Source: an uncultured Bacilli bacterium (GTDB lineage: Bacteria > Bacillota_I > Bacilli_A > RFN20 > CAG-449). From it: a stretch of DNA of 64,000 nucleotides. The stretch lies in the NCBI GenBank assembly GCA_947632435.1, contig CANRPC010000003.1, forward strand, positions 5,326 through 69,325, given 5' to 3'. Under the pieces are notes generated by a model that was not told the origin of the DNA, did not search any database, and worked only from the letters and a program-made list of their open reading frames with translations. Shown in pieces: positions 1 to 64,000 of the stretch. The number at the start of each line of letters is the position of its first letter. Positions within the stretch are counted from its first letter, which is position 1. A program made the translations under genes and the position numbers.

Positions 1-2132
1 CAATCTTTAAAAGCATATATTCCAACTCTTAACAAAGAAGAATCATCTTCAATTACCACATGGAGTAAATTTTTCATACCTTCAAAACATGACTCTTGAA
101 GTTCCATTACTCCTTTTGGAATAATAAAATCAATAACGTTTTGACAATTATAAAATGCTTTTTCATATATAAATTTTGTTTTTTCATTTATTAAAACTTC
201 ATTAACAGATTTATCTTTAGCTTTTATTAATAATAAATATTGATTAATTTCATCACCTAAATAATAACAATTGCCAAATTCATTAAAATTTAAAGAAGTA
301 CAATTTTCAATTATTTTACTACCAATTTGAATAATGCTATGAGGAATAATTAATTTTGTTAATGATGTACAATTACTAAAACAAGATTCTTCTAAAGAAG
401 TTAAATTAGTTTCTTCATCAAATTCTACCGTTTTTAAATTTGAACAATTAGCAAAACAAAATTTACCAATAGATGATAAAGATTGATTATTATTAAATTT
501 AACTGATTGTAAAGAAGAACAATTATAAAAAGCATAACCTTGCAATTCTTTTAATGAACTAGGAATAACAATATCATTTAAACAAGAATTATAAAAAGCG
601 TGACTTGAAATAATATTAAGACCTTCGTTTAAATTAAAATTATTTAAAGAAGTGCAATTTTCAAAAGCATATTCTTCAATAATTTTAATATTCTTACCTA
701 AAGTAATATTTGTTAATGATGAACAATTACTAAATAAATTATAAGAAATTGCATCAATATTATCATTTAAAATTACTGATTCTAATAAAGAACAGTTCAT
801 AAAACAAGAATCTAAAATAGAAACAACTTCTTCATTTAAATAAAATGAATTTAATTCATAACAATCACTAAAAGCTTCTTCATAAATAAATCTTGTATAT
901 TTTAAAGTATGACAAGTAACAATATCTTTATTTGCCTTTATTAATAAAAGATTTTTATTTTCTTCATTTCCCAAATAATAACAATTTTCATATTCATAAA
1001 AATTTAAATTTTCACAATTTGAAAAACTTGAATTTTTAACATAAAGCACATTATTTGGAATATTAACATTAATTAAAGAAGTACAATTTGAAAAAATTCC
1101 ATATTCAATGCTTAAAAGTTGATTAGACAAAATAACATCAGTTAAAAAAGTACAATTTTCAAATGCATAAGAAGATAAAGTTAATAAATTATTAGATAAA
1201 GAAATCGATTCCAAACTAGAATTAGCAAAAGAAGAACCACCTATAAAAACAATTTGTTCAAAATTTAAATGTTTAATTAATTTATTTTCATTAAAAGCTT
1301 GATAATAAATAATTTTTAAATCATAAGCTAAATCAGTTTCATTAACTAACTTATCTGCATTAATTAAACATAAATAAGGATTATTTTTACTTCCTAAATA
1401 TGAACATGAATTAAATTCATTATATTTTAATGATGGTGTATTATTAAAAGCTAAATCACCAATATAAATTAAATTATCACTTAAAGATATTGACTCTAAT
1501 TTTAAATAATCACTAAAGGCCTTTTCATAAATTAAAGAACAATCTTTATGAACATTTATATTTTTAACTTCTTTATCTTTATAAGAAACAAGAACTAAAT
1601 ACGGATTAATTAAACTACCTAAATATAAACAATTATCAAATTCATGATAAATCAAATTACTACATGAAGTAAAAACTTCACTTGATAAATATTTTAAATT
1701 ATTAGGTAAAATTAAAGTTTGTAAAGAAGAACAATTATAAAAAGCATTATCCCCTATATATTCTATAGAATCAGGTAAAATAATTTTTGTTAATGTAGAA
1801 CAATCTTTAAAAGCATTATCACTAAGAGCAATTATAGGTAATGAATTATAATAAGAAGGAATAATTACTTTATTAGAAGAAGGAATTTTTTTAATACTTA
1901 AAGCATAACCTCTTCCTAAATTAATAAAATTAAAATATTCATCATTAGTATATTCATTATCATCTTCTTCAAATGATGATAAAAATGAAGAAGTATTTGA
2001 TGTATCTATATTACTAGATGTATTAGAAGATTGACTAAAAGAATCAATATTAGAATTTTTATTAACAAAATTACAACTTGATATAAATAATAAATTTATG
2101 AAAAAAAATAATGTAAGTTTTTTTAAATTCAT
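1..2132 (-). CDS. BspA-type leucine-rich-repeat surface lipoprotein (3-prime end lies beyond window start)
   Basis: Absent from the ORF track because it has no stop inside the window. Hand translation of the minus strand from ATG 2130-2132 (GAGGT at 2137-2141) gives MNLKKLTLFFFINLLFISSCNFVN, a signal peptide with a lipobox-like Cys. An uninterrupted series of ~23-aa repeats follows (I.IP.S...I...AF..C..L), the BspA/LRR_5 style. The frame stays open to position 1. Confidence 0.75.
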   Translation of the reverse strand, partial: MNLKKLTLFFFINLLFISSCNFVNKNSNIDSFSQSSNTSSNIDTSNTSSFLSSFEEDDNEYTNDEYFNFINLGRGYALSIKKIPSSNKVIIPSYYNSLPIIALSDNAFKDCSTLTKIILPDSIEYIGDNAFYNCSSLQTLILPNNLKYLSSEVFTSCSNLIYHEFDNCLYLGSLINPYLVLVSYKDKEVKNINVHKDCSLIYEKAFSDYLKLESISLSDNLIYIGDLAFNNTPSLKYNEFNSCSYLGSKNNPYLCLINADKLVNETDLAYDLKIIYYQAFNENKLIKHLNFEQIVFIGGSSFANSSLESISLSNNLLTLSSYAFENCTFLTDVILSNQLLSIEYGIFSNCTSLINVNIPNNVLYVKNSSFSNCENLNFYEYENCYYLGNEENKNLLLIKANKDIVTCHTLKYTRFIYEEAFSDCYELNSFYLNEEVVSILDSCFMNCSLLESVILNDNIDAISYNLFSNCSSLTNITLGKNIKIIEEYAFENCTSLNNFNLNEGLNIISSHAFYNSCLNDIVIPSSLKELQGYAFYNCSSLQSVKFNNNQSLSSIGKFCFANCSNLKTVEFDEETNLTSLEESCFSNCTSLTKLIIPHSIIQIGSKIIENCTSLNFNEFGNCYYLGDEINQYLLLIKAKDKSVNEVLINEKTKFIYEKAFYNCQNVIDFIIPKGVMELQESCFEGMKNLLHVVIEDDSSLLRVGIYAFKD

Positions 2133-2413
2133 AAATACCTCGTTAACTATTAATATTATTTAAATTATAAAAAAACAAAATTTAATTTACAACATGGTAA
2201 TATTTATCTACATCAACATTTTATTAATAAAGAAAATTTTCACTCATTTAATTAAAATTATGTTTATTTAATATTGTTTTTATTATTAAAGCGGATATTT
2301 TAATAATTATTTTAAAAAAGTATTAATAAATTAGAATTGTATTTATAGAAATAAATAAAATTTTACTAATTTATTGTTTTTTGATACAATTATTAAAGGA
2401 GAATTACTATTTT

Positions 2414-3244
2414 ATGCCAAATAAACCTATTCTTGCATTTGTTTACGATTTTGATAAAACGCTTTGTAGCGATGATATGCAAAATTTTTCTTTTATTCCA
2501 TCTTTAGGTATGGAACCACATGAATTTTGGGAAAAAACAGCAATTTTTTCGGAAAGATATGGTGTGGAAAAAATTTTATCCTATATGTATATGATGATTT
2601 ACTGTTGTAAAAAGAAAAACATTGCTATTTCTCGTGAATGGTTAAACTCTTTAGGAAAAGATGTTAAGTTTTATGATGGAGTTACCACTTGGTTTGAAAG
2701 AATCAATTCTTATGGTGAAGAAAAAGGTATTAAAGTAGAACATTATATTTTATCTTCTGGAACTAAAGAAATAATTGAAGGTACTTCAATCGCTAAAGAA
2801 TTTACAAGAATTTTTGGATGTGAATTCATTTATGATGAAAATGGTATTGCTTTATGGCCTAAAAATACAATAAATTACACTTCTAAAACACAATATTTAT
2901 ACCGCATTTCTAAAGGTGCTTTAGATATTAATGATGATGAAAAAGTCAATCAACGAATTGAAACAAAAAGAGTACCTTTTCGCAATATTGTATATTTAGG
3001 TGATGGAATGACCGATGTTCCATGTATGGCTATAGTAAGAGAAAAAGGTGGAAGAGCAATTGCTGTTTGCCCAAAGGGTAAAGAAGAAAAAGTTAAACAA
3101 CTTTATGCTGATGAAAGAATAAATTTTTATTGTTATGCTGATTATCGTTCAGGATCTAAATTAGAAAAATACGCTAAATTGATTATTGATGCTACCGCAG
3201 TAACTGAGCAATTATCAAAAAAAGAAAGTAAATTAGAAAGTTAA
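2414..3244 (+). CDS. HAD-superfamily hydrolase/phosphatase
   Basis: Has the DxDxT-type motif VYDFDKTL near the N-terminus and GDGMTDVP late in the protein. AAGGAG at 2396-2401 precedes ATG 2414; the track ORF begins at an upstream TTG (2381). Confidence 0.7.
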   Translation: MPNKPILAFVYDFDKTLCSDDMQNFSFIPSLGMEPHEFWEKTAIFSERYGVEKILSYMYMMIYCCKKKNIAISREWLNSLGKDVKFYDGVTTWFERINSYGEEKGIKVEHYILSSGTKEIIEGTSIAKEFTRIFGCEFIYDENGIALWPKNTINYTSKTQYLYRISKGALDINDDEKVNQRIETKRVPFRNIVYLGDGMTDVPCMAIVREKGGRAIAVCPKGKEEKVKQLYADERINFYCYADYRSGSKLEKYAKLIIDATAVTEQLSKKESKLES

Positions 3245-3249
3245 AATTT

Positions 3250-4095
3250 ATGAATGATTTACAAAAGAAATTACTAGAAATATTAAAAGAATTTATTAGA
3301 GTATGTGAAGAAGAACATTTAACATATTTTCTTGTAGGTGGTACTTGTCTTGGTGCTATAAGACATCAAGGCTTTATACCTTGGGATGATGATGTCGATG
3401 TAGCTATGCCTCGCCCTGATTATGAAAAATTTTTAACATTACAACATAAATTTAAAAAAAATTATTTCATCCAAACATACAAAACAGATAAAAATTATAT
3501 TTTAAATTTTGCCAAATTAAGAGATTCCTCGACAACATTTATCGAGGACTTTTATCGTACATTTCAAATAAATCATGGAATATGGATTGATGTATTTCCT
3601 CTTGATGGGATGTCTAAAAAAAATAAAAAACCTGCCTCTTTAGCATATAAAGTAAGATATGTTTGGTGGAATACATTTATGATGTATTTACCTGGATTAA
3701 GAAGAAAAATACGTAAACAAACATTTTTTAAAGATATTTCTTTATCTTTAGTTTCTATACTTTTCTTCTGGCTTAATATCTGTCATTTAAGAAATAAATG
3801 GACTGATCATTATATGAAAAGAATTCCTTATGAAAAAGCTTATCTTGTTGGCAATTTAGTGGGAAATAATCACAAAAAAGAAGCTATGCCAAAATCACTT
3901 TTTGAATCATCAAAAAAAGTATTATTTGAAGGCATTGAAGTTAACGTTCCTTATGACTATGATAAATATTTAACTTTACTATTCAATGATTATATGAAAT
4001 TACCACCTATTGATAAACAATTTGGTCATCACCATAATAAAGGATTATCATTAACTATAGGATATAAAGATTATATTAAGGAACACCGCTTATGA
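3250..4095 (+). CDS. licD: LicD-family phosphotransferase (phosphocholine / polyol-phosphate transferase)
   Basis: N-terminal LLEILKEF..VCEE..L.YFL.GGT.LGAIRH.GFIPWDDDVDV..PR.DYEKF is the classic LicD signature. The stop overlaps the next start (ATGA at 4092-4095). Confidence 0.75.
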   Translation: MNDLQKKLLEILKEFIRVCEEEHLTYFLVGGTCLGAIRHQGFIPWDDDVDVAMPRPDYEKFLTLQHKFKKNYFIQTYKTDKNYILNFAKLRDSSTTFIEDFYRTFQINHGIWIDVFPLDGMSKKNKKPASLAYKVRYVWWNTFMMYLPGLRRKIRKQTFFKDISLSLVSILFFWLNICHLRNKWTDHYMKRIPYEKAYLVGNLVGNNHKKEAMPKSLFESSKKVLFEGIEVNVPYDYDKYLTLLFNDYMKLPPIDKQFGHHHNKGLSLTIGYKDYIKEHRL

Positions 4096-4778
4096 ATATT
4101 GCAATTATTGTTTCTTCTGGTAAAGGCACAAGAATAAGAAATTATAATTTACCAAAGCAATTTATCGTTATAAAAAATCAACCAATAATTGCTTATACAT
4201 TAAAAACTTTTCAAAATGCCTCTAAAATTGATAAAATTTTAGTGGTCACAAGCAAAGAATATTTTTCTTTAATGCAAGAAATTTGTTTAGAAAATAAAAT
4301 CACTAAATTAATAAGTATTGTCGAAGGTGGTAAAACAAGACAAGAATCAGTTTATAATGCTTTAAAATATTTAAAAGAATATCAAATAAAAGATGATGAT
4401 ATCATTTTAATTCATGATGGTGTTAGAGCTTTAATTTCAGAAGAAATTATTACAAATAATATTAAGGCAAGTGAAAAATATGATGGTGTTTCAACCGCGC
4501 TTAAAGTAAAAGATACAATAATAAAAGTAAATGAAGAGGATATTTTAGAACAAACATTAAATAGAGATGAACTATATCAAGTTCAAACACCTCAGACATT
4601 TAAATTTAAAATTATTTATAATGCTCATTTAAAATATGCGAATAATTTTAATTTATTCACCGATGATGCAACATTAGTCAAAAGTTTAAATTATAAAATT
4701 CATTTAGTTGAAGGCTCATTTTTTAATTTTAAAATCACATTTGACGAAGATATCGATTTATTTAAAAAACTTGTATAA
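4092..4778 (+). CDS. IspD/TarI-type cytidylyltransferase (CDP-alcohol synthesis)
   Basis: N-terminal AIIVSSGKGTRI....PKQF and the ~228 aa length fit the IspD/TarI nucleotidyltransferase family. It is translationally coupled to the LicD gene. Confidence 0.7.
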   Translation: MNIAIIVSSGKGTRIRNYNLPKQFIVIKNQPIIAYTLKTFQNASKIDKILVVTSKEYFSLMQEICLENKITKLISIVEGGKTRQESVYNALKYLKEYQIKDDDIILIHDGVRALISEEIITNNIKASEKYDGVSTALKVKDTIIKVNEEDILEQTLNRDELYQVQTPQTFKFKIIYNAHLKYANNFNLFTDDATLVKSLNYKIHLVEGSFFNFKITFDEDIDLFKKLV

Positions 4779-4832
4779 ATAAAAGAAATTAATTGATTAA
4801 ATTTTTATTAATACTAACCATTTTCAAATACA

Positions 4833-6227
4833 TTATTTTACATATTCATAATAAGTATTTTTCCCATACCCATGACGAACTATTTTACCATTCTGTAATA
4901 ATTTTGATAACAATTTTGTCGCGTGTATTTTTTCTACATTTAATAAATTTCTACATTTTTCATTATTAATTGTTCCATTTTTTTTGATAAAATCAATAAT
5001 CATTTGTTCTTGATTGTTGTTATTTAATTCTTGTTGAGAATTACTAATAAATGAAACCTCAACTTCAAATATATCTTTATCAAAGAAAATTGGCGTAGAA
5101 TGAAAATATTTCATACAAACATCATTTATTTTTCTAATACCAGAGCCTAATTCATCTGCATATCCAATTTTCCTGAAAACTTTTGCGATAATTGCATTTT
5201 TAGAAAATGGCTCAAAATTATCAACACTTAAAATTTGATAATTTATAGACATATTTGGATTTTTAGCAATTATTTTATCTTTATAAATTATTATTTTTGG
5301 TGCTGTTGCATCCATAAAATCTCTATGGATTAACAAATTACAAACTATTTCTCTTACAACTACACCTGTTGCATTATATGTAACACCATTTTCATCTAAA
5401 AAGAATGGTGCTTCAATATTGGAATTTATATATTTTTGAATCTTGTCAAAACTATTGATAAGATTTTCTTCGCAAACATATCTATCATCATATCTTTCAA
5501 TATCTTTAATTCGTTTAATGATATCAACTTTATACCAACTCATAATAGATGAAATTATTTCTTTTTTTCCAAATAATAAAATTGATGCTAAATTAAATCC
5601 ATATTCCCCAGTTTCAAAATCTTTTTTGTAAAAATTTGGTTGTTTTAAAATTTCTTCATTTGTTAAATCTTTCCATTCGGAATCACTATTTTTAATTATC
5701 GATAATTTGCGAGCTTTGTTAATTGTTTCATTATCAAAATCATCAATAGTTATATTTTTATAAATAAAGTCTTCACTACTTCTTCCACTTTTTCTTAAAT
5801 ATAATCTTTTTAAAGCATATTGATTATTAGTAATATCTCTATCTCCTTTATCTGTTCGTTCATATATAATTGAATTATTCAATTTATGAACTTCTGAACT
5901 TTCTGGAACATAAACATATAAAATCAATTTATCATCAATATACATTTCTTGAAGCATTAAAGGCATAGGTGGATTTATTTTCTGTGGATTATTAACCAAA
6001 TTAGCAAAATCTAATTTAATTTTATCTACAACATCTTCATTTATCCCAACAATTTTTTTATTATCAGAAACTCCAAAAATACAATAGCCACCCTTTTTAT
6101 TCAAAAAAGCAACTATTGTTTCTAAAAAAGATAAGCTCAAATCATTTTTAGATTCTTTAAATTCAACAGAAATATTTTCTCCTGAAAGAATCATTTCTTT
6201 CATTTGCTTTACATTCATAACATTCAC
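4833..6227 (-). CDS. AlbA_2 (Schlafen-like divergent AAA) + HATPase_c_4-like + winged-helix protein
   Basis: The N-terminus E.ISVEFKES....L.TIVAFLNKKGGYCIFGVSD matches the AlbA_2 pattern. REIVCNLLIHRDF...ADELGSGIRKI resembles the RecG-C-terminal-like HATPase_c_4 module. The C-terminus FIKKNGTINNEKCRNLL...LLSKLLQNGKIVRHG looks like a wHTH. Confidence 0.6.
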   Translation of the reverse strand: MNVMNVKQMKEMILSGENISVEFKESKNDLSLSFLETIVAFLNKKGGYCIFGVSDNKKIVGINEDVVDKIKLDFANLVNNPQKINPPMPLMLQEMYIDDKLILYVYVPESSEVHKLNNSIIYERTDKGDRDITNNQYALKRLYLRKSGRSSEDFIYKNITIDDFDNETINKARKLSIIKNSDSEWKDLTNEEILKQPNFYKKDFETGEYGFNLASILLFGKKEIISSIMSWYKVDIIKRIKDIERYDDRYVCEENLINSFDKIQKYINSNIEAPFFLDENGVTYNATGVVVREIVCNLLIHRDFMDATAPKIIIYKDKIIAKNPNMSINYQILSVDNFEPFSKNAIIAKVFRKIGYADELGSGIRKINDVCMKYFHSTPIFFDKDIFEVEVSFISNSQQELNNNNQEQMIIDFIKKNGTINNEKCRNLLNVEKIHATKLLSKLLQNGKIVRHGYGKNTYYEYVK

Positions 6228-6342
6228 CTAGCTTTTCTAATAAATAGTTTAACATTTTTTTATAACTTTTTCGATATTTTTTATTAATTAGATTTCACAT
6301 CTTTATTTGTTTCAACAACAAAAATTAATTGTTTCATTATTA

Positions 6343-7659
6343 TTATTCCTCATCATTTATAAGTGATTGAATAAAATCTATAGATGAAACGTTAAATGGT
6401 GAATATTCAATTAATCCATTAACATATTTATTTAATGGAGATTTATTACCATTTTTTGTCCAACTAGTCAATCTAGAATCATTTGATAAAAAATCTAAAG
6501 AATGTGAATTAGATTTCAAAATATTAATTGGCTCAATATTATGAGTTGTAAAACATAATTGTCCTTCTGAATAGTCTTTCATAAATTCAATTAGTTTAGC
6601 AAAATATACATCATGCAAATTAGCATCAAATTCATCAATAAAAACAATTTTTCCATTTGTGCATGCTTTAAGAACATTAAATAAACGGACAAGTTTTTTT
6701 ATACCTGTACTTTCAAATTCAATATCAATTGCAAAATTTTCATAATGTAAAATTTTTTTACAAAAATATTTATCACCATTTATTTTTTTCTCAATTTCTA
6801 TTTTTGTTAAATTTGGTTTAAAAATTTTTAAAAATTGCTCTAATCTTTTTACAAATTTTTTATAGTCTTCAAAATAATTTTTAGCTACACAATCATCATT
6901 TTTAATAGAAAGAGTTAAATTTAATTCTTCTTTACTTTTTATAAAAAAATCTTCCTCATTTAAAGAATAATTATTTAATTGTTCTAGCAAAAGTTTATCA
7001 GAAATATAATTTTCGTGTAAATCTTCTTCCATATGTACAAAAAGATGCGCAGCAAATATTCTTGTTAATAAAATATAAACATCTACATCTTTTAAAGGCA
7101 TCTTTTTAGTAATAATCAAAATGGAATTTTTATCAAGTAAATTAATTGTTTTAGCATAAATTAAAGATTTTTCAACGTTTTTATAACCATCTATTAAAAT
7201 TAATTTTCCATTTTCAATAGAAGCAATTTCTTTAAAATTTTCATCAATTATTTGTCTTCCTTTTAAAAGATATAACTTCTCTTTTTCAATAAAAACTTCT
7301 TCATTTTGGGTATTAAAAATTATTAAATGTCTTAAAGAAATGTATCTATTATTATCATCAAAAAATAAAAATGTTAATTCTATTTCCATTTTTTTTAATT
7401 CTTTATTAATACTTTTTTTAACAAAATTAGAAAATATTTTATCGTTCAAACCATCATTATCACAAATAAGTTTTTTATAAATATACATCGCGGACATAAT
7501 CGCAGATTTACCTGCTCCATTTGGACCATAAATAGCTTTAATTTTTGATTTTTCCAAATTCATATTTTTTGTTATAGTTTTGTTGCAAAACCTTAAATCA
7601 ATCATTTTATCAATGTTTTTGCAACCATTAATTTTTAATTCACTTAAAAAGAATTTCAT
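6343..7659 (-). CDS. AAA_15/AAA_21-type ABC-like ATPase (Abi-like), no nuclease partner
   Basis: Walker A is IYGPNGAGKSA, the signature-like motif is ESTGIKKL, Walker B is IVFIDEFDANLHD, and the H-loop-like motif is FTTHN. The likely start is ATG 7657-7659 (MKFFLSELKING) after GGGTGGA; the track ORF extends to 7713. Confidence 0.65.
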   Translation of the reverse strand: MKFFLSELKINGCKNIDKMIDLRFCNKTITKNMNLEKSKIKAIYGPNGAGKSAIMSAMYIYKKLICDNDGLNDKIFSNFVKKSINKELKKMEIELTFLFFDDNNRYISLRHLIIFNTQNEEVFIEKEKLYLLKGRQIIDENFKEIASIENGKLILIDGYKNVEKSLIYAKTINLLDKNSILIITKKMPLKDVDVYILLTRIFAAHLFVHMEEDLHENYISDKLLLEQLNNYSLNEEDFFIKSKEELNLTLSIKNDDCVAKNYFEDYKKFVKRLEQFLKIFKPNLTKIEIEKKINGDKYFCKKILHYENFAIDIEFESTGIKKLVRLFNVLKACTNGKIVFIDEFDANLHDVYFAKLIEFMKDYSEGQLCFTTHNIEPINILKSNSHSLDFLSNDSRLTSWTKNGNKSPLNKYVNGLIEYSPFNVSSIDFIQSLINDEE

Positions 7660-7897
7660 ATTTTTATCCACCCTTAGCAATATTATAAACAAATTCTCAA
7701 AAAAGATATACATTTTTGTATTTTATTTTTATAATTAGATATAAAATTTATCTTAGCAAAAAACAAGATTTTTTTTAAGAAGAAGAACTTGATGTGGATA
7801 TCATTACAAACAATGGAATTTTTATATTTTAAATACGAAAGAAGAAAATTATGATTTTAGAAGGAAAAATGTTGATTAATAGATGATTAAGAATCTT

Positions 7898-8863
7898 TTA
7901 ATATAAATATATATTTCCCTCTTCATATAAACTTACCTCAACATTATAATCAATTGATACATCACTAAGAGCAAAAATAAATTCAGTCCATGAAATAGAA
8001 TTATTTAAACGTGTGACTTTCATATATTCTTCATTATTGTACTTAACTATTATCTGAAATGATACATTGCAAAATGTTTTATAATTATTTTTTATCTCAA
8101 CTTCTAATGACATTTTATCTTCGATGTTGTAATTAAAACTATAATTAATATTAAAATATTCTTTATAGTTTTCTTCAGTAATGTTTATCGTTTGAACATT
8201 ATTATCCGATAAAATAACATAATTCTTGTATATATTATATTGTAAATCATCCACTTTAGTGGAACCATAAAGATAAATTAAATTACATTTATGAAGTGAA
8301 ATTGTCAAATTATTTTCTATTCCATAATTATCCCAAAAGAATCCAAAAGAAGTGAATTCAAATTCTATAGATATGCTATAAATATTTGATTGATCATCTT
8401 TTAATGAATAATAGATTACAAAGTCATGTTCTCTTGGTGTTGATTTACCAGAAGTATAAGAGGAGAAACTATAATAGTCATAAACATCTGAACTATGATA
8501 AAGAAGCTGATTATTATACGTATCGAACTCATTTATGTGATAAAATTTCTCATCAATCATAAAATAAGTATCTTTTATTTTTTCATTAGTTTGCAAATAA
8601 GAAAATACTTCTTCAACATAAGTAAAATAATATTGTTCATTTTCAACTTTACATGTGTATCTATTATCCCAAGATAACTGAGCTGTTTGCTTAGGAGGAT
8701 TTAAATCATCTACCCCAAATTCTTTTAATATTTTTTCATCAATGAAACTTTCTTTCATGTTAGGTCTAGTAGAATTAATATAACATTCTACACTTAGTCC
8801 AATTATGGAAATAACTAGTAAACTAGAAGTTATTATAATTAATAAACGTTTATATAATTTCAA
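7898..8863 (-). CDS. N-terminally membrane-anchored hypothetical protein
   Basis: 321-aa ORF with an N-terminal hydrophobic helix (LLIIITSSLLVISIIGLSV). No recognisable catalytic motif. Confidence 0.45.
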   Translation of the reverse strand: MKLYKRLLIIITSSLLVISIIGLSVECYINSTRPNMKESFIDEKILKEFGVDDLNPPKQTAQLSWDNRYTCKVENEQYYFTYVEEVFSYLQTNEKIKDTYFMIDEKFYHINEFDTYNNQLLYHSSDVYDYYSFSSYTSGKSTPREHDFVIYYSLKDDQSNIYSISIEFEFTSFGFFWDNYGIENNLTISLHKCNLIYLYGSTKVDDLQYNIYKNYVILSDNNVQTINITEENYKEYFNINYSFNYNIEDKMSLEVEIKNNYKTFCNVSFQIIVKYNNEEYMKVTRLNNSISWTEFIFALSDVSIDYNVEVSLYEEGNIYLY

Positions 8864-9337
8864 TGTTTTTACCTCTATTTGAATTATTAGACAAATTGCA
8901 TAATTAATATAACAATTCTTTTCTTTAATATTTTATAAAATATTTTTTATTTTATTTCAAGAGTATTATACTTTTTTTAAAAAAATTAATTATAATTTTC
9001 AAAAATAAAAAAGTAATAAATAAATTAAGCTTTAAAAAGCAATCACGTATTTGAGATTTAACACATTAAAGTTTAGGATTAAAAATTATTATATAAAATA
9101 AAAATAAAAGTATTGATAAATTTAACAAATGATTACTAAAAGATAATTTTAATAATTCTTAAGATATAATTTTATTTGTCAATAAGTAGAATTAACTCTA
9201 TATATATATTGATTTTACAAAATATTTATAATTAGTAATTTATATAATGTTTTATATTTAAAGTTTCTTGACTAAATACATTAAAACATACACTATTTAA
9301 CATTCTTTACATATATATAATTTTGAAAAGAGGTTTT

Positions 9338-9634
9338 ATGAAAATTAAGAATTTATTAATCCTTCCTCTTATGCTTTTAGGTTTACCTTTAGTTTCTTGT
9401 AATAAACAAGAAAATAATAAAATAACCATCGCAGAGGTAACTCATTCCATATTTTATGCACCTATGTATGTAGCAAAAAACAAAGGATTCTTCAAAGAAG
9501 AAGGACTTGATGTAGATATCATTACTACGCCTGGCGCGGATAAAACAATGGCATCTTTGCTTTCTAAAGACTCGCAAATTGGTTTAATGGGGAAGAGCCC
9601 TGAATTGGAGCGTCAACTCCAATATCATTCATAA
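9338..9634 (+). pseudogene. 5-prime fragment of NMT1/SsuA-type ABC substrate-binding lipoprotein gene, interrupted at ~9590
   Basis: AAGAGG RBS followed by ATG 9338. The product starts MKIKNLLILPLMLLGLPLVSC (lipobox) and continues ITIAEVTHSIFYAPMYVAKNKGFFKEEGLDVDI, which is typical of NMT1/THI5-like SBPs. After ...SQIGLMG the frame runs into foreign sequence and stops at 9632-9634. Confidence 0.8.
9565..9616. other. attL (host arm 9565-9589, GG core 9590-9591, element arm 9592-9616)
   Basis: This is the junction deduced from restoring the SBP reading frame. The element arm gaagagccctgaattggagcgtcaa is the imperfect inverted copy of the element arm at attR. Confidence 0.6.
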
Positions 9635-9705
9635 TCACTACTTAGTGCCCAATCTAGTTTTATTTTTGAACTTTATTAATTCATTTTGTAAAAGTCTCTT
9701 TACAA

Positions 9706-10620
9706 TTATGATTTATAATACTGTTCAAAATTCTCTGTTGTTCTTTCATTATATTGTTTTAACAATAACTTGAATTCATTATCAAGAACATCTAAAACAT
9801 TAATTTTTTCTATATCAATATTTGTGTTAGTTTCTTTACAAAGCATTACGTAAGACGTTCGCAAAACATAATATAACATTTGTGATAATTCAAAATAATG
9901 AAGCAAAGGATATCTACATATACTTATGTTACCATGCGAATATGAATGACACATTTTATGAAGTTTTTCTAGTCGTTCTAATAAAATGTTTTTTTCCTCA
10001 TCACTATCTTTTTTTAGATATTTAATTAATCCATCAAAAGAGTATGGATGAGTAGCAACAATCTGATGATAGTTTTCAATCTTATCAACCCATCCAAAAT
10101 GCAAATAATTAATCATGCTTTTTTCATTTTTGTTTATTCTATTTGTGTATTTATCACGAAATTCTTCAGTATAGCCCTCACCGCAATTTTCTTTACGAAC
10201 ATCGTAGTCGATAAAATCACCAAATTCTTTAATAACATTAGGTGTTTTATTAATTATCAAAAAATTAATGAAATATTCAATAGCACTTCTAGCACAAGAA
10301 TATGCAGAATCATGAAACCCATCTTCTATCAATGATAAAGTAGCTAAAGATTTATTGAATATTTGATTATAAAAACTACGGCTAAATGAAGAAAAGTTAG
10401 AATTTTGTAATATTGAATTTGCCTTAATAGTAATCACAAATAAATAATATAAAATAGGAAAATATATAAAATTATCACCAGATGTCACTTGTTGCTTTCT
10501 AAAAAACACATCACCATAAAACCGTAGTCTTATAGCATTCATAACTTCATCAACAAGCCTATTTACATATGCATCGTTATTTTGAAAACAGTTTCTTTCA
10601 TCAGGTTTAATAAAAATCAT
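9706..10620 (-). CDS. hypothetical alpha-helical protein with possible HEPN-like R-x4-H motif
   Basis: The ORF in the track starts at TTG 10641. ATG 10620 lies 8 nt after the upstream stop. It contains CRYPLLH (R-x4-H) and SYSHGN. No confident family assignment. Confidence 0.45.
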   Translation of the reverse strand: MIFIKPDERNCFQNNDAYVNRLVDEVMNAIRLRFYGDVFFRKQQVTSGDNFIYFPILYYLFVITIKANSILQNSNFSSFSRSFYNQIFNKSLATLSLIEDGFHDSAYSCARSAIEYFINFLIINKTPNVIKEFGDFIDYDVRKENCGEGYTEEFRDKYTNRINKNEKSMINYLHFGWVDKIENYHQIVATHPYSFDGLIKYLKKDSDEEKNILLERLEKLHKMCHSYSHGNISICRYPLLHYFELSQMLYYVLRTSYVMLCKETNTNIDIEKINVLDVLDNEFKLLLKQYNERTTENFEQYYKS

Positions 10621-10627
10621 TCTAGCT

Positions 10628-10879
10628 TTATGAATTCCCAATTTGACCAGTTATCATAGATTCAATAGATGGATTAATCTTAAACAATTCAAATAACTCA
10701 AAACAATACTTTTTTCTAACTATTTCAAGAACTCTTATTAAGAATGATTGCTTAATTTGTCCACTAAAAAGTCTTTTTAATGTTCGATTATTTTCTCTTT
10801 TCATCTCTTCTATAGAACGAATAGATTCTCTTAAATCAAATGGTTGATTCAAAATCAATTTTCCATAATCCTTATTCAC
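10628..10879 (-). CDS. small hypothetical protein (83 aa)
   Basis: Its GTG start shares one nucleotide with the TAG stop of the RNase III gene (10879). AGAGGA lies ~9 nt upstream. No motif recognised. Confidence 0.4.
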   Translation of the reverse strand: MNKDYGKLILNQPFDLRESIRSIEEMKRENNRTLKRLFSGQIKQSFLIRVLEIVRKKYCFELFELFKINPSIESMITGQIGNS

Positions 10880-11916
10880 TATTCATTATCCTCTTCTTCA
10901 TATTCATCTTTTAATCCACAAATATTGCAGATGCATAAATAAGCAGAATATTTCTTAGCTACCTTTTTAGATGTTGCATAGGCAGTCTCTTCAAATGAAT
11001 GACTTCTTATATAACAACTACACACCCATTTTGGATCACCATTATCATCGTATACTTGATTCTCTGATATACTATACTCCGGCATTGAAATATATCCTTT
11101 TTGGGCTAATTCTTGAAGAGTATTAATTGCATTTTCTAGTGTTAATTCTTCTGGTAATTCATCCATTATAGTAAATAATTCATCATTTTCAGCTAAATCG
11201 TCATAAGCAGATTCTGCCACTAAAGCTCTAGCTTCTGATTTACTATCACCATCTTCATAATAATGCATCCTACCTCTTGGTGTTTCTAAATACAAATGTG
11301 CTCTAAACCCACCATCATCAAGTTCTTCAAACTCATACTCTGGAATTTCACAATTTTCTTTTTGATTCCATTGTTGAATTAAAGCAACATAATCACCTTC
11401 ATCAGTTATCCCATTATTTAGATAGTGATCCATATTCAACATAAAATTTACCACGTTTTCTAATTCATCTGAATCCCATCCACTATCAATTGCAATAGCA
11501 CCTAGTATTGCTTCAAATAGATCTTCTTTAACTGAATCTTCTTCTTGTTGGTTTGATTGAATATCACCATTTCCCATGTATAAATATTCATTAAATCCCA
11601 TCTTATCAATCCTATGTGCAAGCATCTTTTTATTAACAAGTTTCTTTTTAATTTCAGTCAGGCTGCCTTCGGTTTTATATTTACGAGTTAAAAACTCACC
11701 ATCATCATTCTGATAGCCAAACCGATCCATTAAAATTTTAGTGACATAAAAGTCTAGTACCCTATCCCCAACAAATTCAAGTACTTCATTGTTTGCTCCA
11801 CCATTTTCTTGTGAATAAGAGCGTCTTGTGAATGCTTGAAACAAAAGTTCAGGTTCATTAAACCAGTAACTAATTTGTCTTTGAACATCCTCAAGATAAT
11901 CATTTAAATCTTTCAT
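10879..11916 (-). CDS. RNase III-domain protein with two C-terminal dsRBD-like units
   Basis: Has the RNase III signature NEVLEFVGDRVLD and a second catalytic block EDLFEAILGAIAIDSG. Two dsRBD-like stretches each end in a SK..A....A pattern: DSKSEARALVAESAYDDL and TSKKVAKKYSAYL. GGAGGA RBS precedes ATG 11916. Confidence 0.75.
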   Translation of the reverse strand: MKDLNDYLEDVQRQISYWFNEPELLFQAFTRRSYSQENGGANNEVLEFVGDRVLDFYVTKILMDRFGYQNDDGEFLTRKYKTEGSLTEIKKKLVNKKMLAHRIDKMGFNEYLYMGNGDIQSNQQEEDSVKEDLFEAILGAIAIDSGWDSDELENVVNFMLNMDHYLNNGITDEGDYVALIQQWNQKENCEIPEYEFEELDDGGFRAHLYLETPRGRMHYYEDGDSKSEARALVAESAYDDLAENDELFTIMDELPEELTLENAINTLQELAQKGYISMPEYSISENQVYDDNGDPKWVCSCYIRSHSFEETAYATSKKVAKKYSAYLCICNICGLKDEYEEEDNE

Positions 11917-12183
11917 AAAATCCTCCGTTCAATTGTCAGGAAGATAAACAAAAAAAGTCCATAAAATAGGTACACTATTCCCACTAGAACGGATTGTACC
12001 TTCATCATAAGCTTTTAACTTTGCAAAATGTTTATATAAACCACTATTTATTTAATCAACACTCATTTGCATAAGAATCATTAAATAAATCTTGTTTTAT
12101 ATCCCGATTTTGAGACCATCAAAGCCATTTATCTTTTGACAAAAATATTTTACTCCAAGTATTATAAAAAATCTACTATTTAG

Positions 12184-12212
12184 AAGAAAAAACGTCGATG
12201 CGTCGACGTTAT
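12184..12212 (-). terminator. rho-independent terminator downstream of the ATPase/RloB operon
   Basis: GC-rich 8-bp stem aacgtcga/tcgacgtt (12191-12198 / 12203-12210) with a 4-nt loop. It is followed on the minus strand by a T-run. Confidence 0.6.
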
Positions 12213-12322
12213 TTAACTATAAGTTTTTTCTTAAAATCATTCATAATAATTCTAAATCAGTTCTTTCGCAAACAAGTAAATTCTTAGCTAAAGCCAAAAT
12301 CTTAATAAAAGCAATAATGAAA

Positions 12323-13360
12323 TTATTTATCGTAAATTTTATCTATATCTTCTAAAGAAACCAAAATACTTCTCTTTTGACCTGGAAATCGTTTACTTAA
12401 TATACCTTTGTTCTCAAAGATTCTAAAAAGATGTTTTGCGTATATTTCTGAAATACTCGCCATTTCCATGAATGGTTTTATATTTACAATGCTTTTACTA
12501 ACTATTAAGCATGCATATTCTTTCTCCTGCTCATATTTTTTATTTTCAATGGATTCAAGATAGTCTTTCAATAATTTAAAATTATCAATTTCCTTTGCAA
12601 ATCCTTTTATATAGCAGATAATCGTGTACATAATTGTCGCAAAATAATTAATTATAACGTGATAGTTTTCTTCACAAGTTCCAGTGCATAAGTTTTTGCT
12701 CTTATAAATTTTTAACATATATAAAGGATGTAAAGTTATGTCATTAACTTCCCATGTAGAATTTTCTTTTTTAAAAGTTTTTATGTTTCTAATTAAATTT
12801 TCTAACATTAATTTATTAAAATTGCATTGGATATACTCCATTGTATTTTGTGAAAATTTGCTGTCATAGTATTGATTTAATTCGTTTTTATATCCAATAA
12901 AGGAATTAGATTCATATTTTCTATTAAAATCATATTCTGCGATGGATTCAATGCATGGTACACTCAATACCAATAATCCATCACTCATGTTAGAAAACTT
13001 TTTATAAGCCGCTTCTATTTCATCAATACTATTGTGATCTGAATCATAAACAATAAAAATACCAGCAAAATATACATTAGGTTCAAAAAACAGTCTATTA
13101 ATTGATTCAGAACTGATTTCAATATCATCTTTATTTTTTGAAAAAATTAAATCTTTAAGTCTATTTTTAGGGCCTTGAATGACAAATACATTTTCTTTTT
13201 CATTGGAAAACTGTATTTTCTTAAAATCACCATTAAAAGATAAAGGTGTTGGATATACGACAACATCTAAATCATATTGACGTAATACAAATTCAAAGAT
13301 ACTTGGTTCGGTTTTTGATCCTTCAACAATAATCAAATAATTACGTTTTCCTGAGATCAT
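12323..13360 (-). CDS. RloB-like / Toprim-type protein with C-terminal wHTH-like tail (AbiLii / AriB-like partner)
   Basis: The N-terminus YLIIVEGSKTEPSIFEF matches the RloB-family (I.CEG..TE..YF) Toprim-like start. It begins 3 nt after the ATPase gene stop. The C-terminus ISEIYAKHLFRIFENKGILSKRFPGQKRSILVSL looks like a winged helix. Confidence 0.55.
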   Translation of the reverse strand: MISGKRNYLIIVEGSKTEPSIFEFVLRQYDLDVVVYPTPLSFNGDFKKIQFSNEKENVFVIQGPKNRLKDLIFSKNKDDIEISSESINRLFFEPNVYFAGIFIVYDSDHNSIDEIEAAYKKFSNMSDGLLVLSVPCIESIAEYDFNRKYESNSFIGYKNELNQYYDSKFSQNTMEYIQCNFNKLMLENLIRNIKTFKKENSTWEVNDITLHPLYMLKIYKSKNLCTGTCEENYHVIINYFATIMYTIICYIKGFAKEIDNFKLLKDYLESIENKKYEQEKEYACLIVSKSIVNIKPFMEMASISEIYAKHLFRIFENKGILSKRFPGQKRSILVSLEDIDKIYDK

Positions 13361-13363
13361 AAT

Positions 13364-14527
13364 CTAATCCTCTATATCAAACAATTTTCCAAAATACATT
13401 TTTTCAATATTATTAATTTCTCTAATATTAGGATAAATTTGTGATAGTCTATAGTAAGTTGAATATCCTCTATTCCATTTAGCAAAATAAATTTGATCTG
13501 GTCTTAAATGTTGAAGAATATGCGTATTATGAGAAGAAAATACTAATTGAATACTTTTCTTCTTAACAACATTTAAGAAAGAGACTATTGCTGTTGGATG
13601 CAATGCCAATTCTAATTCATCAATAAATAACACACCATTTTCTGGTAGTGATAGTAAAATTGATAGCAACAAGCTTTGATTTCTCATACCATCAGAAATC
13701 ATAGTTAAAGGTAATTCAGCATTTTCAAGTCCTTCATATTTTATAAAGAAAGGATTTTGGCTATTTAAACCAGGTCGTGCTTCTTTTTTTATAATTGAAT
13801 ATATTGGAAATTCATCATAGTCTTTCAATATATCTTTCACTTCTTCTGATTTTGATACCATCAAATCAGCAACAGACATATTATTAAATATTTTTGATGA
13901 AACATATGCTCCTGCAGCTTGACGTGGCAAATCCACAAAGGTAAAAGAAGTTATAAACTTATAAGCGTTTTGAATTCTATCATCATTTATTTCTATAGAA
14001 GCAAGATATCTTAATGTCGGAACCAATAAAGAACGATTTTCTATTTCAATTTTTGTAACTACATTTTTAAATTTTTCGCTATTTATTTCTCTTTCAAATA
14101 TATACTCATCATTAACTTTTAAGTATTCATTTTCTATCCTATTTAATGGGCTTGTAGAAATGAAGTATTTATATTGCTCGTCTCCTATAGAAAAATCAAT
14201 TAAAATACTTCCATTAATCGGTTTCACATTTTTATATTCTTTTTGGTCTTGTTCTGCTTTTTTTAGTTTGTCTATATATTCTTTAAGATCAAATTGATTA
14301 ACTACAAATGGGACTAAGTTATCAACTGGACTAATCATTAAAAATATTAATTGTTGGATTCCTTTAAAAAAGGATGATTTACCACTTCCATTATGTCCAT
14401 ATATTGCGATAGGATTTACTCTTCCATTTAAAATATTATCTTCTAAAAATTTGTAATTTTTTTTAGAAAAATCAATTTCGCAAGTTCCTATGGAATTGAT
14501 ATTTTTTAAAACTATCTTATTAATCAT
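13364..14527 (-). CDS. AAA_21-type ABC-like ATPase (AbiLi / AriA / RloA-like)
   Basis: Walker A is IYGHNGSGKSSF, Walker B is VLFIDELELALHP, and FSSHN follows. It sits immediately upstream of the RloB-like gene. Confidence 0.7.
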   Translation of the reverse strand: MINKIVLKNINSIGTCEIDFSKKNYKFLEDNILNGRVNPIAIYGHNGSGKSSFFKGIQQLIFLMISPVDNLVPFVVNQFDLKEYIDKLKKAEQDQKEYKNVKPINGSILIDFSIGDEQYKYFISTSPLNRIENEYLKVNDEYIFEREINSEKFKNVVTKIEIENRSLLVPTLRYLASIEINDDRIQNAYKFITSFTFVDLPRQAAGAYVSSKIFNNMSVADLMVSKSEEVKDILKDYDEFPIYSIIKKEARPGLNSQNPFFIKYEGLENAELPLTMISDGMRNQSLLLSILLSLPENGVLFIDELELALHPTAIVSFLNVVKKKSIQLVFSSHNTHILQHLRPDQIYFAKWNRGYSTYYRLSQIYPNIREINNIEKMYFGKLFDIED

Positions 14528-14658
14528 ATCTTTAATCTCCTATACTGTATATTTTATACACTTATATATTATCATAAGACTTTATATAAATAAAGTATTT
14601 GATAAAAATGTATGATTTATACACTTTTAATATGCTATCCTCAGACATCATTAATGCA

Positions 14659-16167
14659 CTAATCCATTACTTTGCTTATTTTATAGATGAAATTAAATTT
14701 ATATTTATTACCATCAAATATAATATCTACTCTTTCAATAAGTTTCCTGACCAAATCTAAATCATTGCATTCACTAGACAAAGATTTTATTTTATTTATA
14801 AATTTGCGAATTTCATTTTTAGATATTTTCGATTCCTCTATTTTATGATTAACAATCATCAGTTTTTCTTCTAACTCCTGTTGCTCTTTTTGTAGTTTCT
14901 CGCGTGATTTATTAAATTCATAAAGAGTTATATTCTCTAGAGCATAATTTTCAAACAATTTTTTTAGACTTAAATTTAATTGAGATAATCTTCTTTCAAT
15001 ATTTTCTTTTGTTTCTAGTTGAAGTTTCATATCATCCGTTTTAATAAACGATTGAATCGAATTTTCGTCCAATTTAATGGAGTTAATTAATTTGCTTATT
15101 TCTTGAAATATGACTTTATGAACGAAATCCGCTCGAATGGATTTTCTTGGCTTAGTATTTGTCACATAAAGATGATGTCCCCATTTCATATATGGAGCGG
15201 TTTTCCAATATCTCAATCTTTCACCATTTAAAAAAATCATTCCTTTTAGTCTCTCTTGATCTAATGTCAAAGAAACTTTTTTTTGCTTCTGTTTTAATAT
15301 CTTATTTGCCAATTCAAAAGTTTCTTTATCAACAATAGCAGGGTGAGCATTTTCTATCCTTTTTACTTCAACATTTCTTCGATGTGATTTATTGAGATTA
15401 ATCGCTACTCCTACATACTCTTCATTTTTGATGATTCTTAAGATTGTTGTTTTATCCCACTTATAGGGATTTTTTTTATATTTATCCTTTAATCGATATC
15501 CTTTTTTTATTTTGTAAACTGTGGGAATCCATATTTTTTCTTCTTCTAAAGTTTTTGCAATTTTAGTTATACCATAACCTTGGATATACAAAGCAAAGAT
15601 TTTTTTCACAATTATAGATGATTCATCATCAATAACAAGTTGATGGCTTTCATCAAATTTATATCCATATAATGGCTCTGTACCTATATCTTTTTTTGTA
15701 GCTAGAAATTCATAAGTTCGATTTGCTTTTTTCTTGCAATCTTTTAAATATCGGTCATTCATAAAACAACGTAAAAGATAAGAATCGTCTTCATTTGTCG
15801 CTGAATCATAATGATCAGAAATGGCAATAAAACGAATCTTCTTTTTAGGGAATATTTCTTCTAAATACTCACCAACTTCAATTAGATTTCTTCCAAATCT
15901 AGACAAATCTTTTACTATAATACAGTTAAACTTCTTGCGATTTAAGTCATCGATAAGTTCTTGAAATTTAGGACGGAAAAAGTCTTTTCCTGAAAAGCCA
16001 TCATCTATATAAGTTTTATAAATGTAAAATCCTTCTTCTAAAGCGTAATCGCTTAAAAGATGGATTTGATTTTGAATCGACCTGGAATAATCTTTCTTTT
16101 CTTCATCTTCTTCAGATAGTCTTATGTATAGAGCTGCAATCTTGTTGTTTATTAGTGTTTTGTTCAT
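14659..16167 (-). CDS. large serine recombinase (no Cys-type zinc ribbon visible)
   Basis: The N-terminus AALYIRLSEEDE....SIQNQ...L..Y and DDGFSGKDF.RP.F form the resolvase catalytic domain, followed by a recombinase domain and a coiled-coil tail. AAGGGG RBS precedes ATG 16167. It overlaps the upstream recombinase gene by 56 nt. Confidence 0.85.
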   Translation of the reverse strand: MNKTLINNKIAALYIRLSEEDEEKKDYSRSIQNQIHLLSDYALEEGFYIYKTYIDDGFSGKDFFRPKFQELIDDLNRKKFNCIIVKDLSRFGRNLIEVGEYLEEIFPKKKIRFIAISDHYDSATNEDDSYLLRCFMNDRYLKDCKKKANRTYEFLATKKDIGTEPLYGYKFDESHQLVIDDESSIIVKKIFALYIQGYGITKIAKTLEEEKIWIPTVYKIKKGYRLKDKYKKNPYKWDKTTILRIIKNEEYVGVAINLNKSHRRNVEVKRIENAHPAIVDKETFELANKILKQKQKKVSLTLDQERLKGMIFLNGERLRYWKTAPYMKWGHHLYVTNTKPRKSIRADFVHKVIFQEISKLINSIKLDENSIQSFIKTDDMKLQLETKENIERRLSQLNLSLKKLFENYALENITLYEFNKSREKLQKEQQELEEKLMIVNHKIEESKISKNEIRKFINKIKSLSSECNDLDLVRKLIERVDIIFDGNKYKFNFIYKISKVMD

Positions 16168-17803
16168 AAATAAAACCCCTTATTACTTCATCCGCGTATT
16201 TGTATTCAATCGTTATTTGAATTCCTTTATCTGCATGGTAACGCTTATTTGTCTTCTTTTGACCTATATAAATCTTATTTATCAATGATAAGATAAGTTC
16301 TTCTTTCATATCTTCAATCGAATCTAGTTTGCTATTTATAAACAAAGATAGAAGTCTTTTTGTATTAGATACAAAATCAATATTTTCTATTTTTGTTTTT
16401 AAGTTTAAAAGCTCATCTAAACGTTTTTGAATTTCTATTTGTTTGTCTCTATATTCTTTGGAGCGACTATTATATTCAGACAAAGTAATATGGTCCATTC
16501 CATAGAGTTCAAAAAGTTTCTTTAAAAAAACATCGTATTTTGCAAATTCTTTATTTAATAACTCTATTTCTTCCATGTGTGAATTAGGGATGTTTTTTTT
16601 AATATTTTCAATATTAGAAGCAAATTGAAGAATAGAATCTTGATGTAGAAGAAAATATTCTTTAAATTGTTTTAATTCTTCAAATAATACTTGATGTAAA
16701 AATTCATTTGTTACTCTTGGTTTTATAACACATTCTGTGTTTTTACAATAAATTGTCCCTTTTTCCGTGGGTCTTTTTATAGATTGATTCTTTTTAAAAA
16801 CTAATTTCTTTTTGCAACTCGCACAATAACAGAGCCCTCTTAAAGGATCAAGTGATTTAAGTTCATGAGCATATTTATATTTATTTCTTAATTCTTGAAC
16901 TTGCTGATAGGTATTTTTATCTATAATAGGTTCAAAAGCGTCTTCAAAATAGTAACGATCATCTGTTTTATTTTTTATTTTATTATGTATTTTAAAGGAT
17001 ATTTTAGTGGTTTTAGCTGTAACTAAACATCCTGTATAGTCAATTGTAGATATAATCGTTTCAACAGTATGCATTTTCCAGTTATATTTTTTATCTTCAT
17101 CTAATAGGTCAATCTTACTTCCCATTTTTCCATAAGTGAAGTAATTGTAATATGCTGGTGTTAAGACCTTTTCTTTTCTTAAATTCTGACATATTTCTTT
17201 GAGAGATTTCCTATCAATTAAAAATTCATGATAAATTCTTTTTACAATAAGCGCAGTTTCTGGATTAATCATTCTTTGTCCTTCTTGATTGAAGGAATAT
17301 CCATATAATGGATAGGCACTTCTTTTTTGAATCCCCTTTTTTTGTTGATAGTTTTTCGTTGCACGAACTTTTTTTGAAATATCTTTAGCATAGAATTCGT
17401 TTATGACATTCTTTAAAGGGACAAAATCATCACTATCACCATTTATAGAATCATAGTTATCATTTATCGCAATATATCTTATATTTTTTTTCGGAAAGTA
17501 TTCTTCAATATAGTATCCAGAAGTGATATAGTTTCTTCCCAATCGAGATAAATCTTTCGTGATTACTAAATCAATTCTCTCTTCTTCAATATCTTGAATC
17601 ATTCGTTTAAATCCTGGCCTATTAAATGATGTTCCTGTGTATCCGTCATCAATATAATAGTCAAAGATTATCCAACCTTTTTTTGTGACGTATTCGGTGA
17701 TAAAAGCCTTTTGATTCGTGATAGAATTTGATTCTTTGAATTCTTCATCTTCACGAGATAATCTACAATATATTGCTACATTATAGTTTAATTTGGCTTT
17801 CAT
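16112..17803 (-). CDS. large serine recombinase (with CxCxxC...CxxxxC zinc ribbon)
   Basis: Has VAIYCRLSREDE....SITNQ and DDGYTGTSFNRPGF, the zinc ribbon LCYCASCKKK...YCKNTEC, and a long coiled-coil C-terminus. Confidence 0.85.
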   Translation of the reverse strand: MKAKLNYNVAIYCRLSREDEEFKESNSITNQKAFITEYVTKKGWIIFDYYIDDGYTGTSFNRPGFKRMIQDIEEERIDLVITKDLSRLGRNYITSGYYIEEYFPKKNIRYIAINDNYDSINGDSDDFVPLKNVINEFYAKDISKKVRATKNYQQKKGIQKRSAYPLYGYSFNQEGQRMINPETALIVKRIYHEFLIDRKSLKEICQNLRKEKVLTPAYYNYFTYGKMGSKIDLLDEDKKYNWKMHTVETIISTIDYTGCLVTAKTTKISFKIHNKIKNKTDDRYYFEDAFEPIIDKNTYQQVQELRNKYKYAHELKSLDPLRGLCYCASCKKKLVFKKNQSIKRPTEKGTIYCKNTECVIKPRVTNEFLHQVLFEELKQFKEYFLLHQDSILQFASNIENIKKNIPNSHMEEIELLNKEFAKYDVFLKKLFELYGMDHITLSEYNSRSKEYRDKQIEIQKRLDELLNLKTKIENIDFVSNTKRLLSLFINSKLDSIEDMKEELILSLINKIYIGQKKTNKRYHADKGIQITIEYKYADEVIRGFIYEQNTNKQQDCSSIHKTI

Positions 17804-17822
17804 AAAATCACCCTTTCTTCAC

Positions 17823-17972
17823 TTATTTTTGTTCTTTTGTCTCTTGATTTTGGAGATAACGAACTAAACTTTGTAAAAGAGAAATTTCTGTACTAGCAAA
17901 TGTCCTTTTTACTTCTACTTCCTTTCCATCAACAGTAATCCTATAAATAATAGGAATTTCTTGTTCTAACAA
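17823..17972 (-). CDS. possible small ORF (49-52 aa) upstream of the recombinase pair
   Basis: Below the track cutoff. Hand translation gives (V)NALLEQEIPIIYRITVDGKEVEVKRTFASTEISLLQSLVRYLQNQETKEQK, with TTG 17972 or GTG 17981 as start and GAGGTG nearby. It vaguely resembles the small TnpW-like proteins that accompany serine recombinases. Confidence 0.3.
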   Translation of the reverse strand: MLEQEIPIIYRITVDGKEVEVKRTFASTEISLLQSLVRYLQNQETKEQK

Positions 17973-18059
17973 AGCATTCACCTCAATTCAATTTATGAAA
18001 TGTTAATCTCTTAACATACCTAAATTGTTTAAGATGAAATTGTGCAACTAACGCATATT

Positions 18060-18308
18060 TTATTTAATATTTAATTTTTCTAATTGGCTTCGACGAACAG
18101 TTATTGTAACAAGTTCATCTTTTTTCTTGTCTTTCCAAGTCCCTACTTTTCTAATAATTAATTGGTTATTTTCTAAAAATATGGAAACTAAATCACCAAC
18201 TTCAAAGCCTAATTTCTTAAACCATTGTTCTTGAATGATTAAAGAGGGATTATTTTCAGAACCTCTTTGATGGCATATTGTAAGTTGTCTTTCTGATTTA
18301 TTATTCAT
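18060..18308 (-). CDS. SymE-like (AbrB/SpoVT-fold) type I toxin family protein
   Basis: IIQEQWFKKLGFEVGDLVSIFLENNQLIIRKV fits the SymE pattern (L.G.WL...GF..GD.V.V....G.L.I). The protein is 82 aa. Confidence 0.55.
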   Translation of the reverse strand: MNNKSERQLTICHQRGSENNPSLIIQEQWFKKLGFEVGDLVSIFLENNQLIIRKVGTWKDKKKDELVTITVRRSQLEKLNIK

Positions 18309-18322
18309 TTGTATTTCCTTCC

Positions 18323-18430
18323 TAGCGTTTATATAACGCTTTATACTTATTTTAGCGTATTAAATACATATAGTCAACGCTTTTCATTCATTTTAGCGTT
18401 TAAAATACGCAAGAAGTTTGTAATAACGTT
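18323..18430. promoter_or_regulatory. divergent promoter region with repeated TAGCGT/AACGCT operator-like motifs
   Basis: TAGCGT occurs at 18323, 18353 and 18394. AACGCT occurs at 18335 and 18376. There is a palindrome agcgtt-tatat-aacgct at 18324-18340, and aacgtt at 18425. Confidence 0.45.
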
Positions 18431-18466
18431 TAAAATAATATAAAATAGGTACTAGGTGAAACAATT

Positions 18467-18841
18467 ATGAATCGTTTAAAAGAATTAGCGGATGAGTTTA
18501 AATTGAGTTCCTATGATTTTCAAAAAGAGATGAATATTTCTAGGAACATTGTTTTTAATATATATAATAATCGAACAACTTTTGATGTTGAAAAGTTGAA
18601 TACTTTTTGTGAGTATTTTCAAGTAACAGCAGATTATTTCCTTTGTAAATCAAACGAAGGAATCTATGTAAATGTATTGGGTCATAGATATATTTTATCC
18701 AAGGAAAAATTTCTCTTATATCGTGAGATGGGCAAAATTACTTATATTGATAAAAAAAGAACTTTAGCTGTCAAATCACTTGATGAGATTAGGTTTGTCA
18801 ATCACAAAGTTCCTTGCATTGAATTAATTGAAGAATTTTAA
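18467..18841 (+). CDS. XRE-family helix-turn-helix regulator
   Basis: The N-terminus LKELADEFKLSSYDFQKEMNISRNIVFNIYNN is a Cro/C1-type HTH. Confidence 0.7.
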   Translation: MNRLKELADEFKLSSYDFQKEMNISRNIVFNIYNNRTTFDVEKLNTFCEYFQVTADYFLCKSNEGIYVNVLGHRYILSKEKFLLYREMGKITYIDKKRTLAVKSLDEIRFVNHKVPCIELIEEF

Positions 18842-18857
18842 AGCAATGAGGCTTTTT

Positions 18858-19619
18858 ATGGATAATTGGTTTACTGTGGAAAAAATTGATGATGTAACTT
18901 TTGCTATCAGCGAATGTAAGCATTATGAAGAAGCTCATTCATATTTACTTCTTGGAAAAGAAAAAGCATTATTAATTGATACTGGATTAGGAATTTCTAA
19001 TATAAAAAATGTTGTTGATGAATTAACAAATTTACCAGTAATCGTCGCTACTACTCATGTACATTGGGATCATATCGGTGGACATAAGTATTTTGATAAT
19101 ATTGCAGTTCATTCATTAGAAAAAGATTGGTTAATGAATTTTCCTATTCCGTTAGAAATTGTGAAAAAGAATTTGATGAAATTACCATTTGATTGTCCTA
19201 AATCCTTTGATATCAATAGTTATGATATTTATAAAGATACTCCTACTCTAATTCTTAATGATGATGACATCATTGATATTGGGAATCGTAAACTAAGAGT
19301 AATTCATACACCTGGACATTCTCCTGGACATATATGCTTTTATGATATTGAAAGAAAATATTTATTTACGGGTGATTTAGTCTATGAAGGAAAACTGGAT
19401 ATGTATTATCCAACAACAAATCCAATCGACTTTAAAAATTCGATTAATAAAATAAGACAATTAAATATCAGTAAAATCTTACCTGGCCATCATAAATTAA
19501 ATATCAATAATAATTTAATAGATGAAATTTGGAAAGCATTCGAAGAATTAGAACAAAAAGATGAATTAAAACATGGAGCTGGTATTCATCAATATAAAAA
19601 ATTCAGCATACATATTTAA
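18858..19619 (+). CDS. MBL-fold metallo-hydrolase
   Basis: Has the HxHxDH motif THVHWDHIGGH, and later HTPGHSPGH. GAGG lies 6 nt before ATG 18858; the track ORF starts at 18828. Confidence 0.75.
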   Translation: MDNWFTVEKIDDVTFAISECKHYEEAHSYLLLGKEKALLIDTGLGISNIKNVVDELTNLPVIVATTHVHWDHIGGHKYFDNIAVHSLEKDWLMNFPIPLEIVKKNLMKLPFDCPKSFDINSYDIYKDTPTLILNDDDIIDIGNRKLRVIHTPGHSPGHICFYDIERKYLFTGDLVYEGKLDMYYPTTNPIDFKNSINKIRQLNISKILPGHHKLNINNNLIDEIWKAFEELEQKDELKHGAGIHQYKKFSIHI

Positions 19620-19759
19620 CAAAATATCGTGAAAGCACACCATTATTGTCTTTGTTATGTATGGTTTGATTTTTAAAATAAAAATAATTTTAAATTTTTG
19701 TCGCATTTTGATAAAAAACCAACTCTTATTAGGTGAAAATATTTTCAGAGGATAAATCT

Positions 19760-20305
19760 ATGAGAGGTAAAATAGAAAATTCCTTACTTAGTGCACTTAA
19801 AAAAGGCGATAAAGGGGAAGTAGAAAGAATTTTTGAGACTATCTATAACCATTATTACAAATTGGTTTATTTTTGCATTGCAAAATACATAAACGAAGAA
19901 GAAACAATTAAGGAATTAACAAATGATTCTTTCTTAAAGTTCTTTGAAAATATTTCAAATATTAATTCATCAATAAAATACTATTTGCTTACGATTGCAA
20001 AAAATGTTGCCAAGGCTTATTTGAAGCATAAAAATAATTTTATTTTAGTAAGCGATGAACTAATTTTAAATTATCCGGATTATTCTATTTGTAGTAATGA
20101 AGTATATACCAAACTTGTAGATGATTTAAAAGCCGTTTTATCAATTCAAGAAGTAGAAATCATCATTAAACATGTTGTTGATGGAATGACTTTTAAGGAA
20201 CTAGAAAATATTTATCATATAAAAGCAAAAACAATAAACAAAATATACGAAAGGGCGATAAAAAAGTTTAAAGCTTCAGAAAGGAGTGTTTATTATGAAA
20301 AGTGA
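19760..20305 (+). CDS. sigma-70 family (ECF-like) RNA polymerase sigma factor
   Basis: Region-2-like YNHYYKLVYFCIAKYINEEE..ELTNDSFLKFF and region-4-like HTH MTFKELENIYHIKAKTINKIYERAIKKF. AGAGGA precedes ATG 19760. Confidence 0.7.
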   Translation: MRGKIENSLLSALKKGDKGEVERIFETIYNHYYKLVYFCIAKYINEEETIKELTNDSFLKFFENISNINSSIKYYLLTIAKNVAKAYLKHKNNFILVSDELILNYPDYSICSNEVYTKLVDDLKAVLSIQEVEIIIKHVVDGMTFKELENIYHIKAKTINKIYERAIKKFKASERSVYYEK

Positions 20306-21320
20306 TTTTATGTTAAATGAAATTAATTCTAGAGTGAAGAACTTTGGAAATTTCAGTGAGATTTCCAAAAGAATAAATCTAGATAAATATGGAAATAGAA
20401 CAAATAAGAAGAGTTTTACGACTATTACCATTTTTGCGTTTGTAATTACATCAACAGTTTTAATTTCAAAACATTTTAATACAACAGATGTAAGCACCAG
20501 TATTAATGGAAGTCATAAATGGGAAATTATTTATGAAGAAAAAGAAAATCAATGTATGGAAATTCCAAAATGGAATGATAGAAGCATTATACAAAAATAT
20601 AGTTCCTTTACATACAATAAACTATCTTACGATATATGGTCGACAACGACATCAAAGCCTATTTTAGAAAAGTATATAGAAAAGGAGATTGATTCGATTT
20701 TAATCAGTGGCTACGATATTTATGAAGATAAAACGCATGTAATAAAGGCAAATGTTTATAAAATCAGAAAAGTGGACTCGGGTTGTGCGATTGGAATTCA
20801 ATTTGATGGCGATGATAAATTCTACGCCTATGTCAATTATCGTTATAAATTTTATTCACTTGAAGAAATAATTAATAAATTGAATTTAATAGAATATTGT
20901 AGTTTTCAAAATGCCCATTATGAATTTGAAGATAAAGATGGTACGCATTTAATACGATTTGATGATTTTGACGATGAATTAGTATGGAATGGATTATTAA
21001 ATCAAGCTAAAAATGAAAATTTATTTTTTAATAATACGACATTATCAATTGATTCTTTTATGCGTATTCGAATAAAAATTGAGGCTTTAGGTATTGAAGA
21101 TAATGCTGCATGGATTGGGTTAGATAATAAAGGATTTATGGAGGTTAAGATTTTATTAACTACTGGAAATGAATGTATTTTCGAATTAGATGTTGAGAAT
21201 ATTGATACTTTTTCAAAATATTTAATTAACAATATTAAAGGATATGAAATTATCTTCATTGAAAACAAAGATTCTTCTACTAACAATGAAGCCCATCAAA
21301 CATCAAGTGAAAGATTGTAA
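20295..21320 (+). CDS. single-pass membrane protein, putative anti-sigma factor
   Basis: Overlaps the sigma gene by 11 nt, with AAGGAG before ATG 20295. It has a short cytoplasmic N-terminus, the TM helix TTITIFAFVITSTVLI, and a ~270-aa external domain. The function is inferred from position only. Confidence 0.4.
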   Translation: MKSDFMLNEINSRVKNFGNFSEISKRINLDKYGNRTNKKSFTTITIFAFVITSTVLISKHFNTTDVSTSINGSHKWEIIYEEKENQCMEIPKWNDRSIIQKYSSFTYNKLSYDIWSTTTSKPILEKYIEKEIDSILISGYDIYEDKTHVIKANVYKIRKVDSGCAIGIQFDGDDKFYAYVNYRYKFYSLEEIINKLNLIEYCSFQNAHYEFEDKDGTHLIRFDDFDDELVWNGLLNQAKNENLFFNNTTLSIDSFMRIRIKIEALGIEDNAAWIGLDNKGFMEVKILLTTGNECIFELDVENIDTFSKYLINNIKGYEIIFIENKDSSTNNEAHQTSSERL

Positions 21321-21432
21321 AGATTATATGAAATTTTATAATTCTACTTTGGAAAGAGAGGTGAAAAATTAAAGTAGTTTCTATAAAATTTTAAATGTTA
21401 TATTGATTATAAGAATGGAAGGGGAGCCAAAA

Positions 21433-23205
21433 ATGAAATTATTTTTTATATCAATTATTTTTTCTTTATTAAGTTTACAAGCGAATTTTAATTATTCTCA
21501 ACCAAAATCTTTAAAAAGTGACGAAGAAAGAACAAATCAAAATCATTTGATTGACGGAGTAGAATTTCGTGATAGCAGTGAACTAATTACAACAAATTTT
21601 CAAAATCAAGAAACGATTGTAGAAAAAGAAGGAAGCAATTATAATATCGTTTCAAAAAATTTAAATACAGGAGTGCTTAATTTTATTGATTTTGATGAAA
21701 CCTCATATTACTATCGTCAGTATGCTTTTGATACTGCTGAAACTAAAAGTAATTTAAGAAAGTCAGAAAAAACAAATAATGTTCAAGAAAGCAATATTCA
21801 AATTATAAGTAATAATAAAGGGGAATCATTTTTATACACAGAAGGATATACTCCTAATTATGAAAGTTCAAATTATGCTGTTAAATCTGGAGCTAGGATA
21901 ATTGGCGATGAGGACAGGAAGCATGTTACTGACACAACAGAATGGCCTTATAGAGCTACTGGATATATTTTAACTCGTTATGATGTTTTAAACAATGAAA
22001 CCGGAAAAATTGATTCTCGATATTATACGGGGACTGCTTTCTTAGAAGGACCTGATTTAATAGTTACGGCTGGCCATTGTGCATATGGCGATGTTACTAC
22101 TTCATATAAAGATGCTAATGACGTAATTCATACAGAATATGAAGATCACTTAAATAATCCAAGATTCCCAGATCAGATTATTTTCTATCCAGCTCAAAAT
22201 GGAGCAAGTTTTAGACCATATGGTGGAATAAAAGTCGAAAGAGTATATTTAGAAAAGAATTACTATACTGATACTTTAAAAGATTGGGCGTGTTGCAAAT
22301 TAGAAAGTCCAATTGGAAATGAAATAGGATGGTATGGTAAAGTAGCGAATTTCTATCAAAAGGATTATCCATTTTATTCATTTGGATATCCAGGAAGTAA
22401 AGATGGAAAAATGTATACAGCCGATGCAAAATTTACAGATTTTGAAAATGATAATGGCTGGTATTATAGAACAAATTTAGATTCTGAAGGTGGACAAAGT
22501 GGTTCACCATATAGAGTTAATATAAATGGTGGCGAATTTATGTGTGGAATCCATACGTATAACGTAGGGAATAGTTATTCTGGTGGTACACGAATCGACG
22601 AATTTATGTTTGCATTTTTGAATAGTTTTGTAGCAAATCATAATGTTATCTACGAAGTCGCATCAATCAAACCAAGTGATTATGGATTTGCCGACGCGTA
22701 TCCTACAGATGATTCAACGAAGGACAATTTCAAAACACATACACTAAGCACTGGTTTTACATTTAGAACAAGAAGATATAGAACTGGTTATATTCAAAGT
22801 GAATACATCGTTATGTCATGTATAAAAACTAACATTACTGAAGCTTTTATTGAATATGAATTTGATGTTCCAGTTTATCGCATTGATGTTGATCTTGCTC
22901 ACTGGCGAGAATATTCTCATGAATGGCTAGATAAAGATAAAGGAATTGCTGAATTACAAGTATGGCATGAACGGTCTTGGTGGAATCCACTTGTTTCAAG
23001 TAGATGGGTTCAAAAATTTGATCTTTTATCTGATGAAACAGCTTTACCTAGAGACAGAACTCAACCAACAACTTATTCAATTGAATTTGATTCTCCTGTA
23101 ACTGGTTTTAGATTTTATTCTAAGATAAACAATCCAGATATTAGTGATAGCAACAGAGGAAGAATCTGTATAGGTAACATGAATATTTATACAAAGGCTG
23201 ATTAA
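21433..23205 (+). CDS. secreted trypsin-like (S1B / glutamyl-endopeptidase-like) serine protease with extra N- and C-terminal domains
   Basis: Signal peptide MKLFFISIIFSLLSLQA. The catalytic His sits in VTAGHC and the catalytic Ser in EGGQSGSP. A C-terminal domain of ~200 aa is unassigned. Confidence 0.75.
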   Translation: MKLFFISIIFSLLSLQANFNYSQPKSLKSDEERTNQNHLIDGVEFRDSSELITTNFQNQETIVEKEGSNYNIVSKNLNTGVLNFIDFDETSYYYRQYAFDTAETKSNLRKSEKTNNVQESNIQIISNNKGESFLYTEGYTPNYESSNYAVKSGARIIGDEDRKHVTDTTEWPYRATGYILTRYDVLNNETGKIDSRYYTGTAFLEGPDLIVTAGHCAYGDVTTSYKDANDVIHTEYEDHLNNPRFPDQIIFYPAQNGASFRPYGGIKVERVYLEKNYYTDTLKDWACCKLESPIGNEIGWYGKVANFYQKDYPFYSFGYPGSKDGKMYTADAKFTDFENDNGWYYRTNLDSEGGQSGSPYRVNINGGEFMCGIHTYNVGNSYSGGTRIDEFMFAFLNSFVANHNVIYEVASIKPSDYGFADAYPTDDSTKDNFKTHTLSTGFTFRTRRYRTGYIQSEYIVMSCIKTNITEAFIEYEFDVPVYRIDVDLAHWREYSHEWLDKDKGIAELQVWHERSWWNPLVSSRWVQKFDLLSDETALPRDRTQPTTYSIEFDSPVTGFRFYSKINNPDISDSNRGRICIGNMNIYTKAD

Positions 23206-23212
23206 TTATTAT

Positions 23213-23249
23213 AAAGACTCACTTGTTAAAAACATGTGAGTCTTTTCTA
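23213..23249 (+). terminator. rho-independent terminator (possibly bidirectional)
   Basis: Perfect 10-bp stem aaagactcac/gtgagtcttt (23213-23222 / 23236-23245) followed by TTTT. It lies between convergent genes. Confidence 0.65.
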
Positions 23250-23386
23250 CTTTTGATAATATTAGTTATTATTTATCCAACAATATTATAATTCATTACT
23301 TTGATTAAATGAGTATTGTTTTTTATAATTGATTGCGATTAAGAAATAATACTTATTAAAATCCAGGCAGATTATCTCAGATTTTT

Positions 23387-24127
23387 TTATATAAAAGTAA
23401 AATTATCTGAAAATACTAAATAATACGTTTTCCTTTGCCGATTATATTGAATCGAAGCATGTAAAGATGTTGTGTTTTCTAAAGCAATTCGGATTGTTTG
23501 AAGCATACGCGTAAAAGTACTTCGATTAATTTCATATTCATCACATATTTCTTCAGCGGTAAATGGCTGCTTATAAAGTAAACGCATAAAACAAGCCAAA
23601 TTTCTTTCTTCACTAGGAAAGAATTCACAGTCAAAAGTTTTAAGTGGCACTGCTTCTTCTTGAGGTTCTTTCATAAAGCAATCTTCTAAAGAATAAGTAA
23701 ATTCATCGACATCAAAATTTAAGCGATTCGCAATTTCTTGATTACTTAAAGAGATTGATCCTCTTCTTGTGCCATTTTCAAAATTGATGTATTGATCTTT
23801 TGTTAATCCTAAGGCTTTCGCGGCCTTTTCAATGGGAATTCTTTTTAACAAGCGATTCGCAGTAATAATGAGATTAAAGTGTCTCAAATCTGGATAATCT
23901 TCGATTAAAGTTTGAAGATATAATTGCTTTAACGTCATTTTAACTTGGATGATTTTAGATTCATCATATAAATCAAGATTACTTCCATCTAAATCAAAAT
24001 TAATGATTTTATAGTTTTTGGTGAAATATCCATAACAAATCGTATTTTCATTTGTGGTAAATATTGTCGCGGTTACTGCATTGCGAACAAGTACTGCTTT
24101 GGTAATGCCTAAGCATACTTTTTGCAT
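23387..24127 (-). CDS. HTH-containing putative regulator
   Basis: Central XRE-like HTH IEKAAKALGLTKDQYINFENG. The C-terminus FTAEEICDEYEINRSTFTRMLQTIR looks like a second HTH. Confidence 0.45.
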   Translation of the reverse strand: MQKVCLGITKAVLVRNAVTATIFTTNENTICYGYFTKNYKIINFDLDGSNLDLYDESKIIQVKMTLKQLYLQTLIEDYPDLRHFNLIITANRLLKRIPIEKAAKALGLTKDQYINFENGTRRGSISLSNQEIANRLNFDVDEFTYSLEDCFMKEPQEEAVPLKTFDCEFFPSEERNLACFMRLLYKQPFTAEEICDEYEINRSTFTRMLQTIRIALENTTSLHASIQYNRQRKTYYLVFSDNFTFI

Positions 24128-24143
24128 TGCTATTTTTCTCCTT

Positions 24144-25972
24144 TTATTTATGCAGTTCGGTTATTTCATTTAAAAATGATGAATGGGATAAGTATTTCAT
24201 TTTTCCATTCATAAAATGTCTTTCGGCAGATGTCAGAAATAATCTTTCTTTTGCTCTTGTTATGCCAACATAAAAGATTCTTCTTTCCTCTTCTTTTTGA
24301 CTAAGAAATTGTGAGGTTCTTGGAAGTATTCCTTCGTTAAGATCAACAAGAATTACCACTTTAAATTCAAGGCCTTTCGCTTGATGAATTGTCATAAGTT
24401 TTACCACATTCAAGCTTTCTTCTTTTTCATCTAAAAGATAAAAATTGTTGAGCCATTCCATCGTAGATTTTTCGATGTCTTGAAGTTGATAGGGAATATT
24501 AGCAATGTACTCTTTAAATTCCAGTAGATGATTTATTTTCTCATTAGCTTTTTTATCTTTGCTAACTTCATGAAAATAGTTCAATTTTTCTAAGATGAAG
24601 TCATAGAAATCAACTGGAATCTTCTCTTTTATTTGCGTTTGTAATTCTTCCATGAGCTGAAGAAAATCTTTTGCTTCTTCTTTATCTTGGAGCAAAGAAT
24701 AATAAGATTTCTGCGTACGGGCTTGTTCATTTTGAAGATTTTTCATAAACTTTTCTGAAAAGAGTTTTTTAGGGTAATTACTCATCATCAAAAAAGCAAT
24801 ATCATCATGAGGATTATGAATAAACTGATAGATATTTAGAATATTTTTTATTTCTCTATAACGGAAAAATGGATAAGAGCCATAAACTTTAAACGGAATA
24901 TGGTTTAATATAAGTTCCTTTTCAAAGGCGTGAGATGACGCATTGTTACGATAAAGAATTGCAATGTCTTCATATTGATAATGATGTTCCAGGCAAAGTT
25001 TAATTAAAGTAGCAGCAAAACGTGCCTCATCTTCAACGGTCTTATAAGGTCGATATTGTATGTGAAAGGCATTGAGAGAATTTGATGTAAACATCTTCTT
25101 ATCAATGCGATTGACGTTATTTTTGATTACTTCATTTGCACATTTTAAAAAATTGCTTCCGTCGAACGATAATTTTCTTCTAAAATGATAGTTTTCGCTT
25201 TAAAATGACGAACAAAGTAATTCATGTTTTCAAAATTCGATCCACGAAATGTATAGATACATTGGTCCTGATCACCGACCATGAAAACTTGTTTGGCGTA
25301 CTTTGAAAGTAGCAATAATATTTCAAATTGAATATTATTGACATCTTGGGCCTCGTCGACGAGGATATATTCAATGTCTTCTGCAACAATCTCTTGAAAA
25401 TCTTTCTTTTGCAAGAGGTCTAGCATGTAGTACTGTAAATCATCAAAATCCATACGGTTACACTTCTTTAATCTCTCTTGATACTTTTTAAAGACCAGTA
25501 AGATTTGTAATTGTTCTTTCAATGAATCAACAATGTAAGGTGTATGGTTTTTAATATCAGAAATACGTTTTTTTATATTTTTATCAAGAATTTGGATTTT
25601 TAATTCTTTAATTATGTCTTTTAAAATCCCTAATCTTTCATCTTCATCGATAATCGCAACCGGATCATCGAATCCAATGTGATTTGCAAAGGTATTGATA
25701 ATACTATAATAATACGAATGAAACGTGGAAATTGTCGAATCAATGAACGAACCGCGAATTTTTGCGATTCTTGTCGTCATCTCTTTAGCAGCTTTATTTG
25801 TAAAAGTAAAAGCATAAATGTTTTTCGCATTTACTTTTTGTTCTAAAAGATGACATAAATGTAAGGTTAAAACTCTGGTTTTCCCTGTTCCTGCGGACGC
25901 GACCACTAGAGTATGTTTTTTAGAAAGAACTGCTTCTTTCTGTCGTTCATTTAAAGAAGTAAGATCAAGCAT
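24144..25972 (-). pseudogene. UvrD/PcrA/Rep-type superfamily-1 helicase, frameshifted in a homopolymer
   Basis: The N-terminal ORF has VVASAGTGKTRVL, VDEAQDVN and ENYRSTEAIF. The C-terminal ORF has TIHQAKGLEFKVVIL and FYVGITRAKERLFL. The downstream frame is open back to ...FLKCANEVIKNNVNRIDKK, the expected continuation. The frames differ by 1 nt at the A6/T4 run 25143-25152. Confidence 0.8.
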
Positions 25973-26226
25973 TACTCTACCTCCAGATGTAAAAAGCGTA
26001 AGAAGTTTTTTATAATGAACGAATTCAGTTCTTCTATTTCTTGATGATTTTCGTATTCATCAATGAGATAGAAAATAAAATCTTTGATAACGATATTCTT
26101 GCTTAAGATAGTCTTTAATAAATCTTCTTGGTGAACTAGTCCACCATAGATGATTTGTGGAAGATTTGGTAAATAGTAATTAAATAACTTACTTTCCAGT
26201 TGGACTTGTAAAATTGTTTTATCCAT
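25972..26226 (-). CDS. small hypothetical protein (84 aa)
   Basis: ORF packed tightly between the Rep_trans and helicase genes. No motif recognised. Confidence 0.4.
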   Translation of the reverse strand: MDKTILQVQLESKLFNYYLPNLPQIIYGGLVHQEDLLKTILSKNIVIKDFIFYLIDEYENHQEIEELNSFIIKNFLRFLHLEVE

Positions 26227-26227
26227 T

Positions 26228-27361
26228 TTAAAAAGGGAGTTCCTCTCTAGCTAAGAATTCTTCTACTTCTTGAAAAATGAGATTTAATTCATTTTTCTTT
26301 AAATGCGGTTGTCCGGTTTCTTTCAGCAGTTTATTTAATTTCAGTAAGCGTTTCGGATCCATTTTAGAAAAGTAATCTTGAATATCGTTTAAAAGATTTA
26401 ATAAAAATTTTTTCATGTCATGAGCGTTATAGATGTAACGGAAAAGGAAATAAAAAGTGAGAATCGGTGTAACCCAGTTTAAGTATCTTTCGAGTGTCGT
26501 TTCATGCACTTTGTATTTAATAATTTGTGATTTTTTTACTTCATGAAGGAACTTTTTCCACCATGAAATTGTTTCTACTTTATATTGGTCTACTTCGGAA
26601 TAAGCATTATCTTCTTTAAAATCAATCATTTCATATAAAAGGCCATAGACATAATTTTGAAAATCGTCTTTATGATCTAATAAAGTAAAACAGACATTAT
26701 ATGCTTTTTCTTTGGTGAATCTCATTTCATAACGTAGCCAATAATCTTGTTCACATTCGTTATTTTTACTTAATTGTTCTTTTTTCTTATCGTAAATAAC
26801 AAGCATTTGTGTAGAAAGGTGACTGCCAAATTGAATCGACCAGCCCTCTTCATCACTGCCGATGAGTTTATAACTTTTCTTTTTAAATGAGGTAGTGTAT
26901 TTTCTGGAATCAAGAGCTTCTTTAATCATGTTTTGGGTTACAATGCTTCCGTCATAATCATCAATCGCAATATCAATTCTAGTGATGTTGGCATTGAGAC
27001 GAATCATTAAGAAAAACAATAAATCATAGAATGTTTTCTCTCCCTGATTTTCAAATTCTCGACATCCTTGACCTCTTAATTCTAAGTGACAAGAAGGCAT
27101 ACCTGTTTTTAATTCCGGGCCGAGTAATCTTAGCTTAATAGAATCGCCAATTTGATATTGGTAGCGGTATCTAGCAGTTGCATACTCATCTTCCGTTACT
27201 TCTTCTAAAGAAAAGCCCATAAATTGAGAAATAAGTAAAACCGTTTCTTCCACAACTTTCTTTTCTAAATCATCATCAAAGTTTTTAAATGGGAAAGTCG
27301 CGGACAAATAATCAATGATGATGTGAATTCCTTCTTTTTTCGTACTTTCTTCTATATTCAT
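26228..27361 (-). CDS. Rep_trans-family rolling-circle replication initiator / relaxase
   Basis: The N-terminus IHIIIDYLSATFPF (the IDYLS.T motif), CHLELRGQGCREFE and ITRIDIAIDD are blocks typical of Rep_trans (the pT181 Rep / Tn916 Orf20 family). Confidence 0.6.
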   Translation of the reverse strand: MNIEESTKKEGIHIIIDYLSATFPFKNFDDDLEKKVVEETVLLISQFMGFSLEEVTEDEYATARYRYQYQIGDSIKLRLLGPELKTGMPSCHLELRGQGCREFENQGEKTFYDLLFFLMIRLNANITRIDIAIDDYDGSIVTQNMIKEALDSRKYTTSFKKKSYKLIGSDEEGWSIQFGSHLSTQMLVIYDKKKEQLSKNNECEQDYWLRYEMRFTKEKAYNVCFTLLDHKDDFQNYVYGLLYEMIDFKEDNAYSEVDQYKVETISWWKKFLHEVKKSQIIKYKVHETTLERYLNWVTPILTFYFLFRYIYNAHDMKKFLLNLLNDIQDYFSKMDPKRLLKLNKLLKETGQPHLKKNELNLIFQEVEEFLAREELPF

Positions 27362-27416
27362 ATTTTTCTGATCCTTTCGTTTAAAAAGCGTACTTTTTCA
27401 CATCTTTAGTCTGTCT

Positions 27417-27445
27417 GACATGGGCTATTAGAGATAGCCCATGTC
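27417..27445. other. perfect 12-bp inverted repeat, candidate nick site (dso/oriT) hairpin
   Basis: gacatgggctat-tagag-atagcccatgtc lies in the 135-nt gap between the ATPase gene and the Rep_trans gene. No T-run follows it on the transcribed strand. Confidence 0.45.
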
Positions 27446-27496
27446 TATCGACATTTTCCTAAAGATTTGTTACAAAAATTGATCGCTTTTATGAAG

Positions 27497-29386
27497 TTAA
27501 ATGATTTCGGTTTCATCATCAGTAGAAATAAAGGGCGATGATCGGCCGTTTAATTTATCGTAAAAGCGAGAATGACATTGGTCTAATTCTTCTCCACTTG
27601 GAGTAAGTGAAGTAAAACATGGTAAATCTTTAAAGGCGTAATTCTTCTTTTCTTGATAAGCATGCGATAAGAATGTTGAATCATATAGTCGATGTCCATC
27701 TATTTCTAAATCGCAGAGATTCAAGTGAAGGGTCTTTTTATCACTCTGTTCACCATCTTTGATTCCGAGCGTTGAACTCATTTTGAAATACCAGTAATGA
27801 TCAAAGAATTTGCAGATTTTTTCTAATAAGTAATTCCATCTTCTTAATAAAGCAAAAAGGAAGGTGTAATCATTTCTTTTAAAGGTAGAAACACTTTGAC
27901 GAGTGGTATTCTTTCTAATGGGTTTACGCTTGGTTTCATATTTTTTGATGAAGCTTCTCAAAAGTTTTCTTAACCCTAAAAACGGTAAGTAATAAAGATA
28001 TAATAAAAATGGATATTTCTTCTTTCTTTTTTCAATGGTTAAAAAGTATTCCGCATTGCCTCTGATTCTTAAGGGAACTTGATCTTTTAGTTGATAGTCA
28101 CAAAAGATTTTGCAATGTCTTTTTAAATCGTGGGAGATTGTTGAAAAGAATGTAGCCGCACCATCCGTTCCAACGATTTTCATATCATCATGGGAATTGT
28201 ATTCTTTATCCAGTTCTGATAAGGAAATGACAATATATTCTTCAAGAGGATATTTATCTGTCTTAAGATTCTTTCGCATATAGTCAAAATTAAAGATTTT
28301 ACTATATGTCATGAAATATGGTGAATAAATCGCATAGTTGGAAATTAAATACGAGGCACGACTTCTTTCAATCTCATAAATAGTTTTATATTCTGGGTAC
28401 TTTGAATTTTGATTAAAACGAACTTCAGCAAAATTTACACTTGGATTTTTGATTTCTTCATCCAGCATGAATTCTTCAAGTTCTTCAATGTAGTTTTCTT
28501 CACTAACCAGAGCTAAAGACATGTTAAGAAGCGTTTTCCCTGTGCCAGGTGGTCCATTAATAAAGGTCGTTTGTGTTAAATCTTCTTTGGCAAATTTCTT
28601 TAAGCGTTCATGATTTTTTCTTAAACGATATTTGGCTTTAGAAAGTGCGCGGAAGAAGATAAAAATAATTAAGAATAAAATAATAATTTCTTTGGGTAAG
28701 ACTTTAATAAGTGGATATATGAGCGTGAAAATATAAGACAAAAGATGAAAAACCAAAAGATAAGTTTCTAAGTGAATTAGACGTATGATATAAACTTCTA
28801 AGAAAATTAGAAACTCAATTAAAGCGAGATACAGATATCCTTTTGCAAGTAAATAAATGAGGATGTGGAAGAGTAAGAATCGCTTCTTTTTCTTTAGGAA
28901 TCGACTTAATTTCGTAAGCCAAGAAAGAATCTTTTGTCTCAAATTTGTCTCAAATCTATGCCATTTCCAATATAATTTTGCACCTTTTGAGTATCGAACG
29001 AGTTCCACTTCTTTTGTAAATGTTTCATGGAAAATGATGAAAAGAATCATCAAAACGGTTAGAAAATAATTGCAAAAATAAATTGTAAAGTCCAAAACAA
29101 GGTTCAAAATTGTGTCAAAAATGTGCGATATTTTCTCAATAAATGAGGAATCTATCGCAAATATGTCCTCAAAAAGTCTCAAAAATGTGTTAGATATTTC
29201 TTGAAGATAAATCTCCGATTGTTCAAAACTAGATGTTTCAAAAAATGCTTGAACATTTTGAAAATCTATCATCGTTTTGGCTCTAATGGTTGCTAGAATA
29301 AAAACATCAGTGCTTTGAAGCACTGTCCAAACACACAAGGCGAAGAACAGTACTTCAAAGATGATGAGCCTTAGTCTTTTAGCCAC
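27497..29386 (-). CDS. polytopic membrane protein fused to a C-terminal P-loop NTPase (possible DNA-translocation / assembly ATPase)
   Basis: About 270 aa of hydrophobic helices, then Walker A FINGPPGTGKTLL and a possible Walker B IVISLSELD. It lies directly upstream of the hairpin and the Rep_trans gene. Confidence 0.55.
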   Translation of the reverse strand: MAKRLRLIIFEVLFFALCVWTVLQSTDVFILATIRAKTMIDFQNVQAFFETSSFEQSEIYLQEISNTFLRLFEDIFAIDSSFIEKISHIFDTILNLVLDFTIYFCNYFLTVLMILFIIFHETFTKEVELVRYSKGAKLYWKWHRFETNLRQKILSWLTKLSRFLKKKKRFLLFHILIYLLAKGYLYLALIEFLIFLEVYIIRLIHLETYLLVFHLLSYIFTLIYPLIKVLPKEIIILFLIIFIFFRALSKAKYRLRKNHERLKKFAKEDLTQTTFINGPPGTGKTLLNMSLALVSEENYIEELEEFMLDEEIKNPSVNFAEVRFNQNSKYPEYKTIYEIERSRASYLISNYAIYSPYFMTYSKIFNFDYMRKNLKTDKYPLEEYIVISLSELDKEYNSHDDMKIVGTDGAATFFSTISHDLKRHCKIFCDYQLKDQVPLRIRGNAEYFLTIEKRKKKYPFLLYLYYLPFLGLRKLLRSFIKKYETKRKPIRKNTTRQSVSTFKRNDYTFLFALLRRWNYLLEKICKFFDHYWYFKMSSTLGIKDGEQSDKKTLHLNLCDLEIDGHRLYDSTFLSHAYQEKKNYAFKDLPCFTSLTPSGEELDQCHSRFYDKLNGRSSPFISTDDETEII

Positions 29387-30915
29387 GACTTAGATTTAGC
29401 AATGACTTTATAAAGAGCGTATACGATGATAACTCCTCCAAGAGTTCCCATGATGATAAGTGGAACTTTTAATGGACTTGTTTTTTTAGTTGTTTCTGAA
29501 GAATCCTCAAAGGGATTTTTACCAAGTTTAGCCACGACTTCTTCGACAAGAGTTGTGTAGGATTTTGTCGCATTTTCAGATGTGGCTGTCACTCCTTCAA
29601 TCGTTACTTCTAAACGTGGTGAAATTGTTGAAGCGTCATAGTAATTGATTTTCCCTGCTAAATATTCACTATTTTCAATTTGTGAATACATCGCTAAACC
29701 TTTCACTCTTTGATCTAAATAATAAGATGTTTCAAGGGTTGCAGCGGATTCGTTAATTTGAATGGAAGAATAACTGCGAGTTTCTAACTTATGCAGATAG
29801 ACTTCTTTATAGTTAATATAATTAGCGGTGACAAAATAAGCATATTCATCCATGTGGATAAGGCGATTGGCATAAAAATGTTTCATGTGGCTCGCAGCTA
29901 GATTATTACTATAATAGTAAATTTCATCAACGTTGACGATTTCGGCATTAAAATCCGTAAAGGAAATGCTTGAACTTGTATTGATTTTTGAAAAATCATA
30001 GATGGCTTTTGTCACGTATTTTCCAACATACCCAAATAAAGTAGTTGTGCTTGAATTAAAGGTACTCGTAAGGTAATACATTCCCCCATATTCATATGTT
30101 TTATTGATTGTCGGATTTTCTACCAGTGCTTCTTGATTAGATACATAGTATAAATCTGGAATTACACAGGTTTTATCATCGTAGTAAGCATTTTGGAAAA
30201 TCGAATCGATATGCTTTTGAGCGAGTAATTTATCCCTTTCTGCACAAACGATATTGATTTTATGATCAAAGATACTTGGATCAAAATAGGATTTTAATGA
30301 CCAAAATGCTGTTGAATTAAAACGCGGCAGAATATAAATGTTTTTTAATTTTGTCGGTAAGGTATTTGCTAGGCGAATTTCATTGGTCAAGAATACAATG
30401 TTTTCTACTTCGGGAAATCTAAAAATATAAGATAAATATGTGTAATCATAAATTAATAGAGTTTTTGCCGAAGTAAATTGCGTGTATGGTTGATTATTGT
30501 TTCGCGTCTCACTTGTTTCATCACTTGCACGTACTGGCCCTAGATAGACCGTTTCCACTGTCGCACAATTGGAGGCTGGTCCTGCTAGAGTTGGTTGCGA
30601 ATATACTCCTCCTGACAATGTTCTTGTATAATGAAGCCCGGTGATATCAAAAGATTCGGTATTTCGATAAATATCAAAATCCGGAAGGCTGATACTTGTC
30701 GGTAACCCTAAACTTTTTAATGACGTCTTAGTTTTATTTCCAGGTACTAAGTAATCTGGAACATTAAGAACTTGATATTTATCTAGAGGGTCTGATACTT
30801 TTTTCACTTCGTGAGAAATAGTGAGATTCGTTGAATTTTGTGTAGGAACATTCTTGGTAACATTACCAAGAAGTAACATCATACATGTCGTAAATAATAA
30901 ATAAAGTTTTTTCAT
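29371..30915 (-). CDS. surface protein: signal peptide + C-terminal TM anchor + basic tail
   Basis: The N-terminus is MKKLYLLFTTCMMLLLGNV. The C-terminus is PLIIMGTLGGVIIVYALYKVIAKSKSWLKD. Confidence 0.5.
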   Translation of the reverse strand: MKKLYLLFTTCMMLLLGNVTKNVPTQNSTNLTISHEVKKVSDPLDKYQVLNVPDYLVPGNKTKTSLKSLGLPTSISLPDFDIYRNTESFDITGLHYTRTLSGGVYSQPTLAGPASNCATVETVYLGPVRASDETSETRNNNQPYTQFTSAKTLLIYDYTYLSYIFRFPEVENIVFLTNEIRLANTLPTKLKNIYILPRFNSTAFWSLKSYFDPSIFDHKINIVCAERDKLLAQKHIDSIFQNAYYDDKTCVIPDLYYVSNQEALVENPTINKTYEYGGMYYLTSTFNSSTTTLFGYVGKYVTKAIYDFSKINTSSSISFTDFNAEIVNVDEIYYYSNNLAASHMKHFYANRLIHMDEYAYFVTANYINYKEVYLHKLETRSYSSIQINESAATLETSYYLDQRVKGLAMYSQIENSEYLAGKINYYDASTISPRLEVTIEGVTATSENATKSYTTLVEEVVAKLGKNPFEDSSETTKKTSPLKVPLIIMGTLGGVIIVYALYKVIAKSKSWLKD

Positions 30916-30974
30916 CGTTTTCTCCTTTCATTGATGAAGAAATGCTTTGAGAATTGCTCCTCAAAGCATGGATT

Positions 30975-31598
30975 TTATTTACAGCATTTTTTAAAGATTT
31001 TCTTAAATAAGAGATAAAGACCATAAAGGATCAAAACAAGAAAAATCGTTCCAGTTACAATTAAAATGGTTTGGGAAACCTTATTTTCTAACATGGAAGA
31101 AAATATCGTCTTTTCTTTTAATTCCTCGATTGGCTTTATTTTTTCGTCATTAGCAATGAGCTTGTTATAGTCTTCAATTGCTTTAATTAAGACCTTTTTA
31201 TTTGTAACTAGTTTTTGTTGATCGCGAGTTAATCCTTCAAAGGCCTTTTTGGCTTCAACAATAGCGTCTCTAGACGTTGTAGATATCTCTCCAAGATTTT
31301 CAATGAAAGCGATGACTTTATCCGCTTCTGCTTGATCTAGATTAGTTTGATTATCTTGAGCAGTTTCTTGAGAATTTAATAGTTTAGGCTTATTTTGATT
31401 TGCTTTTGCTGGGGTTAAATTTTCTACATAGATAATTTCCCCTACTTCGTTTGAATCTTGACTATGATAAACTGCTTGATATGGAGTGACTTCCTTTGCA
31501 TAAGGAACACTGGAATTTAAAGTTGTCGTCATTCCAAGTCCTAATGCTAGAAATGATAATGCAAGAATTAGTTTTGTTTTCATATTTTTTCCTTTCAT
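30975..31598 (-). CDS. surface protein: signal peptide + C-terminal TM anchor + basic tail
   Basis: Signal peptide MKTKLILALSFLALGLGM. The start is ATG 31598 (overlapping the upstream TGA) or ATG 31583 after AAAGGA. The C-terminus is ILIVTGTIFLVLILYGLYLLFKKIFKKCCK. Confidence 0.5.
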   Translation of the reverse strand: MKGKNMKTKLILALSFLALGLGMTTTLNSSVPYAKEVTPYQAVYHSQDSNEVGEIIYVENLTPAKANQNKPKLLNSQETAQDNQTNLDQAEADKVIAFIENLGEISTTSRDAIVEAKKAFEGLTRDQQKLVTNKKVLIKAIEDYNKLIANDEKIKPIEELKEKTIFSSMLENKVSQTILIVTGTIFLVLILYGLYLLFKKIFKKCCK

Positions 31599-33187
31599 TC
31601 TTTTTTTGCTACTTTTTTGATAAGGATGTAGACCTTATAAATGACATAGATTAATAATATTGAGCCAGCAACACCAATCACGACATAGAATGTTGTTTTT
31701 AATTTGGGTGTAGCTGTTGAGATATTATCTTTCACATCTTCCACAGTTTCTTTAAACTGCCAATAAGATGAGTTGACATCCGAGATGACCTTCGGATCAA
31801 AGATAGATAAGGTGTTTCCATCAATACAGTCCATTTGAATTTCACAGTTTAGGACTTGTCCTCGATATAGAAAGTTCATACGTAAAATTTTAAAATTATG
31901 GACATTCGTGTATTTTGATTCATCCGGTCCACCTTTGAAAATATTCCAGCCATCGGCGTCATAATTGAGAAATAATTGGTATTGGTACGTCTTTCCCTCT
32001 TTTTCGTTGGAGCGGAATGTTCCTTTTTTAACTCCTTGATAAGTGGATAGACCTAGAAAGCCACCTGAAGCAGTTTTTGGTGTTAAAGATTTAGCCACAT
32101 CCATACTGCCACTTGCGGCGATAAAGTTGTACCAAGGCTTTTGATCACTTGCTAGAGAGTAGTTGACATCCACGCGATATATATCATCGAGATTTAAGTC
32201 GGTATTGAAGTAAACAGCATGCTCATAGCCACCGAAATTCAAGGAAAAGACCGATTGACATTCAATGTCTGTAATTTCTACATAACAATGCGTCATCGAC
32301 TGGATCATCGCATTCTTTTGATATAAACATGATTCATTAAATTGAAATTGCTTCTGATCATTAGAAACGATTTTATATTCGGTGCCAAGTTCTGTGTCTT
32401 CTTTTCCATACTCCACTCCAAAATAGAAAGGATCGAGATTGGAACTGAAACCAGAAACTTTAAAGATTGTACTTTCTAGTCCTGGTCCGTAAGAGAATAA
32501 TTGATTATCTTGCTTACAGAAGCAAAAACCTGCAATGGGCGTCATATTGAGTTGTAAATTGATTTCAGGATAGCAATCAAATGTTGTCGTTTCAAACAAG
32601 GGGTCTCCGTTTAAATGTTGACATTTTCCCGTGATTTCCTGTTGTTTATAGGTGACATCATTGAGTGTAATTGATTGCAGATTATATCCTTCAATCGGCA
32701 GATATTCACTGCTCCAGATGAAGTTTAACTGCGTTCCATCAAAATACATTCCCACAGCTTGGTTTCTGGATAAAGATTCGATTGGCACTTTCAAGTTTTT
32801 ATTGAAGTTGACCCAGAATTTTTGATCATCTTCATACATAGACATCTTGCTTTTGATTTGTGCCTCGGTGTATCCTTTCCAGAGATTAGATAGTTCTGTA
32901 TATTGCTTGAACTTGTAGTAAGGGATTTGATAATAAGGCGATTTATAGTATTTTAAATGGAATGATGAAAGTGTGCCATTTTCCACAAGTGTTTCTACTT
33001 CGCCGCAGATATCTTCAAATAAGTGATGAGTACCTGTTGTAGGCGCAGCAGCATACTTTATTTCTTCTTTTAATCCCTTAGGAACGTCCATCGGTATGGC
33101 TTTATTAGAACTGTCTGGTGGTTTAAAACTGGTGAGAAAGACCATCGCAAGTGAGGTGATAAGAAAGACAAATTTCTTTCCAAACAT
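31595..33187 (-). CDS. surface protein: signal peptide + C-terminal TM anchor + basic tail
   Basis: The N-terminus is MFGKKFVFLITSLAMVFLTSF. The C-terminus is FYVVIGVAGSILLIYVIYKVYILIKKVAKKE. Confidence 0.5.
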   Translation of the reverse strand: MFGKKFVFLITSLAMVFLTSFKPPDSSNKAIPMDVPKGLKEEIKYAAAPTTGTHHLFEDICGEVETLVENGTLSSFHLKYYKSPYYQIPYYKFKQYTELSNLWKGYTEAQIKSKMSMYEDDQKFWVNFNKNLKVPIESLSRNQAVGMYFDGTQLNFIWSSEYLPIEGYNLQSITLNDVTYKQQEITGKCQHLNGDPLFETTTFDCYPEINLQLNMTPIAGFCFCKQDNQLFSYGPGLESTIFKVSGFSSNLDPFYFGVEYGKEDTELGTEYKIVSNDQKQFQFNESCLYQKNAMIQSMTHCYVEITDIECQSVFSLNFGGYEHAVYFNTDLNLDDIYRVDVNYSLASDQKPWYNFIAASGSMDVAKSLTPKTASGGFLGLSTYQGVKKGTFRSNEKEGKTYQYQLFLNYDADGWNIFKGGPDESKYTNVHNFKILRMNFLYRGQVLNCEIQMDCIDGNTLSIFDPKVISDVNSSYWQFKETVEDVKDNISTATPKLKTTFYVVIGVAGSILLIYVIYKVYILIKKVAKKE

Positions 33188-33198
33188 AGTTTCACCTC

Positions 33199-33672
33199 TT
33201 ACTCTTTTTTCGCTTTTGGTTTTACTTCTGCTTGAAAGTCAATTGGTTCATCAAGGATGAAATCCGGATCTTCTTCAAATTCATATCCTAAATCCATAAA
33301 TTGAAGATTTTTGATTTGAGATGGTGATAAATAACAGGTTCGAGTGAGGTCATCAAGTAATTTCACTCTAACAAAGTAATACTTGTCATCACTATCTCTA
33401 TAACGACCAATGCCTATTTCCGCGGGTACATTGTTAAAGCGGAAGGATTTCTTGGTGTTGATGAGTGAACCTTTTCCTTTGGAGTTTAATAGGTATTGAA
33501 CGTCTCCAAGGGTTAACGCTCTAGTAGGTGTTAATTCTAGATTATTAAAATTTTGTGAAAAGGATTGCTCGGCCTTAATTTTGTTTTCTAACACGACAGT
33601 TAGGTTGAATCTGGGGTCTTGTCCTTTTCTTGTTACTACGGTGAGTAATGCGACTACATTGACTTGTTTCAT
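33199..33672 (-). CDS. hypothetical soluble protein (157 aa)
   Basis: GGAAGGAG RBS. It is the second gene of the long minus-strand operon. No motif recognised; a role as an ssDNA-binding protein is speculation only. Confidence 0.4.
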   Translation of the reverse strand: MKQVNVVALLTVVTRKGQDPRFNLTVVLENKIKAEQSFSQNFNNLELTPTRALTLGDVQYLLNSKGKGSLINTKKSFRFNNVPAEIGIGRYRDSDDKYYFVRVKLLDDLTRTCYLSPSQIKNLQFMDLGYEFEEDPDFILDEPIDFQAEVKPKAKKE

Positions 33673-33772
33673 AAAGTCTCCTTCCTAATAGGACAAAAAG
33701 ACCAAGTGATTCTTTTTTGTTCGTGGATTCCTAAACGCGTTGAACATGAAAAGAATTTCTTGGTCAGAAAGT

Positions 33773-33904
33773 TTAGATCGTTATCTTTCCTTTTAAAATC
33801 TTTCTTAATATGCGATAAAAATCGCTGTACTTTCCCTCAATGGTGATTTTCAAGTCTTTTTGTTTAATGATGATTTTAAAAGTTTCTTGATTTGCTTTTT
33901 GCAT
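33773..33904 (-). CDS. possible small ORF (43 aa) at the head of the operon
   Basis: Below the track cutoff. GGAAGGA RBS precedes ATG 33904. Hand translation gives MQKANQETFKIIIKQKDLKITIEGKYSDFYRILRKILKGKITI. Confidence 0.3.
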   Translation of the reverse strand: MQKANQETFKIIIKQKDLKITIEGKYSDFYRILRKILKGKITI

Positions 33905-33998
33905 GAATCTTTTCCTTCCTATCATTAGTTGTCCTTTCCTAATGACAAACTAAGTATCTAGGTTGGAATGGTGCAGTAGACGCATATAAAAAATAAAA

Positions 33999-34040
33999 AA
34001 GCATTTTTGACAAATGAATTTTCACCTATCAAAAATGCTT
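33999..34040 (-). terminator. hairpin + T-run downstream of the RHS/immunity unit
   Basis: 12-bp perfect arms aagcatttttga / tcaaaaatgctt with an 18-nt loop. TTTTTTATTTTTT follows on the minus strand. Confidence 0.4.
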
Positions 34041-34186
34041 CAGATAATTAATGAATTTATTTAGCAATAAAAATATGTATAGATTTATTGTATCAATTTA
34101 ACTATTAACATTTCAGTAAATTATATATTGTCAAAAGATTATAAAACCCTCAATTTTACTAAATGAATCTAATCAGCCTATTAATC

Positions 34187-34588
34187 TTATAAATTTTTAT
34201 TGCTTTTTCTTTCAAGGATAAAACCTGTAGCCATACTGAATATTAAATACGGAATTATTGTAGCGATAGTTACTATAGTAGCAATTTTTGTTTGTGCTAA
34301 TATAATTAAAACAATATTAGTAATAAATAGCAAAATAAGATAAATCAAACTAATTGTTTGAAACCAAAAACCGAAAATAGTAATTGAATTATTTTTTCCT
34401 TTTGCTTGGCCCTTATATAAAAACCAATACCATTTCTTCTCTAATTTTTTAATTTGCTTATTTGAAAATGTTTTTAATGTTAAACTTTGATAGTGAAATC
34501 CTTTACCACGCCATAATGACATAGGGATACCTAATAAAAGTGCTACTAATAATGTAATTATACATGAGGTAATATCACCAAATTCCAT
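34187..34588 (-). CDS. polytopic membrane protein, putative immunity protein for the RHS toxin
   Basis: AAGGAG RBS precedes ATG 34588, 14 nt after the RHS stop. It has about four hydrophobic helices. Immunity is inferred from position. Confidence 0.5.
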   Translation of the reverse strand: MEFGDITSCIITLLVALLLGIPMSLWRGKGFHYQSLTLKTFSNKQIKKLEKKWYWFLYKGQAKGKNNSITIFGFWFQTISLIYLILLFITNIVLIILAQTKIATIVTIATIIPYLIFSMATGFILERKSNKNL

Positions 34589-34601
34589 TAATTTTATCTC
34601 C

Positions 34602-37481
34602 TTAATTCCACAAAATAGTTGTAATCGCACTATATAATGATGAACCTAATGCAAGCCAGTTCATTGAACCTTGAAATGAACTCCAATATACATTTGCATA
34701 AGCACTAAATAATTTATTCATAGCTTTTGTAAATGCTCCTTGTGCAGAACTCGCACTTTTGTACCCACCATTTGCAAATTTACTTATTACTTTACCAAGA
34801 GAAGATTCAGCCTTTTTTACACTATCTACATTGTAATGAGACTTGTGCCTTGCTCCAGCTCCTCCTTTGTAACTAGCTACTGCTCCAATAATTGTTCCTA
34901 AAACAATTTTTCCTATATCAAGTTCAGAAAAAGATTTACCTTCAATCAATTGAGATCCAGCACTTGAAATAAATCCAGTAAATCCACCAATTGCTGTAGA
35001 AACAGCCCGGCTTAATCCAGAGGCTCCTACTAAACCTGAAATTGCTCCCATTCCTATATCAAGTGCAAATTGTCCCCAATTTAGTTCACCTGAAATAGCA
35101 CTAGAAACTAATGAGATTCCCCCACTTATAGCTGCTCCAGTAAGAGCTCCTGCCAATAATCCTCCAGATAGTACTGTTGCAGCAACTGCTCCAACAACTA
35201 ATACTCCTACAACTAAAGTAGCAAGAACCCAATCCCACCAAGCCATTCCTGATGGATCTACTCTCATCACCGGATTATCACCACAATACATATAAAGATT
35301 TAATCCATTAATTTGACCTCTAGTTTCATCTAAGATGGATAATGTATCAGGTGAAATGAATCTTCCTAACTCTGGATCATAATATCTACTATTTAAGTAA
35401 TATAATTGTGTTTCATCATCAAAGAAATACCCCCTGTATCTAAATGGATTTAGGCTAGCAATTTCGTCTACATCTTGCGTTATGATGTGATTTCCATATC
35501 CATCATAAGCATATCCCCCTACAAAGTTTCCATTGTCATCAAAGATTCCAATAATATCTCCTTGGATATTTCTTTGATATATGTACTCTTTTGAACTGCT
35601 ACCATCATTATAATTGAAGCCAACTAATTTGTTCAAGATATATCGGAATATCATGACTTTATTTTCTTGCTTCATCGCTAGGATTTGACTTCCATTTGTA
35701 ATGAATGTTGTTTCTACTCCATTAACTATCTTCTTTCTTCTAATACCATTTGTATCATATTGATACTCAATCTCATCTCCATTTTGATTAAGAATATATG
35801 TTAAATGATTTTGATTGTTCCATTCAAACTCATCATCTTTATATGTCGTTGGTCTTCCCATTTTATCATACTCTAATGATTTGCCATTAAAGGAAATTAA
35901 GCGGTCTCTCTTTTCACAATCATAAACATATTCATCAACATTTGGAGAGTAGAGATTATCATTAAGAGAATAGTCATATGTTTTCTTTAAAAGAATATTT
36001 CCTGCTTTATCATATTTATAGACAATAGTTTTATTAAGCAATGAATTATCTTCTCTTATTAAACGATTTAAACTATCGTAATGATATCTTGTCTTATCTT
36101 CATCTTGTTCAACTGAGATAATATTACCATTTACATCATACTCATATGTTGATGTTTCAGTTAAATATGTGGTTTGACTACCATTTTGTACTTTTACTTT
36201 AGTAATATCTTCTGCGACTAAATTCAAAGTATTTTCATCTTGTTGTAGATAAGAATACTCATGACAAATATCAACTTTATTAGCATTTAAGTTTTGATGT
36301 TTTACTCTACCTAAGGCATCATAATCAAAACTCATTTCTGCGACTGGTAAGAAACTATCCTCAGAATCATCTCTAACAATTCCTTCTCTTAATTGAATAG
36401 ATTTTAAGCGATTATCTTTATCATAACTATTTTTAGTGTTTAAACGATATTCATCTTCACTTAAGATAACATCGCTATCACTAATGAAACGATGATAAGT
36501 ATCATAATGATCTTCTAAGATAAAAGAAGAAACGCCATTTACTTTCTTTTCTTTTTTAATAACTGTATCCCATTCATCAATTGTATTGATGACTTCTTCT
36601 TTATAAATTTCATTGGTGTCTCGGCTTGTCATTTGAGAAATGACAGATGCCACTTGATCCTTATCGTTATAAGACCACTTAGTCGCCCCAAAAGAATCAT
36701 CACCAGAGTATTTTCTTAATAATTCTTTATCATCTGCATCAAAATAACTTTCTACAAATAATCCATCTAGGCTAGTAGATGTTACATGTTTTCTGCTTCT
36801 ATCAACTTTGACATTTGTGAAAGGATCAGTAAATCCATATGTATAATGATCTTCAAAGGTATTCCATAAAACATCTTCCCCGTTTAGTGATACTTTTGTT
36901 TTTCTACCTTGTCCGTCATATTGATAATCAACTTTTACTCCATGATGAGACAATGAAGTTAATAAGCCATAGTTATAAGTAAAGGATGTAGAGTTATTTA
37001 TTCCCTTCGCTGATGAAGAAACACTAAGCAAATCACCAGTATTTTGATCATATTGATAGCAAGTACTTTCTCCATTTACTCCTCTTACTCTACTTTGAAT
37101 GTTTGTTCCTGGTAAATAAGTAACTTCTTCATTTGGATAATTACCATTTATATCTTTAATTTTTCCTTGTGAAGATACCATATTACCATGTTCATCATAA
37201 TTAGCCTTTTCAACTTGCATTAAAGAAGCATCTTTTTTGTTATAGGCTCTCTTTTCAATACAATTTCCTTTATCATCATAGAAACATTCAATAACATTTT
37301 GCTTACTATCTTCTACATATGTTAATTGATCTTTTGCATCATACTGATAAGTCGTAGTAACTACTTCTCCATAAATATTACTTTCTTCTTTTATTAATGG
37401 AACATCTTTCTCATTAAACTCCAGATACTTAATTGTCGAATAACCATCTTGTTCTTGGATAAGACGTTCTTTATTATCATA
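34602..37481 (-). CDS. RHS/YD-repeat toxin, 5-prime truncated, with Gly-zipper hydrophobic C-terminal toxin domain
   Basis: Many YD repeats (YDxxGN, YDxxxRL). The core end is RYYDPELGRFISPD ... NPVMRVDPSG. The frame is open without a start from 37481 down to the first ATG at 37220, with an in-frame TAG at 37482-37484. No signal peptide or secretion domain is present. Confidence 0.85.
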   Translation of the reverse strand, partial: YDNKERLIQEQDGYSTIKYLEFNEKDVPLIKEESNIYGEVVTTTYQYDAKDQLTYVEDSKQNVIECFYDDKGNCIEKRAYNKKDASLMQVEKANYDEHGNMVSSQGKIKDINGNYPNEEVTYLPGTNIQSRVRGVNGESTCYQYDQNTGDLLSVSSSAKGINNSTSFTYNYGLLTSLSHHGVKVDYQYDGQGRKTKVSLNGEDVLWNTFEDHYTYGFTDPFTNVKVDRSRKHVTSTSLDGLFVESYFDADDKELLRKYSGDDSFGATKWSYNDKDQVASVISQMTSRDTNEIYKEEVINTIDEWDTVIKKEKKVNGVSSFILEDHYDTYHRFISDSDVILSEDEYRLNTKNSYDKDNRLKSIQLREGIVRDDSEDSFLPVAEMSFDYDALGRVKHQNLNANKVDICHEYSYLQQDENTLNLVAEDITKVKVQNGSQTTYLTETSTYEYDVNGNIISVEQDEDKTRYHYDSLNRLIREDNSLLNKTIVYKYDKAGNILLKKTYDYSLNDNLYSPNVDEYVYDCEKRDRLISFNGKSLEYDKMGRPTTYKDDEFEWNNQNHLTYILNQNGDEIEYQYDTNGIRRKKIVNGVETTFITNGSQILAMKQENKVMIFRYILNKLVGFNYNDGSSSKEYIYQRNIQGDIIGIFDDNGNFVGGYAYDGYGNHIITQDVDEIASLNPFRYRGYFFDDETQLYYLNSRYYDPELGRFISPDTLSILDETRGQINGLNLYMYCGDNPVMRVDPSGMAWWDWVLATLVVGVLVVGAVAATVLSGGLLAGALTGAAISGGISLVSSAISGELNWGQFALDIGMGAISGLVGASGLSRAVSTAIGGFTGFISSAGSQLIEGKSFSELDIGKIVLGTIIGAVASYKGGAGARHKSHYNVDSVKKAESSLGKVISKFANGGYKSASSAQGAFTKAMNKLFSAYANVYWSSFQGSMNWLALGSSLYSAITTILWN

Positions 37482-37505
37482 CTATTCTATCACGGAGGTT
37501 TTATT

Positions 37506-38105
37506 ATGATTTATGGTTATGTTCGTGTTTCATCAATTACACAAAATATTGATAGGCAAATAGAAGAGATGAAAGAAAAGAATATTGATAATAAACATAT
37601 ATTTGTCGATTATCAGTCTGGAAAAAATTTTCAAAGACAAGAATATCAGATTATGAAGAAGAAATTAAAAAAAGATGATTTACTTTATATTAAATCAATT
37701 GATAGACTTGGAAGAGATTATCAAATGATTATAAATGAATGGGCAGATTTAACAAAAAATATAGGAATTAATATTGTCGTAATTGATATGCCTTTATTGG
37801 ACACTCGGATTGATGAAAAAAGTCTTGTTGGAACTTTTATTGCTGACATTGTGTTACAAATTCTTTCTTTTGTAGCTCAAAATGAAAGAGAGAATATAAA
37901 ACAGCGTCAAGCCGAAGGAATAAGAATCGCAAAAGCAAAAGGCATTCATTTTGGAAGAAAAGCTATTAAACTTCCAGATAATTTTGAACAAACTGTAAAA
38001 TCATATATGACACATAAAATTTCTTTTATGGAAGCATTAACTATTTTAAAAATATCAAGAGCTACATTTTATAAATATTCAAAGAGCATTAGGAATAAGA
38101 AATAA
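37506..38105 (+). CDS. small serine recombinase (resolvase/invertase family)
   Basis: GGAGG RBS precedes ATG 37506. MIYGYVRVSSITQNIDRQ holds the catalytic Ser, followed by DRLGRD and the C-terminal HTH ISRATFYKY. About 199 aa. Confidence 0.85.
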   Translation: MIYGYVRVSSITQNIDRQIEEMKEKNIDNKHIFVDYQSGKNFQRQEYQIMKKKLKKDDLLYIKSIDRLGRDYQMIINEWADLTKNIGINIVVIDMPLLDTRIDEKSLVGTFIADIVLQILSFVAQNERENIKQRQAEGIRIAKAKGIHFGRKAIKLPDNFEQTVKSYMTHKISFMEALTILKISRATFYKYSKSIRNKK

Positions 38106-38144
38106 AATTCTATACATGATAAATCTACATCATCCTTAGTGATT

Positions 38145-38196
38145 TTGACGCTCTATTTCCGGGTTCATGGGCCCTGAAGCAAGTGTCTATGTTTAT
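38145..38196. other. attR (element arm 38145-38169, GG core 38170-38171, host arm 38172-38196)
   Basis: The element arm ttgacgctctatttccgggttcatg is the inverted partner of the attL element arm. The host arm continues the SBP frame as (G)PEASVYVY. Confidence 0.6.
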
Positions 38197-38913
38197 ACTC
38201 AAGGTCAAAAAGATTATGCGGTTAACTTTGCTCAATTAACTCAAAAAGATGGCTCATTCTTACTAGGTAGAGAAAAAATTGAACATTTTGAATATGATAT
38301 GCTAAAAGGCAAAACAATCATTGGAGGTCGTAAAGGTGGTATGCCTTTAATGATTCTAGAACACATTTTAAGGAATAAAGGTATTGAATTTGGTGAAGAT
38401 GATCCTTCTAAAGAAGTAAATATTCGTACCGATGTTTCTTTTGATGCAATGTCTGGAGTATTTGTCGCAGGTCAAAGCGATTTTGTCACAGCTTTTGAAC
38501 CTGTAGCAACTCAAGTTGAAACTTTAAATAAAGGATATATTATTACGTCTCTTGGTCAAGATTCAGGAAATATCCCTTATACTTGTTTTTCTACTTTAAA
38601 ATCATATATGGAAAAAAATGAAGATAAACTTGTTAAATTTACAAACGCGATTACAAAAGGTTTAAATTACGTTTTAACAAGCGAAATCAAAGACATTGTT
38701 CCATATTTAAAAACCGATTTTGCTTCAAGTAGTGATGAAGAACTTACTAAAGTTTTAACTAACTATTTAAATATCGAAGCTTGGCCTTCAACTCCTTCAT
38801 TTAATAAGGAAAACTTCGATAAGTTAATTGAAATCGTAAAAGAAGCTGGAGAGTTAGATCAAGATGTATCTATCTCTTATGAAACTTTAGTTACAAACAA
38901 ATACATTAAGTAG
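38167..38913 (+). pseudogene. 3-prime fragment of the same NMT1/SsuA-type substrate-binding protein gene
   Basis: (M)GPEASVYVYTQGQKDYAVNFAQLTQKDGSFLLGRE... is colinear with the C-terminal two thirds of NMT1-like SBPs. It has no own signal peptide or RBS context. Together with the 5-prime fragment it gives ~331 aa. Confidence 0.8.
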
Positions 38914-38920
38914 ATGTTAA

Positions 38921-38952
38921 AATGTCAAGGTTAATTAACCCTGACATTTTTA
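38921..38952 (+). terminator. rho-independent terminator of the SBP gene
   Basis: Stem aatgtcaagg / ccctgacatt (9 of 10 pairs), an 8-nt loop, then TTTTT. It starts 8 nt after the stop. Confidence 0.6.
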
Positions 38953-39086
38953 ATTTGTGTTTTATAACTTTTATGAAAAGCATATTAGAATATTTGTTTT
39001 TCTTGATAAACTATCCTTTAATGTCTGGTTTATACATATAATATAAGTAAATAAAAAGAGTTGTAACAGGAACCATTGTAATATGT

Positions 39087-40076
39087 TTAGATATGAATCA
39101 TATAATCTTGATTCCCTTTAGTGTAATAAAAGTCATTATTGATAAATGCAAAATTCGAGATTTTATCGCTTAATACACTGCCATAAGTTTGTTTTTCTTC
39201 TCTATCATATAAAAATATGTATGAGCATTCTTCTTTAGAAACTGGCATAGGAACAAAAACAAATAAGCACCTGTTTTTATTTCCAAATGTATAATAACTA
39301 TACGTATCTGAAGAAAAAGCAAAAAGCGATTTAAAAATGTTTTCATCATCAAATAAATCCATATAATATTTTTCTTCATACGAACTATACCGTATTGAAT
39401 AACCATATAGTTTATCATCTTCTACAAAAACAGTTTTTGAAACGCCAGTTAAACTACTATAGTAGTTTTTTATAATATTCCCATTAATATCAATAAGATA
39501 AATATCTTCTTTGATGTATTCTACTTCTTCAATATAAATCGTTTCTTTATTTTCTCTTGATTCAATAAAAATTAATTTATTGTTTTCAAAAGCGTATTTA
39601 TCTACAAAAAAACTTTCAATTTCATAAGATAAATAAACATATTTATATATCTTATCGCAAGCTAAGGCATAATATTTTGATTTTTCGTTATCATAGTTTT
39701 TTGACAAAATGCACGTCTCATTACCATTTTTATCTAAGGCAAATATTTTATATGTATTTTTATTTTCGAAATTATTTACTAGATAAATAAAACTATCTGC
39801 AAATTCAAATAAACTTTGTCCTTTTGAATTTGTATAAAGATTTCCATTTATTTCTTTTTCAAAGATCAATTGTTCATGTTCAAATAATCTCAGTTTTTCT
39901 TCGTATTCATAACTATAATCATCATTAAGTTTATATATACGATTATTAATTTTTTCTATAGAAAATGGCAAATCTTCTAAACTATTTGTATATTCTTTAA
40001 TTCTGTTTTGATGACTACATGAAAATAAAAATGCCAAACAAACAAGTAAAGTTATTTTCTTAATAAAATTTTGCAT
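39087..40076 (-). CDS. lipoprotein, function unknown
   Basis: The likely start MQNFIKKITLLVCLAFLFSC at 40076 has a lipobox. The track ORF begins at 40097. Confidence 0.5.
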   Translation of the reverse strand: MQNFIKKITLLVCLAFLFSCSHQNRIKEYTNSLEDLPFSIEKINNRIYKLNDDYSYEYEEKLRLFEHEQLIFEKEINGNLYTNSKGQSLFEFADSFIYLVNNFENKNTYKIFALDKNGNETCILSKNYDNEKSKYYALACDKIYKYVYLSYEIESFFVDKYAFENNKLIFIESRENKETIYIEEVEYIKEDIYLIDINGNIIKNYYSSLTGVSKTVFVEDDKLYGYSIRYSSYEEKYYMDLFDDENIFKSLFAFSSDTYSYYTFGNKNRCLFVFVPMPVSKEECSYIFLYDREEKQTYGSVLSDKISNFAFINNDFYYTKGNQDYMIHI

Positions 40077-41433
40077 ATCCAGCCATCTCCAGGACATAAT
40101 TAGTAAATCCTTTTACCATTGCTTTTCTAACAGCATGACTCGGCATTGAAAAACTATCACTATAATTATGGCACATAATATGAATTCTAGGATCGGCATC
40201 TAAAAAATTAGTACTATTTGATAAATCTGTTGGCTTTAAATTGCAATTGATTGAAGATGTGAATAAAAATCCATGAATACCAGTTGTTTTTAAATCTTCA
40301 GCAACAAATACACCTATAGAATTTTCAATAGGGAATTCTATATATTGACTTGCAACATTTTTAATAAAACTCCTATAGCGATACATTGAGTTTGTTTTTA
40401 CTAGATTATAATATCCATACATAGATGTACTTAGTTTATTTTTTTTTGCCGAACCATCCAAGACTCTTAAATGACTTTTACCAATATTGTATCCATCTAA
40501 ATCAGCAAAAAAATCTGACAAAGAAAATTGATAAGAATCATTCTTTAAAATTTCATTTTTAAAATCTGTTACTTCTAATTTTGTCTTTCCAGCATTGTAG
40601 CATGCCTGATGTAAATCACCTACAAAGGATACTAAGTTTTGCAAATCATGTGCTTCGTCATTACTTGGCTTTTCCTCTAATCCATCGACCACACAAAACA
40701 TGTGAATCAGATCAATTTTTTCACCACTATTTGTAATTAACATTTTGTTATTCATATCTTTATATTTAGTAATAAATGTTCCATAAGAAGAATTTACATC
40801 AGTTTTATTAATAAAAGTTGCAAAATAATTCTTTATGTCTATTAATGAATCAGATGAATTACTATATTTCTTAGTTTCATTATCATTCACGTATTTTAAA
40901 AAATCTTGATTCAAAGATCCACAAATTGATTTGAATAAATATCCAGTAGCATTTTCAAAAGCAGATCCTGAATCTCTATATTGATTATTAAGACATCTTA
41001 AATACGGTAATATTAAACTAGAATTATTTGTATTGAGATTTTTTTCATTTATAAAGTTTGTTGCATAATTTTCTAATTGCTCCACCATAAAAATGACTGA
41101 ATCTAAATCATTGCCAACACTTCTTACACTGACTATTTTATCAACTTTTTGTGAAGTATAATAATAATAGTAAGTATGTGTTGTTGCAAATATCCACCAA
41201 CCCGATTTTTTAGTTTCTGTGTATATTGTAGCTCCAAGCTCCTCTACATAAGGTTTTATTTCTGCTGAAACATAAACTTTCTCGGAAGTAGCCGAAGAAG
41301 TTTCTGTAATTAAATAATTGGCAAAAGATGTATTAGTTGTTTCTTCAGCATTAGCAAATAAACATTTATTACTAAAAAAAGTGGCAACTACAAATGACAT
41401 TAAAAAAAGTAAAACATATTTTTTGATTTTCAT
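40060..41433 (-). CDS. secreted hypothetical protein
   Basis: Signal peptide MKIKKYVLLFLMSFVVATFFSNKCLFANA. It overlaps the downstream lipoprotein gene. Confidence 0.5.
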   Translation of the reverse strand: MKIKKYVLLFLMSFVVATFFSNKCLFANAEETTNTSFANYLITETSSATSEKVYVSAEIKPYVEELGATIYTETKKSGWWIFATTHTYYYYYTSQKVDKIVSVRSVGNDLDSVIFMVEQLENYATNFINEKNLNTNNSSLILPYLRCLNNQYRDSGSAFENATGYLFKSICGSLNQDFLKYVNDNETKKYSNSSDSLIDIKNYFATFINKTDVNSSYGTFITKYKDMNNKMLITNSGEKIDLIHMFCVVDGLEEKPSNDEAHDLQNLVSFVGDLHQACYNAGKTKLEVTDFKNEILKNDSYQFSLSDFFADLDGYNIGKSHLRVLDGSAKKNKLSTSMYGYYNLVKTNSMYRYRSFIKNVASQYIEFPIENSIGVFVAEDLKTTGIHGFLFTSSINCNLKPTDLSNSTNFLDADPRIHIMCHNYSDSFSMPSHAVRKAMVKGFTNYVLEMAGYAKFY

Positions 41434-41852
41434 AACTTTTCTCCTTGACTAAAAAATATAATTATTATTGCAGCTACTAAATTATTATATTTTACAATTT
41501 AATAATAATATATTATTTTGAAAAAGAAAAGTATTATTTAAATAATTTAAAAAATATTTTATTTTTATTTTAAAATAATTTAATTTTACTAAAATTTATA
41601 ATGTGGTTATTTCTTGATTTATAAATCCATTAATTATTCCAATTTATTGGTTAATTTCTTTTTATTATCATTTGTTAATGAATAATTTTTTATTGAAAAT
41701 TTAGACTCAAGAACTATTGTAATTGTTGAACTAGCTATATAATCTTAAATGTTTGAATTTGTTGAATTTCTAACAATTCAAAAAAGTATTTTGCTTATAT
41801 ATTTTAATAAAAATTGATTACAATAATCATTAGGCATTCTTATTTACCTAGA

Positions 41853-43937
41853 TTAATTATCTTTTAATGCAGTAATTCTACTCATTTTATATATTTTAAC
41901 AAGCAGACAAATCAATATGATAAGAGTCGTTAATGCTGCAATGTTAAATATTATAATAAGAAAAAAAGGATGAAATATTAATGGCAACATTATTAAGTTG
42001 AAATAGTTGGAGAACAAATTATTTACAATAAGAATTGTTAAATTATTAAGAAAAACACTTAATAAAAACGCTAATACAATTGGTAATAATGATTCAGCCA
42101 TAAATATTTTAAATATGCTTGATTTGCTTACTTTAAAACAAAGCATGATAGCTATTTCTTTTTTAAATTTTGCAAAACTAGTCATAACATTATTCAAAAT
42201 AGTTAAAAAAGAAATGATTATAAATAAAATGCAAATGATAAGTAAAATATTTTTTACAAACATTAAAATATTATATGTCGAATTAATTTTATTAGTTATT
42301 TCATCAATCGGTATTAAATTATTTTTATATGCATTTTTAAAAATTGTTTTATCATAATTTTTGAAAGAGATTGTTTTATAGCATATATCTAAATTGCTTG
42401 CACCATAATTATTAAGCATCTCTACACATTCATTTGATTCAAAATATATCATTTGTTCGCTTATACCAGTTACAATAAAATCTTTTCCTTCAAAAATGAT
42501 TTTATCATTTATGAAGTCCTTTCCTTTACTAAATAAAAAGGTTGCTTTCATATTCAAAATTTCTTCGTAAGTTATAGTATTGAAGTAATAATCACATAAT
42601 GATACAGGAATAACAATCTCATTTTTATTATTAGGCAATCGACCAACAATAATATTCGGATTCAAATTTGAAATATTATAATAGTAAGGATTATAAACTA
42701 TACAAGCTGTTACCCCACCATTATTTGAATTTTTTAAACAAATTTCATAATTTTGAAATAAATTACCTTTAAGTTTGTCATATGTATTATTATTGACAAT
42801 TATTTTCTTGGTATCTGAATACTCTGTTTTGATAATATTAATTTTCAAGTTATTAATATATAAAAAACTATCTATCATTAATTCATCATAAGGAATATAT
42901 AATATCGCCTCATCATCATTTAGATTGTCTATATTGGAAACTACAATATTATTGCAATAAAATAACTTTCCATTATCTTTTTTTAATGAAAAACCTGATG
43001 AATCATAATTAACATAATCTGGATTCATTTTATAAATCAAATCATTTGATACACTTTGAAAGTTTACACTATTACTAAATTCTACCACTTCAACATTATT
43101 ATCATGATATGTTTTAAATGCAAAACTTGCTAAATCAATCGAAGTAATAGAAAACACTACAGCCAAAAACCAAAACGAAAAAAGCATAAATACAATAGTC
43201 ATGCAAGTTTTCATCTTACTAATTTTGATAATAGATTTTAAAAACCTAACTATCTCTTTAAAATTAAGTTTTTTATATTCATGATGCTCTACTGTTGAAA
43301 TAGAATTAGTTATATCAATCTTTTTATCAAAAATAGAAATGGTATGGTCATCACTTATATAAACAATTTTATTAAATTTTAAGAAAGATTCTAAATCTTG
43401 ATGACTAGCAATTATTATGAGTCTAGAAGAAGCAAATTTAGATAATGAATCGCATATTATCTTTATACTCTCAATATCTAAATTAGCAAATGGTTCATCA
43501 AGAACAATTATGCTTTCATCTTGTAAAAGTGCTCAAGCAATTCCGACTCTTGCTCTTTGTCCACCAGATAAATTTGAAACTAATTCATTTACATGGTCAT
43601 CAATTCTTAACATTTTTATAATATCTAAAATGTCTTCATCACATTTATTACAAGTGATTCTTAAATTGTCAAAAATTGACATGTTTTCAAATAATTTATT
43701 CTCTTGAAAGGAAAATGTCGATAAATCTAACAATGAATTCATTTCGATATCATTATGAAATATTTTTCCTGTAGTAAAATTGTCTAACCCACTTATGCAA
43801 TTAAGCAAAGAAGATTTTCCACTTCCTGAATTGCCTTTTAAAAGAATCAAACCTTGATCTTCAAAAGAAAAATTAACATTTAAAAATGCTTTATTTCCAT
43901 TAGAATATATTTTACTGCAATCAATAAATTTATACAT
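41853..43937 (-). pseudogene. fused ABC ATPase-FtsX/MacB-type permease gene with one in-frame TGA
   Basis: The 134-aa ATPase ORF (GNSGSGKSS, LSGGQRARVGIA) stops at TGA 43533-43535, where ABC proteins normally have Arg (IARAL). The same frame continues ALLQDESIIVLDEPFANLD... into the 453-aa permease ORF. The total is 2085 nt, which is 695 codons. Confidence 0.75.
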
Positions 43938-44074
43938 GTTTTAACCTATCTATCTATTGTGTAAGTTTGAGAAATTGTTCCTTTTTCAGTTGCTTGATTA
44001 AAAATTCCTTCTCTATATATTAAAATTTTGTTAGTAAGACGTTGTTTTATCAAATTTTTTATAGAATTGCAAAA

Positions 44075-44533
44075 CTAATTTTCATCAACATATTTAGCAG
44101 GCAAATAAATAAAGTTATTATTATTTTTATATATTATGTAAGTGTCATTTTCTTTTTTTATTTTTTTTATCTTAAATTCATAATGCTCAGAATTATATTT
44201 ATCAGGTGATTCTAAAGTCAATTTAAGATAATCATTTTCGATATTAACATAATGTGTATAAGTAAAATTGCGAGCAGTAATTAACCTATTACGAAATAAT
44301 ATTTGATAACAATATAAACAACATGCATTAATAATGAATAATATTATTGTTATAATAAATGCGATTATTACAACAGTACTATTTTTATAAGCATTTAAAC
44401 TGGCAATAATCCAAGTAGTTGAAAAACCTATTGTTAGAGGAACTGTAATAAAATAAATTATTCTAATATGTCTAAGTAATCTTCTTCTAAAATCTTTATT
44501 GGTAAATGAATACTGTACATTAATATTTTTCAT
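44075..44533 (-). CDS. two-TM membrane protein (YcxB-like architecture)
   Basis: Two adjacent hydrophobic helices are followed by a ~70-aa soluble tail. The family call is tentative. Confidence 0.4.
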   Translation of the reverse strand: MKNINVQYSFTNKDFRRRLLRHIRIIYFITVPLTIGFSTTWIIASLNAYKNSTVVIIAFIITIILFIINACCLYCYQILFRNRLITARNFTYTHYVNIENDYLKLTLESPDKYNSEHYEFKIKKIKKENDTYIIYKNNNNFIYLPAKYVDEN

Positions 44534-44639
44534 TTCAAATAATCCTTTATATCATCAACGTAATTAAGCATAAATTATTATTGATTTTTTTTCAAGTATT
44601 ATTTATTTTTATTAAATCAAATTTAGCTTTATTTAAGAA

Positions 44640-46655
44640 TTAATATTCTTTTTCAGCAATTTTAATAACTAAAACTTTAAATAATAAATAAATTAAAAAG
44701 ATTATGTAAGAAATAAAATAAAAACAATTAAATTTATTAAAAGCAATTGGCTTTGTAATAGAATCATAGTAGTTATTTAAAGGTTGCTGTGAATAATAAT
44801 AAAATCCTTCTGGTTTAATAAAATTTTTAATCATATTTATATAATTAGCTAAATTAATAAACGAAAAATAACTAACTAAAGAAATTACAAGAAGTGGCAT
44901 TATATACAATAAAGTATCCATAAAAACATCAAGGTAAAAATGTTTTTTACTAATTCCATTTCTTACATAACAAGAATATGTATCTTTTATCCATTTCTTC
45001 TTTGCTTTTAAAGTAACATATAAAAAAATCAAATATATAATCAAAATAAAAATTGCTAAAGTGAGGAATATATAAAAATTATTGACCTCATTATATGTTC
45101 TTAATGGTGTTAAAATTGTAAAAGAAGCATATTTAGAAATTAGATTGTATTGGCTTTTATTTATAATCAATCCAAAATCATCTAATCCCATTATATTTGA
45201 TCTATTATCAAAAATAATATGTAATAAATAATCTTTATACTGATTTAAATTCATAATTATTTGATCTTTGTTTTCACATGAATCAGTAATTTTTATAATC
45301 TCTTTTAAGTTTTTTTGATCAACCAAATTATTATAATAATAAACGTTCATCTGATTAATATTATTATTTATAGCACAATAATAATCTTCAGTTTCATTAG
45401 GTATAACATGTATATTATTATTACTTTTTAATGTAAATGATTCTAAATCTATGCCCTTAAAAGAAGAAAAATTTGTTTCTATATTTTCAATTTCAATTTT
45501 GTTATTTCCTTTTAATAAAACCTCATCAATAAATCCTCTTTCCGTTAAAAATACATATTTATATGTTTCTTTTTTTATGTCGTTAAGAAAATAATCTTGA
45601 TAATTATATTTTTTAAGATAATCTAAATTTTCATGTTTTAAAGTAAATATTTTTTCATCTAATTTGATGTATGAGGCATCAATTTCTTTCAAACTAATAA
45701 TTTCTCTTTTATTTACTTGAGCATTTTCCACGAATAAATAATTTTCACTTATATTGTAATTTGTATAACCACCACGTATTTCGTTTTTTAAAACAATATA
45801 ATAATCTACTTCTTGTTTAAAAAACGATTTATCTATTTGTTTTACTTGAGATAATTTAGTGATATAGCTATCAAATGGAGTGACTTTTAAACACTCACTA
45901 ATTTCATTTTTTAAATTATTTCGAGGGAAAAAAGAACAAGCATAATTAAAACTTAAAATAAATACAAGAACCAATATAAATGAAACTAAATAATTCTTTT
46001 TACTTCTTGTATATAAAAAATGTTGAGGCCTATTAACTTTTATAACTTTGTTATTTTTATTATTTGACATTTTACCATTTAAAGTAATCTTTGAAGAATT
46101 TAAATCTAAATTCATGCTTTCTTTTACATCTATATCTTTTTCATGATTTATTAAAATAACTAAATTATCTTTAGCTAATTCTTGAATAATTTTTTTAGTT
46201 ATTTCTTTTGAACTTAAATCTAGTGAAGCAAATGGTTCATCAAATATATAAACATTAGCTTTTTTTAAAATACAAAAAATTATTTCTGCTTTTTTTCTTT
46301 CACCACCACTTAAATACCTTATCTTTGTATTTAAATATTTTCTAAAATTGAATTCATCTAAATAGGTATTAAGAAGTTTTTCATTATAGTCTATATTAAA
46401 CATCTTAAGATTTTCAAATAATGATCTTTCAAAAAATAATGTTTTCTTTTGCAAAACACAAGAAAATGTAGGACTAGCGTTAAAGATAATTTGTCCTTCA
46501 TCAGCCTTTTTTACATTCAAAATTATATCCACAAAAGTTGATTTACCACATCCTGAAGGCCCTGATATTTTTAAAATTCCTGTTTCAATAGCAAAGTTTA
46601 TATTTTCAAATAAAACGCGATTATTAAATTTTTTAGATAAATTTTTAACTATCAT
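44640..46655 (-). CDS. fused ABC ATPase-permease (MacB/FtsX-like topology), subunit B of pair 1
   Basis: Has SGPSGCGKST, LSGGERKK and VYIFDEPFASLD. One TM helix, a ~300-aa external domain and a C-terminal TM bundle follow. It overlaps the upstream gene by 4 nt. Confidence 0.75.
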   Translation of the reverse strand: MIVKNLSKKFNNRVLFENINFAIETGILKISGPSGCGKSTFVDIILNVKKADEGQIIFNASPTFSCVLQKKTLFFERSLFENLKMFNIDYNEKLLNTYLDEFNFRKYLNTKIRYLSGGERKKAEIIFCILKKANVYIFDEPFASLDLSSKEITKKIIQELAKDNLVILINHEKDIDVKESMNLDLNSSKITLNGKMSNNKNNKVIKVNRPQHFLYTRSKKNYLVSFILVLVFILSFNYACSFFPRNNLKNEISECLKVTPFDSYITKLSQVKQIDKSFFKQEVDYYIVLKNEIRGGYTNYNISENYLFVENAQVNKREIISLKEIDASYIKLDEKIFTLKHENLDYLKKYNYQDYFLNDIKKETYKYVFLTERGFIDEVLLKGNNKIEIENIETNFSSFKGIDLESFTLKSNNNIHVIPNETEDYYCAINNNINQMNVYYYNNLVDQKNLKEIIKITDSCENKDQIIMNLNQYKDYLLHIIFDNRSNIMGLDDFGLIINKSQYNLISKYASFTILTPLRTYNEVNNFYIFLTLAIFILIIYLIFLYVTLKAKKKWIKDTYSCYVRNGISKKHFYLDVFMDTLLYIMPLLVISLVSYFSFINLANYINMIKNFIKPEGFYYYSQQPLNNYYDSITKPIAFNKFNCFYFISYIIFLIYLLFKVLVIKIAEKEY

Positions 46656-48574
46656 TTTTCTTTTTCCTCGCTTATTTTCTTATCTAAATTTTTTGGTGAT
46701 AAAGCAAAAAAAGTTATTAAAAATAAAAGCATTAAAATAAGTAAATAAACACTTAAAAGGTATAAAATAGACTTTAAATCAAGTATAAAAATATTAGATA
46801 TTTTTAAGATTAAGTTTTGTCTTAAAATAACTTCTAATAAAATTATACCTAAACTAGTTATCAAAAAACTTATCATAAAACATAGAATAAAACATATTCC
46901 ATTAACTAACAAATGATTTAGTATTTGCTCTTTCCTCGTTTCTTTTATAATCCTTAGCAATAGTACTTTTCTTTTATTAGTAAGATAATATAAATAAGAA
47001 TATATCAAAGCAAAAATAATTCCACTTATAAGAAAAATCGGATTTAAAATGGAAAGAATTTCCACAACTTGTTCTTCGACAAAATATTCGCCTTTATGGT
47101 TAAGAAGTATTGGGGAAAACATAACACCCGAACTAGGCAAAATTAATTCAAAATATTCAATATCTTCAAGATTAATAACGCTTTTATTATATATAGTATT
47201 ACTAACAAGATATTTTTGATTTGTTTCATCTAAATTCTTAGTAAAAACTGTTAAATTTTTAAAGCAAAGTGAACAATAAAATTCATTTATTATTGGATAA
47301 TCTTTTCTTAAATCTTCTGCGACTGATTTAATTTCTTCATTTATACTTTCTTTGTAAATTCCAACTATTTTAAAATTTAAATTCATATATGTAAATTTCA
47401 AATCATTAAAAATGTATTCATTTGTTTTATTTTCATCAGCAAATTTATCTTTATAAAAATCAAATATTTTTTGATAAGAAACTGTAGATATCATTATCTC
47501 GCTACTATTTGTTGGATAATTTCCAAAACCATCAATTTTATATAAAGGTATATCATATAAATTATAATTATCATCAATTGAACACAATCCATTGGCAAAT
47601 GTTGTCTGATCAATAGTTAGATTATAATTATAAAAATTAAAAACTGTATTTTTTTCAAATTTATTTAAAACATCTTCATTATTAACAACATATGAAGGAG
47701 CATATTTTTTTAATAACTCAAAATTTGTTTGCTTTAAATGTGTTGGCGAATCTAAACATGTTATTTTTATTGTTGATAAACTTGTATAAATCGCACCAGA
47801 AAAAATAACTAAGCAAGATAAAATTAGCATAAAAACAAAACTTATTTTAAAAAGTAACTTATTCATTTTTAAAACGTCTTTAAGTTTATTATACTTAAAA
47901 TATTTCTTTGTTTTAAAACTAATTTCATTTTTATTATCGTTACCATTTTTTGTAATTTGATGATTAATAATGTTAATCAAACAACAATTTTTTATAAATT
48001 CATCACTTAATTTATTATGCGAAGAAAATATAATTATGTGATTATTTTTAAGTTCTAATAAAATAGAAAATAGCAGTTCACTATTAGCATTATCCAAAGA
48101 GACATTAAACTCATCTAAAATAATTATTGGTTTATCTTCGTATAACATTCTTGCAAAGCAAAGTAATTCTTTTTCACCATTTGATAATACTTCAGCTTTA
48201 TCATTTTCTCTATTTTTAAAATGAAACTTCTCTAAAAGTTCTAAAGCTCTATTTTTATTTTTATTTGCATAAGGCAATAAAATATTATCCATCAAGCTTA
48301 AATCATCAAAAATTAAAGAATCTTGCAAAATATAAGCAATAAATTCGTTTTGTAAGCAATCAAAATTGTTAATTATTTCATCATTTATTTTAATATATCC
48401 ATCAAACTTTAATTTGCCATTAATTATGTTAAATAAAGTTGTTTTTCCTTCGCCATTTTTTCCGTTTACAAGATAAATATTAGAAGGATAAAAAATTATT
48501 CTTTGATCTTTAAAAACACAATTATTATTGTATGAAAAATTTTTTATTTTAATTTCTAAAGTTTTTAAATTCAT
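46652..48574 (-). CDS. fused ABC ATPase-permease, subunit A of pair 1 (non-canonical signature LSNGEK)
   Basis: Has GKNGEGKTT, LSNGEKELL and IIILDEFNVSLD. The start ATG 48574 (MNLKTLEIK) matches the paralogue at 58599; the track ORF starts at TTG 48589. Confidence 0.75.
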   Translation of the reverse strand: MNLKTLEIKIKNFSYNNNCVFKDQRIIFYPSNIYLVNGKNGEGKTTLFNIINGKLKFDGYIKINDEIINNFDCLQNEFIAYILQDSLIFDDLSLMDNILLPYANKNKNRALELLEKFHFKNRENDKAEVLSNGEKELLCFARMLYEDKPIIILDEFNVSLDNANSELLFSILLELKNNHIIIFSSHNKLSDEFIKNCCLINIINHQITKNGNDNKNEISFKTKKYFKYNKLKDVLKMNKLLFKISFVFMLILSCLVIFSGAIYTSLSTIKITCLDSPTHLKQTNFELLKKYAPSYVVNNEDVLNKFEKNTVFNFYNYNLTIDQTTFANGLCSIDDNYNLYDIPLYKIDGFGNYPTNSSEIMISTVSYQKIFDFYKDKFADENKTNEYIFNDLKFTYMNLNFKIVGIYKESINEEIKSVAEDLRKDYPIINEFYCSLCFKNLTVFTKNLDETNQKYLVSNTIYNKSVINLEDIEYFELILPSSGVMFSPILLNHKGEYFVEEQVVEILSILNPIFLISGIIFALIYSYLYYLTNKRKVLLLRIIKETRKEQILNHLLVNGICFILCFMISFLITSLGIILLEVILRQNLILKISNIFILDLKSILYLLSVYLLILMLLFLITFFALSPKNLDKKISEEKEK

Positions 48575-48633
48575 AATTTTATAAACCAACTTAAAATGTC
48601 TTCAAAACTTGTATCTTTTCTTTAGACATAATT

Positions 48634-48662
48634 ATATTATAATATATTTTAATATTATTCAA
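48634..48662 (-). promoter_or_regulatory. sigma-70-type promoter (TTGAAT-17-TAATAT), copy 1 of 3
   Basis: On the minus strand, TTGAAT is at 48657-48662 and TAATAT at 48634-48639, with a 17-nt spacer. About 70 nt of context is conserved with 54.5 kb and 59.6 kb. Confidence 0.5.
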
Positions 48663-48816
48663 TATCAATTTAATTTTATTAAAATAATATATTTGTATTG
48701 ATGCATTATCTATAGCATTTGTCATAGAGTTAAAGTGACTTCAAACTTTATTTTATTGTCTTTAATCTTTAATTTTTTTCCATATACATTTTTTACTATT
48801 TTTCTATAGGTGTATA

Positions 48817-48860
48817 CAAAAAAACTTTTGAGAGATTTTACTTCATCAAAAGTTTTTTTA
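48817..48860 (-). terminator. rho-independent terminator of the DUF2130-like gene
   Basis: 9-bp stem aacttttga / tcaaaagtt (48823-48831 / 48846-48854), followed on the minus strand by TTTTTTTG. Confidence 0.5.
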
Positions 48861-48874
48861 TTTAAATTTTATTA

Positions 48875-50251
48875 TTAAATGGAAAATTTTTTGTATCCTT
48901 TATTAATTTGAATTTCAAAATTATTTAATTTTTTAATTATTTCATCAATATAGTTTGTAATTATATTATTACATGTTTCATCAATTTTTTGTGCTGCTTT
49001 GGTAATAGTTTCACTATTTGATTTTATTGTTGCAACTCTATTTTTTAATGTTTCTAAAGGCTTATCCAAATATTTTAGTTTTAATTCATCAAATAATTGA
49101 TTTAGTTCGAGATTATTTTGTAATTCAATTTGTTCTTTTTGTTTTGCGATAATAAGGTTTGAGAATTTATCAGTCAAAGATATAAGCATATTTAAGAATG
49201 TCATCATATATGCTGGTCTAACAACATACATATCTTCATATTCATGCACTTTATAAATAGGTATGTCATTTGCTTTATCACTTTCCAAATTAGAAACTAA
49301 TAAAGCATATTTACATTGTTTCTTTGATCTATTTTTATCAAGTGCACTATAATAATCTTCATTTTTCTTTTTGTTTTTAGAAGTAGGATTTTCATCTTTC
49401 ATTTCTAAACATACAGAAGCTAGTAATTCTTTTTCTAAATGTTTATCACTTGAGAATATTTTAAAAATATAATCAGCTTTGCTACCTTTTGTTTCATCTT
49501 CTTCTTTAATAACTTTGTTATCTTTTTCCCAAGTACAATTAAATAAACCATTTTGCATGTATGATTTTATTTCATTATCACACCATGCCTCTAAATCTTC
49601 ACCTGTTTGTTTAACATTTAGCATCGTCTTTTGACGTTGCAATTCATTGACTTGATCTTCTTTTAATTTTAATTCTTTAGTTTTTTCCGCTAAGGCTTGA
49701 TCATGTAAATCTTTAGTTTTTTTAATTGTTTTTTCAAATTCAAGTTCTTTATTTTTTAAATCAAGTTCATGTTTACTTTCTAATTTTGCAATTGAAGATT
49801 GTAAATCTTTAATTTCACTTTCATATTTTTGCTGTAATTTCAAAGTTTCATTTTCAATTTGTACTTTTTTATTATCCTCTAAAGATTTAATACGATTATG
49901 TAATTCATCTATTTCTTTTTGGTGTTCTAATTTTAAAGTAGCTATTTTTAAATTTAACTCTGACTCTTTATCCTTTGTGGTTTCATTAATTTTAGCTTCT
50001 AGATCTTCTATTTTTCTTGCATATTCAGCTACAATTTGATTTTCTTTTTGCTTTTGAAGATTTTCCAACATCTTTTTATTTTCATCAAGTCGTTTTTGAT
50101 ATTCTAATTCTTTACCATTTTTTATTGCTTCTTCAATCGCTGTAAAATCAACAGAATTTATTGCTGATAAATCAATTAAATCATCTTTATTAGCATCTTC
50201 TTGTAAAATTAATGTGTTTTTATCTCTTACAATAACTTTAATATATTTCAT
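48875..50251 (-). CDS. coiled-coil protein, DUF2130-like
   Basis: A long central coiled coil (KLEHQKEIDELHNRIKSLE...). The N-terminus IKVIVRDKNTLILQEDANKDDLIDL and the C-terminal KADYIFKIF...ALLVSNLE block recall DUF2130. The assignment is tentative. Confidence 0.4.
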   Translation of the reverse strand: MKYIKVIVRDKNTLILQEDANKDDLIDLSAINSVDFTAIEEAIKNGKELEYQKRLDENKKMLENLQKQKENQIVAEYARKIEDLEAKINETTKDKESELNLKIATLKLEHQKEIDELHNRIKSLEDNKKVQIENETLKLQQKYESEIKDLQSSIAKLESKHELDLKNKELEFEKTIKKTKDLHDQALAEKTKELKLKEDQVNELQRQKTMLNVKQTGEDLEAWCDNEIKSYMQNGLFNCTWEKDNKVIKEEDETKGSKADYIFKIFSSDKHLEKELLASVCLEMKDENPTSKNKKKNEDYYSALDKNRSKKQCKYALLVSNLESDKANDIPIYKVHEYEDMYVVRPAYMMTFLNMLISLTDKFSNLIIAKQKEQIELQNNLELNQLFDELKLKYLDKPLETLKNRVATIKSNSETITKAAQKIDETCNNIITNYIDEIIKKLNNFEIQINKGYKKFSI

Positions 50252-50456
50252 TTTATTTTTTCTCCATCTCTTTATCCTTATTAAAAATTAAAAACTTAAA
50301 AATTGCAATAAACCACAAATTATTAAATTGCTAAAAAAATAATATTTATAACTAACACACCTATCTTTGATAGTGTGTTAAAAATTCATAATTCAAATAA
50401 ATCTTATATTAAATTTTCCTTAATAATATCAAAATTAAAAAACTCAAAAATTATTC

Positions 50457-50909
50457 TTACATTAAATGAATAATATTCGCGTTAAATAATTTAGCAAATA
50501 TTTCTGCAACTAGTCTTCTATGACACATATTAGGTTTATCTTCACTGCATAAAAAACAAATGTTTTGTTTTTCTATTATTGAAGAATATTCCTTTTTTAT
50601 ATATTCTATGATATTTCTTTGTTTCATCGTTTCTTCAAATTGAATAACATACTCTTCCCATGTAATTTTTTTCTTTTTATAATCATCTAATGTATTTTCT
50701 TCAGGTGAAAAAAGTTTATCAGATTTATAATTACAATTGGAACATTTTTTTAAAAAGTATTCAATATCTGGGTATTTTGAAAAGCCTGCTAGTTGGGAGG
50801 TATTATTTAATCGAACGTCAACAAGAAGATCAATTTTATTTTGAGAAATTAATTCAAAAAATTTTTTTGCATCTTTTTTGGTAAATCCAATAGTATAAAT
50901 ATTAATCAT
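50457..50909 (-). CDS. DUF488-family protein (short paralogue)
   Basis: Has IYTIGFTKKDAKKFFELI....IDLLVDVRL and C-terminal FLCSEDKPNMCHRRLVAE, the DUF488 hallmarks. ATG 50909 overlaps the upstream stop by 8 nt. Confidence 0.65.
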   Translation of the reverse strand: MINIYTIGFTKKDAKKFFELISQNKIDLLVDVRLNNTSQLAGFSKYPDIEYFLKKCSNCNYKSDKLFSPEENTLDDYKKKKITWEEYVIQFEETMKQRNIIEYIKKEYSSIIEKQNICFLCSEDKPNMCHRRLVAEIFAKLFNANIIHLM

Positions 50910-51609
50910 TTTCTTCATTTCCTTTCTTAAAGCCAATTTGATAATTTCGTAGTTTTATTCCTTTTTCTCTTGTATAATTTGAAAAAAATTCTACCCAATA
51001 TTCAATATTGCTTGATAAGGGTTTATTTTCCGTAAATAAATTACCGCTATAATTGAGTTCATCTTCATAAGTTTTTCTAAATTTCTTTTTTGATTCTTCA
51101 AAATTATTTTTTAGTTCTTTATCTAAATTTGCATGATTAATTTTTGTATTTTCATCAATTATATGAATTATTTCATATCCTTTTTGATAAAAATATTCTG
51201 CAACCATAATTGCTCGATGACAATCAAAAGGATTTTTTTCCGAACACATAAAACAAATATTATTATTTAAACTACCTTGAACAATTCTTTTAAAGCCATC
51301 ATTAAATACATCCAATAAATGTACTTTCTCAAAATCAACAACTTCTATATAATCATTATTATATAAAATTATTTTTTTATATACTTCATTTTCTATTCTT
51401 CTAGCACCAAAACATTCTTTCATAGAACCATATTTTATATTATATTTTTTCAATTCTTTTTTTAAATTTGAAAAATCATACATTGGAAATGTTTTTGATT
51501 TAGGAGTGGAACGCACATCAACTAAACAATTGATATTATTTTTTATTAATAAATTAATAAAATCTTCAAAATTTTTTCCTGCATATCCTATCGTGTATAA
51601 TTTATTCAT
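50902..51609 (-). CDS. DUF488-family protein with ~90-aa C-terminal extension
   Basis: Has LYTIGYAGKNFEDFINLL....INCLVDVRSTP and FMCSEKNPFDCHRAIMVAE. AGAGGA precedes ATG 51609. Confidence 0.65.
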   Translation of the reverse strand: MNKLYTIGYAGKNFEDFINLLIKNNINCLVDVRSTPKSKTFPMYDFSNLKKELKKYNIKYGSMKECFGARRIENEVYKKIILYNNDYIEVVDFEKVHLLDVFNDGFKRIVQGSLNNNICFMCSEKNPFDCHRAIMVAEYFYQKGYEIIHIIDENTKINHANLDKELKNNFEESKKKFRKTYEDELNYSGNLFTENKPLSSNIEYWVEFFSNYTREKGIKLRNYQIGFKKGNEEND

Positions 51610-51613
51610 GTGA

Positions 51614-52297
51614 TTATCCTCTAACATAATAAGGCGAATATCCTAAAAATGAACACAAATATTTATAATAATTTCCCTCATATTCATGTCCAAAACTAAA
51701 ACAAACTATAGCCACTGCATAATGTTTACCTGCATACAATTTAATATCTAAATTTTTTGATTCTGATATAGTAACACTTATATTTTCATATTGAATATAA
51801 TTATATTTAAATCTACATCGACATTTATCTTTACCATTTTGTTTCACAATATAAAATTCAAGTCCATAAACTTTTGCTAGCATAAAAGACTTATTTGCCA
51901 AAATTGCATCGCCAAGTTTCATTGTTGGATATTTATTTACAAATATTTCTTGTGATGAGCTTAAGTTTTCTTCACCATATAAAGATATTAACTCTTTTTT
52001 AGTAACTCTTCCTTTTTTTGTTATTTTATAATTTTCATCATAATAAATATTTTCCTTTTGACATTCATCATCAACATAATCAAATGATTTAACACCAATT
52101 TCTATAACATCTAAATTTTGAACCATTGTACCATCTTGATATGTACATTCATATTTTTTTAATTCACCATCAACTCTATCTTCTTTTGGCGAAATTATTC
52201 TACAAAAACGTGCACGGTCAGTTTCGTAAATAACAAGACATATTCCATTATTTTTTCTTGAACGTGCGACAACAATACCCGAAATAATATTTGCCAT
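51614..52297 (-). CDS. hypothetical protein (227 aa), first gene of the DUF488 operon
   Basis: AAGGGG RBS. No motif recognised. Its stop lies 4 nt before the next start. Confidence 0.45.
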   Translation of the reverse strand: MANIISGIVVARSRKNNGICLVIYETDRARFCRIISPKEDRVDGELKKYECTYQDGTMVQNLDVIEIGVKSFDYVDDECQKENIYYDENYKITKKGRVTKKELISLYGEENLSSSQEIFVNKYPTMKLGDAILANKSFMLAKVYGLEFYIVKQNGKDKCRCRFKYNYIQYENISVTISESKNLDIKLYAGKHYAVAIVCFSFGHEYEGNYYKYLCSFLGYSPYYVRG

Positions 52298-52311
52298 TTT
52301 TTAACCCCTTT

Positions 52312-52331
52312 TTTACAATAAAGATTGTAAA
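52312..52331. promoter_or_regulatory. palindrome TTTACAA-N6-TTGTAAA immediately upstream of the DUF488 operon RBS
   Basis: 7-bp perfect arms at 52312-52318 and 52325-52331, 15 nt from ATG 52297. A palindrome this short could occur by chance in AT-rich DNA. Confidence 0.3.
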
Positions 52332-52493
52332 TATATTTTTTTACACATCAACTTATAAATATTTTAGCATTATTATTAAATAAAATAAATATTATAAACC
52401 TTTCTTAAATTATGTTAATTATTAATCAAAACGCAACAAAAATGATATAAAATACTTGTATTTTTTAAATTATTTTAATTTTACAAATTCACT

Positions 52494-53513
52494 TTATAAT
52501 ATGGTTTCTTCTTGATTTAAAAATCCATCTTTATCCCAATTAATGATACATTTCTTTTTATTATCATTATTTAATGAAAAATTTTTTTGAAACAATAACC
52601 AATCATTTTTTCTTGCATCTAAGGAATTAATTTTTATCCAAAAAGATGAAGCATTTAATTCATTAATACTTTTAAAGTTAATATATTCGGAAATTAATAT
52701 TGATTTTCCAAACTTTATAGAACTAATGTTAGATTCGATTTGAATTTCTCTTTCATTTATTTTATTTTCTATAATTGTTTGAAAATCAATACTATTTTCA
52801 TAATAATTTGTTGTTAGTTTTAAATTTGAATTTAACCCGATAGTAAATGAATAATTTTTAATGGCATAATTAGACTTTGGAGAAATTTCAATAGCCGAAA
52901 TAGCATTATAATTACCTATATTTTCAGTTAATGAATTTCTATTTATACCAATAATATAAGTGTAACTTAACATTTGCTCCGATTCATTTAAATACACAAA
53001 ATGATTTATGCTTTTATCATAAATATTATAAGAATCAGAATCATTAATAGTCATAATTTGATTTTTATTTGATTGTTTTTCAATTTCTTTAATAATATTA
53101 TCAACATAAAACATATAATTATCTGAAGTAAGAATGAATTGTTCTTTTTGATTTAAATATTCTATAGAAAAATAATTTACCTCAAAAGAATAACCATTAA
53201 AAAAAACGTAAGAATTATAATTATTTAATAAAGCATCAACATTATATAATTCTTTGATGATTTTAGAATTTATTGACACATCATTAATAATAATTCCCCC
53301 ATTAATTAAATATGTCAATAAATAATCTTTATTATAATTTTCATAATCTTTTAAAGAAAAAAACATAGTTTTGATGCTAGAAAACATGTTCTTTTGAGCT
53401 TTATTATTATTAAGAGATAAATTATTTTGTTTTTGATTAGTTTTAAAATTATAATTTATAAATCCATTTAATAATAATGAAATCAAAGTAGCTGTTATTA
53501 TTTTTTTCTTCAT
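52494..53513 (-). CDS. secreted hypothetical protein
   Basis: Signal peptide MKKKIITATLISLLLNGF. The protein is Asn/Ile-rich. Confidence 0.5.
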   Translation of the reverse strand: MKKKIITATLISLLLNGFINYNFKTNQKQNNLSLNNNKAQKNMFSSIKTMFFSLKDYENYNKDYLLTYLINGGIIINDVSINSKIIKELYNVDALLNNYNSYVFFNGYSFEVNYFSIEYLNQKEQFILTSDNYMFYVDNIIKEIEKQSNKNQIMTINDSDSYNIYDKSINHFVYLNESEQMLSYTYIIGINRNSLTENIGNYNAISAIEISPKSNYAIKNYSFTIGLNSNLKLTTNYYENSIDFQTIIENKINEREIQIESNISSIKFGKSILISEYINFKSINELNASSFWIKINSLDARKNDWLLFQKNFSLNNDNKKKCIINWDKDGFLNQEETIL

Positions 53514-53557
53514 AATTTTTCTCCATATTTACTTATAATTTTTTGATTTTTAATTAT

Positions 53558-54205
53558 TTAAAAAACAACATATACTTCAAATAAAGGTAAATAAGCATTA
53601 TAATCAGAATCATGAAAATTAAAGGTATAAAATGGACCTTGAATTTGTTGAGTTATTTTTTTTAATTCATTCTCTTCATAAATAAAATCATCAGAAAATC
53701 TATCTGAATCAAGAATTTCTTCTTTAAAATAATCTTTAGAAAAATAAATATATAATCCTATATTATCAATTTTTTGAACTCCTAAATAACAAACATAAAA
53801 ATATTCATCTAATGAAATTGCTAAATCGAATTCAGTTGATGGATATTCAAATATTAAAAAACTATATTCATTATCAAACCTATTTATTTGATACATTTTT
53901 GTTTTACTTTCATTAACAAAGGTTAAATCTAAGTATAAAATGTCTCTATTTTCATTTAATAGGATATAACCAGTATCTCTAGAACAAAAATATAACCCTT
54001 CATTATCTTTATTAAAAGCATTAATATCTTCAATTAATTCTTGATAATTATTTAGATTATAAGTTTTATTAGCATTAAAATTAGTTGTTTTAATATTAGG
54101 CTTATTAATTATAACTACAACTGTTGATACTATAAAAAGAACTATTGCAACCACTAAAGATAGATAGTAAGTTATAGACCAAAAATAGTTTATTCTTTTT
54201 TTCAT
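53558..54205 (-). CDS. N-terminally anchored hypothetical protein (215 aa), copy 1
   Basis: N-terminal TM helix YLSLVVAIVLFIVSTVVVII. It has a paralogue at 58653-59300. Confidence 0.55.
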   Translation of the reverse strand: MKKRINYFWSITYYLSLVVAIVLFIVSTVVVIINKPNIKTTNFNANKTYNLNNYQELIEDINAFNKDNEGLYFCSRDTGYILLNENRDILYLDLTFVNESKTKMYQINRFDNEYSFLIFEYPSTEFDLAISLDEYFYVCYLGVQKIDNIGLYIYFSKDYFKEEILDSDRFSDDFIYEENELKKITQQIQGPFYTFNFHDSDYNAYLPLFEVYVVF

Positions 54206-54206
54206 A

Positions 54207-54476
54207 TTATAAATCCTTAATTTTCATGATATCAATTTCTTTATTTTTCTTCTTTTTCGTAATACTATTTTTAATTTCAAAAACTACGAGTAAAACAAAA
54301 TAAATTATAAATTGTACTAAAGCTAAATCATAAACTAATTCATCTTTAGAAACTAAGAATGCAATGCATGAAGCAATAACTAATAGTATGCCAAATTTTC
54401 TAAACTTTGTAAAAGCAATAAGAACTTGTACAATTAAAACAATAATATTAATTACATTACTTGGATCTGCTTCCAT
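54207..54476 (-). CDS. small three-TM membrane protein, copy 1
   Basis: The likely start is MEADPSNV at 54476 after GAAGGAA; the track ORF starts at 54509. It is identical to the copy at 59302. Confidence 0.5.
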   Translation of the reverse strand: MEADPSNVINIIVLIVQVLIAFTKFRKFGILLVIASCIAFLVSKDELVYDLALVQFIIYFVLLVVFEIKNSITKKKKNKEIDIMKIKDL

Positions 54477-54533
54477 TTTCTGTTTCCTTCTTTCTTTAAA
54501 AAATACCATAAAATATTTTTTTTAGACACAATT

Positions 54534-54562
54534 ATATTACAAAATTTTTTAATATTATTCAA
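54534..54562 (-). promoter_or_regulatory. sigma-70-type promoter (TTGAAT-17-TGtTAATAT), copy 2 of 3
   Basis: On the minus strand, TTGAAT is at 54557-54562 and TAATAT at 54534-54539, with an extended -10 TG. Confidence 0.5.
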
Positions 54563-54601
54563 CATTAATACAATTTATTAAAATTTTTTAAAATTCTACT
54601 T

Positions 54602-56665
54602 TTATTTTAATTTTCTTGTAATAAAATAAACTTTAATAATATAAATTAAATAGAAAATAGAAAATAATAATATACAATAAATTATTGGCTCAAAAGAAAA
54701 AAACTTTATTGGTTTAGTTAATAAATCATAATAATCATTTTCATTCTGCATTGAATAATATCCATATTTAATTCCATTTATAATAGGAGCTTTATGTGTC
54801 GAAATCATTAAATAATAATTGCTTATATTTAAAAATAGATAATTATAAAATATTATAAGTAATGCTGTAAATATATAAAAAGGAATAAGTCTAATTAATA
54901 AAAATTCTAAAAAGAAACGTTTTTTATTTATACCATTATGATTATAAATTGCTAAAATATAACGATAATATCTTTTTTTACCATTAATTGAAAATATTTT
55001 ATAAATCAATAAAATTAGAAACACAATTAAAGATAGTGAGAACATAAAAATGCTTTTATCATAAAAAGAAATTGTTGTCGAAGTAATGATATTATTGGGA
55101 ATAAAATTTCCATAATTTAAAGAATCAATATATCCATAATAATTAGTGGAATAATAATAAAACTTGTTGTATTTTGAAGCATGTATTAAAAAGTCTTTAA
55201 ATGAATTTAAACTCATAATAATTTCATTATCATTAAGTGTATTATCATAATTGATATTTATGATTTCTTCATAAATGTTATTTGTCGAATCTTTAACCAT
55301 CAACTTATCAATCATCTTTGATGTAGCAACATAGTATTCATCTTTTGTATTATCGATTATAATATTGTTATTTCCAGGACATATTAATCCATTTAAAGTA
55401 TTAATGCCTGGAAATTCAATAAAATCAAAATTATCTTCTTCAAACTTTAAACTATTTAACCCATTCATTAATATTTGATCAATAAAAGAATAAGGTGTTA
55501 ATAAAACATAATCATATGTATTGTGTTCAAAAGCATCAGCTAATTCCAAAGAATAATCATACTTGTTGTTTATAAAATCTTGATTTACATTTTCTAAATT
55601 ATATATATTAGAGTTCAAAATTAAATTTTTGCTATCAAGTTTATTATTTATATTTGTTTGGTAAACATATATAGTGTCATTTGTATTATTTAAAATTTCC
55701 ACGAACAAAAATTTTGAAGCATACTGATGTTGTTTTTCTTTCTTTTGATAAATTGTGTTATCTTCTTTACTAGTAATACATAATGAAAAATAACCATTTT
55801 TGCCTGTAAATAATTTTTCATTAATCATATTATTATCATTAACTCTTAAAGAATGAATTTTAAAAGGATCTTCTTTTAAAGAAATAAGAGTTCTATCAAC
55901 TAAAGATTTACTATCATAAAAGCAACATCCACTTATAAATAATATTAAGCATACTAACATTAAAATACTTGTTATTAAAATATCTAATTTAAAATTACGA
56001 ATATAATTTTTTAAAGTAAATAAAAAAGATTTTATTTTTTTCTTTTTAATTGGTTCAAGAAGAAATTTATTTTCACTTTCATTTATAATTTCAATATTAT
56101 TATTAGTAAAAATAATTTGAGCAGTATAATTTAATTCTATAAAATTAGACTCATGATTTATAAGAATAACAAGATGAGATTCTTTTAAAGATTTAACTAT
56201 GTTTATAAATTCTTTTTTAGCATTTGAATCTAAAGAAACTAATGGCTCATCAAAAATGTAAATATTAGCTTTTTTTAAAATCGAATATATTAATTCACAT
56301 TTTTTTCGTTCACCTCCACTTAATTTATAAAGTGGAATATCAACTTTATTTTTTATATTAAATATTAAAGCAAATTTTTCCAATTCATCTAAAGAATAAT
56401 CAACGTTTAACATTTTAAGATTTTTAATTAATGATTCTTCTAAAAACAATAATGATTCAGTCCCAAAATAGGAGAAACTTTCTTCATTTTCAAAGATTAC
56501 AGAACCTGTTGTCGGCTTTTCTATGCCCATGATAATATTAATTAATGTTGTTTTACCACATCCTGATTCACCTTTAATATATAAAAGTCCTTTATTAATT
56601 TTTAAATTTATATTTTCAAATAAAACTTTATCATTAAATCTTTTGCTTAAATTCTTTAAAATCAT
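54602..56665 (-). CDS. fused ABC ATPase-permease, subunit B of pair 2
   Basis: Has KGESGCGKTT, LSGGERKK and IYIFDEPLVSLD. It is a paralogue of 44640-46655. Confidence 0.75.
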   Translation of the reverse strand: MILKNLSKRFNDKVLFENINLKINKGLLYIKGESGCGKTTLINIIMGIEKPTTGSVIFENEESFSYFGTESLLFLEESLIKNLKMLNVDYSLDELEKFALIFNIKNKVDIPLYKLSGGERKKCELIYSILKKANIYIFDEPLVSLDSNAKKEFINIVKSLKESHLVILINHESNFIELNYTAQIIFTNNNIEIINESENKFLLEPIKKKKIKSFLFTLKNYIRNFKLDILITSILMLVCLILFISGCCFYDSKSLVDRTLISLKEDPFKIHSLRVNDNNMINEKLFTGKNGYFSLCITSKEDNTIYQKKEKQHQYASKFLFVEILNNTNDTIYVYQTNINNKLDSKNLILNSNIYNLENVNQDFINNKYDYSLELADAFEHNTYDYVLLTPYSFIDQILMNGLNSLKFEEDNFDFIEFPGINTLNGLICPGNNNIIIDNTKDEYYVATSKMIDKLMVKDSTNNIYEEIININYDNTLNDNEIIMSLNSFKDFLIHASKYNKFYYYSTNYYGYIDSLNYGNFIPNNIITSTTISFYDKSIFMFSLSLIVFLILLIYKIFSINGKKRYYRYILAIYNHNGINKKRFFLEFLLIRLIPFYIFTALLIIFYNYLFLNISNYYLMISTHKAPIINGIKYGYYSMQNENDYYDLLTKPIKFFSFEPIIYCILLFSIFYLIYIIKVYFITRKLK

Positions 56666-58599
56666 TTTCTTTTTATCTCCAAAACGTTTTTACTAATATC
56701 TTTTGGAATCATTACCTTAAAAAAAGTTAGAAAAATATTTATATAACTTAAGCAAAGAAAAACAAAAGAATATATTAGAATATTTTTATCAAATAAAATA
56801 TATTTTGCACTAGAAGCAATAATTGAAGAACTTAAAGTAAAATCAAGTATTTCACAATATATAATTCCAAATAACATTCCAAGAATTAAGGAAATAGAAA
56901 TTAATAATAATGCAGAGATAATATGTGCTTTTAATAATCTTTTTCTCGAATAAGAAGCATAACGAAGTAAAAGAATTTCATTTTTGAACATTTGATAATA
57001 TGCCAAAGGGAATATGATACTTATTATTGCTAAACCTATTAAAAAACTTGTTGATATAAATTTATACATAGCAACATACACATATTTTGAAAGAGGATTC
57101 TTACCATTTTTATCAATGTTAATCATATCAAAATAAATATCTGTGCTAATATCTAAATGAATATATTGCATATTTTGTATGGCAATAGCTTTATTATTTG
57201 AAGTAGCTTTAACACCTATATAATTACTATTTAATAAATTATTATATCCAAATACAGTTTCAATCATAAATGCATATGAAGCTCTTTGCATAGTTGAATA
57301 ATTTGCTTTGTCTTGATTAGATATTCTTATATTAAAATCATTTGTAATCAAATTTGCTTGATATATGCCAGAAATAATATATGATGTATCCATAAATTGA
57401 TTATTTAAAATCAAAGACATAATAGTATTAAAATCTTCAATTTTATATTCATTTTTAATAGCTTTATATAAATAATCAAAACAATATGAAGATATCAATA
57501 TTTCATCTTCATGTGTCGGATATCTTCCTAATTGATTACCTTCATATTCATATAAATTAATATTATAATCTGAAAAATTATTATTATCTAAAACACAATA
57601 ACCACTTATTAAACTTCCTGGTTTTGTGTGATCTATATCAAGAGAATATACCATTTCGTTAAACTTAAATGTTGAATTATCATCAAATTTAAAATTATCA
57701 TTATCTTTCATAATAATTAATGGTGCTGAATCAATATAATTTGTCAAAGTGATTACTTTTTTATTTGCTAAATCCGAATATGAATCTTTAAATGATAAAG
57801 CAAAATTTGCATAAATTAAAAATAATGATGTAAACAAAATTATTACAAAACTAAAAATTGCTTTTGATAATTTGTGTCTTTTAAATGCATCTTTAAAATC
57901 ATTAAAAAGATTTACTTTCTTTACATTAACATTTATATCATTTTTATATGAATAAACTTGATCAAGTATTATTTTTTTATCTTTGATAATTAATCTATTA
58001 TGCTCAATTTTATCTAATTCAAAACCTTTGTGAGTTACTAAAATTATAATATGTGATTTTTTTAATTCATTAAGAGCATTTATAATAATATTTACATTTT
58101 CAGCATCTAAAGAATTTGTTATTTCATCTAATAATAAAATCGGTTTTAAATCATAAAGTATTCTTGCTAAAACCAATCGTTGTTTTTCACCCTGAGATAA
58201 TAAAGAAACATTTTGTTTTTCTAAATTTGATAATTTTAATAAATCTAATATTCTTTTTGCCTTTTGAACATCCTTTTTTTCATATGGCATTAAAATATTA
58301 TCTAAAACATTATAATCATCAAATATTAAAACTTCTTGATCAACATAAGAAATATAATTTTCTCGATAACTTTCAAAATCATTTATTTTATCTTCATTAA
58401 TAAATATTTTTCCATCAAAATCAATAAAATATCCTGCAATAATTTTTAATAAAGTTGTTTTACCGATTCCATTATTACCACTTAATAAATATATGCCTGG
58501 AGAATAAATTAATAAATTTGTCTCGGAAAATAAATTATTATCTTCAAATTTAAATGATTTAATTTCTAATGAAAACTGTTTTAATTTAATATTTTTCAT
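56662..58599 (-). CDS. fused ABC ATPase-permease, subunit A of pair 2 (signature LSQGEK)
   Basis: Has SGNNGIGKTT, LSQGEKQRL and ILLLDEITNSLD. It is a paralogue of 46652-48574. Confidence 0.75.
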   Translation of the reverse strand: MKNIKLKQFSLEIKSFKFEDNNLFSETNLLIYSPGIYLLSGNNGIGKTTLLKIIAGYFIDFDGKIFINEDKINDFESYRENYISYVDQEVLIFDDYNVLDNILMPYEKKDVQKAKRILDLLKLSNLEKQNVSLLSQGEKQRLVLARILYDLKPILLLDEITNSLDAENVNIIINALNELKKSHIIILVTHKGFELDKIEHNRLIIKDKKIILDQVYSYKNDINVNVKKVNLFNDFKDAFKRHKLSKAIFSFVIILFTSLFLIYANFALSFKDSYSDLANKKVITLTNYIDSAPLIIMKDNDNFKFDDNSTFKFNEMVYSLDIDHTKPGSLISGYCVLDNNNFSDYNINLYEYEGNQLGRYPTHEDEILISSYCFDYLYKAIKNEYKIEDFNTIMSLILNNQFMDTSYIISGIYQANLITNDFNIRISNQDKANYSTMQRASYAFMIETVFGYNNLLNSNYIGVKATSNNKAIAIQNMQYIHLDISTDIYFDMINIDKNGKNPLSKYVYVAMYKFISTSFLIGLAIISIIFPLAYYQMFKNEILLLRYASYSRKRLLKAHIISALLLISISLILGMLFGIIYCEILDFTLSSSIIASSAKYILFDKNILIYSFVFLCLSYINIFLTFFKVMIPKDISKNVLEIKRK

Positions 58600-58652
58600 T
58601 TCTTTTAATTTAGCTAATTATTTTTTTTCAAAATTTTTTGATTTTTAATTAT

Positions 58653-59300
58653 TTAAAAAACAACATATACTTTAAATATAGGTAAGTAAGCATTATAATC
58701 AGAATCTTGAAAATTAAAGGTATAAAATGGACCTTGAATTTCTTGAGTTATTTTTTTTAATTCATTCTCTTCATAAATAAAATCATCAGAAAATCTATCT
58801 GGATCAAGAATTTCTTCTTTAAAATAATCTTTAGAAAAATAAATATATAATCCTATATTATCAATTTTTTGAACTCCTAAATAACAAACATAAAAATATT
58901 CATCTAATGAAATTGCTAAATCGAATTCAGTTGATGGATATTCAAATATTAAAAAACTATATTCATTATCAAACCTATTTATTTGATACATTTTTGTTTT
59001 ACTTTCATTAACAAAGGTTAAATCTAAGTATAAAATGTCTCTATTTTCATTTAATAGGATATAACCAGTATCTCTAGAACAAAAATATAACCCTTCATTA
59101 TCTTTATTAAAAGCATTAATATCTTCAATTAATTCTTGATAATTATTTAGATTATAAGTTTTATTAGCATTAAAATTAGTTGTTTTAATATTAGGCTTAT
59201 TAATTATAACTACAACTGTTGATACTATAAAAAGAACTATTGCAACCACTAAAGATAGATAGTAAGTTATAGACCAAAAATAGTTTATTCTTTTTTTCAT
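58653..59300 (-). CDS. N-terminally anchored hypothetical protein (215 aa), copy 2
   Basis: Differs from copy 1 only at S/P, Q/E, H/Q, L/I and E/K near the C-terminus. Confidence 0.55.
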   Translation of the reverse strand: MKKRINYFWSITYYLSLVVAIVLFIVSTVVVIINKPNIKTTNFNANKTYNLNNYQELIEDINAFNKDNEGLYFCSRDTGYILLNENRDILYLDLTFVNESKTKMYQINRFDNEYSFLIFEYPSTEFDLAISLDEYFYVCYLGVQKIDNIGLYIYFSKDYFKEEILDPDRFSDDFIYEENELKKITQEIQGPFYTFNFQDSDYNAYLPIFKVYVVF

Positions 59301-59301
59301 A

Positions 59302-59571
59302 TTATAAATCCTTAATTTTCATGATATCAATTTCTTTATTTTTCTTCTTTTTCGTAATACTATTTTTAATTTCAAAAACTACGAGTAAAACAAAATAAAT
59401 TATAAATTGTACTAAAGCTAAATCATAAACTAATTCATCTTTAGAAACTAAGAATGCAATGCATGAAGCAATAACTAATAGTATGCCAAATTTTCTAAAC
59501 TTTGTAAAAGCAATAAGAACTTGTACAATTAAAACAATAATATTAATTACATTACTTGGATCTGCTTCCAT
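59302..59571 (-). CDS. small three-TM membrane protein, copy 2
   Basis: Identical in translation to 54207-54509. Confidence 0.5.
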   Translation of the reverse strand: MEADPSNVINIIVLIVQVLIAFTKFRKFGILLVIASCIAFLVSKDELVYDLALVQFIIYFVLLVVFEIKNSITKKKKNKEIDIMKIKDL

Positions 59572-59628
59572 TTTCTGTTTCCTTCTTTCTTTAAAAAATA
59601 CCATAAAATATTTTTTTTAGACACAATT

Positions 59629-59657
59629 ATATTACAAAATTTTTTAATATTATTCAA
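59629..59657 (-). promoter_or_regulatory. sigma-70-type promoter, copy 3 of 3
   Basis: Identical to copy 2, shifted by 5,095 bp. Confidence 0.5.
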
Positions 59658-59707
59658 CATTAATACAATTTATTAAAATTTTTTAAAATTCTACTTTTAT
59701 TTTTATT

Positions 59708-59755
59708 AAAAAAACACCATTTTTTCATGGCTTTTTTAATATTTGGTGTTTTTTA
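59708..59755 (-). terminator. hairpin with flanking A/T runs (possible bidirectional terminator)
   Basis: Arms aaaaacacca (59710-59719) and tggtgttttt (59744-59753) with a long 24-nt loop. It lies downstream of the DUF2089-like/ABC unit. Confidence 0.35.
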
Positions 59756-59934
59756 TATAATTATAACTGCTATGTTGAAAACATATTTTTTTAAATAACA
59801 AAAAACATTGATTGTCATAAATAAATATATCAATCAATTTTTTTGTAAATATAATTGTTTATTTTAAAATATATTTTTGAAATTTTTATAGAGTGTAAAA
59901 TAATTTAAATTATAAATATCATTAATCTAATATG

Positions 59935-60243
59935 CTATTCACTTTTATTTTTATGTACATTTCGATATTCATTAATTAATGTTTTTGCCGTTTCTAAATC
60001 AATCTTATTTTCAATAGCTAAGATTTTGATTCTTTCAACATATGGATCAACACTATCTTGATCATACACTTTAATTTTTTCAATTAATTTGTCTAAGCGA
60101 ATTCGCATAGTTGGATAAGTAATTTTATAATCCTTTGCTAGTTCTTTTAATGAACCAGAATATAAAACAAATTTTTTAATAAATTTTACATCTTCCTGTT
60201 CAAGATTGATAAACCAACTAGGAATGTCGTTAAAATGCAACAT
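59935..60243 (-). CDS. DUF2089-like HTH protein
   Basis: SGSLKELAKDYKITYPTMRIRLDKLIEKI matches the DUF2089 C-terminal HTH block. AAGGGAAGG precedes ATG 60243; the track ORF starts at 60321. Confidence 0.5.
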   Translation of the reverse strand: MLHFNDIPSWFINLEQEDVKFIKKFVLYSGSLKELAKDYKITYPTMRIRLDKLIEKIKVYDQDSVDPYVERIKILAIENKIDLETAKTLINEYRNVHKNKSE

Positions 60244-60378
60244 ACAGCCTTCCCTTTCTTTATGCACATTATTATTATAATACATTTTAAAATTTTTTAA
60301 TATTAAATTATTTTTAATCAACTTAATATTTTCATTTTTTCGATATTTTTTCTTTATTTTTTACTCAATATTACTTTT

Positions 60379-62424
60379 TTATTCTCCAACTTTAATTCTT
60401 TTTTTCAAAAAAGCTAAGGCCATAGAAATAATTGCAATAATACTTGTTAATAAAATCATAAAAATAAATATTAATAAGATTAAAATAATAGAAAATTTAA
60501 GTGGTGCATAATTAGTCATTATTGTTTCTTTTAAATAATTATTTACAAAATAAAGCGCTAAAGAATATGGAAATATAGAAAACATAACACAAATAAATGA
60601 TAAAATAAACGATTGGAGAATAAAAATTAAACTTGAATCTTTTAATGTTAGACCTAATGATCGTAATATCGTAATATTTTTCATATTCAATTGCACTACT
60701 AATCTTGTATATCCTATTAAAGTAAATAGCGAAATCACCAATAAGGCTATAGCAATTCCCATAGTTAATAAACCATAAACATGTTTTAAAGAATTTAAAC
60801 TAAATAAAGTATTATCTAATTGACTATAAGCTTTTACATCTATTTTTTCATTTTCTAATTGTTTTAAAAGTGGATCAACTTTAGAAAAATATTTATTTTT
60901 ACTAGATATAAATACTTTAGAATATAACGCCTCTTTTTCATCTATGTGTACAATTTCATTAAACATCTTATTTGAAAAAAATAAAACATTATGAAGTCCA
61001 TAACTATCTGCATATAAACAATATTTTGCATAACCTTCACTTCTTTTTTCTTTTATTATTCTTTTGGTATTTATTATTCCTACAATATCAAATGTTATTA
61101 TTTCTTCATCTTGTTTTAATTTTAAATTATAATTATAACTTTTAATAATATTTTTTAATGCATCTTCATTGTTAATCTCTTCTAAACTTAACCAACCTAA
61201 TTCATAACAAATATAATTAGTTAAAACAATTTCTTTAGCATTATCATTGGCTAATCTTCCTATTAATTTTAATTCTAATAAATCTAGTTGTTCTTGATTT
61301 ATTGTTGAAATTGTTCGTATATAATACATTTCTTGATTATTATAACCATAATTTAAATCTGTGGAATTAGTTATGTAATTATTATAATGTCCTAAAATAC
61401 AAGATGTTTGATCATAATAATTTTCTATTTTAGATATATCACTTTCTCTAAAAAATAAATCATCATTTTGATAAATATCACCAATTTCAGGAGAATTTTT
61501 CTCCATTTTCCTTAAAGTAAAATAAGTAATATCATCACTTTTTATTATTTCTTCTTTTGCTTTATTTGGATTATATGAAAATATTGTTAATGATGATATT
61601 AAGATTGATAATGTGATAATAAAGGCTATTAATGTAAATATCAATTTTGTAATACTTTGTTTTAATGATAATATTGTTAATTTTATTAAACTTAAAAAAC
61701 TTAATCGATTATGTTTACCTATTTGTAGTTCATCAATATTTTTTTCATTTTGTTTATTGTTTGTATCTTCAATTATTTTTCCTTCTTCTAATGTAATTAT
61801 TCTATCTCCATATTTTTTTGCTAAATCTAAATTGTGACTTACAATAATAATTATTTTATCTTTGGAAATTTCTTTTAATATTTCCATGATTTCATGTGAA
61901 TTTTTACTATCTAATGATCCTGTTATTTCATCACATATTATTACTTGAGAATTTTTTATTATAGCTCTTGCTATGGCTATTCTTTGTTTTTGTCCTCCAC
62001 TTAAATTTTTTACTTTTTCATCTATTATATCTTCTTTTAAATGTAGTTTTTTTAATATTTTTATTACTTCTTCTTTACTTATTTTTTGTTTTTGAATTTC
62101 TAATCCTAATGAAATATTATAATAAACACTAAAATCATTTATTAAATTTAAATTTTGAAAAATAATACCAAAATATTTACTTCTTAAAGTTGCTAAGTCT
62201 TTTTCTTTTAAGGTTGAAGTATCAATATTATCTATTATTAATTTGCCTGAGGTTGGTACATCTTGTAATGATAATATATTTAATAAACTTGATTTACCTG
62301 CCCCACTTTCACCAACAATAAAATTTAAACCATTATCAAAAAAAGAAAGATTTATATCTTTTAATGCTTGTACTTTTCTTTTTTTGTTTTTAAATTCTTT
62401 GTTAATGTTTTGTAAAGTTATCAT
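60379..62424 (-). CDS. fused ABC ATPase-FtsX-type permease (MacB-like)
   Basis: Has GESGAGKSSLLN, LSGGQKQRIAIARA and VIICDEITGSLD, then the TM1 - large loop - three C-terminal TM topology. Confidence 0.8.
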   Translation of the reverse strand: MITLQNINKEFKNKKRKVQALKDINLSFFDNGLNFIVGESGAGKSSLLNILSLQDVPTSGKLIIDNIDTSTLKEKDLATLRSKYFGIIFQNLNLINDFSVYYNISLGLEIQKQKISKEEVIKILKKLHLKEDIIDEKVKNLSGGQKQRIAIARAIIKNSQVIICDEITGSLDSKNSHEIMEILKEISKDKIIIIVSHNLDLAKKYGDRIITLEEGKIIEDTNNKQNEKNIDELQIGKHNRLSFLSLIKLTILSLKQSITKLIFTLIAFIITLSILISSLTIFSYNPNKAKEEIIKSDDITYFTLRKMEKNSPEIGDIYQNDDLFFRESDISKIENYYDQTSCILGHYNNYITNSTDLNYGYNNQEMYYIRTISTINQEQLDLLELKLIGRLANDNAKEIVLTNYICYELGWLSLEEINNEDALKNIIKSYNYNLKLKQDEEIITFDIVGIINTKRIIKEKRSEGYAKYCLYADSYGLHNVLFFSNKMFNEIVHIDEKEALYSKVFISSKNKYFSKVDPLLKQLENEKIDVKAYSQLDNTLFSLNSLKHVYGLLTMGIAIALLVISLFTLIGYTRLVVQLNMKNITILRSLGLTLKDSSLIFILQSFILSFICVMFSIFPYSLALYFVNNYLKETIMTNYAPLKFSIILILLIFIFMILLTSIIAIISMALAFLKKRIKVGE

Positions 62425-62520
62425 AATTTAATTTAGAATATAATTTTTTTACAAATAAATTATAATTTTCAAATATAAAAAGTACAACTTTTTTTAATTT
62501 TATTTAATTTTTTTGAATAA

Positions 62521-62548
62521 ATTAAAAGGCATCACTTTTGATGCCTAT
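62521..62548 (-). terminator. rho-independent terminator of the sugar ABC ATPase gene
   Basis: 8-bp stem aggcatca / tgatgcct (62527-62534 / 62539-62546) 10 nt after the stop, with T/A runs on both sides. Confidence 0.55.
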
Positions 62549-62555
62549 TTTTAAA

Positions 62556-63668
62556 TTAGAATATTCTTTTGGTGCTTTCTATATCAAATAAATGAAATTT
62601 TTTATCTTTAAAAGTAAATTTTAATTTATCACCTACAGAAATTTCCCTTTTAGCTAAAAGTTTGGCAATTACATTAGTATCACCAATTTTAAAATGGATA
62701 TAATATTCATGCCCTAATAATTCGGAAACTAAAACTTCAATTTCAAAAGAATTATTACAATCTTCTTCAATAATATTTTCTGGTCTTATACCAAAATATA
62801 CATCACGGTCTTTAATTTCATTATGATAAAATTCATCATGTTTTTTTATAAGTTCATCATCTAAAGTAAAAGTCAAACCATTTGCTAAAACAATCTTTCC
62901 TTCTTTATAATGAGCTTTTAAAATATTCATTGATGGTGAGCCAATAAAAGTAGCAACGAACAAATTATTAGGTGCATTATAAATTTGCATAGGTGTACCA
63001 ATTTGTTGAATATATCCGTCTTTCATAACCACGATACGGGAAGCCATAGTCATTGCCTCTATTTGGTCATGAGTAACATAAATTGTCGTAGCTTTTAAAC
63101 GTTTATGAAGTTTAGTTAATTCGCTACGCATTTGTACTCTTAATTTTGCATCAAGATTAGATAAAGGTTCATCCATCAAAAATGCTTTAGCATTTCTTAC
63201 AATTGCTCTTCCAAGTGCTACACGTTGGCATTGACCTCCAGATAATTCGGATGGTTTACGAGTTAATAAATTTTCTAATTTTAAAATTTTTGCAGCATTA
63301 TTAACTCTTTGTTTTATTTCATCTTCTGGAACATGTTTGATTTTTAAACCATATGCCATATTATCATAAACACTCATATGAGGATATAAAGCATAGCTTT
63401 GAAATACCATAGCGATATCACGATCTTTTGAAGGAATGTTATTTGCTAAAACACCATTGATATATAATTCACCTTTAGTAATTTCCTCTAATCCTGCGAT
63501 CATTCTTAAAGTTGTTGATTTACCACATCCTGAAGGACCGACAAAAACAATAAATTCCTGTGGTTTTATTTCGAGATTAAAATCAAATACCGCTTGTACA
63601 TTATTATCGTAAATTTTATCAATATGTCTTAATGATATAAATGATTTTTCTTCGTTACTATTTTCCAT
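62556..63668 (-). CDS. MalK/MsmX/UgpC-type carbohydrate ABC transporter ATP-binding protein
   Basis: Has GPSGCGKSTTLRMIAGLE, MVFQSYALYPHMSVYDNM, LSGGQCQRVALGRA and FLMDEPLSNLDAKLR, plus a C-terminal regulatory/TOBE-like domain. 370 aa. Confidence 0.85.
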   Translation of the reverse strand: MENSNEEKSFISLRHIDKIYDNNVQAVFDFNLEIKPQEFIVFVGPSGCGKSTTLRMIAGLEEITKGELYINGVLANNIPSKDRDIAMVFQSYALYPHMSVYDNMAYGLKIKHVPEDEIKQRVNNAAKILKLENLLTRKPSELSGGQCQRVALGRAIVRNAKAFLMDEPLSNLDAKLRVQMRSELTKLHKRLKATTIYVTHDQIEAMTMASRIVVMKDGYIQQIGTPMQIYNAPNNLFVATFIGSPSMNILKAHYKEGKIVLANGLTFTLDDELIKKHDEFYHNEIKDRDVYFGIRPENIIEEDCNNSFEIEVLVSELLGHEYYIHFKIGDTNVIAKLLAKREISVGDKLKFTFKDKKFHLFDIESTKRIF

Positions 63669-63671
63669 AAA

Positions 63672-64000
63672 CTAATCCTCCATAGTTACTTTTTTTATTT
63701 TTTTTGCAAGATAATAAGCCATTTGATAATGTCCTAAATTTGATGGATGTAATAAATCTTGACTTATACCTTTAATATCTTTAATTAAATCTTTAGAAGA
63801 TATTAAATAAATATTTTTAAGATTAATTTTCTTAATTTCTTGTTTGATAATTTTGATAAAATCAAGATTTTTTTGATGATATGGTATTTCATAAAAATCT
63901 TTGTATAAATGCTCATAAACATCTAGCATACTAATAATAAATATTTTTTTGTCTAAATGATCTAAAGCAATTTTATTTAACAAATAATTAAATCTTTTTT
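63672..64000 (-). CDS. SGNH/GDSL-like hydrolase, 5-prime end beyond window
   Basis: The C-terminus DLLHPSNLGHYQMAYYLAKKI resembles SGNH block V (D..HP). The frame stays open upstream of the track's TTG start (63983) to the window end. Confidence 0.45.
   Translation of the reverse strand, partial: KRFNYLLNKIALDHLDKKIFIISMLDVYEHLYKDFYEIPYHQKNLDFIKIIKQEIKKINLKNIYLISSKDLIKDIKGISQDLLHPSNLGHYQMAYYLAKKIKKVTMED

Follow-up and report, generated by a model that had tools for sequence, protein, structure and literature searches.

The window (the whole stretch of 64,000 nucleotides that was analyzed) carries the gene of an NMT1-type SBP lipoprotein that is cut in two, at one conserved codon, by a 28.6-kb mobile island (Table 1). 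The GC content of the insert is 26–36%, versus 20–23% in the flanks. The 5' ORF reads ...SKDSQIGLMG and then KSPELERQLQYHS-stop, and the ORF at 38167 starts with MGPEASVYVY. Joining positions 9338-9589, GG and 38172-38913 yielded an in-frame protein of 331 amino acids with a single lipobox (LVSC), which matched the families NMT1 (PF09084, 7e-19) and NMT1_2 (PF13379). An initial annotation made from the sequence alone had described one SBP gene split by an insertion of this size, a 5' fragment running into foreign codons, the resumption at 38167 and a joined product of about 331 residues with one lipobox; all of this was borne out, with the sites correct to the base.

Table 1. Coordinates of the split SBP gene, the att sites and the features of the integrated element within the window.
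Feature	Position	Strand	Remarks
SBP gene 5' fragment, NMT1-type lipoprotein	9338..9589	+	residues 1-84
SBP 5' ORF continuation: GG + 13 foreign codons	stop at 9632-9634	+	ORF reading
attL	9565..9616	+	B arm 9565-9589, central GG 9590-9591, P' arm 9592-9616
Integrated element	9592..38171	.	28,580 bp, one GG core copy counted
DUF5677 gene, cargo pseudogene	9706..10879	-	two ORFs after 35-nt deletion relative to L011
RNase III + dsRBD protein, cargo	10879..11916	-	
AbiL-type defence pair, cargo	12323..14527	-	AbiLii-like 12323-13360; AbiLi-like AAA_21 ATPase 13364-14527
LSR-B, 502 aa	14659..16167	-	Resolvase + Recombinase domains; catalytic residues intact; zinc-ribbon cysteines lost
LSR-A, 563 aa	16112..17803	-	Resolvase + Recombinase domains; zinc-ribbon cysteines present
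Divergent pair	18060..18841	.	SymE/AbrB-like 18060-18308 (-), Cro/C1 HTH 18467-18841 (+)
Cargo block	18828..23205	+	metallo-beta-lactamase-fold protein, sigma-70-like factor, 344-aa protein, 600-aa secreted trypsin-like protease
UvrD/PcrA-like helicase, broken by 2-nt insertion	24144..25972	-	intact at 608 aa in L012/L013
Rep_trans rolling-circle initiator / possible MobT-type relaxase	26228..27361	-	PF02486, 4e-29
629-aa multi-pass membrane protein, Walker A motif	27497..29386	-	matches no family
Three proteins (514, 207, 530 aa)	29371..33187	-	no family match
RHS-repeat protein (872 aa) + overlapping 147-aa membrane ORF, cargo	34187..37220	-	
Pin-like small serine recombinase, 199 aa	37506..38105	+	ends 40 nt before P arm
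attR	38145..38196	+	P arm 38145-38169, central GG 38170-38171, B' arm 38172-38196
SBP gene 3' fragment	38172..38913	+	residues 86-331 + stop codon

In an alignment of 13 sequences with intact homologues of 330-343 amino acids (66-83% identity), the junction lies within an invariant, gap-free block, IGLMGPEA, and the insertion target is codon 84/85 of the gene. The joined protein is colinear and gapless with intact homologues of 330-335 amino acids (best identity 83%), and the join brings back the invariant block with residues neither gained nor lost, as expected of two colinear parts of one protein. Both halves also map onto one uninterrupted gene, abutting at GG, in 12 related intact loci; in one of these (L001), the left half runs up to 6248 and the right half begins at 6247. 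The search for empty sites suggested by the annotation was successful in part: intact sites were retrieved from other species, the closest matching the reconstructed 52-nt attB at 47 of 52 nt, but none from the same species. A circular junction of the element was also sought and not found. Integration inactivates the SBP gene: what is left is a lipoprotein stub of 84 residues that runs into a foreign tail, plus a 3' part without signal peptide. Biologically, this is gene disruption of an ordinary kind, caused by a mobile element, and no new mechanism is implied.

When the two element ends were joined, they formed a 52-bp imperfect palindrome, the reconstructed attP (TTGACGCTCTATTTCCGGGTTCATG-GG-GAAGAGCCCTGAATTGGAGCGTCAA), with arms complementary at 19 of 25 positions, the outer nine all included. 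A scan of all possible centres returned a single best dyad axis, between the two G's at 38170/38171, and our recomputation reproduced the two 25-nt arms around a central dinucleotide that had previously been aligned by hand. The observed palindrome score was reached by 1 of 20,000 random joins of window sequence, and the half-site consensus was present in the window at the two element ends only (0 occurrences in 100 shuffles). The sole identity common to attL and attR is ATGGG (9587-9591 and 38167-38171), and the dyad axis of attP falls on its last GG. This 2-bp core shared by attP and attB is non-palindromic, and LSR (large serine recombinase) systems need a non-palindromic central dinucleotide for orientation (PMC3783163). 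The insertion was conservative, with no target duplication beyond the core, and attL and attR are hybrids of attP and attB. Strand exchange would take place at the central GG, by conservative site-specific recombination between an attP of ~52 bp and a putative attB located in the DNA encoding IGLMGPEA. The zinc-ribbon-domain (ZD) motif of A118 attP half-sites occupies positions 16-24 (PMC3783163), and the perfectly symmetric outer blocks of our attP coincide with the ZD-motif position of LSR attP half-sites. In LSR systems, the ZD motif of attB is expected to lie ~5 bp closer to the centre than that of attP (Rutherford 2013). In the window, GAC-containing near-matches to TTGACGCTC are found in both B arms, with unequal shifts (2 and 7 nt; hand alignment); they vary across host alleles, and no clear motif emerges.

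The element encodes two LSRs in tandem, LSR-A and then LSR-B, with a 56-nt overlap; the same order, with the genes in tandem or overlapping, is found in six of six pairs at 40-98% identity. Both proteins match PF00239 and PF07508, and in an alignment of A/B pairs neither of them varies in the R-x-S and DLSRxxR motifs. Pfam Zn_ribbon_recom was undetected in either window LSR, and the zinc ribbon of LSR-A rests on the CxxC...C...C pattern seen in the alignment. In the SBP-targeting clade, as well as in L018, none of the zinc-ribbon cysteines remain in LSR-B; its recombinase domain also carries a deletion, and its C-terminus is shorter. Among solved structures, the catalytic domains of TnpX (2mhc, E 6e-33) and TP901-1 are the nearest. 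In L012, the LSR genes lie directly against attL, and we explain their non-adjacency in the window by cargo gain, the 5 kb in between probably being a recent acquisition.

The element consists of a conserved backbone and variable cargo slots (AbiL pair, RNase III, protease, RHS protein). The backbone comprises the LSR pair, the SymE-like/HTH module, the UvrD-like helicase, Rep_trans, the membrane proteins, and the right-end small recombinase with the P arm. The SymE/AbrB-like and HTH genes, a probable regulatory module, flank an intergenic region with two 33-nt direct repeats (18335-18408) and are kept in L011-L013. The AbiL-type pair is missing from L012, the cargo block that encodes the protease is missing from L012 and L013, and the RHS-repeat cargo is missing from L022. 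By eye, the 514-, 207-, and 530-aa proteins have hydrophobic N-terminal signal-like and C-terminal anchor-like segments; modelling gave no usable structure for the 629-aa protein (pLDDT 36.7). Profile matching detected no T4SS families or recognisable mating-pore genes in the element, which includes five large ORFs without any family. No TcpA/FtsK-type coupling protein was confirmed in the element, the 629-aa P-loop membrane protein matching no family, and no recombination directionality factor was identified there. After excision, the element would probably undergo rolling-circle replication, and it could possibly be mobilised through Rep_trans acting as a MobT-type relaxase. The copy in the window shows signs of decay, and may no longer be fully mobile because its helicase is frameshifted and the DUF5677 gene has suffered a 35-nt deletion.

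The same target is reused by related elements. In L011, the element has its attL at the base used in the window, but within another host SBP allele; its DNA is 95.6% identical to that of the window element, in a host whose SBP 5' fragment shares only ~66% amino acid identity and whose neighbouring genes differ. In L022, the P arm is identical and adjoins yet another, third host SBP allele, and in both of these divergent alleles the ends of the element lie at the same codon as in the window. LSR pairs at 80%, 56%, and 55% identity (L012, L014, and L016/17) abut this SBP codon as well. Specifically, L014 is a complete, different element of 11.1 kb that interrupts the same codon and has its own palindrome, with different arms (TTTTCCCAACGTT...) that match at the outer 13 of 13 and at 18 of 24 positions overall, centred on the same GG. 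Two conditions that the annotation had named as refuting, sites mapping elsewhere and a palindrome not conserved in related elements, were checked, and neither applied: related elements interrupt the SBP gene at the identical base, and L014 keeps the palindromic architecture with a different arm sequence. A more distant LSR pair, at 40% identity (L021), splits a SpoVD-like PBP gene. In this case, it is the dyad axis, and not the longest shared identity, that predicts the crossover restoring the SxN motif QNSCN, which is seen in the solved SpoVD structure 7rcz.

These observations make it very probable that the island was inserted by its own tandem LSR pair, through recombination of its attP with an attB in the SBP gene. 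The initial annotation had likewise proposed an LSR-type site-specific insertion with a GG crossover, which agrees with the two LSR genes in the element and with a dyad axis that coincides with the shared core. The acting enzyme is most probably this pair, and LSR-A and LSR-B would work together, as with CcrA and CcrB. The main alternative, which we consider a good deal less probable but worth serious attention, is that a single LSR, most likely LSR-A, both integrates and excises the element, LSR-B being a degenerate paralogue or a regulatory partner, e.g., a directionality factor. The loss of zinc-ribbon cysteines, the recombinase-domain deletion, and the shorter C-terminus of LSR-B point in this direction, as does the perfect symmetry of the outer attP arms, which is expected if one kind of ZD binds both. 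However, the catalytic residues invariant in the family are all retained in LSR-B, and its gene has remained in tandem and overlapping with that of LSR-A over 40-98% identity while the cargo changed, which favours selection for an active protein. Moreover, CcrA and CcrB are reported to work as a heterotetramer (Misiura 2013, as cited in PMC10581047).

We find it improbable that the 199-aa Pin-like small serine recombinase beside attR is the integrase and that the LSR pair serves another purpose. On the one hand, this gene stops 40 nt from the P arm and forms with it a conserved right-end module in L022 (98% identity), where the adjoining cargo is different, and a 71% homologue lies at the far end of L023, an element with one LSR. 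On the other hand, L014, a complete element, occupies the identical base of the SBP gene, and its only Resolvase-domain proteins on record are the LSR pair, which makes the small recombinase an unlikely integrase; likewise, no Resolvase-domain protein is on record in L021 besides the LSR pair. The att arms measure 24-25 nt and have their best-conserved symmetric block at the outer end, the LSR ZD-motif position, whereas resolvase/invertase crossover sites have 12-nt half-sites. In addition, the small recombinase comes from an invertase/resolvase family with very many members (E <= 0.001 for each of the 8,000 candidates scored), its homologues are 63-100% identical among the 120 matches listed, and its best match is to Mpi-type invertases, far below the cut-off. 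Multimer resolution, or a role as accessory or directionality factor, is more likely for this protein. Finally, although the source appears metagenome-derived and same-species empty sites are missing, it is extremely improbable that the split is an assembly artefact (chimeric contig) or an unrelated rearrangement, given that the same junctions occur independently on contigs from other samples (attL in L011, attR in L022), that records of the window's own 3' SBP fragment and small recombinase exist for 2-3 contigs, and that the breakpoints are base-exact, in frame, and palindrome-centred.

Insertion by the element's own LSR pair invites comparison with several known systems. Phage and transposon serine integrases (A118/LI, Bxb1, phiC31, TP901-1, and TnpX of Tn4451) also have an imperfect-palindrome attP of ~50 bp, a 2-bp non-palindromic crossover, a distal symmetric block at the ZD-motif position, and minimal attP-attB identity, and integration of A118 disrupts the comK coding sequence. 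Those systems, however, use a single LSR, whereas the window element has a conserved pair. Two tandem LSR genes are found in SCCmec (CcrA/CcrB in rlmH), the ccrAB-Ent Enterococcus cassette chromosome (ECC), and the staphylococcal ccrDE island (rimL), with ccrAB-Ent reportedly expressed from a single bicistronic mRNA (PMC10581047, PMC6222049). These cassette chromosomes also resemble the window element in occupying a fixed site within a conserved housekeeping-type gene or at its end, in highly variable cargo with the recombinases as nearly the sole conserved genes, and in the replication module that accompanies the recombinases (PMC10581047, PMC6222049). Anti-phage defence genes travel with SCCmec according to PMC11470126, and the window element carries the AbiL pair. 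In contrast, SCC targets the 3' end of rlmH (orfX) and not an internal codon of a disrupted gene, its central dinucleotide is GA instead of GG, and its replication module is Cch/CCPol instead of Rep_trans and a UvrD-like helicase. Unlike SCC/ECC, the window element has a B subunit without zinc-ribbon cysteines and an extra small serine recombinase at the opposite end, and its hosts are uncultured low-GC gut Bacilli/Erysipelotrichales-like MAGs and not staphylococci or enterococci. Orthology to Ccr was rejected, with 64.9 and 46.8 bits against NCBIfam SCCmet_CcrB (cut-off 900) and 46.3 bits against SCCmet_CcrA (cut-off 700). The element thus appears SCC/ECC-like in its logic, and it falls outside that group on Ccr orthology and on the rlmH site.

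Firmicutes IMEs with site-specific serine recombinases integrate into and disrupt dispensable genes and have very short flanking repeats, and MobT/Rep_trans proteins can be both relaxase and RCR initiator (PMC5704250). The window element may be like MobT IMEs, with Rep_trans present and no mating-pore genes recognisable among the ORFs that match a family, but described IMEs have one serine recombinase, while here we found an LSR pair and no confirmed TcpA/FtsK-type coupling protein. With its LSR genes, palindromic attP with a shared 2-bp core, and conservative insertion, the island has the hallmarks predicted for an LSR-mediated integrative element. We regard it as a well-documented case of an element type that is already known, and not as a new mechanism.

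The paired-LSR "cassette chromosome" logic therefore reaches beyond staphylococci and enterococci into uncultured gut Bacilli, where such islands appear to move anti-phage defence genes between species. The locus also provides a candidate attP/attB pair, resolved to the base, for a set of uncharacterised LSRs, and its natural replicates (three host alleles and two arm sequences) indicate which sequence variation the site tolerates. This att/LSR set is useful for studies of recombinase specificity and as input to genome-engineering catalogues. As a speculative proposal that may well prove wrong, LSR-A and LSR-B could form an obligate heteromer, one subunit of which has lost zinc binding, and together with the convergently placed small serine recombinase flanking attP constitute a three-recombinase module. 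This module would define an undescribed family of SCC-like, defence-carrying islands in uncultured low-GC gut Bacilli, with clades retargeted to different conserved coding motifs (GLMGPE in the SBP, SxN in the PBP).

The initial annotation had described a single SBP gene interrupted by an insertion, and the window sequence agreed with this description on both sides of the break. The 5' ORF reads ...SKDSQIGLMG before running into KSPELERQLQYHS and a stop codon, and the ORF at 38167 begins MGPEASVYVY. As claimed, joining the two fragments through GG gave an in-frame protein of 331 aa with a single lipobox, which was matched by NMT1 and NMT1_2 over residues 38-256, a range that spans the junction. 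Intact homologues, 330-343 aa in length, numbered in the thousands in a database search, and the best had 83% identity at 100% coverage. In a 13-sequence alignment of the fragments with intact homologues, the junction fell within the invariant, gap-free block IGLMGPEA, and in 12 related loci with an intact gene both halves formed one uninterrupted gene, abutting at GG. These relatives are other species (uncultured Bacilli/Erysipelotrichales MAGs), and their closest sites, in line with the proposed empty site, matched 47 of the 52 positions of the reconstructed attB. Flank synteny around the intact genes was mostly absent, with some in L008 (left) and L009 (right, partly) only, so the empty site is demonstrated at the level of the gene and not of the locus. 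An exact search of metagenome_contigs for the same-species empty site found none. The insert itself is compositionally foreign (26-36% GC versus 20-23%). The host flank immediately preceding the SBP gene carries defence-like genes. Within the window, neither flank contains ABC permease or ATPase genes that would belong with this SBP; L011, L012 and L016, loci with related elements, differ in this respect.

The only identity common to attL and attR is ATGGG. The palindrome noted in the initial annotation was recovered in the reconstructed attP, whose arms are complementary at 19 of 25 positions and perfectly so over the outer nine. A dyad scan over all centres and all core lengths gave one axis, on the last GG of ATGGG. 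Random joining of window sequence reached the attP score in only 1 of 20,000 cases, and the half-site consensus, TTGACGCTCNANTTCNGGGNTCNT, occurred in the window at both element ends only (0/100 shuffles). The base 3' of GG is an element-derived G in attL, and a host-derived C, T or A, the third position of a Gly codon, in attR and the empty sites; the crossover therefore cannot sit further right. Orientation-specific recombination by large serine recombinases (LSRs) requires a non-palindromic central dinucleotide (PMC3783163), and the central GG is non-palindromic. The att sites are built like those of serine integrases generally; a shifted zinc-ribbon domain motif was searched for by hand in attB, with nothing convincing. 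Exact searches for the circular junction found none in metagenome_contigs or viral_contigs. The half-site consensus had one exact, unrelated Pseudomonadota match in genome_contigs and none in viral_contigs, and related elements were thus located through proteins.

Coordinates and predicted sequences of the element, its flanks and related loci
Feature	Locus	Position	Strand	Content or sequence
Host flank	window	4833-8863	-	SLFN_AlbA_2/HATPase_c_4; AAA_21 ATPase; 321-aa protein without assigned function
SBP 5' fragment	window	9338-9589		
attL	window	9565-9616		B arm, GG, P' arm
DUF5677 gene	window	9706-10879	-	frameshift by 35-nt deletion relative to L011
Defence cargo	window	10879-14527	-	AbiLi/AbiLii-like pair; stand-alone RNase III with dsRNA-binding domain; in L011, absent from L012
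LSR-B	window	14659-16167	-	502 aa
LSR-A	window	16112-17803	-	563 aa
Direct repeats	window	18335-18408		two of 33 nt, 41 nt apart
Cargo without counterpart in L012/L013	window	18828-23205	+	metallo-beta-lactamase-fold protein; sigma-70-like factor; 344-aa protein without family match; 600-aa secreted trypsin-like protease
UvrD-like helicase	window	24144-25972	-	frameshift by 2-nt insertion relative to L013
Unmatched proteins	window	27497-33672	-	629, 514, 207, 530 and 157 aa
RHS-repeat protein	window	34187-37220	-	872 aa; Rhs core domain, then glycine-/hydrophobic-rich C-terminal region
Small recombinase	window	37506-38105	+	199 aa, Pin-like
Small recombinase	L022	4964-5563		
Small recombinase	L023	8001-8600		
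attR	window	38145-38196		P arm, GG, B' arm
Dyad axis	window	38170/38171		between the two G's
SBP 3' fragment	window	38172-38913		
Repeated gene sets	window	44640-62424	-	three large ORFs of ~670-690 aa, two then a 645-aa ORF; two pairs of 215 + 100 aa ORFs; ABC_tran domain in at least one ORF
Element junctions in the SpoVD-like PBP gene	L021	4315-4330, 15405-15420		longest attL/attR identity: ATGTAAT
Circular attP junction (predicted)	window			...CCGGGTTCATGGGGAAGAGCCC...
Repaired attB junction (predicted empty site)	window			...ATTGGTTTAATGGGCCCTGAAGCA...
Reverse complement of P' outer block (expected P-arm outer block)	L012			TTCGACGTCG...

Related elements were traced from homologues of the 563-aa recombinase. 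That of L011 (98% protein identity, 95.6% nucleotide identity over 9.3 kb) has the same P' arm joined at the same base to a different host SBP allele, the 5' fragment of which is 66% identical to that of the window and has different neighbouring genes. In L022, a P arm of identical sequence, accompanied by a small recombinase with 98% identity, is joined to a third host allele. The gene was broken after ...ATGGG in L012 (80% identity), L014 (56%) and L016/L017 (55%) as well. The 11.1-kb element of L014 is complete and shares none of the cargo; in its reconstructed attP the arms are of another sequence, complementary at 13 of 13 outer positions (TTTTCCCAACGTT) and 18 of 24 overall, and the centre is the same GG. 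The initial annotation's reading could have failed on colinearity, on empty sites elsewhere or on conservation of the palindrome; we found colinear homologues, insertions at the same base and the L014 palindrome.

In the distant pair L020/L021 (40%), a SpoVD-like PBP gene is split. The P' arm of L021 copies 7 nt of host sequence past the true crossover, so that the longest attL/attR identity lies off the dyad axis and puts the junction 4-5 nt to the right of the AA on which the axis falls. Joining at this AA gave QNSCNV, which is the SxN active-site motif in an alignment with the solved structure of SpoVD, 7rcz, versus QNECNV for the naive join. For this recombinase family, the crossover can therefore be validly predicted from the dyad axis.

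Three serine recombinases are encoded in the element. LSR-A and LSR-B are paralogues (33% identical) whose genes overlap by 56 nt, and the order A then B, tandem or overlapping, was found in all six pairs compared (40-98% identity). The catalytic R-x-S and DLSRxxR motifs are kept in 12 of 12 proteins of these pairs. Zinc-ribbon cysteines are kept in the A proteins. Among the B proteins, those of the SBP-targeting clade have lost all four and retain every catalytic residue; that of L018 has none of these cysteines either, and they are still present in the most distant one (L021). The LSR pair of L012 lies directly against attL; in the window, 5 kb of cargo common to L011 only separates the two (AbiLi/AbiLii, RNase III and DUF5677).

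The third recombinase belongs to a very abundant family. Its gene stops 40 nt short of the P arm and points toward attR; across the reconstructed attP it converges with the LSR pair. Together with the P arm it forms an end module conserved in L022. A 71% homologue occurs at the far end of L023, a single-LSR element. Site choice does not depend on this gene, since L014 and L021 are complete elements that lack it. An internal repeat search gave no convincing inverted repeats that would provide this recombinase with an invertible segment. We speculate that the enzyme resolves multimers of the excised circle or modulates the reaction.

The backbone common to the window element and L012/L013 comprises the LSR pair, a divergent SymE-like/HTH pair, a 246-aa protein, a UvrD-like helicase, Rep_trans, the 629-aa membrane P-loop protein and proteins with signal-like and anchor-like hydrophobic ends. 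The helicase and DUF5677 frameshifts show that the window copy is partly decayed. Five proteins encoded at 27497-33672 had no Pfam or PHROGs family match. The 629-aa protein spans the membrane several times and has a Walker A motif, and those of 514, 207 and 530 aa bear the hydrophobic ends; L012/L013 contain counterparts of at least the genes for the proteins of 629, 514 and 530 aa. Searches with the 629-aa protein gave only Walker-A-level noise in Pfam (E <= 10), PHROGs and NCBIfam, and its single-sequence AlphaFold model reached a pLDDT of 36.7. Together, these unmatched proteins may make up a module for transfer or for the cell surface. A plectrovirus- or inovirus-like prophage, to which Rep, a membrane ATPase and anchored proteins might point, was dropped since there was no Zot or coat-protein match. 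In the ICEs and IMEs of Firmicutes, Rep_trans proteins act as RCR initiators and as MobT relaxases (PMC5704250), which makes a replicative, mobilizable island with a putative transfer route the most likely reading.

The element follows the same logic as SCCmec, ECC and the ccrDE island, cassette chromosomes with paired LSRs, but its target and replication module differ from theirs and its LSRs fall far below both equivalog thresholds for CcrA and CcrB. Comparative reasoning of this kind has already yielded predictions for thousands of LSR/att pairs (PMC10083194). The finding is a correct, well-replicated case of an already known sort of element, and its modest added value lies in the paired recombinases, one partner being zinc-less.

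No tRNA or Rfam family was found within the window. The repeated gene sets beyond the SBP gene suggest a tandem duplication of transporter modules. In place of the cargo block at 18828-23205 of the window, L022 encodes a sigma factor together with an S8 peptidase near its right end. The RHS-repeat protein has no obvious secretion signal at its start and, with a 147-aa membrane ORF overlapping downstream, looks like a toxin/immunity arrangement. The direct repeats lie in the intergenic region that separates the SymE/AbrB-like gene from the divergent HTH gene, and are probably operator sites.

Follow-up and report, generated by a model that had tools for sequence, protein, structure and literature searches.

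Genes at the locus

The window, by which we mean the whole 64-kb stretch of DNA analysed here, carries an element of ~28.5 kb that interrupts a gene for an NMT1-like lipoprotein. One end of the element lies between 9634 and 9706, a placement that follows from the position of the remainder of the NMT1-like gene at 38167-38913. Around the genes discussed below, the main landmarks are:

9323..9634, (+) strand: N-terminal fragment of the NMT1-like lipoprotein gene, interrupted by the element (the same fragment is present in the related locus L017)
12323..14527, (-) strand: AbiL-type two-gene defence system (Pfam, PADLOC)
12323-13360, (-) strand: AbiLii of this system, RloB-like
13364-14527, (-) strand: AbiLi of this system, AAA_21
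14659..17803, (-) strand: tandem large serine recombinases of 502 aa and 563 aa (Pfam)
18060..18308: SymE-like ORF within the same element
38167-38913: remainder of the NMT1-like gene (NMT1 match 38167-38910)

The AbiL system sits between the recombinases and an RNase III gene, which is followed by a gene of the DUF5677 family. The element also encodes Rep_trans, a split UvrD/PcrA and three serine recombinases. Its unknown ORFs (27.5-33.7 kb) had no matches in PHROGs or Pfam, and for this reason we class the element neither as a phage nor as an ICE. The original prediction for this DNA, made from its letters, had placed a chain of three genes at the end of an element that also encodes a SymE-type toxin; the location and the SymE-like ORF were both confirmed.

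An accessory RNase III with two dsRBDs

The RNase III gene and the domains of its product are placed as follows:

10879..11916, (-) strand: accessory RNase III gene, 345 aa (ORF read, Pfam, TIGR02191, AF2 model, Foldseek)
11853-11473, (-) strand: RNase III domain, aa 22-148 (Pfam)
11391-11188, (-) strand: dsRBD1, aa 176-243 (AF2 model)
11139-10918, (-) strand: dsRBD2, aa 260-333 (AF2 model; Pfam dsrm at aa 263-331)

In a Pfam scan of the protein, residues 22-148 matched RNase III and residues 263-331 matched dsrm, while the match to TIGR02191 spans residues 12-240, which is the full length of Rnc including the first dsRBD. The score of that match (150.6 bits) is under the equivalog cut-off of 166.25. 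Both catalytic blocks are kept, as had been claimed. The first, NEVLEFVGD (residues 43-51), contributes the acidic residues E44, E47 and D51, and an alignment of 21 homologues showed E47 to be invariant and E44 and D51 to be at least 90% conserved. In the second, EDLFEAILGA, D132 and E135 are invariant among the same 21 homologues; we take the counterpart of this D-x-x-E block in Aquifex RNase III to be D107/E110.

The C-terminal half had been read as two dsRBD-like units separated by an acidic linker. This description holds, with the AF2 model giving two alpha-beta3-alpha dsRBDs (176-243 and 260-333) on either side of an acidic linker, and with the tandem dsRBDs of R2D2, PKR and TARBP2 aligning to residues 175-336. 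The nuclease domain contains a beta-hairpin insertion at aa 67-77. Residues 6-247 align across the whole of Rnc (T. maritima 1o0w, E 2e-28), and the best Foldseek matches of the model were 7r97, 1o0w and 2ez6. Foldseek also aligned DCL3 and DCL4 to the model across 360-371 columns, and K. polysporus Dcr1 matched the 345-aa protein at E 1e-4, a similarity at domain level only. Judged by its motifs and its C-terminal dsRBD, the protein is a class 1 bacterial RNase III, which by homology would cleave dsRNA in a Mg-dependent manner.

No second RNase III gene was found within the 64-kb window. NCBIfam and PHROGs searches with the RNase III and DUF5677 proteins returned only generic RNase III and one PHROG, the sole PHROG homologous to the RNase III, annotated as of unknown function. 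No PADLOC model (PADLOC-DB v2) matches either protein, whereas the neighbouring AbiLi and AbiLii do match. Our literature searches turned up no account of an accessory RNase III from a defence system or a mobile element, and, in line with the original prediction, we found no described defence or TA system that uses an RNase III of this kind.

A conserved structured leader upstream of the RNase III gene

Between the AbiL operon and the RNase III gene we identified the following features:

12191..12210, (-) strand: terminator-like hairpin closing the AbiLi/AbiLii operon (8-bp stem with 4 GC pairs, then a T-run)
12147..12166, (-) strand: candidate -10 elements TATAAT (12166-12161) and TAAAAT (12152-12147), from the sequence and the upstream alignment
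11917..12145, (-) strand: conserved structured 5' leader RNA of ~230 nt (alignment, covariance model, covariation)
12142-12127 pairing with 11949-11933, (-) strand: P1 of the leader
12126-12017, (-) strand: P2, a long irregular hairpin of ~40 bp with a GCAA tetraloop at 12070-12067
12016-11953, (-) strand: P3, a terminator-like hairpin followed by a U-run
about 11927-11923, (-) strand: RBS GGAGG of the RNase III gene

The hairpin at 12191..12210 marks the upstream limit of the RNase III transcription unit, AbiLii ending at 12323. The -10 elements are candidates, having received no score in a promoter scan; an alignment of upstream regions places a TTGACA/TTGTCA-17-TATAAT promoter at the matching position in relatives.

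Upstream DNA is kept across RNase III loci whose flanks are otherwise unrelated. A covariance model of the leader matched directly 5' of the RNase III ORF in 72 of 98 sources and also 5' of the ORF in most of 43 further sources, and it had no match in the same loci outside that position. The pairing is well maintained: 90.6% of cells are paired, where shuffles had 68% and slid controls about 42%, and none of 500 shuffled alignments reached any of the five measures used. Double changes were seen in 49 of 52 pairs. All these covariation counts lean towards the structure, because the alignment was fitted to the model; an independent MAFFT/RNAalifold alignment of 8 sequences still gave 14 compensated pairs. 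The loop varies within the GNRA pattern (GCAA, GUAA, GCGA, GAAA), and 61-62 of 64 distinct leaders have the P3 hairpin with its U-run. Rfam searches with the leaders of the window and of one other locus (L020) found no family at E <= 0.01, the best match being at chance level (E 0.04) and far under its gathering score. The leader, with its strong covariation, is a candidate for a new structured RNA that stands outside Rfam.

A broken DUF5677 gene downstream of RNase III

The region downstream of the RNase III gene had been read as two further genes, one for a small protein and one for a possible HEPN RNase. Alignment with L017, where the gene is intact in an element 96-98% identical to that of the window, reduces the chain of three genes to two:

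10628..10879, (-) strand: N-terminal fragment (the 83-aa ORF) of a ~402-aa gene of the DUF5677 family, disrupted in the window (alignment with L017)
10638..10639, (-) strand: junction of a 35-nt deletion with TTG microhomology, which frameshifts the gene (DNA alignment with L017)
9706..10641, (-) strand: C-terminal fragment of that gene, 311 aa if started at TTG 10641 and 304 aa if started at ATG 10620

The 83-aa and 304-aa ORFs are the halves of one gene of the DUF5677 family, and the deletion takes out residues ~81-92 of its product, including the conserved I91 (protein alignment). The junctions originally described are nonetheless correct as read: the RNase III stop TAG (10881-10879) and the GTG of the next ORF share G10879, the 83-aa ORF stops at the TAA at 10630-10628, and the ATG of the 304-aa ORF lies at 10620. 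The same stop/start junction is present in L017 (7851). The 83-aa ORF was also considered as a separate small protein or antitoxin, and this was rejected, since it encodes the beginning of the 402-aa protein.

The C-terminal fragment holds the PF18928 region, scoring 27.5 bits compared with 28.4 bits for an intact protein (P0121) and a Pfam gathering threshold of 27.1. DUF5677 was recognized by Pfam in 64 of 73 family members (best E 3e-11), which align from about residue 20. Conserved positions in the C-terminal fragment, numbered on the intact protein, are R209/E213, H272/G274/D277 and C322/H327/G328. The family, here DUF5677-400, comprises 178 representative clusters; for genome searches a 7-sequence alignment worked, the 73-sequence alignment being without a conserved stretch.

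The HEPN proposal had drawn on the helical look of the third ORF and its R-x4-H (CRYPLLH). The protein is modelled as all-helical (pLDDT 94.6), but the CRYPLLH positions vary between R and K and between H, N and S in 7 close homologues and fall outside the conserved columns of the 73-sequence alignment. No HEPN family matched any of the 73 members in a Pfam scan at E <= 1, and a sequence profile search of the PDB with the DUF5677 protein gave no match. Foldseek returned nothing in PDB or BFVD at E <= 0.001 (best 0.12 and 0.21), although an all-helical model such as this may have a very remote local similarity to the HEPN fold beyond that threshold. With no profile match, an unconserved motif and no structural match at this threshold, we rejected the HEPN identity. 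A confident model without a structural relative makes DUF5677-400 a candidate new fold carried on islands.

The RADS preprint describes DUF5677 as enriched next to serine recombinases, and in its E. faecalis screen 5 of 9 candidates were active, the DUF5677 gene not being among them (PMC12632615).

Distribution, genomic company and downstream partners

Members of the RNase III family are about 340-360 aa long, and homologues of 40-85% identity come from Mollicutes, Bacilli and Clostridia, where they lie in unrelated contexts. Carriers include M. gallinacea, Ca. Merdisoma HCP28S3_D10, Agathobacter ruminis JK623 and Pumilibacter intestinalis CLA-AA-M10, and the records JAFLVM01 and CAZZMZ01. The distribution is patchy, with 65-85% identical copies in different classes, and some copies are pseudogenes. 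Viral contigs in IMG/VR carry homologues as well, in many cases as their last gene. A tblastn search of isolated phages and plasmids found only distant canonical rnc genes (<35% identity) plus one exception, a full-length match of 29% on a Ruminococcus albus megaplasmid.

Homologues are located in defence islands, at prophage ends and at the recombinase-proximal end of integrative elements. Tandem serine recombinases are the commonest upstream neighbour, lying directly 5' of RNase III in 17 of 81 non-redundant loci; this and the other locus proportions are approximate because loci were retrieved with family-specific peptide patterns and genes were called with a simple ORF caller. Other neighbours include RM/Dcm-Z1, GmrSD, DUF3427-PLD, BREX, ThsA and LmuB, as well as dGTPase, SoFic, PDC candidates, AbiH and HipA. 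SymE is not a conserved neighbour, and many copies lie in chromosomal islands with neither recombinase nor SymE nearby. The claim that the RNase III is accessory and element-borne stands, and its surroundings are rich in defence genes, with the AbiL system and two large serine recombinases directly upstream. Its family is, as far as sequence can tell, large, uncharacterised, accessory and mobile.

The trio had also been expected to co-occur elsewhere, and this is not what we found. A DUF5677-400 gene lies directly 3' of RNase III in 4 of ~81 non-redundant RNase III loci, and RNase III directly 5' of DUF5677-400 in 1 of 39 DUF5677-400 loci. An obligate operon of the two fails, as the genes do not co-occur in most carriers. 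The order RNase III then DUF5677 in the same orientation recurs in four sub-branches of the RNase III family (the window with L017, L027, L161 and a remnant in L057), the nearest relatives of which are without a DUF5677 partner. The genes overlap by 8 nt in L161, and the order seen in the window is repeated in L009 as well as L017. DUF5677 is an occasional yet non-random downstream partner of RNase III. In other loci a 468-aa protein with a HicA-like C-terminus lies 3' of RNase III (10 of 12 informative loci, and for example in CAKQMB010000002.1), and in L014 a PemK/MazF-like protein does. In those loci the accessory RNase III and its RNase-like partner make up real two-gene units.

Possible role of the cassette

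We favour a reading in which the recombinase-proximal end of the element holds two independent cargo genes, an autoregulated RNase III cassette and a DUF5677 gene, with no three-gene system; we regard this as about evenly balanced between right and wrong. The cassette would consist of a promoter, the ~230-nt structured leader and a class 1 RNase III with an acquired second dsRBD, the enzyme acting on long dsRNA, which by homology it would bind and cut as a homodimer. The ~40-bp GNRA-capped hairpin would be of the type cut by RNase III, making the leader a putative operator of the enzyme itself. Free RNase III in excess would then cleave or attenuate its own mRNA, and a rise in dsRNA, such as an invading phage or plasmid might cause when it is transcribed convergently or in antisense, would draw the enzyme off by titration, leading to more RNase III and more of any translationally coupled downstream gene. 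Autoregulation through RNase III's own mRNA and titration by substrates both have precedent (PMC5371410, PMC3386247). From the shape of the leader alone we infer that the gene is probably autoregulated by cleavage, although it might equally be a pure attenuator or a binding site for some other factor. Through guilt by association, the neighbouring genes hint at a part in conflicts of mobile elements with their hosts, which might be phage exclusion or dsRNA clearance. Anti-defence and element-regulatory genes share hotspots with defence genes. The ~402-aa DUF5677-family gene is normally a stand-alone island gene and, by profile and motif, not a HEPN gene. In the element lineage to which the window belongs it is joined behind RNase III by the stop/start overlap, and in the window itself the 35-nt deletion inactivates it.

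The original prediction was of an RNA-targeting operon in which RNase III, a small protein and a HEPN RNase make up one defence or TA system. The stop/start overlap behind RNase III is real, the gene order recurs in L009 and L017, and HEPN-RNase III-dsRBD fusions exist in cyanobacteria (PMC3710099), but the two downstream ORFs are a single gene broken by the 35-nt deletion, no HEPN profile, motif or fold was found, and the pairing is missing in roughly 95% of the RNase III loci and in 38 of the 39 DUF5677-400 loci. This operon is refuted as stated and scarcely credible; what survives of the candidate RNA-targeting module is a mobile RNase III with tandem dsRBDs. A looser version has a modest chance of being right, namely that RNase III and DUF5677-400 form a facultative two-gene system in which leader and RNase III act as dsRNA sensor or switch and DUF5677-400 as effector, the copy in the window having decayed. 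Same-strand adjacency in four sub-branches is far over chance for a family of 178 clusters, start/stop overlap is seen in two of the four cases, and another sublineage has its HicA-like partner in 10 of 12 loci. Each gene is nevertheless mostly alone, the two may be neighbours through an insertion hotspot that they share at the cassette's 3' end, and DUF5677 was inactive in the one published screen (PMC12632615). In a more far-reaching reading, which we put forward tentatively and think possible though unlikely, the long RNase III and its leader would be a dsRNA-sensing immune switch functionally analogous to Dicer. The enzyme would keep its own operon repressed by cutting the hairpin of the leader, and phage or plasmid dsRNA would titrate it, boost dsRNA cleavage and, where a toxic partner is coupled, free an abortive-infection effector; the window would hold such a two-gene unit with a decayed effector. 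Candidate effector partners for a switch of this kind are the 468-aa HicA-like, MazF-like and Thg1-like proteins and DUF5677-400.

Other readings give the enzyme a different client. It may serve the element itself, by processing or silencing a SymE-type toxin mRNA or antisense RNA or the recombinase mRNA, and so make the element independent of host RNase III. Control of recombinase mRNA by RNase III is familiar from lambda sib retroregulation. The location immediately 3' of paired serine recombinases (17 of 81 loci) and the SymE-like ORF in the element of the window fit this, as does the need of B. subtilis for RNase III to silence prophage toxins (cited in PMC5371410), but we consider it unlikely given the many copies in chromosomal islands without recombinase or SymE, a cassette that has its own promoter and leader and moves apart from the recombinases, and the insertion of AbiL between recombinases and RNase III in the window. 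Unlikely, too, is a counter-defence gene whose product would destroy the RNAs on which host immunity relies, among them guide/target duplexes, retron ncRNA and antitoxin RNAs. Carriage on prophage-like and integrative elements and on IMG/VR contigs would suit such a gene, as would the clustering of anti-defence genes in defence-gene hotspots, whereas RNase III is found inside chromosomal RM, BREX and Thoeris-type islands as well. The plainest alternative, that this is the housekeeping rnc of the organism lying near a mobile element, has in its favour the full catalytic set and the strong TIGR02191 alignment. It is almost certainly wrong, as the gene lies inside the element, flanked by both NMT1 halves, its product has an extra domain and scores under the equivalog cut-off, and its relatives are patchy, pseudogenised in places and 65-85% identical across classes, where RNase III is otherwise near-universal in bacteria (PMC5303251).

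Comparison with known systems

To our knowledge, RNase III is usually seen as a universal housekeeping enzyme, with a role in immunity only as a host factor (tracrRNA processing, prophage toxin silencing). The accessory RNase III shares with the class 1 Rnc of E. coli, Aquifex and Thermotoga the RNase III domain, a dsRBD and all five acidic catalytic residues. It differs in having ~100 extra C-terminal residues that form a second, more canonical dsRBD, in the beta-hairpin insertion at aa 67-77, and in its place in mobile elements and defence islands rather than in a housekeeping operon, with a conserved leader of its own.

That leader resembles E. coli rncO and the rnc feedback sites of S. aureus and Streptomyces as a structured element upstream in the gene's own mRNA with a long irregular hairpin. 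Unlike rncO, it has a three-way P1/P2/P3 arrangement with a GNRA cap and a terminator-like P3, lacks Rfam homology, and is a predicted cleavage target. What is new here is the presence of this conserved leader, with covariation, upstream of nearly every member of the RNase III family.

The cyanobacterial HEPN-RNase III-dsRBD two-headed RNases likewise combine RNase III and a dsRBD with a second, presumed conflict protein (Anantharaman et al. 2013, PMC3710099), whereas the partner in the window is a separate gene, has no HEPN signature by profile or motif, and is facultative and broken. The RADS arrangement, large serine recombinase(s) followed by same-strand defence genes, is also similar, although RNase III does not appear in the main text of that preprint (PMC12632615).

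The same domain order is seen in eukaryotes. Arabidopsis RTL2 has the layout RNase III-dsRBD-dsRBD (PMC5714217), the C-terminal part of plant DCL3 and DCL4 is RNase IIIb-dsRBD-dsRBD, and these and budding-yeast Dcr1 share with the accessory RNase III this order and a homodimeric active form, the latter here by homology. The accessory RNase III differs in being bacterial and mobile, and it is not known to yield siRNA-like products or to have an Argonaute partner. A widespread mobile RNase III of eukaryote-like layout with its own regulatory RNA hints that, when bacteria and mobile elements are in conflict, dsRNA may serve as a target or a signal. The structured RNA candidate, the compact RNase III cassette and the conserved pair of RNase III and HicA-like protein are directly testable objects.

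RNase III protein

The RNase III gene (10879..11916, - strand) is an ORF of 345 aa, with Pfam matches to RNase III (residues 22-148) and dsrm (residues 263-331). TIGR02191, the NCBI equivalog for bacterial RNase III, aligns end to end with residues 12-240, so residues 1-240 already make up a complete Rnc (nuclease domain and dsRBD), and the 345-aa protein scores 150.6 bits, below the curated cut-off of 166.25. The catalytic acids are all kept, with E44, E47 and D51 in NEVLEFVGD and D132 and E135 in EDLFEAILGA, and are invariant or nearly so across 21 RNase III homologues of 49-81% identity. An AlphaFold model (pLDDT 83.7) has two alpha-beta-beta-beta-alpha dsRBDs, at residues 176-243 and 260-333, with an acidic linker between them; in a family profile search, residues 175-336 matched the tandem dsRBDs of R2D2, PKR and TARBP2. 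In Foldseek searches the model aligned with bacterial RNase III over ~245 columns and with plant DCL3/DCL4 over 360-371 columns. The original prediction described this protein correctly, and sequence and modelled fold show an RNase III with its catalytic set complete and two dsRBDs.

In the second dsRBD (window 10918-11139, - strand), W297, C299 and C301 are near-invariant (RNase III residues ~297-330) and the C-terminal helix is cysteine-rich (CICNICG). This Cys/Trp cluster could be a redox or metal site; plant RTL1 is regulated by a conserved dsRBD cysteine (PMC5714217).

Downstream gene

The original prediction read two further genes after RNase III, an 83-aa ORF and a 304-aa ORF with a possible HEPN motif. 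Homologues of the 304-aa ORF found by protein search are all ~390-402 aa, and the best of them (P0121, 96% identical) has the 83-aa ORF sequence at its start and runs on into that of the 304-aa ORF. P0121 is a single 402-aa gene in L017, a database locus holding a copy of the element 96-98% identical to that of the window, and the start of the gene there overlaps the RNase III stop.

L017:7851-9059, intact DUF5677-400 gene (P0121), the intact form of window 9706-10879

DNA alignment showed that the window is without 35 nt found in L017, with the gap between window positions 10639 and 10638 and TTG microhomology on both sides. The deletion causes a frameshift and the loss of residues ~81-92 of the 402-aa protein; together with the intact gene in L017 it rules out the two ORFs as separate genes. 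An exhaustive search gave 178 representative clusters in the DUF5677-400 family. The alignment of its full-length members begins at ~residue 20 and reaches their end, which takes in the part encoded by the 83-aa ORF. The same split is found in L009, a database locus identical to the window in all five overlapping proteins tested (both recombinases, AbiLi, AbiLii and RNase III). The gene coupled downstream of RNase III is broken in the window, and the supposed three-gene chain is RNase III followed by one gene with a broken frame.

The HEPN identity of the third ORF was also rejected, since no HEPN family appeared even at E <= 1 in a profile search of 73 family members and the proposed R-x4-H positions vary between R/K and H/N/S among the closest homologues. 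The window fragment and 64 of the 73 members instead reach the threshold for PF18928 (DUF5677). The three-gene HEPN module, as originally proposed, is not real. Conserved positions lie elsewhere (H95, R209, E213, G274, D277, C322, H327 and G328), and the H, R, E, D, C and H residues among them may form a metal or catalytic site. The model made from the 73 sequences is very confident (pLDDT 94.6, pTM 0.92) and all-helical, with no structural match at E <= 0.001 in PDB or BFVD, and the family profile found nothing among PDB sequences. Across 39 genome loci, DUF5677-400 is mostly a solitary insertion between unrelated housekeeping genes (such as metK, gdh, rumA and plsY) and sometimes adjoins AbiH, a KAP NTPase or a WYL regulator. 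According to a preprint (PMC12632615), DUF5677 is enriched next to serine recombinases; five of its nine candidates proved active, and the DUF5677 member assayed in E. faecalis was not one of them.

Leader RNA

Approximately 250 nt before the RNase III ORF are conserved in DNA between loci with otherwise unrelated flanks, and in relatives a sigma-70-type promoter lies just ahead of the leader. RNAalifold on eight sequences gave a long hairpin inside a long-range helix with 14 compensated pairs, and a covariance model was built from the same eight. In 72 of 98 sources the model has a same-strand match (E < 0.01) that directly precedes the RNase III ORF, and most of 43 further sources have one in the same place; it matches nowhere else in the RNase III loci searched. 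In the window the leader is laid out as follows, and P3 is followed by an RBS and then ATG 11916.

12142-12127 paired with 11949-11933, - strand, P1
12126-12017, - strand, P2, ~40 bp with a GCAA cap
12016-11953, - strand, P3, terminator-like hairpin and then a U-run

Among 66 distinct sequences, 90.6% of cells are paired, compared with 68% when shuffled and ~42% with slid partners, and both sides have changed in 49 of 52 pairs. None of 500 shuffles reached any of the five covariation measures, though these counts are biased towards structure because the alignment was fitted to the model. The P2 cap remains GNRA in relatives (GCAA, GUAA, GCGA or GAAA), and 61-62 of 64 distinct leaders have a P3 hairpin with a U-rich tract after it. 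This conserved structured RNA of ~230 nt (11917-12145, - strand) covaries strongly, precedes the gene in nearly all family members and matches no Rfam family; it is a new observation.

Distribution and genomic surroundings

A protein search with the RNase III gave 1,585 matches, and nearly all of the top 120 share the domain set and have a length of 330-376 aa; where named, these proteins are called only "ribonuclease III domain-containing protein". Pattern-based scans of one-genome-per-species contigs confirmed relatives on at least 514 stretches, the best 80 of which are almost all from Clostridia, Bacilli and Mollicutes. IMG/VR viral contigs supplied a further 30 loci, and at least five of these contigs end within ~30 bp past the RNase III gene (three within 3 bp); no close relatives were found in isolated phage or plasmid records. 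Split, two-ORF copies in L005/L022 (6001-7065) and L050 (7947-9122) look like pseudogenisation, which fits a dispensable accessory gene.

Neighbours were counted after reducing the loci to 81 non-redundant ones (<90% identity). Tandem large serine recombinases, encoded on the same strand immediately before the gene, are the commonest (17/81 loci), and Resolvase, Recombinase and Zn_ribbon_recom occur together in 22 of 125 proteins at -1/-2. Other neighbours include DUF3427-PLD helicase, Dcm, GmrSD, Mrr, a Dcm-HATPase-Z1-DUF4420 set, PemK-like, Fic, HNH, Thg1-like, TnpV, DUF2971, STALD, BrxA/BrxB, ThsA, LmuB, dGTPase, SoFic, several PDC candidates, AbiH, HipA and Mob_Pre, a set typical of defence islands and mobile elements.

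In the window, an NMT1-like substrate-binding lipoprotein gene is interrupted by a ~28.5-kb insertion, both ends of which are defined by the two parts of that gene. The RNase III copy and the DUF5677 gene sit at one end of this insertion. G+C is higher in the interior of the element than outside.

Features of the element and of the gene it splits (window coordinates)
9323-9634, +, NMT1-like gene, N-terminal fragment
12210-12191, -, terminator-like hairpin separating the AbiL operon from the RNase III unit
12323-13360, -, AbiLii (RloB-like), upstream of RNase III
13364-14527, -, AbiLi (AAA_21 ATPase), upstream of AbiLii
14659-17803, -, two large serine recombinases, upstream of AbiL
18060-18308, -, SymE-like ORF, 82 aa, just past the recombinases
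18467-18841, HTH gene, divergent from the SymE-like ORF
24144-25094, -, UvrD/PcrA-type helicase, C-terminal domain, adjacent ORF
25145-25972, -, UvrD/PcrA-type helicase, N-terminal domain
26228-27361, Rep_trans initiator, adjoining the UvrD/PcrA ORFs
34602-37220, -, RHS-repeat protein, 872 aa, with small ORFs after it
38167-38913, +, NMT1-like gene, remainder

The AbiL-type defence pair (12323-14527, - strand) separates the serine recombinases from the RNase III cassette. Deeper in the element are HTH, MBL and sigma-70 genes, the Rep_trans initiator, the helicase in two ORFs, the RHS-repeat protein and a small resolvase, and no phage structural genes were recognised within it. The UvrD/PcrA pair (24144-25972, - strand) may be a second disrupted gene of the element, and the RHS-repeat protein may be polymorphic toxin cargo. 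The low-GC right flank resembles an array of paralogous genes, with repeated cassettes at 44640-48589, 54207-58599 and 58653-62424 (- strand) of paired ~645/671-687-aa ABC-ATPase/permease-like genes, along with ~215-aa and ~100-aa ORFs.

Almost all bacteria have an RNase III (PMC5303251). Since the form in the window is patchy, mobile, extended and below the equivalog threshold, it is best read as an accessory paralogue with a mobile distribution.

Downstream partners and proposed role

DUF5677-400 directly follows RNase III in the lineage of the window, L009 and L017, in a Coprobacillus sp. locus (L027) and in a Firmicutes CAG:449 locus (L161), and a 55-aa DUF5677 remnant follows it in L057. 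The four linked RNase III genes fall in separate sub-branches with partnerless closest relatives, so the juxtaposition arose or was retained repeatedly, and the recurrence is far above chance for so rare a family. Only ~5% of RNase III loci have the pair, as does 1 of 39 loci of DUF5677-400. The association is facultative and may be functional or may reflect a shared insertion hotspot.

A 468-470-aa protein with a coiled-coil middle and a HicA-like C-terminus (PADLOC 3e-5) directly follows RNase III, with stop and start overlapping, in five loci. A search from this protein gave 12 full-length genome loci that extend upstream of it; in 10 of them RNase III comes immediately before, and these ten cover 39-100% identity of the partner.

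Loci of the 468-470-aa partner
L044:9038-10441
L053:3058-4467
L073:9110-10519
L102:9047-10453
L164-L176

Within one sublineage of the long RNase III, this protein is a conserved downstream partner, and the pair is a candidate two-gene RNA-targeting system. Other +1 genes encode PemK/MazF-like, DUF2806/Abi_alpha and PDC-S31/DUF2971 proteins. Because HicA-like, PemK/MazF-like and Abi-type genes follow it, RNase III can head real two-gene units whose second gene is toxin- or Abi-effector-like by appearance.

E. coli RNase III cuts a 5'-UTR structure of its own mRNA and abundant substrates titrate the enzyme away, and in S. aureus and Streptomyces rnc feedback acts via sites within its own transcripts (PMC5371410, PMC3386247). 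The long hairpin of the leader is probably the RNase III's own operator. If this is true, the cassette is a dsRNA homeostat, in which more dsRNA would lead to more RNase III and more of any coupled downstream product. Going by the genes around it, the cassette most likely serves in conflicts with phages or other mobile elements. It is also possible that RNase III regulates the element itself, through SymE or recombinase transcripts, or that it serves as counter-defence.

Comparison with known systems

The original prediction knew of no defence system built on an accessory RNase III, and our literature search likewise found no description of one, of the long RNase III family or of the leader. 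The nearest published case of RNase III in conflict systems is the cyanobacterial HEPN-RNase III fusions (PMC3710099). The window's enzyme belongs to the RNase III family, yet it fails the housekeeping-equivalog test, and its domain order is that of Arabidopsis RTL2 (PMC5714217) and of the C-terminal part of plant DCLs.

Follow-up and report, generated by a model that had tools for sequence, protein, structure and literature searches.

The window, a stretch of 64,000 nucleotides from contig CANRPC010000003.1 of an uncultured Bacilli bacterium, holds a compact block of minus-strand genes that is matched over 10,615 bases (positions 23384-33996; 95.4% identity by blastn) by a contig from another sample, L052, both of whose flanks differ. 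That match between differing flanks, together with a core gene order that we found again in dozens of loci, indicates that the block is more than a chance arrangement. A first-pass annotation had described it as a GC-richer operon of 10.5 kb, and every minus-strand gene that it listed is present where it had been placed. The block is indeed discrete, but the element itself continues, at least to the serine recombinases at 14659-17803; likewise, its G+C content (0.30-0.37) exceeds that of the distant flanks (0.18-0.22), but G+C is raised over the distant level in the adjoining flanks too (10-23 kb and 34-41 kb). The features are the following:

33998-34041: intrinsic terminator with a 20-bp stem (terminator scan), belonging to the upstream, unrelated RHS/immunity genes
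33996 (entry 33996..34041), minus strand: left edge of the block, where the blastn match to L052 ends
33773-33925, minus strand: 50-aa ORF, the block's first gene (43 aa with the internal ATG start at 33904)
33199-33672, minus strand: soluble protein of 157 aa whose C-terminal region is acidic (DEPIDF), in the position of the inovirus ssDNA-binding gene
31595-33187, minus strand: 530-aa exported protein with signal peptide, C-terminal TM helix and tail KKVAKKE (hydropathy)
30975-31598, minus strand: 207-aa exported protein with C-terminal TM helix and tail KKIFKKCCK (hydropathy)
30942-30969: hairpin with a 12-bp stem, between the 207-aa and 514-aa genes
29371-30915, minus strand: 514-aa exported protein with C-terminal TM helix and tail KSKSWLKD (hydropathy)
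27497-29386, minus strand: 629-aa membrane ATPase, directly upstream of the replication module
27412-27453, minus strand: putative double-strand-origin (nick-site) hairpin, core stem-loop 27417-27445, between the ATPase and Rep genes
26228-27361, minus strand: 377-aa Rep_trans initiator with Rol_Rep_N and Rep_trans domains (Pfam, 4.4e-29)
25972-26226, minus strand: 84-aa protein, translationally coupled, between Rep and helicase in a conserved position
24144-25972, minus strand: UvrD/PcrA-type SF1 helicase (Pfam match for both halves)
23387-24127, minus strand: 246-aa protein with weak HTH matches (Pfam), the final gene of the conserved block
18842-23374, plus strand: cargo inserted relative to L001 (a metallo-beta-lactamase fold, a sigma-70-like factor, a 344-aa protein and a secreted trypsin-like 600-aa protein)
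18467-18841, plus strand (opposite to the block): 124-aa Cro/CI-type HTH protein, repressor-like, beside the recombinase also in L001 and L058
18048-18305 (approximate, mapped from L001), minus strand: SymE-toxin-like small ORF
14659-17803, minus strand: two tandem large serine recombinases of 563 and 502 aa (Pfam Resolvase and Recombinase), colinear with L001

Judged from sequence, the Rep_trans initiator, the 84-aa protein, the PcrA/UvrD helicase and the nick hairpin constitute a rolling-circle replication module of the pT181 type. Rep matches PDB entry 4CIJ (E 2e-18), with its catalytic-Tyr motif IYDKK aligned to the FYEK of the solved Rep, and its best match in the phage database, over the full length, is the Rep of the gut inovirus Dulem virus 68 (E 1.3e-26). 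The origin hairpin reads GACATGGGCTAT-CTCTA-ATAGCCCATGTC, with an additional outer TGTC/GACA stem; its core is identical to IR-II of pT181, GGCTACTCTAATAGCC, and the observed hairpin score was reached in 1 of 4400 shuffles. The hairpin GGCTAT-CTCTA-ATAGCC is kept in 22 relatives, and across 22 loci the core CTAAT-AGCC is invariant while the stems differ yet stay paired, that is, they co-vary. Reps of the pT181 family nick the loop of such a hairpin (ICRII), and the exposed single-stranded DNA loads helicase and polymerase (PMC5775427). The 84-aa protein is possibly an accessory factor of the helicase or of Rep.

Upstream of the ATPase gene lie the three genes for exported proteins, whose C-terminal tails are exactly as they had been quoted, each following a hydrophobic segment. 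Among the family's exported proteins, the 530-aa protein is the best conserved, with homologues in 25 loci at 30-58% identity and no protein-family or phage match, and is a candidate for a virion spike or adsorption protein. The 207-aa protein is limited to the window's sub-clade, and the position of the 514-aa gene is variable, being taken in relatives by other exported proteins of 270-1200 aa. Most relatives also have, at the coat-gene position, a conserved hydrophobic protein of 50-62 aa with a basic tail. The 157-aa protein is conserved in seven loci at E<1e-5, with no Pfam, PDB or gV similarity found; the 50-aa protein is very basic (net +10) and non-hydrophobic, with homologues in L052 (100% identity) and L004.

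Beyond the block, the tandem serine recombinases are presumed to be the integration and excision functions of the element, which measures about 19 kb in the window and about 14 kb in its simplest relatives. Different cargo occupies the same insertion site in L052. In L058, a contig of 13.9 kb, small ORFs stand at one end and a single serine recombinase closes the other, and in Haploplasma modicum two tyrosine integrases come after the operon, with uvrB next to them bounding the unit on that side alone; we estimate this unit at about 14 kb. The type of integrase, serine or tyrosine, is interchangeable among relatives. A variant, L040, keeps the membrane module with Rep absent, L035-L037 are degenerate copies, and several MAGs hold two or three copies. 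Searches with Pfam, PHROGs and NCBIfam bore out the earlier statement that VirB4, VirD4, hydrolase, capsid and terminase genes are missing, in the block as well as in its flanks; T4SS, capsid and terminase genes were absent from all loci examined, and the homologous operons there are not embedded in T4SS or tailed-phage contexts. The family was not found in IMG/VR, INPHARED or PLSDB. The element was found only in wall-less gut and rumen bacteria, and the named hosts of its relatives, two culture-collection strains included, are all wall-less Acholeplasmatales/Anaeroplasmataceae. Known budding phages have their hosts in these same groups. As for an extrachromosomal form, L038, a distant member whose ATPase has an hhalign probability of 97.9%, is a circular contig of 14,631 bp with an ORF spanning the junction, but none of the close-family contigs examined is circular. 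We conclude that a self-contained mobile element, integrated in the genome of an Acholeplasmatales/Anaeroplasmataceae-type wall-less bacterium, has its conserved core in this block.

Whatever the family does, the copy in the window could be an inactive remnant, a possibility that we regard as real but doubtful. The SF1 helicase gene of the first-pass annotation is present, but a 2-nt insertion at 25151-25152 (TTTTTT versus TTTT) breaks it into ORFs of 275 and 316 aa, the intact gene encoding 600-620 aa in relatives (608 aa in L052) according to the alignment; the small hydrophobic gene of most relatives is missing; and 4.5 kb of cargo is inserted between the block and the repressor/recombinase region. 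The insertion and the missing protein may render this copy defective. However, the remaining genes are all unbroken and share 95% identity with those of L052, whose helicase is whole, and the insertion is possibly a sequencing error, since it sits in a homopolymer run. Moreover, the small gene is absent from the whole sub-clade (L052 and L004), which has the 207-aa protein instead, so that its absence looks like a trait of the lineage and not like decay.

Of all the element's proteins, the 629-aa ATPase is the best conserved: 90 residues are invariant across 33 sequences. Its N-terminal part (about residues 1-255) is a polytopic helical domain, and the C-terminal P-loop domain carries Walker A GPPGTGKT (278-285), a Walker-B-like ISLSE (E391), H419 and D430-x-Q432. 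No sequence family was matched in Pfam, PHROGs, NCBIfam or a PDB sequence search. Using an AF2 model built from an input alignment of 58 sequences (pLDDT 90.6), Foldseek placed second in BFVD the 37.2-kDa protein of Acholeplasma phage L2 (P42538, which is ORF3; E 1.8e-5, probability 1.0), and inovirus Zot proteins third, fourth, sixth and twentieth (E 5e-5 to 4e-3). Against the PDB, the highest target TM-score, 0.49, was that of the Zot N-terminal domain 2r2a, and none of FtsK, TrwB, VirD4 and VirB4 was among the top 50 matches; AAA+, DnaB-like and FtsK-HerA packaging ATPases scored just 1-2 orders of magnitude worse. Shallow fold matches are common for P-loop domains. In hhalign comparisons, the ATPase core aligned with the L2 ORF3 family (E 4.7e-5), colinearly through Walker A, Walker B, the H motif and the Q motif, and with an inovirus Zot (E 1.1e-4), and the L2 ORF3 family aligned colinearly with pI/Zot over 117-135 columns (E 8e-4 to 2e-3). 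The fold and profile comparisons that the first-pass annotation had proposed for this protein thus place it nearest to L2 ORF3 and Zot/pI, not FtsK, VirD4 or VirB4, and homology to a family that does not handle DNA was not found. One predicted structure and weak profile scores suggest that the domain is folded like L2 ORF3 and the inovirus assembly ATPase pI/Zot, a kinship undetected by Pfam and PHROGs, and that its closest characterised relative is a protein of an enveloped, budding virus, L2.

We lean towards the view that the element is the provirus of a temperate virus whose family, so far undescribed, exits through the membrane without lysing the cell and is related to plasmavirus L2 and to the inoviruses. 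In such a cycle, the large serine recombinases would excise a circle, a form seen solely in the distant member. Rep_trans would then nick the pT181-type hairpin just upstream of its own gene and, with the PcrA-like helicase and the 84-aa partner, would drive rolling-circle replication, as the homologies, the motif and the origin suggest. The polytopic membrane ATPase, whose gene lies directly upstream of the origin, would receive the DNA, perhaps in single-stranded form and coated by the 157-aa protein. Finally, the genome would leave without lysis, either budding off as L2 and L172 do or being extruded like an inovirus, and the exported proteins with their C-terminal anchors (the conserved 530-aa protein and the two variable ones) would form the particle surface. 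Tentatively, the particle might be enveloped and pleomorphic; a filament or rod is another possibility, to which we give somewhat less weight. In the close family, neither particles nor free DNA nor an excised form have been observed.

The main rival, which we consider unlikely, is one of the two readings offered at first pass: an integrative element, minimal and either conjugative or mobilisable, that is adapted to cells lacking a wall. Rep_trans would be a MOBT-type relaxase acting at the hairpin (oriT), the PcrA-like helicase would unwind the DNA, the membrane ATPase would serve as coupling protein or DNA pump, and adhesion or fusion between cells would fall to the three surface proteins, a wall-spanning T4SS being unneeded. 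In Tn916 (orf21-oriT-orf20) and ICEBs1 (conQ-oriT-nicK), which are PcrA-dependent, a membrane ATPase gene, a nick site and a Rep_trans-family nickase follow one another, and elements of this type, with a MOBT relaxase, integrate and excise. The ATPase-hairpin-Rep_trans order resembles theirs; integrases and a cI-like repressor are present, as in ICEs; cargo and defence-like genes are carried; capsid and other viral hallmark genes are absent; the family is missing from virus collections; and the circular L038 is equally expected of an excised ICE. However, the ATPase matches no FtsK_SpoIIIE, TraG/VirD4 or VirB4 (Pfam, NCBIfam, PDB sequence search and Foldseek) and could not be linked to TcpA, its fold pointing instead, as modelled, to the viral assembly ATPases Zot and L2 ORF3. 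The element is also without an FtsK/TcpA-type coupling protein, a VirB6-like protein, a hydrolase and a VirB4, and to our knowledge even mycoplasma ICEs retain the last. Moreover, Rep has the plasmid/phage-type Rol_Rep_N domain and finds its closest phage-database relatives in inovirus Reps, and colinearity with the inovirus covers the whole structural block, not the origin alone.

An integrative rolling-circle plasmid-like element that lacks dedicated export machinery, spreads vertically or by hitch-hiking and uses the ATPase and exported proteins as accessory membrane functions (exclusion, surface variation, defence) to its own or its host's benefit would fit the pT181-type Rep, helicase and origin, the great variation of the exported proteins, the Rep-less L040 and the degenerate L035-L037, but it is improbable, because the 157-aa-like, 530-aa-like and ATPase genes stay strictly syntenic beside the origin while the relatives' ATPases share just about 45-60% identity, because the most conserved protein appears to have the fold of a virion-assembly ATPase, and because the presence of several copies in one genome and the exchange of integrase types speak for active horizontal spread.

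The replicon of the putative provirus resembles that of pT181-family plasmids (RepC/RepD; the 4CIJ homologue) in its Rep_trans and Rol_Rep_N initiator with the Tyr motif and in the nick hairpin core GGCTA..CTAATAGCC. These plasmids rely on a PcrA-type helicase, PcrA being the one loaded in their replication, whereas the window element encodes its own; their origin lies inside rep, whereas here it lies upstream; and the replicon of the window belongs to an integrating element of at least 14 kb with a membrane module. In the inovirus Dulem virus 68 (PP511664), the Rep_trans initiator is homologous over its full length, and the ZOT ATPase, the intergenic region and Rep_trans adjoin in the same order; inoviruses also share the overall order of SSB-position gene, small hydrophobic gene (in most relatives), large exported protein and ATPase, and Zot proteins are among the top fold matches. 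The other reading made at first pass, an inovirus/plectrovirus-like extrusion module, is thus the closer one in ATPase fold, Rep homology and colinear order, but membership in Inoviridae as defined is rejected: the window ATPase has no Pfam Zot match, its TM domain is N-terminal and polytopic whereas the inovirus ATPase has a single C-terminal TM helix, the small coat-like gene is missing from the window copy, and the nearest characterised kin of the ATPase, L2 ORF3, comes from an enveloped virus that buds. In addition, the element is larger (14-19 kb versus 5.7 kb in Dulem virus 68 and 6.4 kb in M13), encodes a PcrA-like helicase and two or three large exported proteins, and was not recovered in IMG/VR.

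An RCR Rep, a C-terminally anchored spike and a conserved NTPase occur together in alphapleolipoviruses, but the likeness of archaeal pleolipoviruses is one of design only, none of their proteins appearing by name among the ATPase fold matches. Acholeplasma virus L172 is enveloped and non-lytic, with a circular ssDNA genome of 14 kb (PMC13375369). A rolling-circle element of about 14 kb with membrane-anchored proteins would give such a virus, a likeness again of design only; L172 is unsequenced. Acholeplasma virus L2 (Plasmaviridae; L13696) likewise infects wall-less Acholeplasmatales and is temperate and integrating, with a genome of about 12 kb and its genes on one strand. Its ORF3 encodes a P-loop ATPase with a hydrophobic region ahead of it at the N-terminus, its envelope proteins ORF13 and ORF14 share with the window's exported proteins a signal peptide, a C-terminal TM helix and a basic tail, and L2-like proviruses show a parallel order (a protein of about 160 aa, a large exported protein, an exported protein of about 230 aa, a large membrane protein and the ATPase). 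In contrast, L2 has a tyrosine integrase and neither Rep nor helicase, and replicates by the theta (bidirectional) mode from DnaA-box origins; ORF12 is a 4-TM protein whereas the 157-aa protein is soluble; the ATPase has 312 aa in L2 and 629 aa, with a large polytopic domain, in the window; and the exported proteins show no detectable homology to those of L2 or inoviruses, nor does the 157-aa protein. Through its export ATPase, the element would be the first to connect the orphan plasmavirus L2 structurally with the filamentous phages.

The 629-aa membrane ATPase encoded by the minus-strand operon at 23384-33996 is probably a divergent member of the group formed by the pI/Zot proteins and ORF3 of the Acholeplasma phage L2 (Plasmaviridae), with a polytopic domain at its N terminus that is unusual. 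All ten or eleven genes that the first-pass annotation had described for this operon were found where it had placed them, on the minus strand; they are given here together with the recombinases of the element, which is presumed to be integrated.

33773-33925, minus strand: 50-aa gene (43 aa from the second ATG)
33199-33672, minus strand: 157-aa gene, no Pfam match
31595-33187, minus strand: gene for the 530-aa exported protein, no Pfam match
30975-31598, minus strand: gene for the 207-aa exported protein, no Pfam match
29371-30915, minus strand: gene for the 514-aa exported protein, no Pfam match
27497-29386, minus strand: gene for the 629-aa ATPase (GPPGTGKT), no Pfam match
26228-27361, minus strand: Rep gene, Pfam Rep_trans and Rol_Rep_N (4.4e-29)
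25972-26226, minus strand: 84-aa gene
24144-25972, minus strand: helicase gene, Pfam UvrD-helicase and UvrD_C, in two separate ORFs
23387-24127, minus strand: 246-aa gene, weak HTH matches in Pfam
14659-17803: two tandem serine recombinases

Beyond Rep, the helicase and the 246-aa protein, six proteins of the block had no match in Pfam, and PHROGs and NCBIfam brought no annotation of the block proteins beyond that of Pfam. The C-terminal tails previously read for the three exported proteins are exact, and a hydrophobic segment precedes each of them. The tail of the 530-aa protein (31595-31640; ..IKKVAKKE) is almost identical to the tails of small, 57-aa hydrophobic proteins of relatives (..IKKVAKEE and ..KKAAKEE; contigs L025, 2555-2728, and L010, 4748-4921), a likeness that may point to an assembly signal near the membrane, common to both. 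A perfect hairpin with a 12-bp stem (30942-30969) lies between the genes for the 207-aa and 514-aa proteins, with no T run behind it. The block is GC-richer, as had been noted, with a G+C of 0.30-0.37 against about 0.20 in the distant flanks, but the immediate flanks are also somewhat raised. Likewise, the UvrD domains of the proposed SF1 helicase are present, but its single gene is split where a T run at 25151-25152 has 2 nt inserted (TTTTTT in the window, TTTT in L052, a 95% identical relative whose helicase is an intact 608 aa), a change that either truly inactivates the gene or is an error of sequencing in a homopolymer.

In the 629-aa protein, about 255 residues of polytopic helices, with five strong hydrophobic segments before GPPGTGKT, precede the ATPase domain. 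Searches for its family with Pfam, PHROGs, NCBIfam and, against the PDB, phmmer and hmmsearch returned P-loop-level noise alone. PF05707 (pI/Zot) was found neither in the window ATPase nor in 57 relatives nor in the L2 ORF3 family, even at relaxed E-values; the PHROGs for the pI/Zot family gave no match, and Pfam found no domains in 10 distant relatives of the ATPase. One hit among the relatives, P0260, is a tape-measure protein that matched through helical bias, and it was discarded. AlphaFold run on 33 close sequences gave a pLDDT of <50 in the ATPase domain, and that model was not used; the model from 58 sequences, including distant relatives of 720-790 aa, reached a pLDDT of 90.6. With the latter, Foldseek against BFVD placed the L2 37.2-kDa protein P42538, which is ORF3, at rank 2 (E 1.8e-5, probability 1.0), below an unnamed first match, and inovirus Zot proteins at ranks 3, 4, 6 and 20 (E 5e-5 to 4e-3). 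Matches in the PDB were weaker (E 3e-3 or worse), a mix of DnaB-like proteins, AAA+ proteins, STIV2 B204 and the Zot N-terminal domain 2r2a, the last with the highest target TM-score of that search (0.49). The first-pass annotation had called for the fold to be compared with both Zot and FtsK; Zot is among the matches, but neither FtsK nor TrwB, VirD4 or VirB4 is among the best 50 in the PDB.

The profile comparisons agree weakly with these predicted fold matches. By hhalign the ATPase core aligns with the L2 ORF3 family at a probability of 57-68% (E 4.7e-5 to 1e-4), the two staying colinear across the Walker A and Walker B (hhhh[S/Q/D]E) motifs, the invariant His and the strand with D-x-Q; against a gut inovirus Zot the core gives E 1.1e-4; blastp of the window proteins against L2 matched the P-loop alone. 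Moreover, the L2 ORF3 family itself aligns with pI/Zot (E 8e-4 to 2e-3, over 117-135 colinear columns), and L2 ORF3 (L2 2278-3216) is colinear with M13 pI and a gut inovirus Zot (E 8e-4 to 5e-3) in the Walker A motif, a Walker B motif (LILDEF / LVLDEC) and RH.G..D...Q. The ATPase thus appears to fit the pI/Zot fold, as judged from the modelled fold and, more weakly, from profiles.

In the replication module, Rep matches the solved pT181-family Rep 4CIJ at 2e-18, its IYDKK motif aligned to FYEK, and a hairpin, GACATGGGCTAT-CTCTA-ATAGCCCATGTC, lies between the ATPase stop and the Rep start (27417-27445); pT181 itself has GGCTACTCTAATAGCC. Twenty-two relatives carry a hairpin at the same position, in which the stem sequences differ but the pairing is kept and the core CTAAT-AGCC is invariant. 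The hairpin score was reached by one in 4400 shuffles; shuffles were used as the test, and a formal pair count was set aside, as loop length shifts the alignment register. At a pT181-family nick the helicase that is loaded is PcrA. By sequence, the element has the features of a pT181-type replicon, namely an initiator of the Rep_trans family that keeps the catalytic Tyr, a nick hairpin like IR-II and a helicase of the PcrA type. Reps of the pT181 family nick in the loop of such a hairpin, and the single-stranded DNA so exposed loads helicase and polymerase (PMC5775427). Because of this homology of Rep and origin, we infer, with good support, rolling-circle activity or nicking for transfer at the 27417-27445 hairpin.

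Relatives are numerous. More than 200 homologues of the ATPase were found (47-96% identity), every named one a 'hypothetical protein', with about 166 clusters at 50% identity in a library of 1.84 billion representatives; a metagenome scan added 44 further loci. The named hosts are all wall-less Acholeplasmatales/Anaeroplasmataceae, among them Haploplasma modicum ATCC 29102 and Anaeroplasma bactoclasticum ATCC 27112, both with complete copies of the element, and numerous MAGs from gut and rumen, of which some hold two or three copies. The conserved core comprises a 157-aa-like and a 530-aa-like protein, one or two variable exported proteins, the ATPase, Rep_trans, a protein of ~85 aa and the helicase. 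The element units are self-contained: a 13.9-kb contig of 108x coverage (L058, from ERZ1106952) ends in a cI-like repressor and a serine recombinase, and in H. modicum two tyrosine integrases come after the operon, with uvrB behind them. No T4SS, capsid, terminase or tail genes occur in any relative locus examined, so that the operon is not confined to the T4SS or tailed-phage contexts that had been named as evidence against either first-pass reading. In a variant present in 8 samples (L040, 1-14028), a 159-aa gene, a small hydrophobic gene, the exported proteins and the ATPase are kept, and Rep and helicase are replaced by an opposite-strand Schlafen/AlbA_2 gene and a tyrosine integrase behind the ATPase. 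Further copies (L035-L037), among them one in the complete 2.0-Mb MAG chromosome CP091735, have the ATPase fragmented into ORFs of 72-308 aa and appear to be decaying elements. As to an extrachromosomal form, about 95 contigs were tested and one circle was found, that of the distant member L038, but none within the close family. L038, from SRR27370451, measures 14,631 bp, with a 30-nt terminal overlap that we take as the assembler's k-1 and an ORF running across the junction; its 764-aa ATPase matches the family at an hhalign probability of 97.9%, and its further genes, on one strand, encode Rep_trans, a tyrosine integrase, a methylase and several membrane proteins. Detectable homology between L038 and the window element is limited to the ATPase and Rep.

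The limits of the element can be drawn in part. The block at 23384-33996 is 95.4% identical over 10,615 bases to L052, from another sample, beyond which the left DNA is unrelated and the right genes differ from those of the window; in the window the block starts directly behind a strong terminator of upstream RHS-type genes. In another relative (L001) the block is joined straight to DNA colinear with window 18841-15859, which carries, on the opposite strand, a gene for an HTH protein of the Cro/CI type, and further a SymE-like ORF and a large serine recombinase, and window 18842-23374 is therefore inserted cargo. At this site, between the block and the repressor/recombinase region, L052 has another cassette. 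In the window the cargo lies on the plus strand and codes for a metallo-beta-lactamase fold, a factor resembling sigma-70, a 344-aa protein that may be an anti-sigma factor, and a 600-aa secreted protein of trypsin-like type. From the block edge at 33996 and the recombinases at 14659-17803, the element must be at least about 19 kb; a search for att sites as direct or inverted repeats gave AT-rich chance-level pairs alone and did not reveal its far end. Close to the conserved block but outside it, with a strong terminator in between, an 872-aa RHS/YD-repeat protein with a Gly/Ala-rich hydrophobic C-terminal region (34187-37220, minus strand) is overlapped by a 147-aa multi-TM ORF; the two look like a polymorphic toxin/immunity pair. 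Beyond the recombinases, a G+C-richer stretch (9706-14527, minus strand) holds genes that look defence-like, one each for DUF5677, an RNase III-like protein that carries a dsRNA-binding motif, a protein of 345 aa and an AAA_21 ATPase; in one relative (L002) an AAA_21 gene lies inside the element. A 218-aa small resolvase-type serine recombinase (37449-38105, plus strand) adjoins a truncated NMT1-like gene, and the G+C-richer stretch around it, to about 41 kb, may be a second island. Further on, repeated sets of 100-aa and 215-aa ORFs with pairs of ~645-aa/~680-aa ORFs (44640-48589 and 53558-62424, minus strand), of which the pair at 44640-48589 has ABC-type ATPase domains, suggest tandem paralogous transporter operons.

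The reading that fits best is that the element is the integrated genome of a temperate, non-lytic virus, assembled at and released through the membrane of a wall-less host. The virus would replicate by rolling circle and use the pI/L2-type ATPase, and the tail-anchored exported proteins would be the proteins of the particle. The main rival is a conjugative element that works without a T4SS, close to the minimal conjugative module which the first-pass annotation had set beside an inovirus- or plectrovirus-like extrusion module. Tn916 and ICEBs1 have an ATPase, a nick site and a Rep_trans protein in the same layout as the element. The Rep_trans and nick hairpin of the element may stand for a MOBT-type relaxase with its nick site, though the N-terminal domain of Rep is the plasmid-type Rol_Rep_N and its closest phage-database relatives are inovirus Reps. 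Yet the affinities of the ATPase give such conjugation no support, as it matched no FtsK/TcpA- or VirD4-type coupling ATPase; neither VirB4 nor other T4SS membrane components are encoded in the window island or in the relatives' loci. Should the element be conjugative, it would be a T4SS-free DNA transfer system, at least as unusual as the virus.

If a virus is preferred, the record offers a suggestive counterpart. L172 is an enveloped ssDNA phage, and M1 an enveloped phage isolated from A. modicum (PMC13375369). In unit size (~14 kb), in its rolling-circle Rep and in its host group the element agrees with what is on record for L172, which was never sequenced, a likeness no more than suggestive. 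That the family is in fact the sequence of an L172-like enveloped, non-lytic virus with a circular ssDNA genome of ~14 kb, its ATPase bridging L2 and pI/Zot, we regard as a doubtful though not negligible identification, and perhaps M1 of A. modicum would be covered by it too.

The family is absent from INPHARED, PLSDB, IMG/VR and four profile libraries; by tblastn neither the ATPase, compared with phages and plasmids, nor the 530-aa protein, compared with phages, had a match, and nothing was found by IMG/VR scans with the family alignment and the distant ATPase or by a genome scan with the latter. Within an incomplete coverage of the literature, we found no published report of the L2 ORF3-Zot link or of the element family.

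The comparison with inoviruses bears out part of the first-pass extrusion reading: the fold matches to Zot, the N-terminal TM domain and a Rep_trans with its origin stand, but PF05707 and a small coat gene are missing here. The pI of inoviruses has an N-terminal cytoplasmic ATPase followed by a single TM helix, whereas the polytopic helices of the window ATPase are N-terminal. A rolling-circle initiator (of the Rep_trans or Phage_CRI type) with its origin is an inovirus feature that the element has, and the best phage-database relatives of Rep are those of small gut inoviruses. One gut inovirus with Rep_trans, Dulem virus 68, has the same gene order as the element: small proteins come first, followed by a 512-aa membrane protein and a protein of 85 aa, then ZOT, an intergenic region and Rep_trans. 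For the 157-aa family, whose window member the first-pass annotation had wanted compared with ssDNA-binding folds, profiles against M13 gV and a Dulem virus protein were not significant. No free-standing small (about 30-90 aa) hydrophobic major-coat ORF lies near the ATPase in the window, and a profile of the relatives' small hydrophobic protein found nothing there. In most relatives a conserved hydrophobic protein of 50-62 aa, basic at its tail, is encoded at the place of the inovirus coat genes, between the 157-aa-like gene and the 530-aa-like gene, whereas the window, L052 and another relative (L004) lack it; compared with pVIII and pVI by profile, it gave no significant match. That most relatives have it at the coat position speaks for a filament, or for an internal membrane protein; that the window lacks it speaks, along with the L2 link, for an envelope.

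In L2 and in three L2-like proviruses, ORF12 (~160 aa) is followed by two exported proteins, the large ORF13 and ORF14 (~230 aa), then by the large membrane protein ORF1, ORF2, the ATPase ORF3, ORF4 and the integrase, an order which 157-530-207-514-ATPase in the window parallels. ORF13 and ORF14 also have the topology of the window's exported proteins (signal peptide, C-terminal TM helix, basic tail), but hhalign of the exported-protein profiles against L2 ORF1, 2, 4, 12, 13 and 14 gave nothing significant beyond signal peptides, and no L2-window homology beyond the ATPase was found. The 157-aa protein equals ORF12 in length, but an identification of the two was rejected because four TM segments are present in ORF12 and none in the soluble 157-aa protein. 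L2 replicates by the theta mode with the host replisome, from DnaA-box origins and with no Rep, whereas the element has Rep_trans, a helicase and a nick hairpin. The relatives share with L2 a wall-less, Acholeplasma-type host, and have integrases that fit a temperate and integrating habit. L2 is the sole classified plasmavirus, for which reviews to 2024 list no genes shared with other viruses except the integrase; Plasmaviridae have so far been described as having no relatives among other viruses, and as a possible realm in their own right (PMC10848233). Few viruses are known from wall-less bacteria. If the L172-like reading were true, it would give Plasmaviridae their first evolutionary link, to rolling-circle filamentous phages; a viral element would fill a gap between two virus groups, and the assembly machine of filamentous phages may then have been adapted to wall-less cells. 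This widespread element of ~14 kb in gut and rumen Acholeplasmatales joins a membrane ATPase of the L2/pI type with a Rep and origin of the inovirus type.
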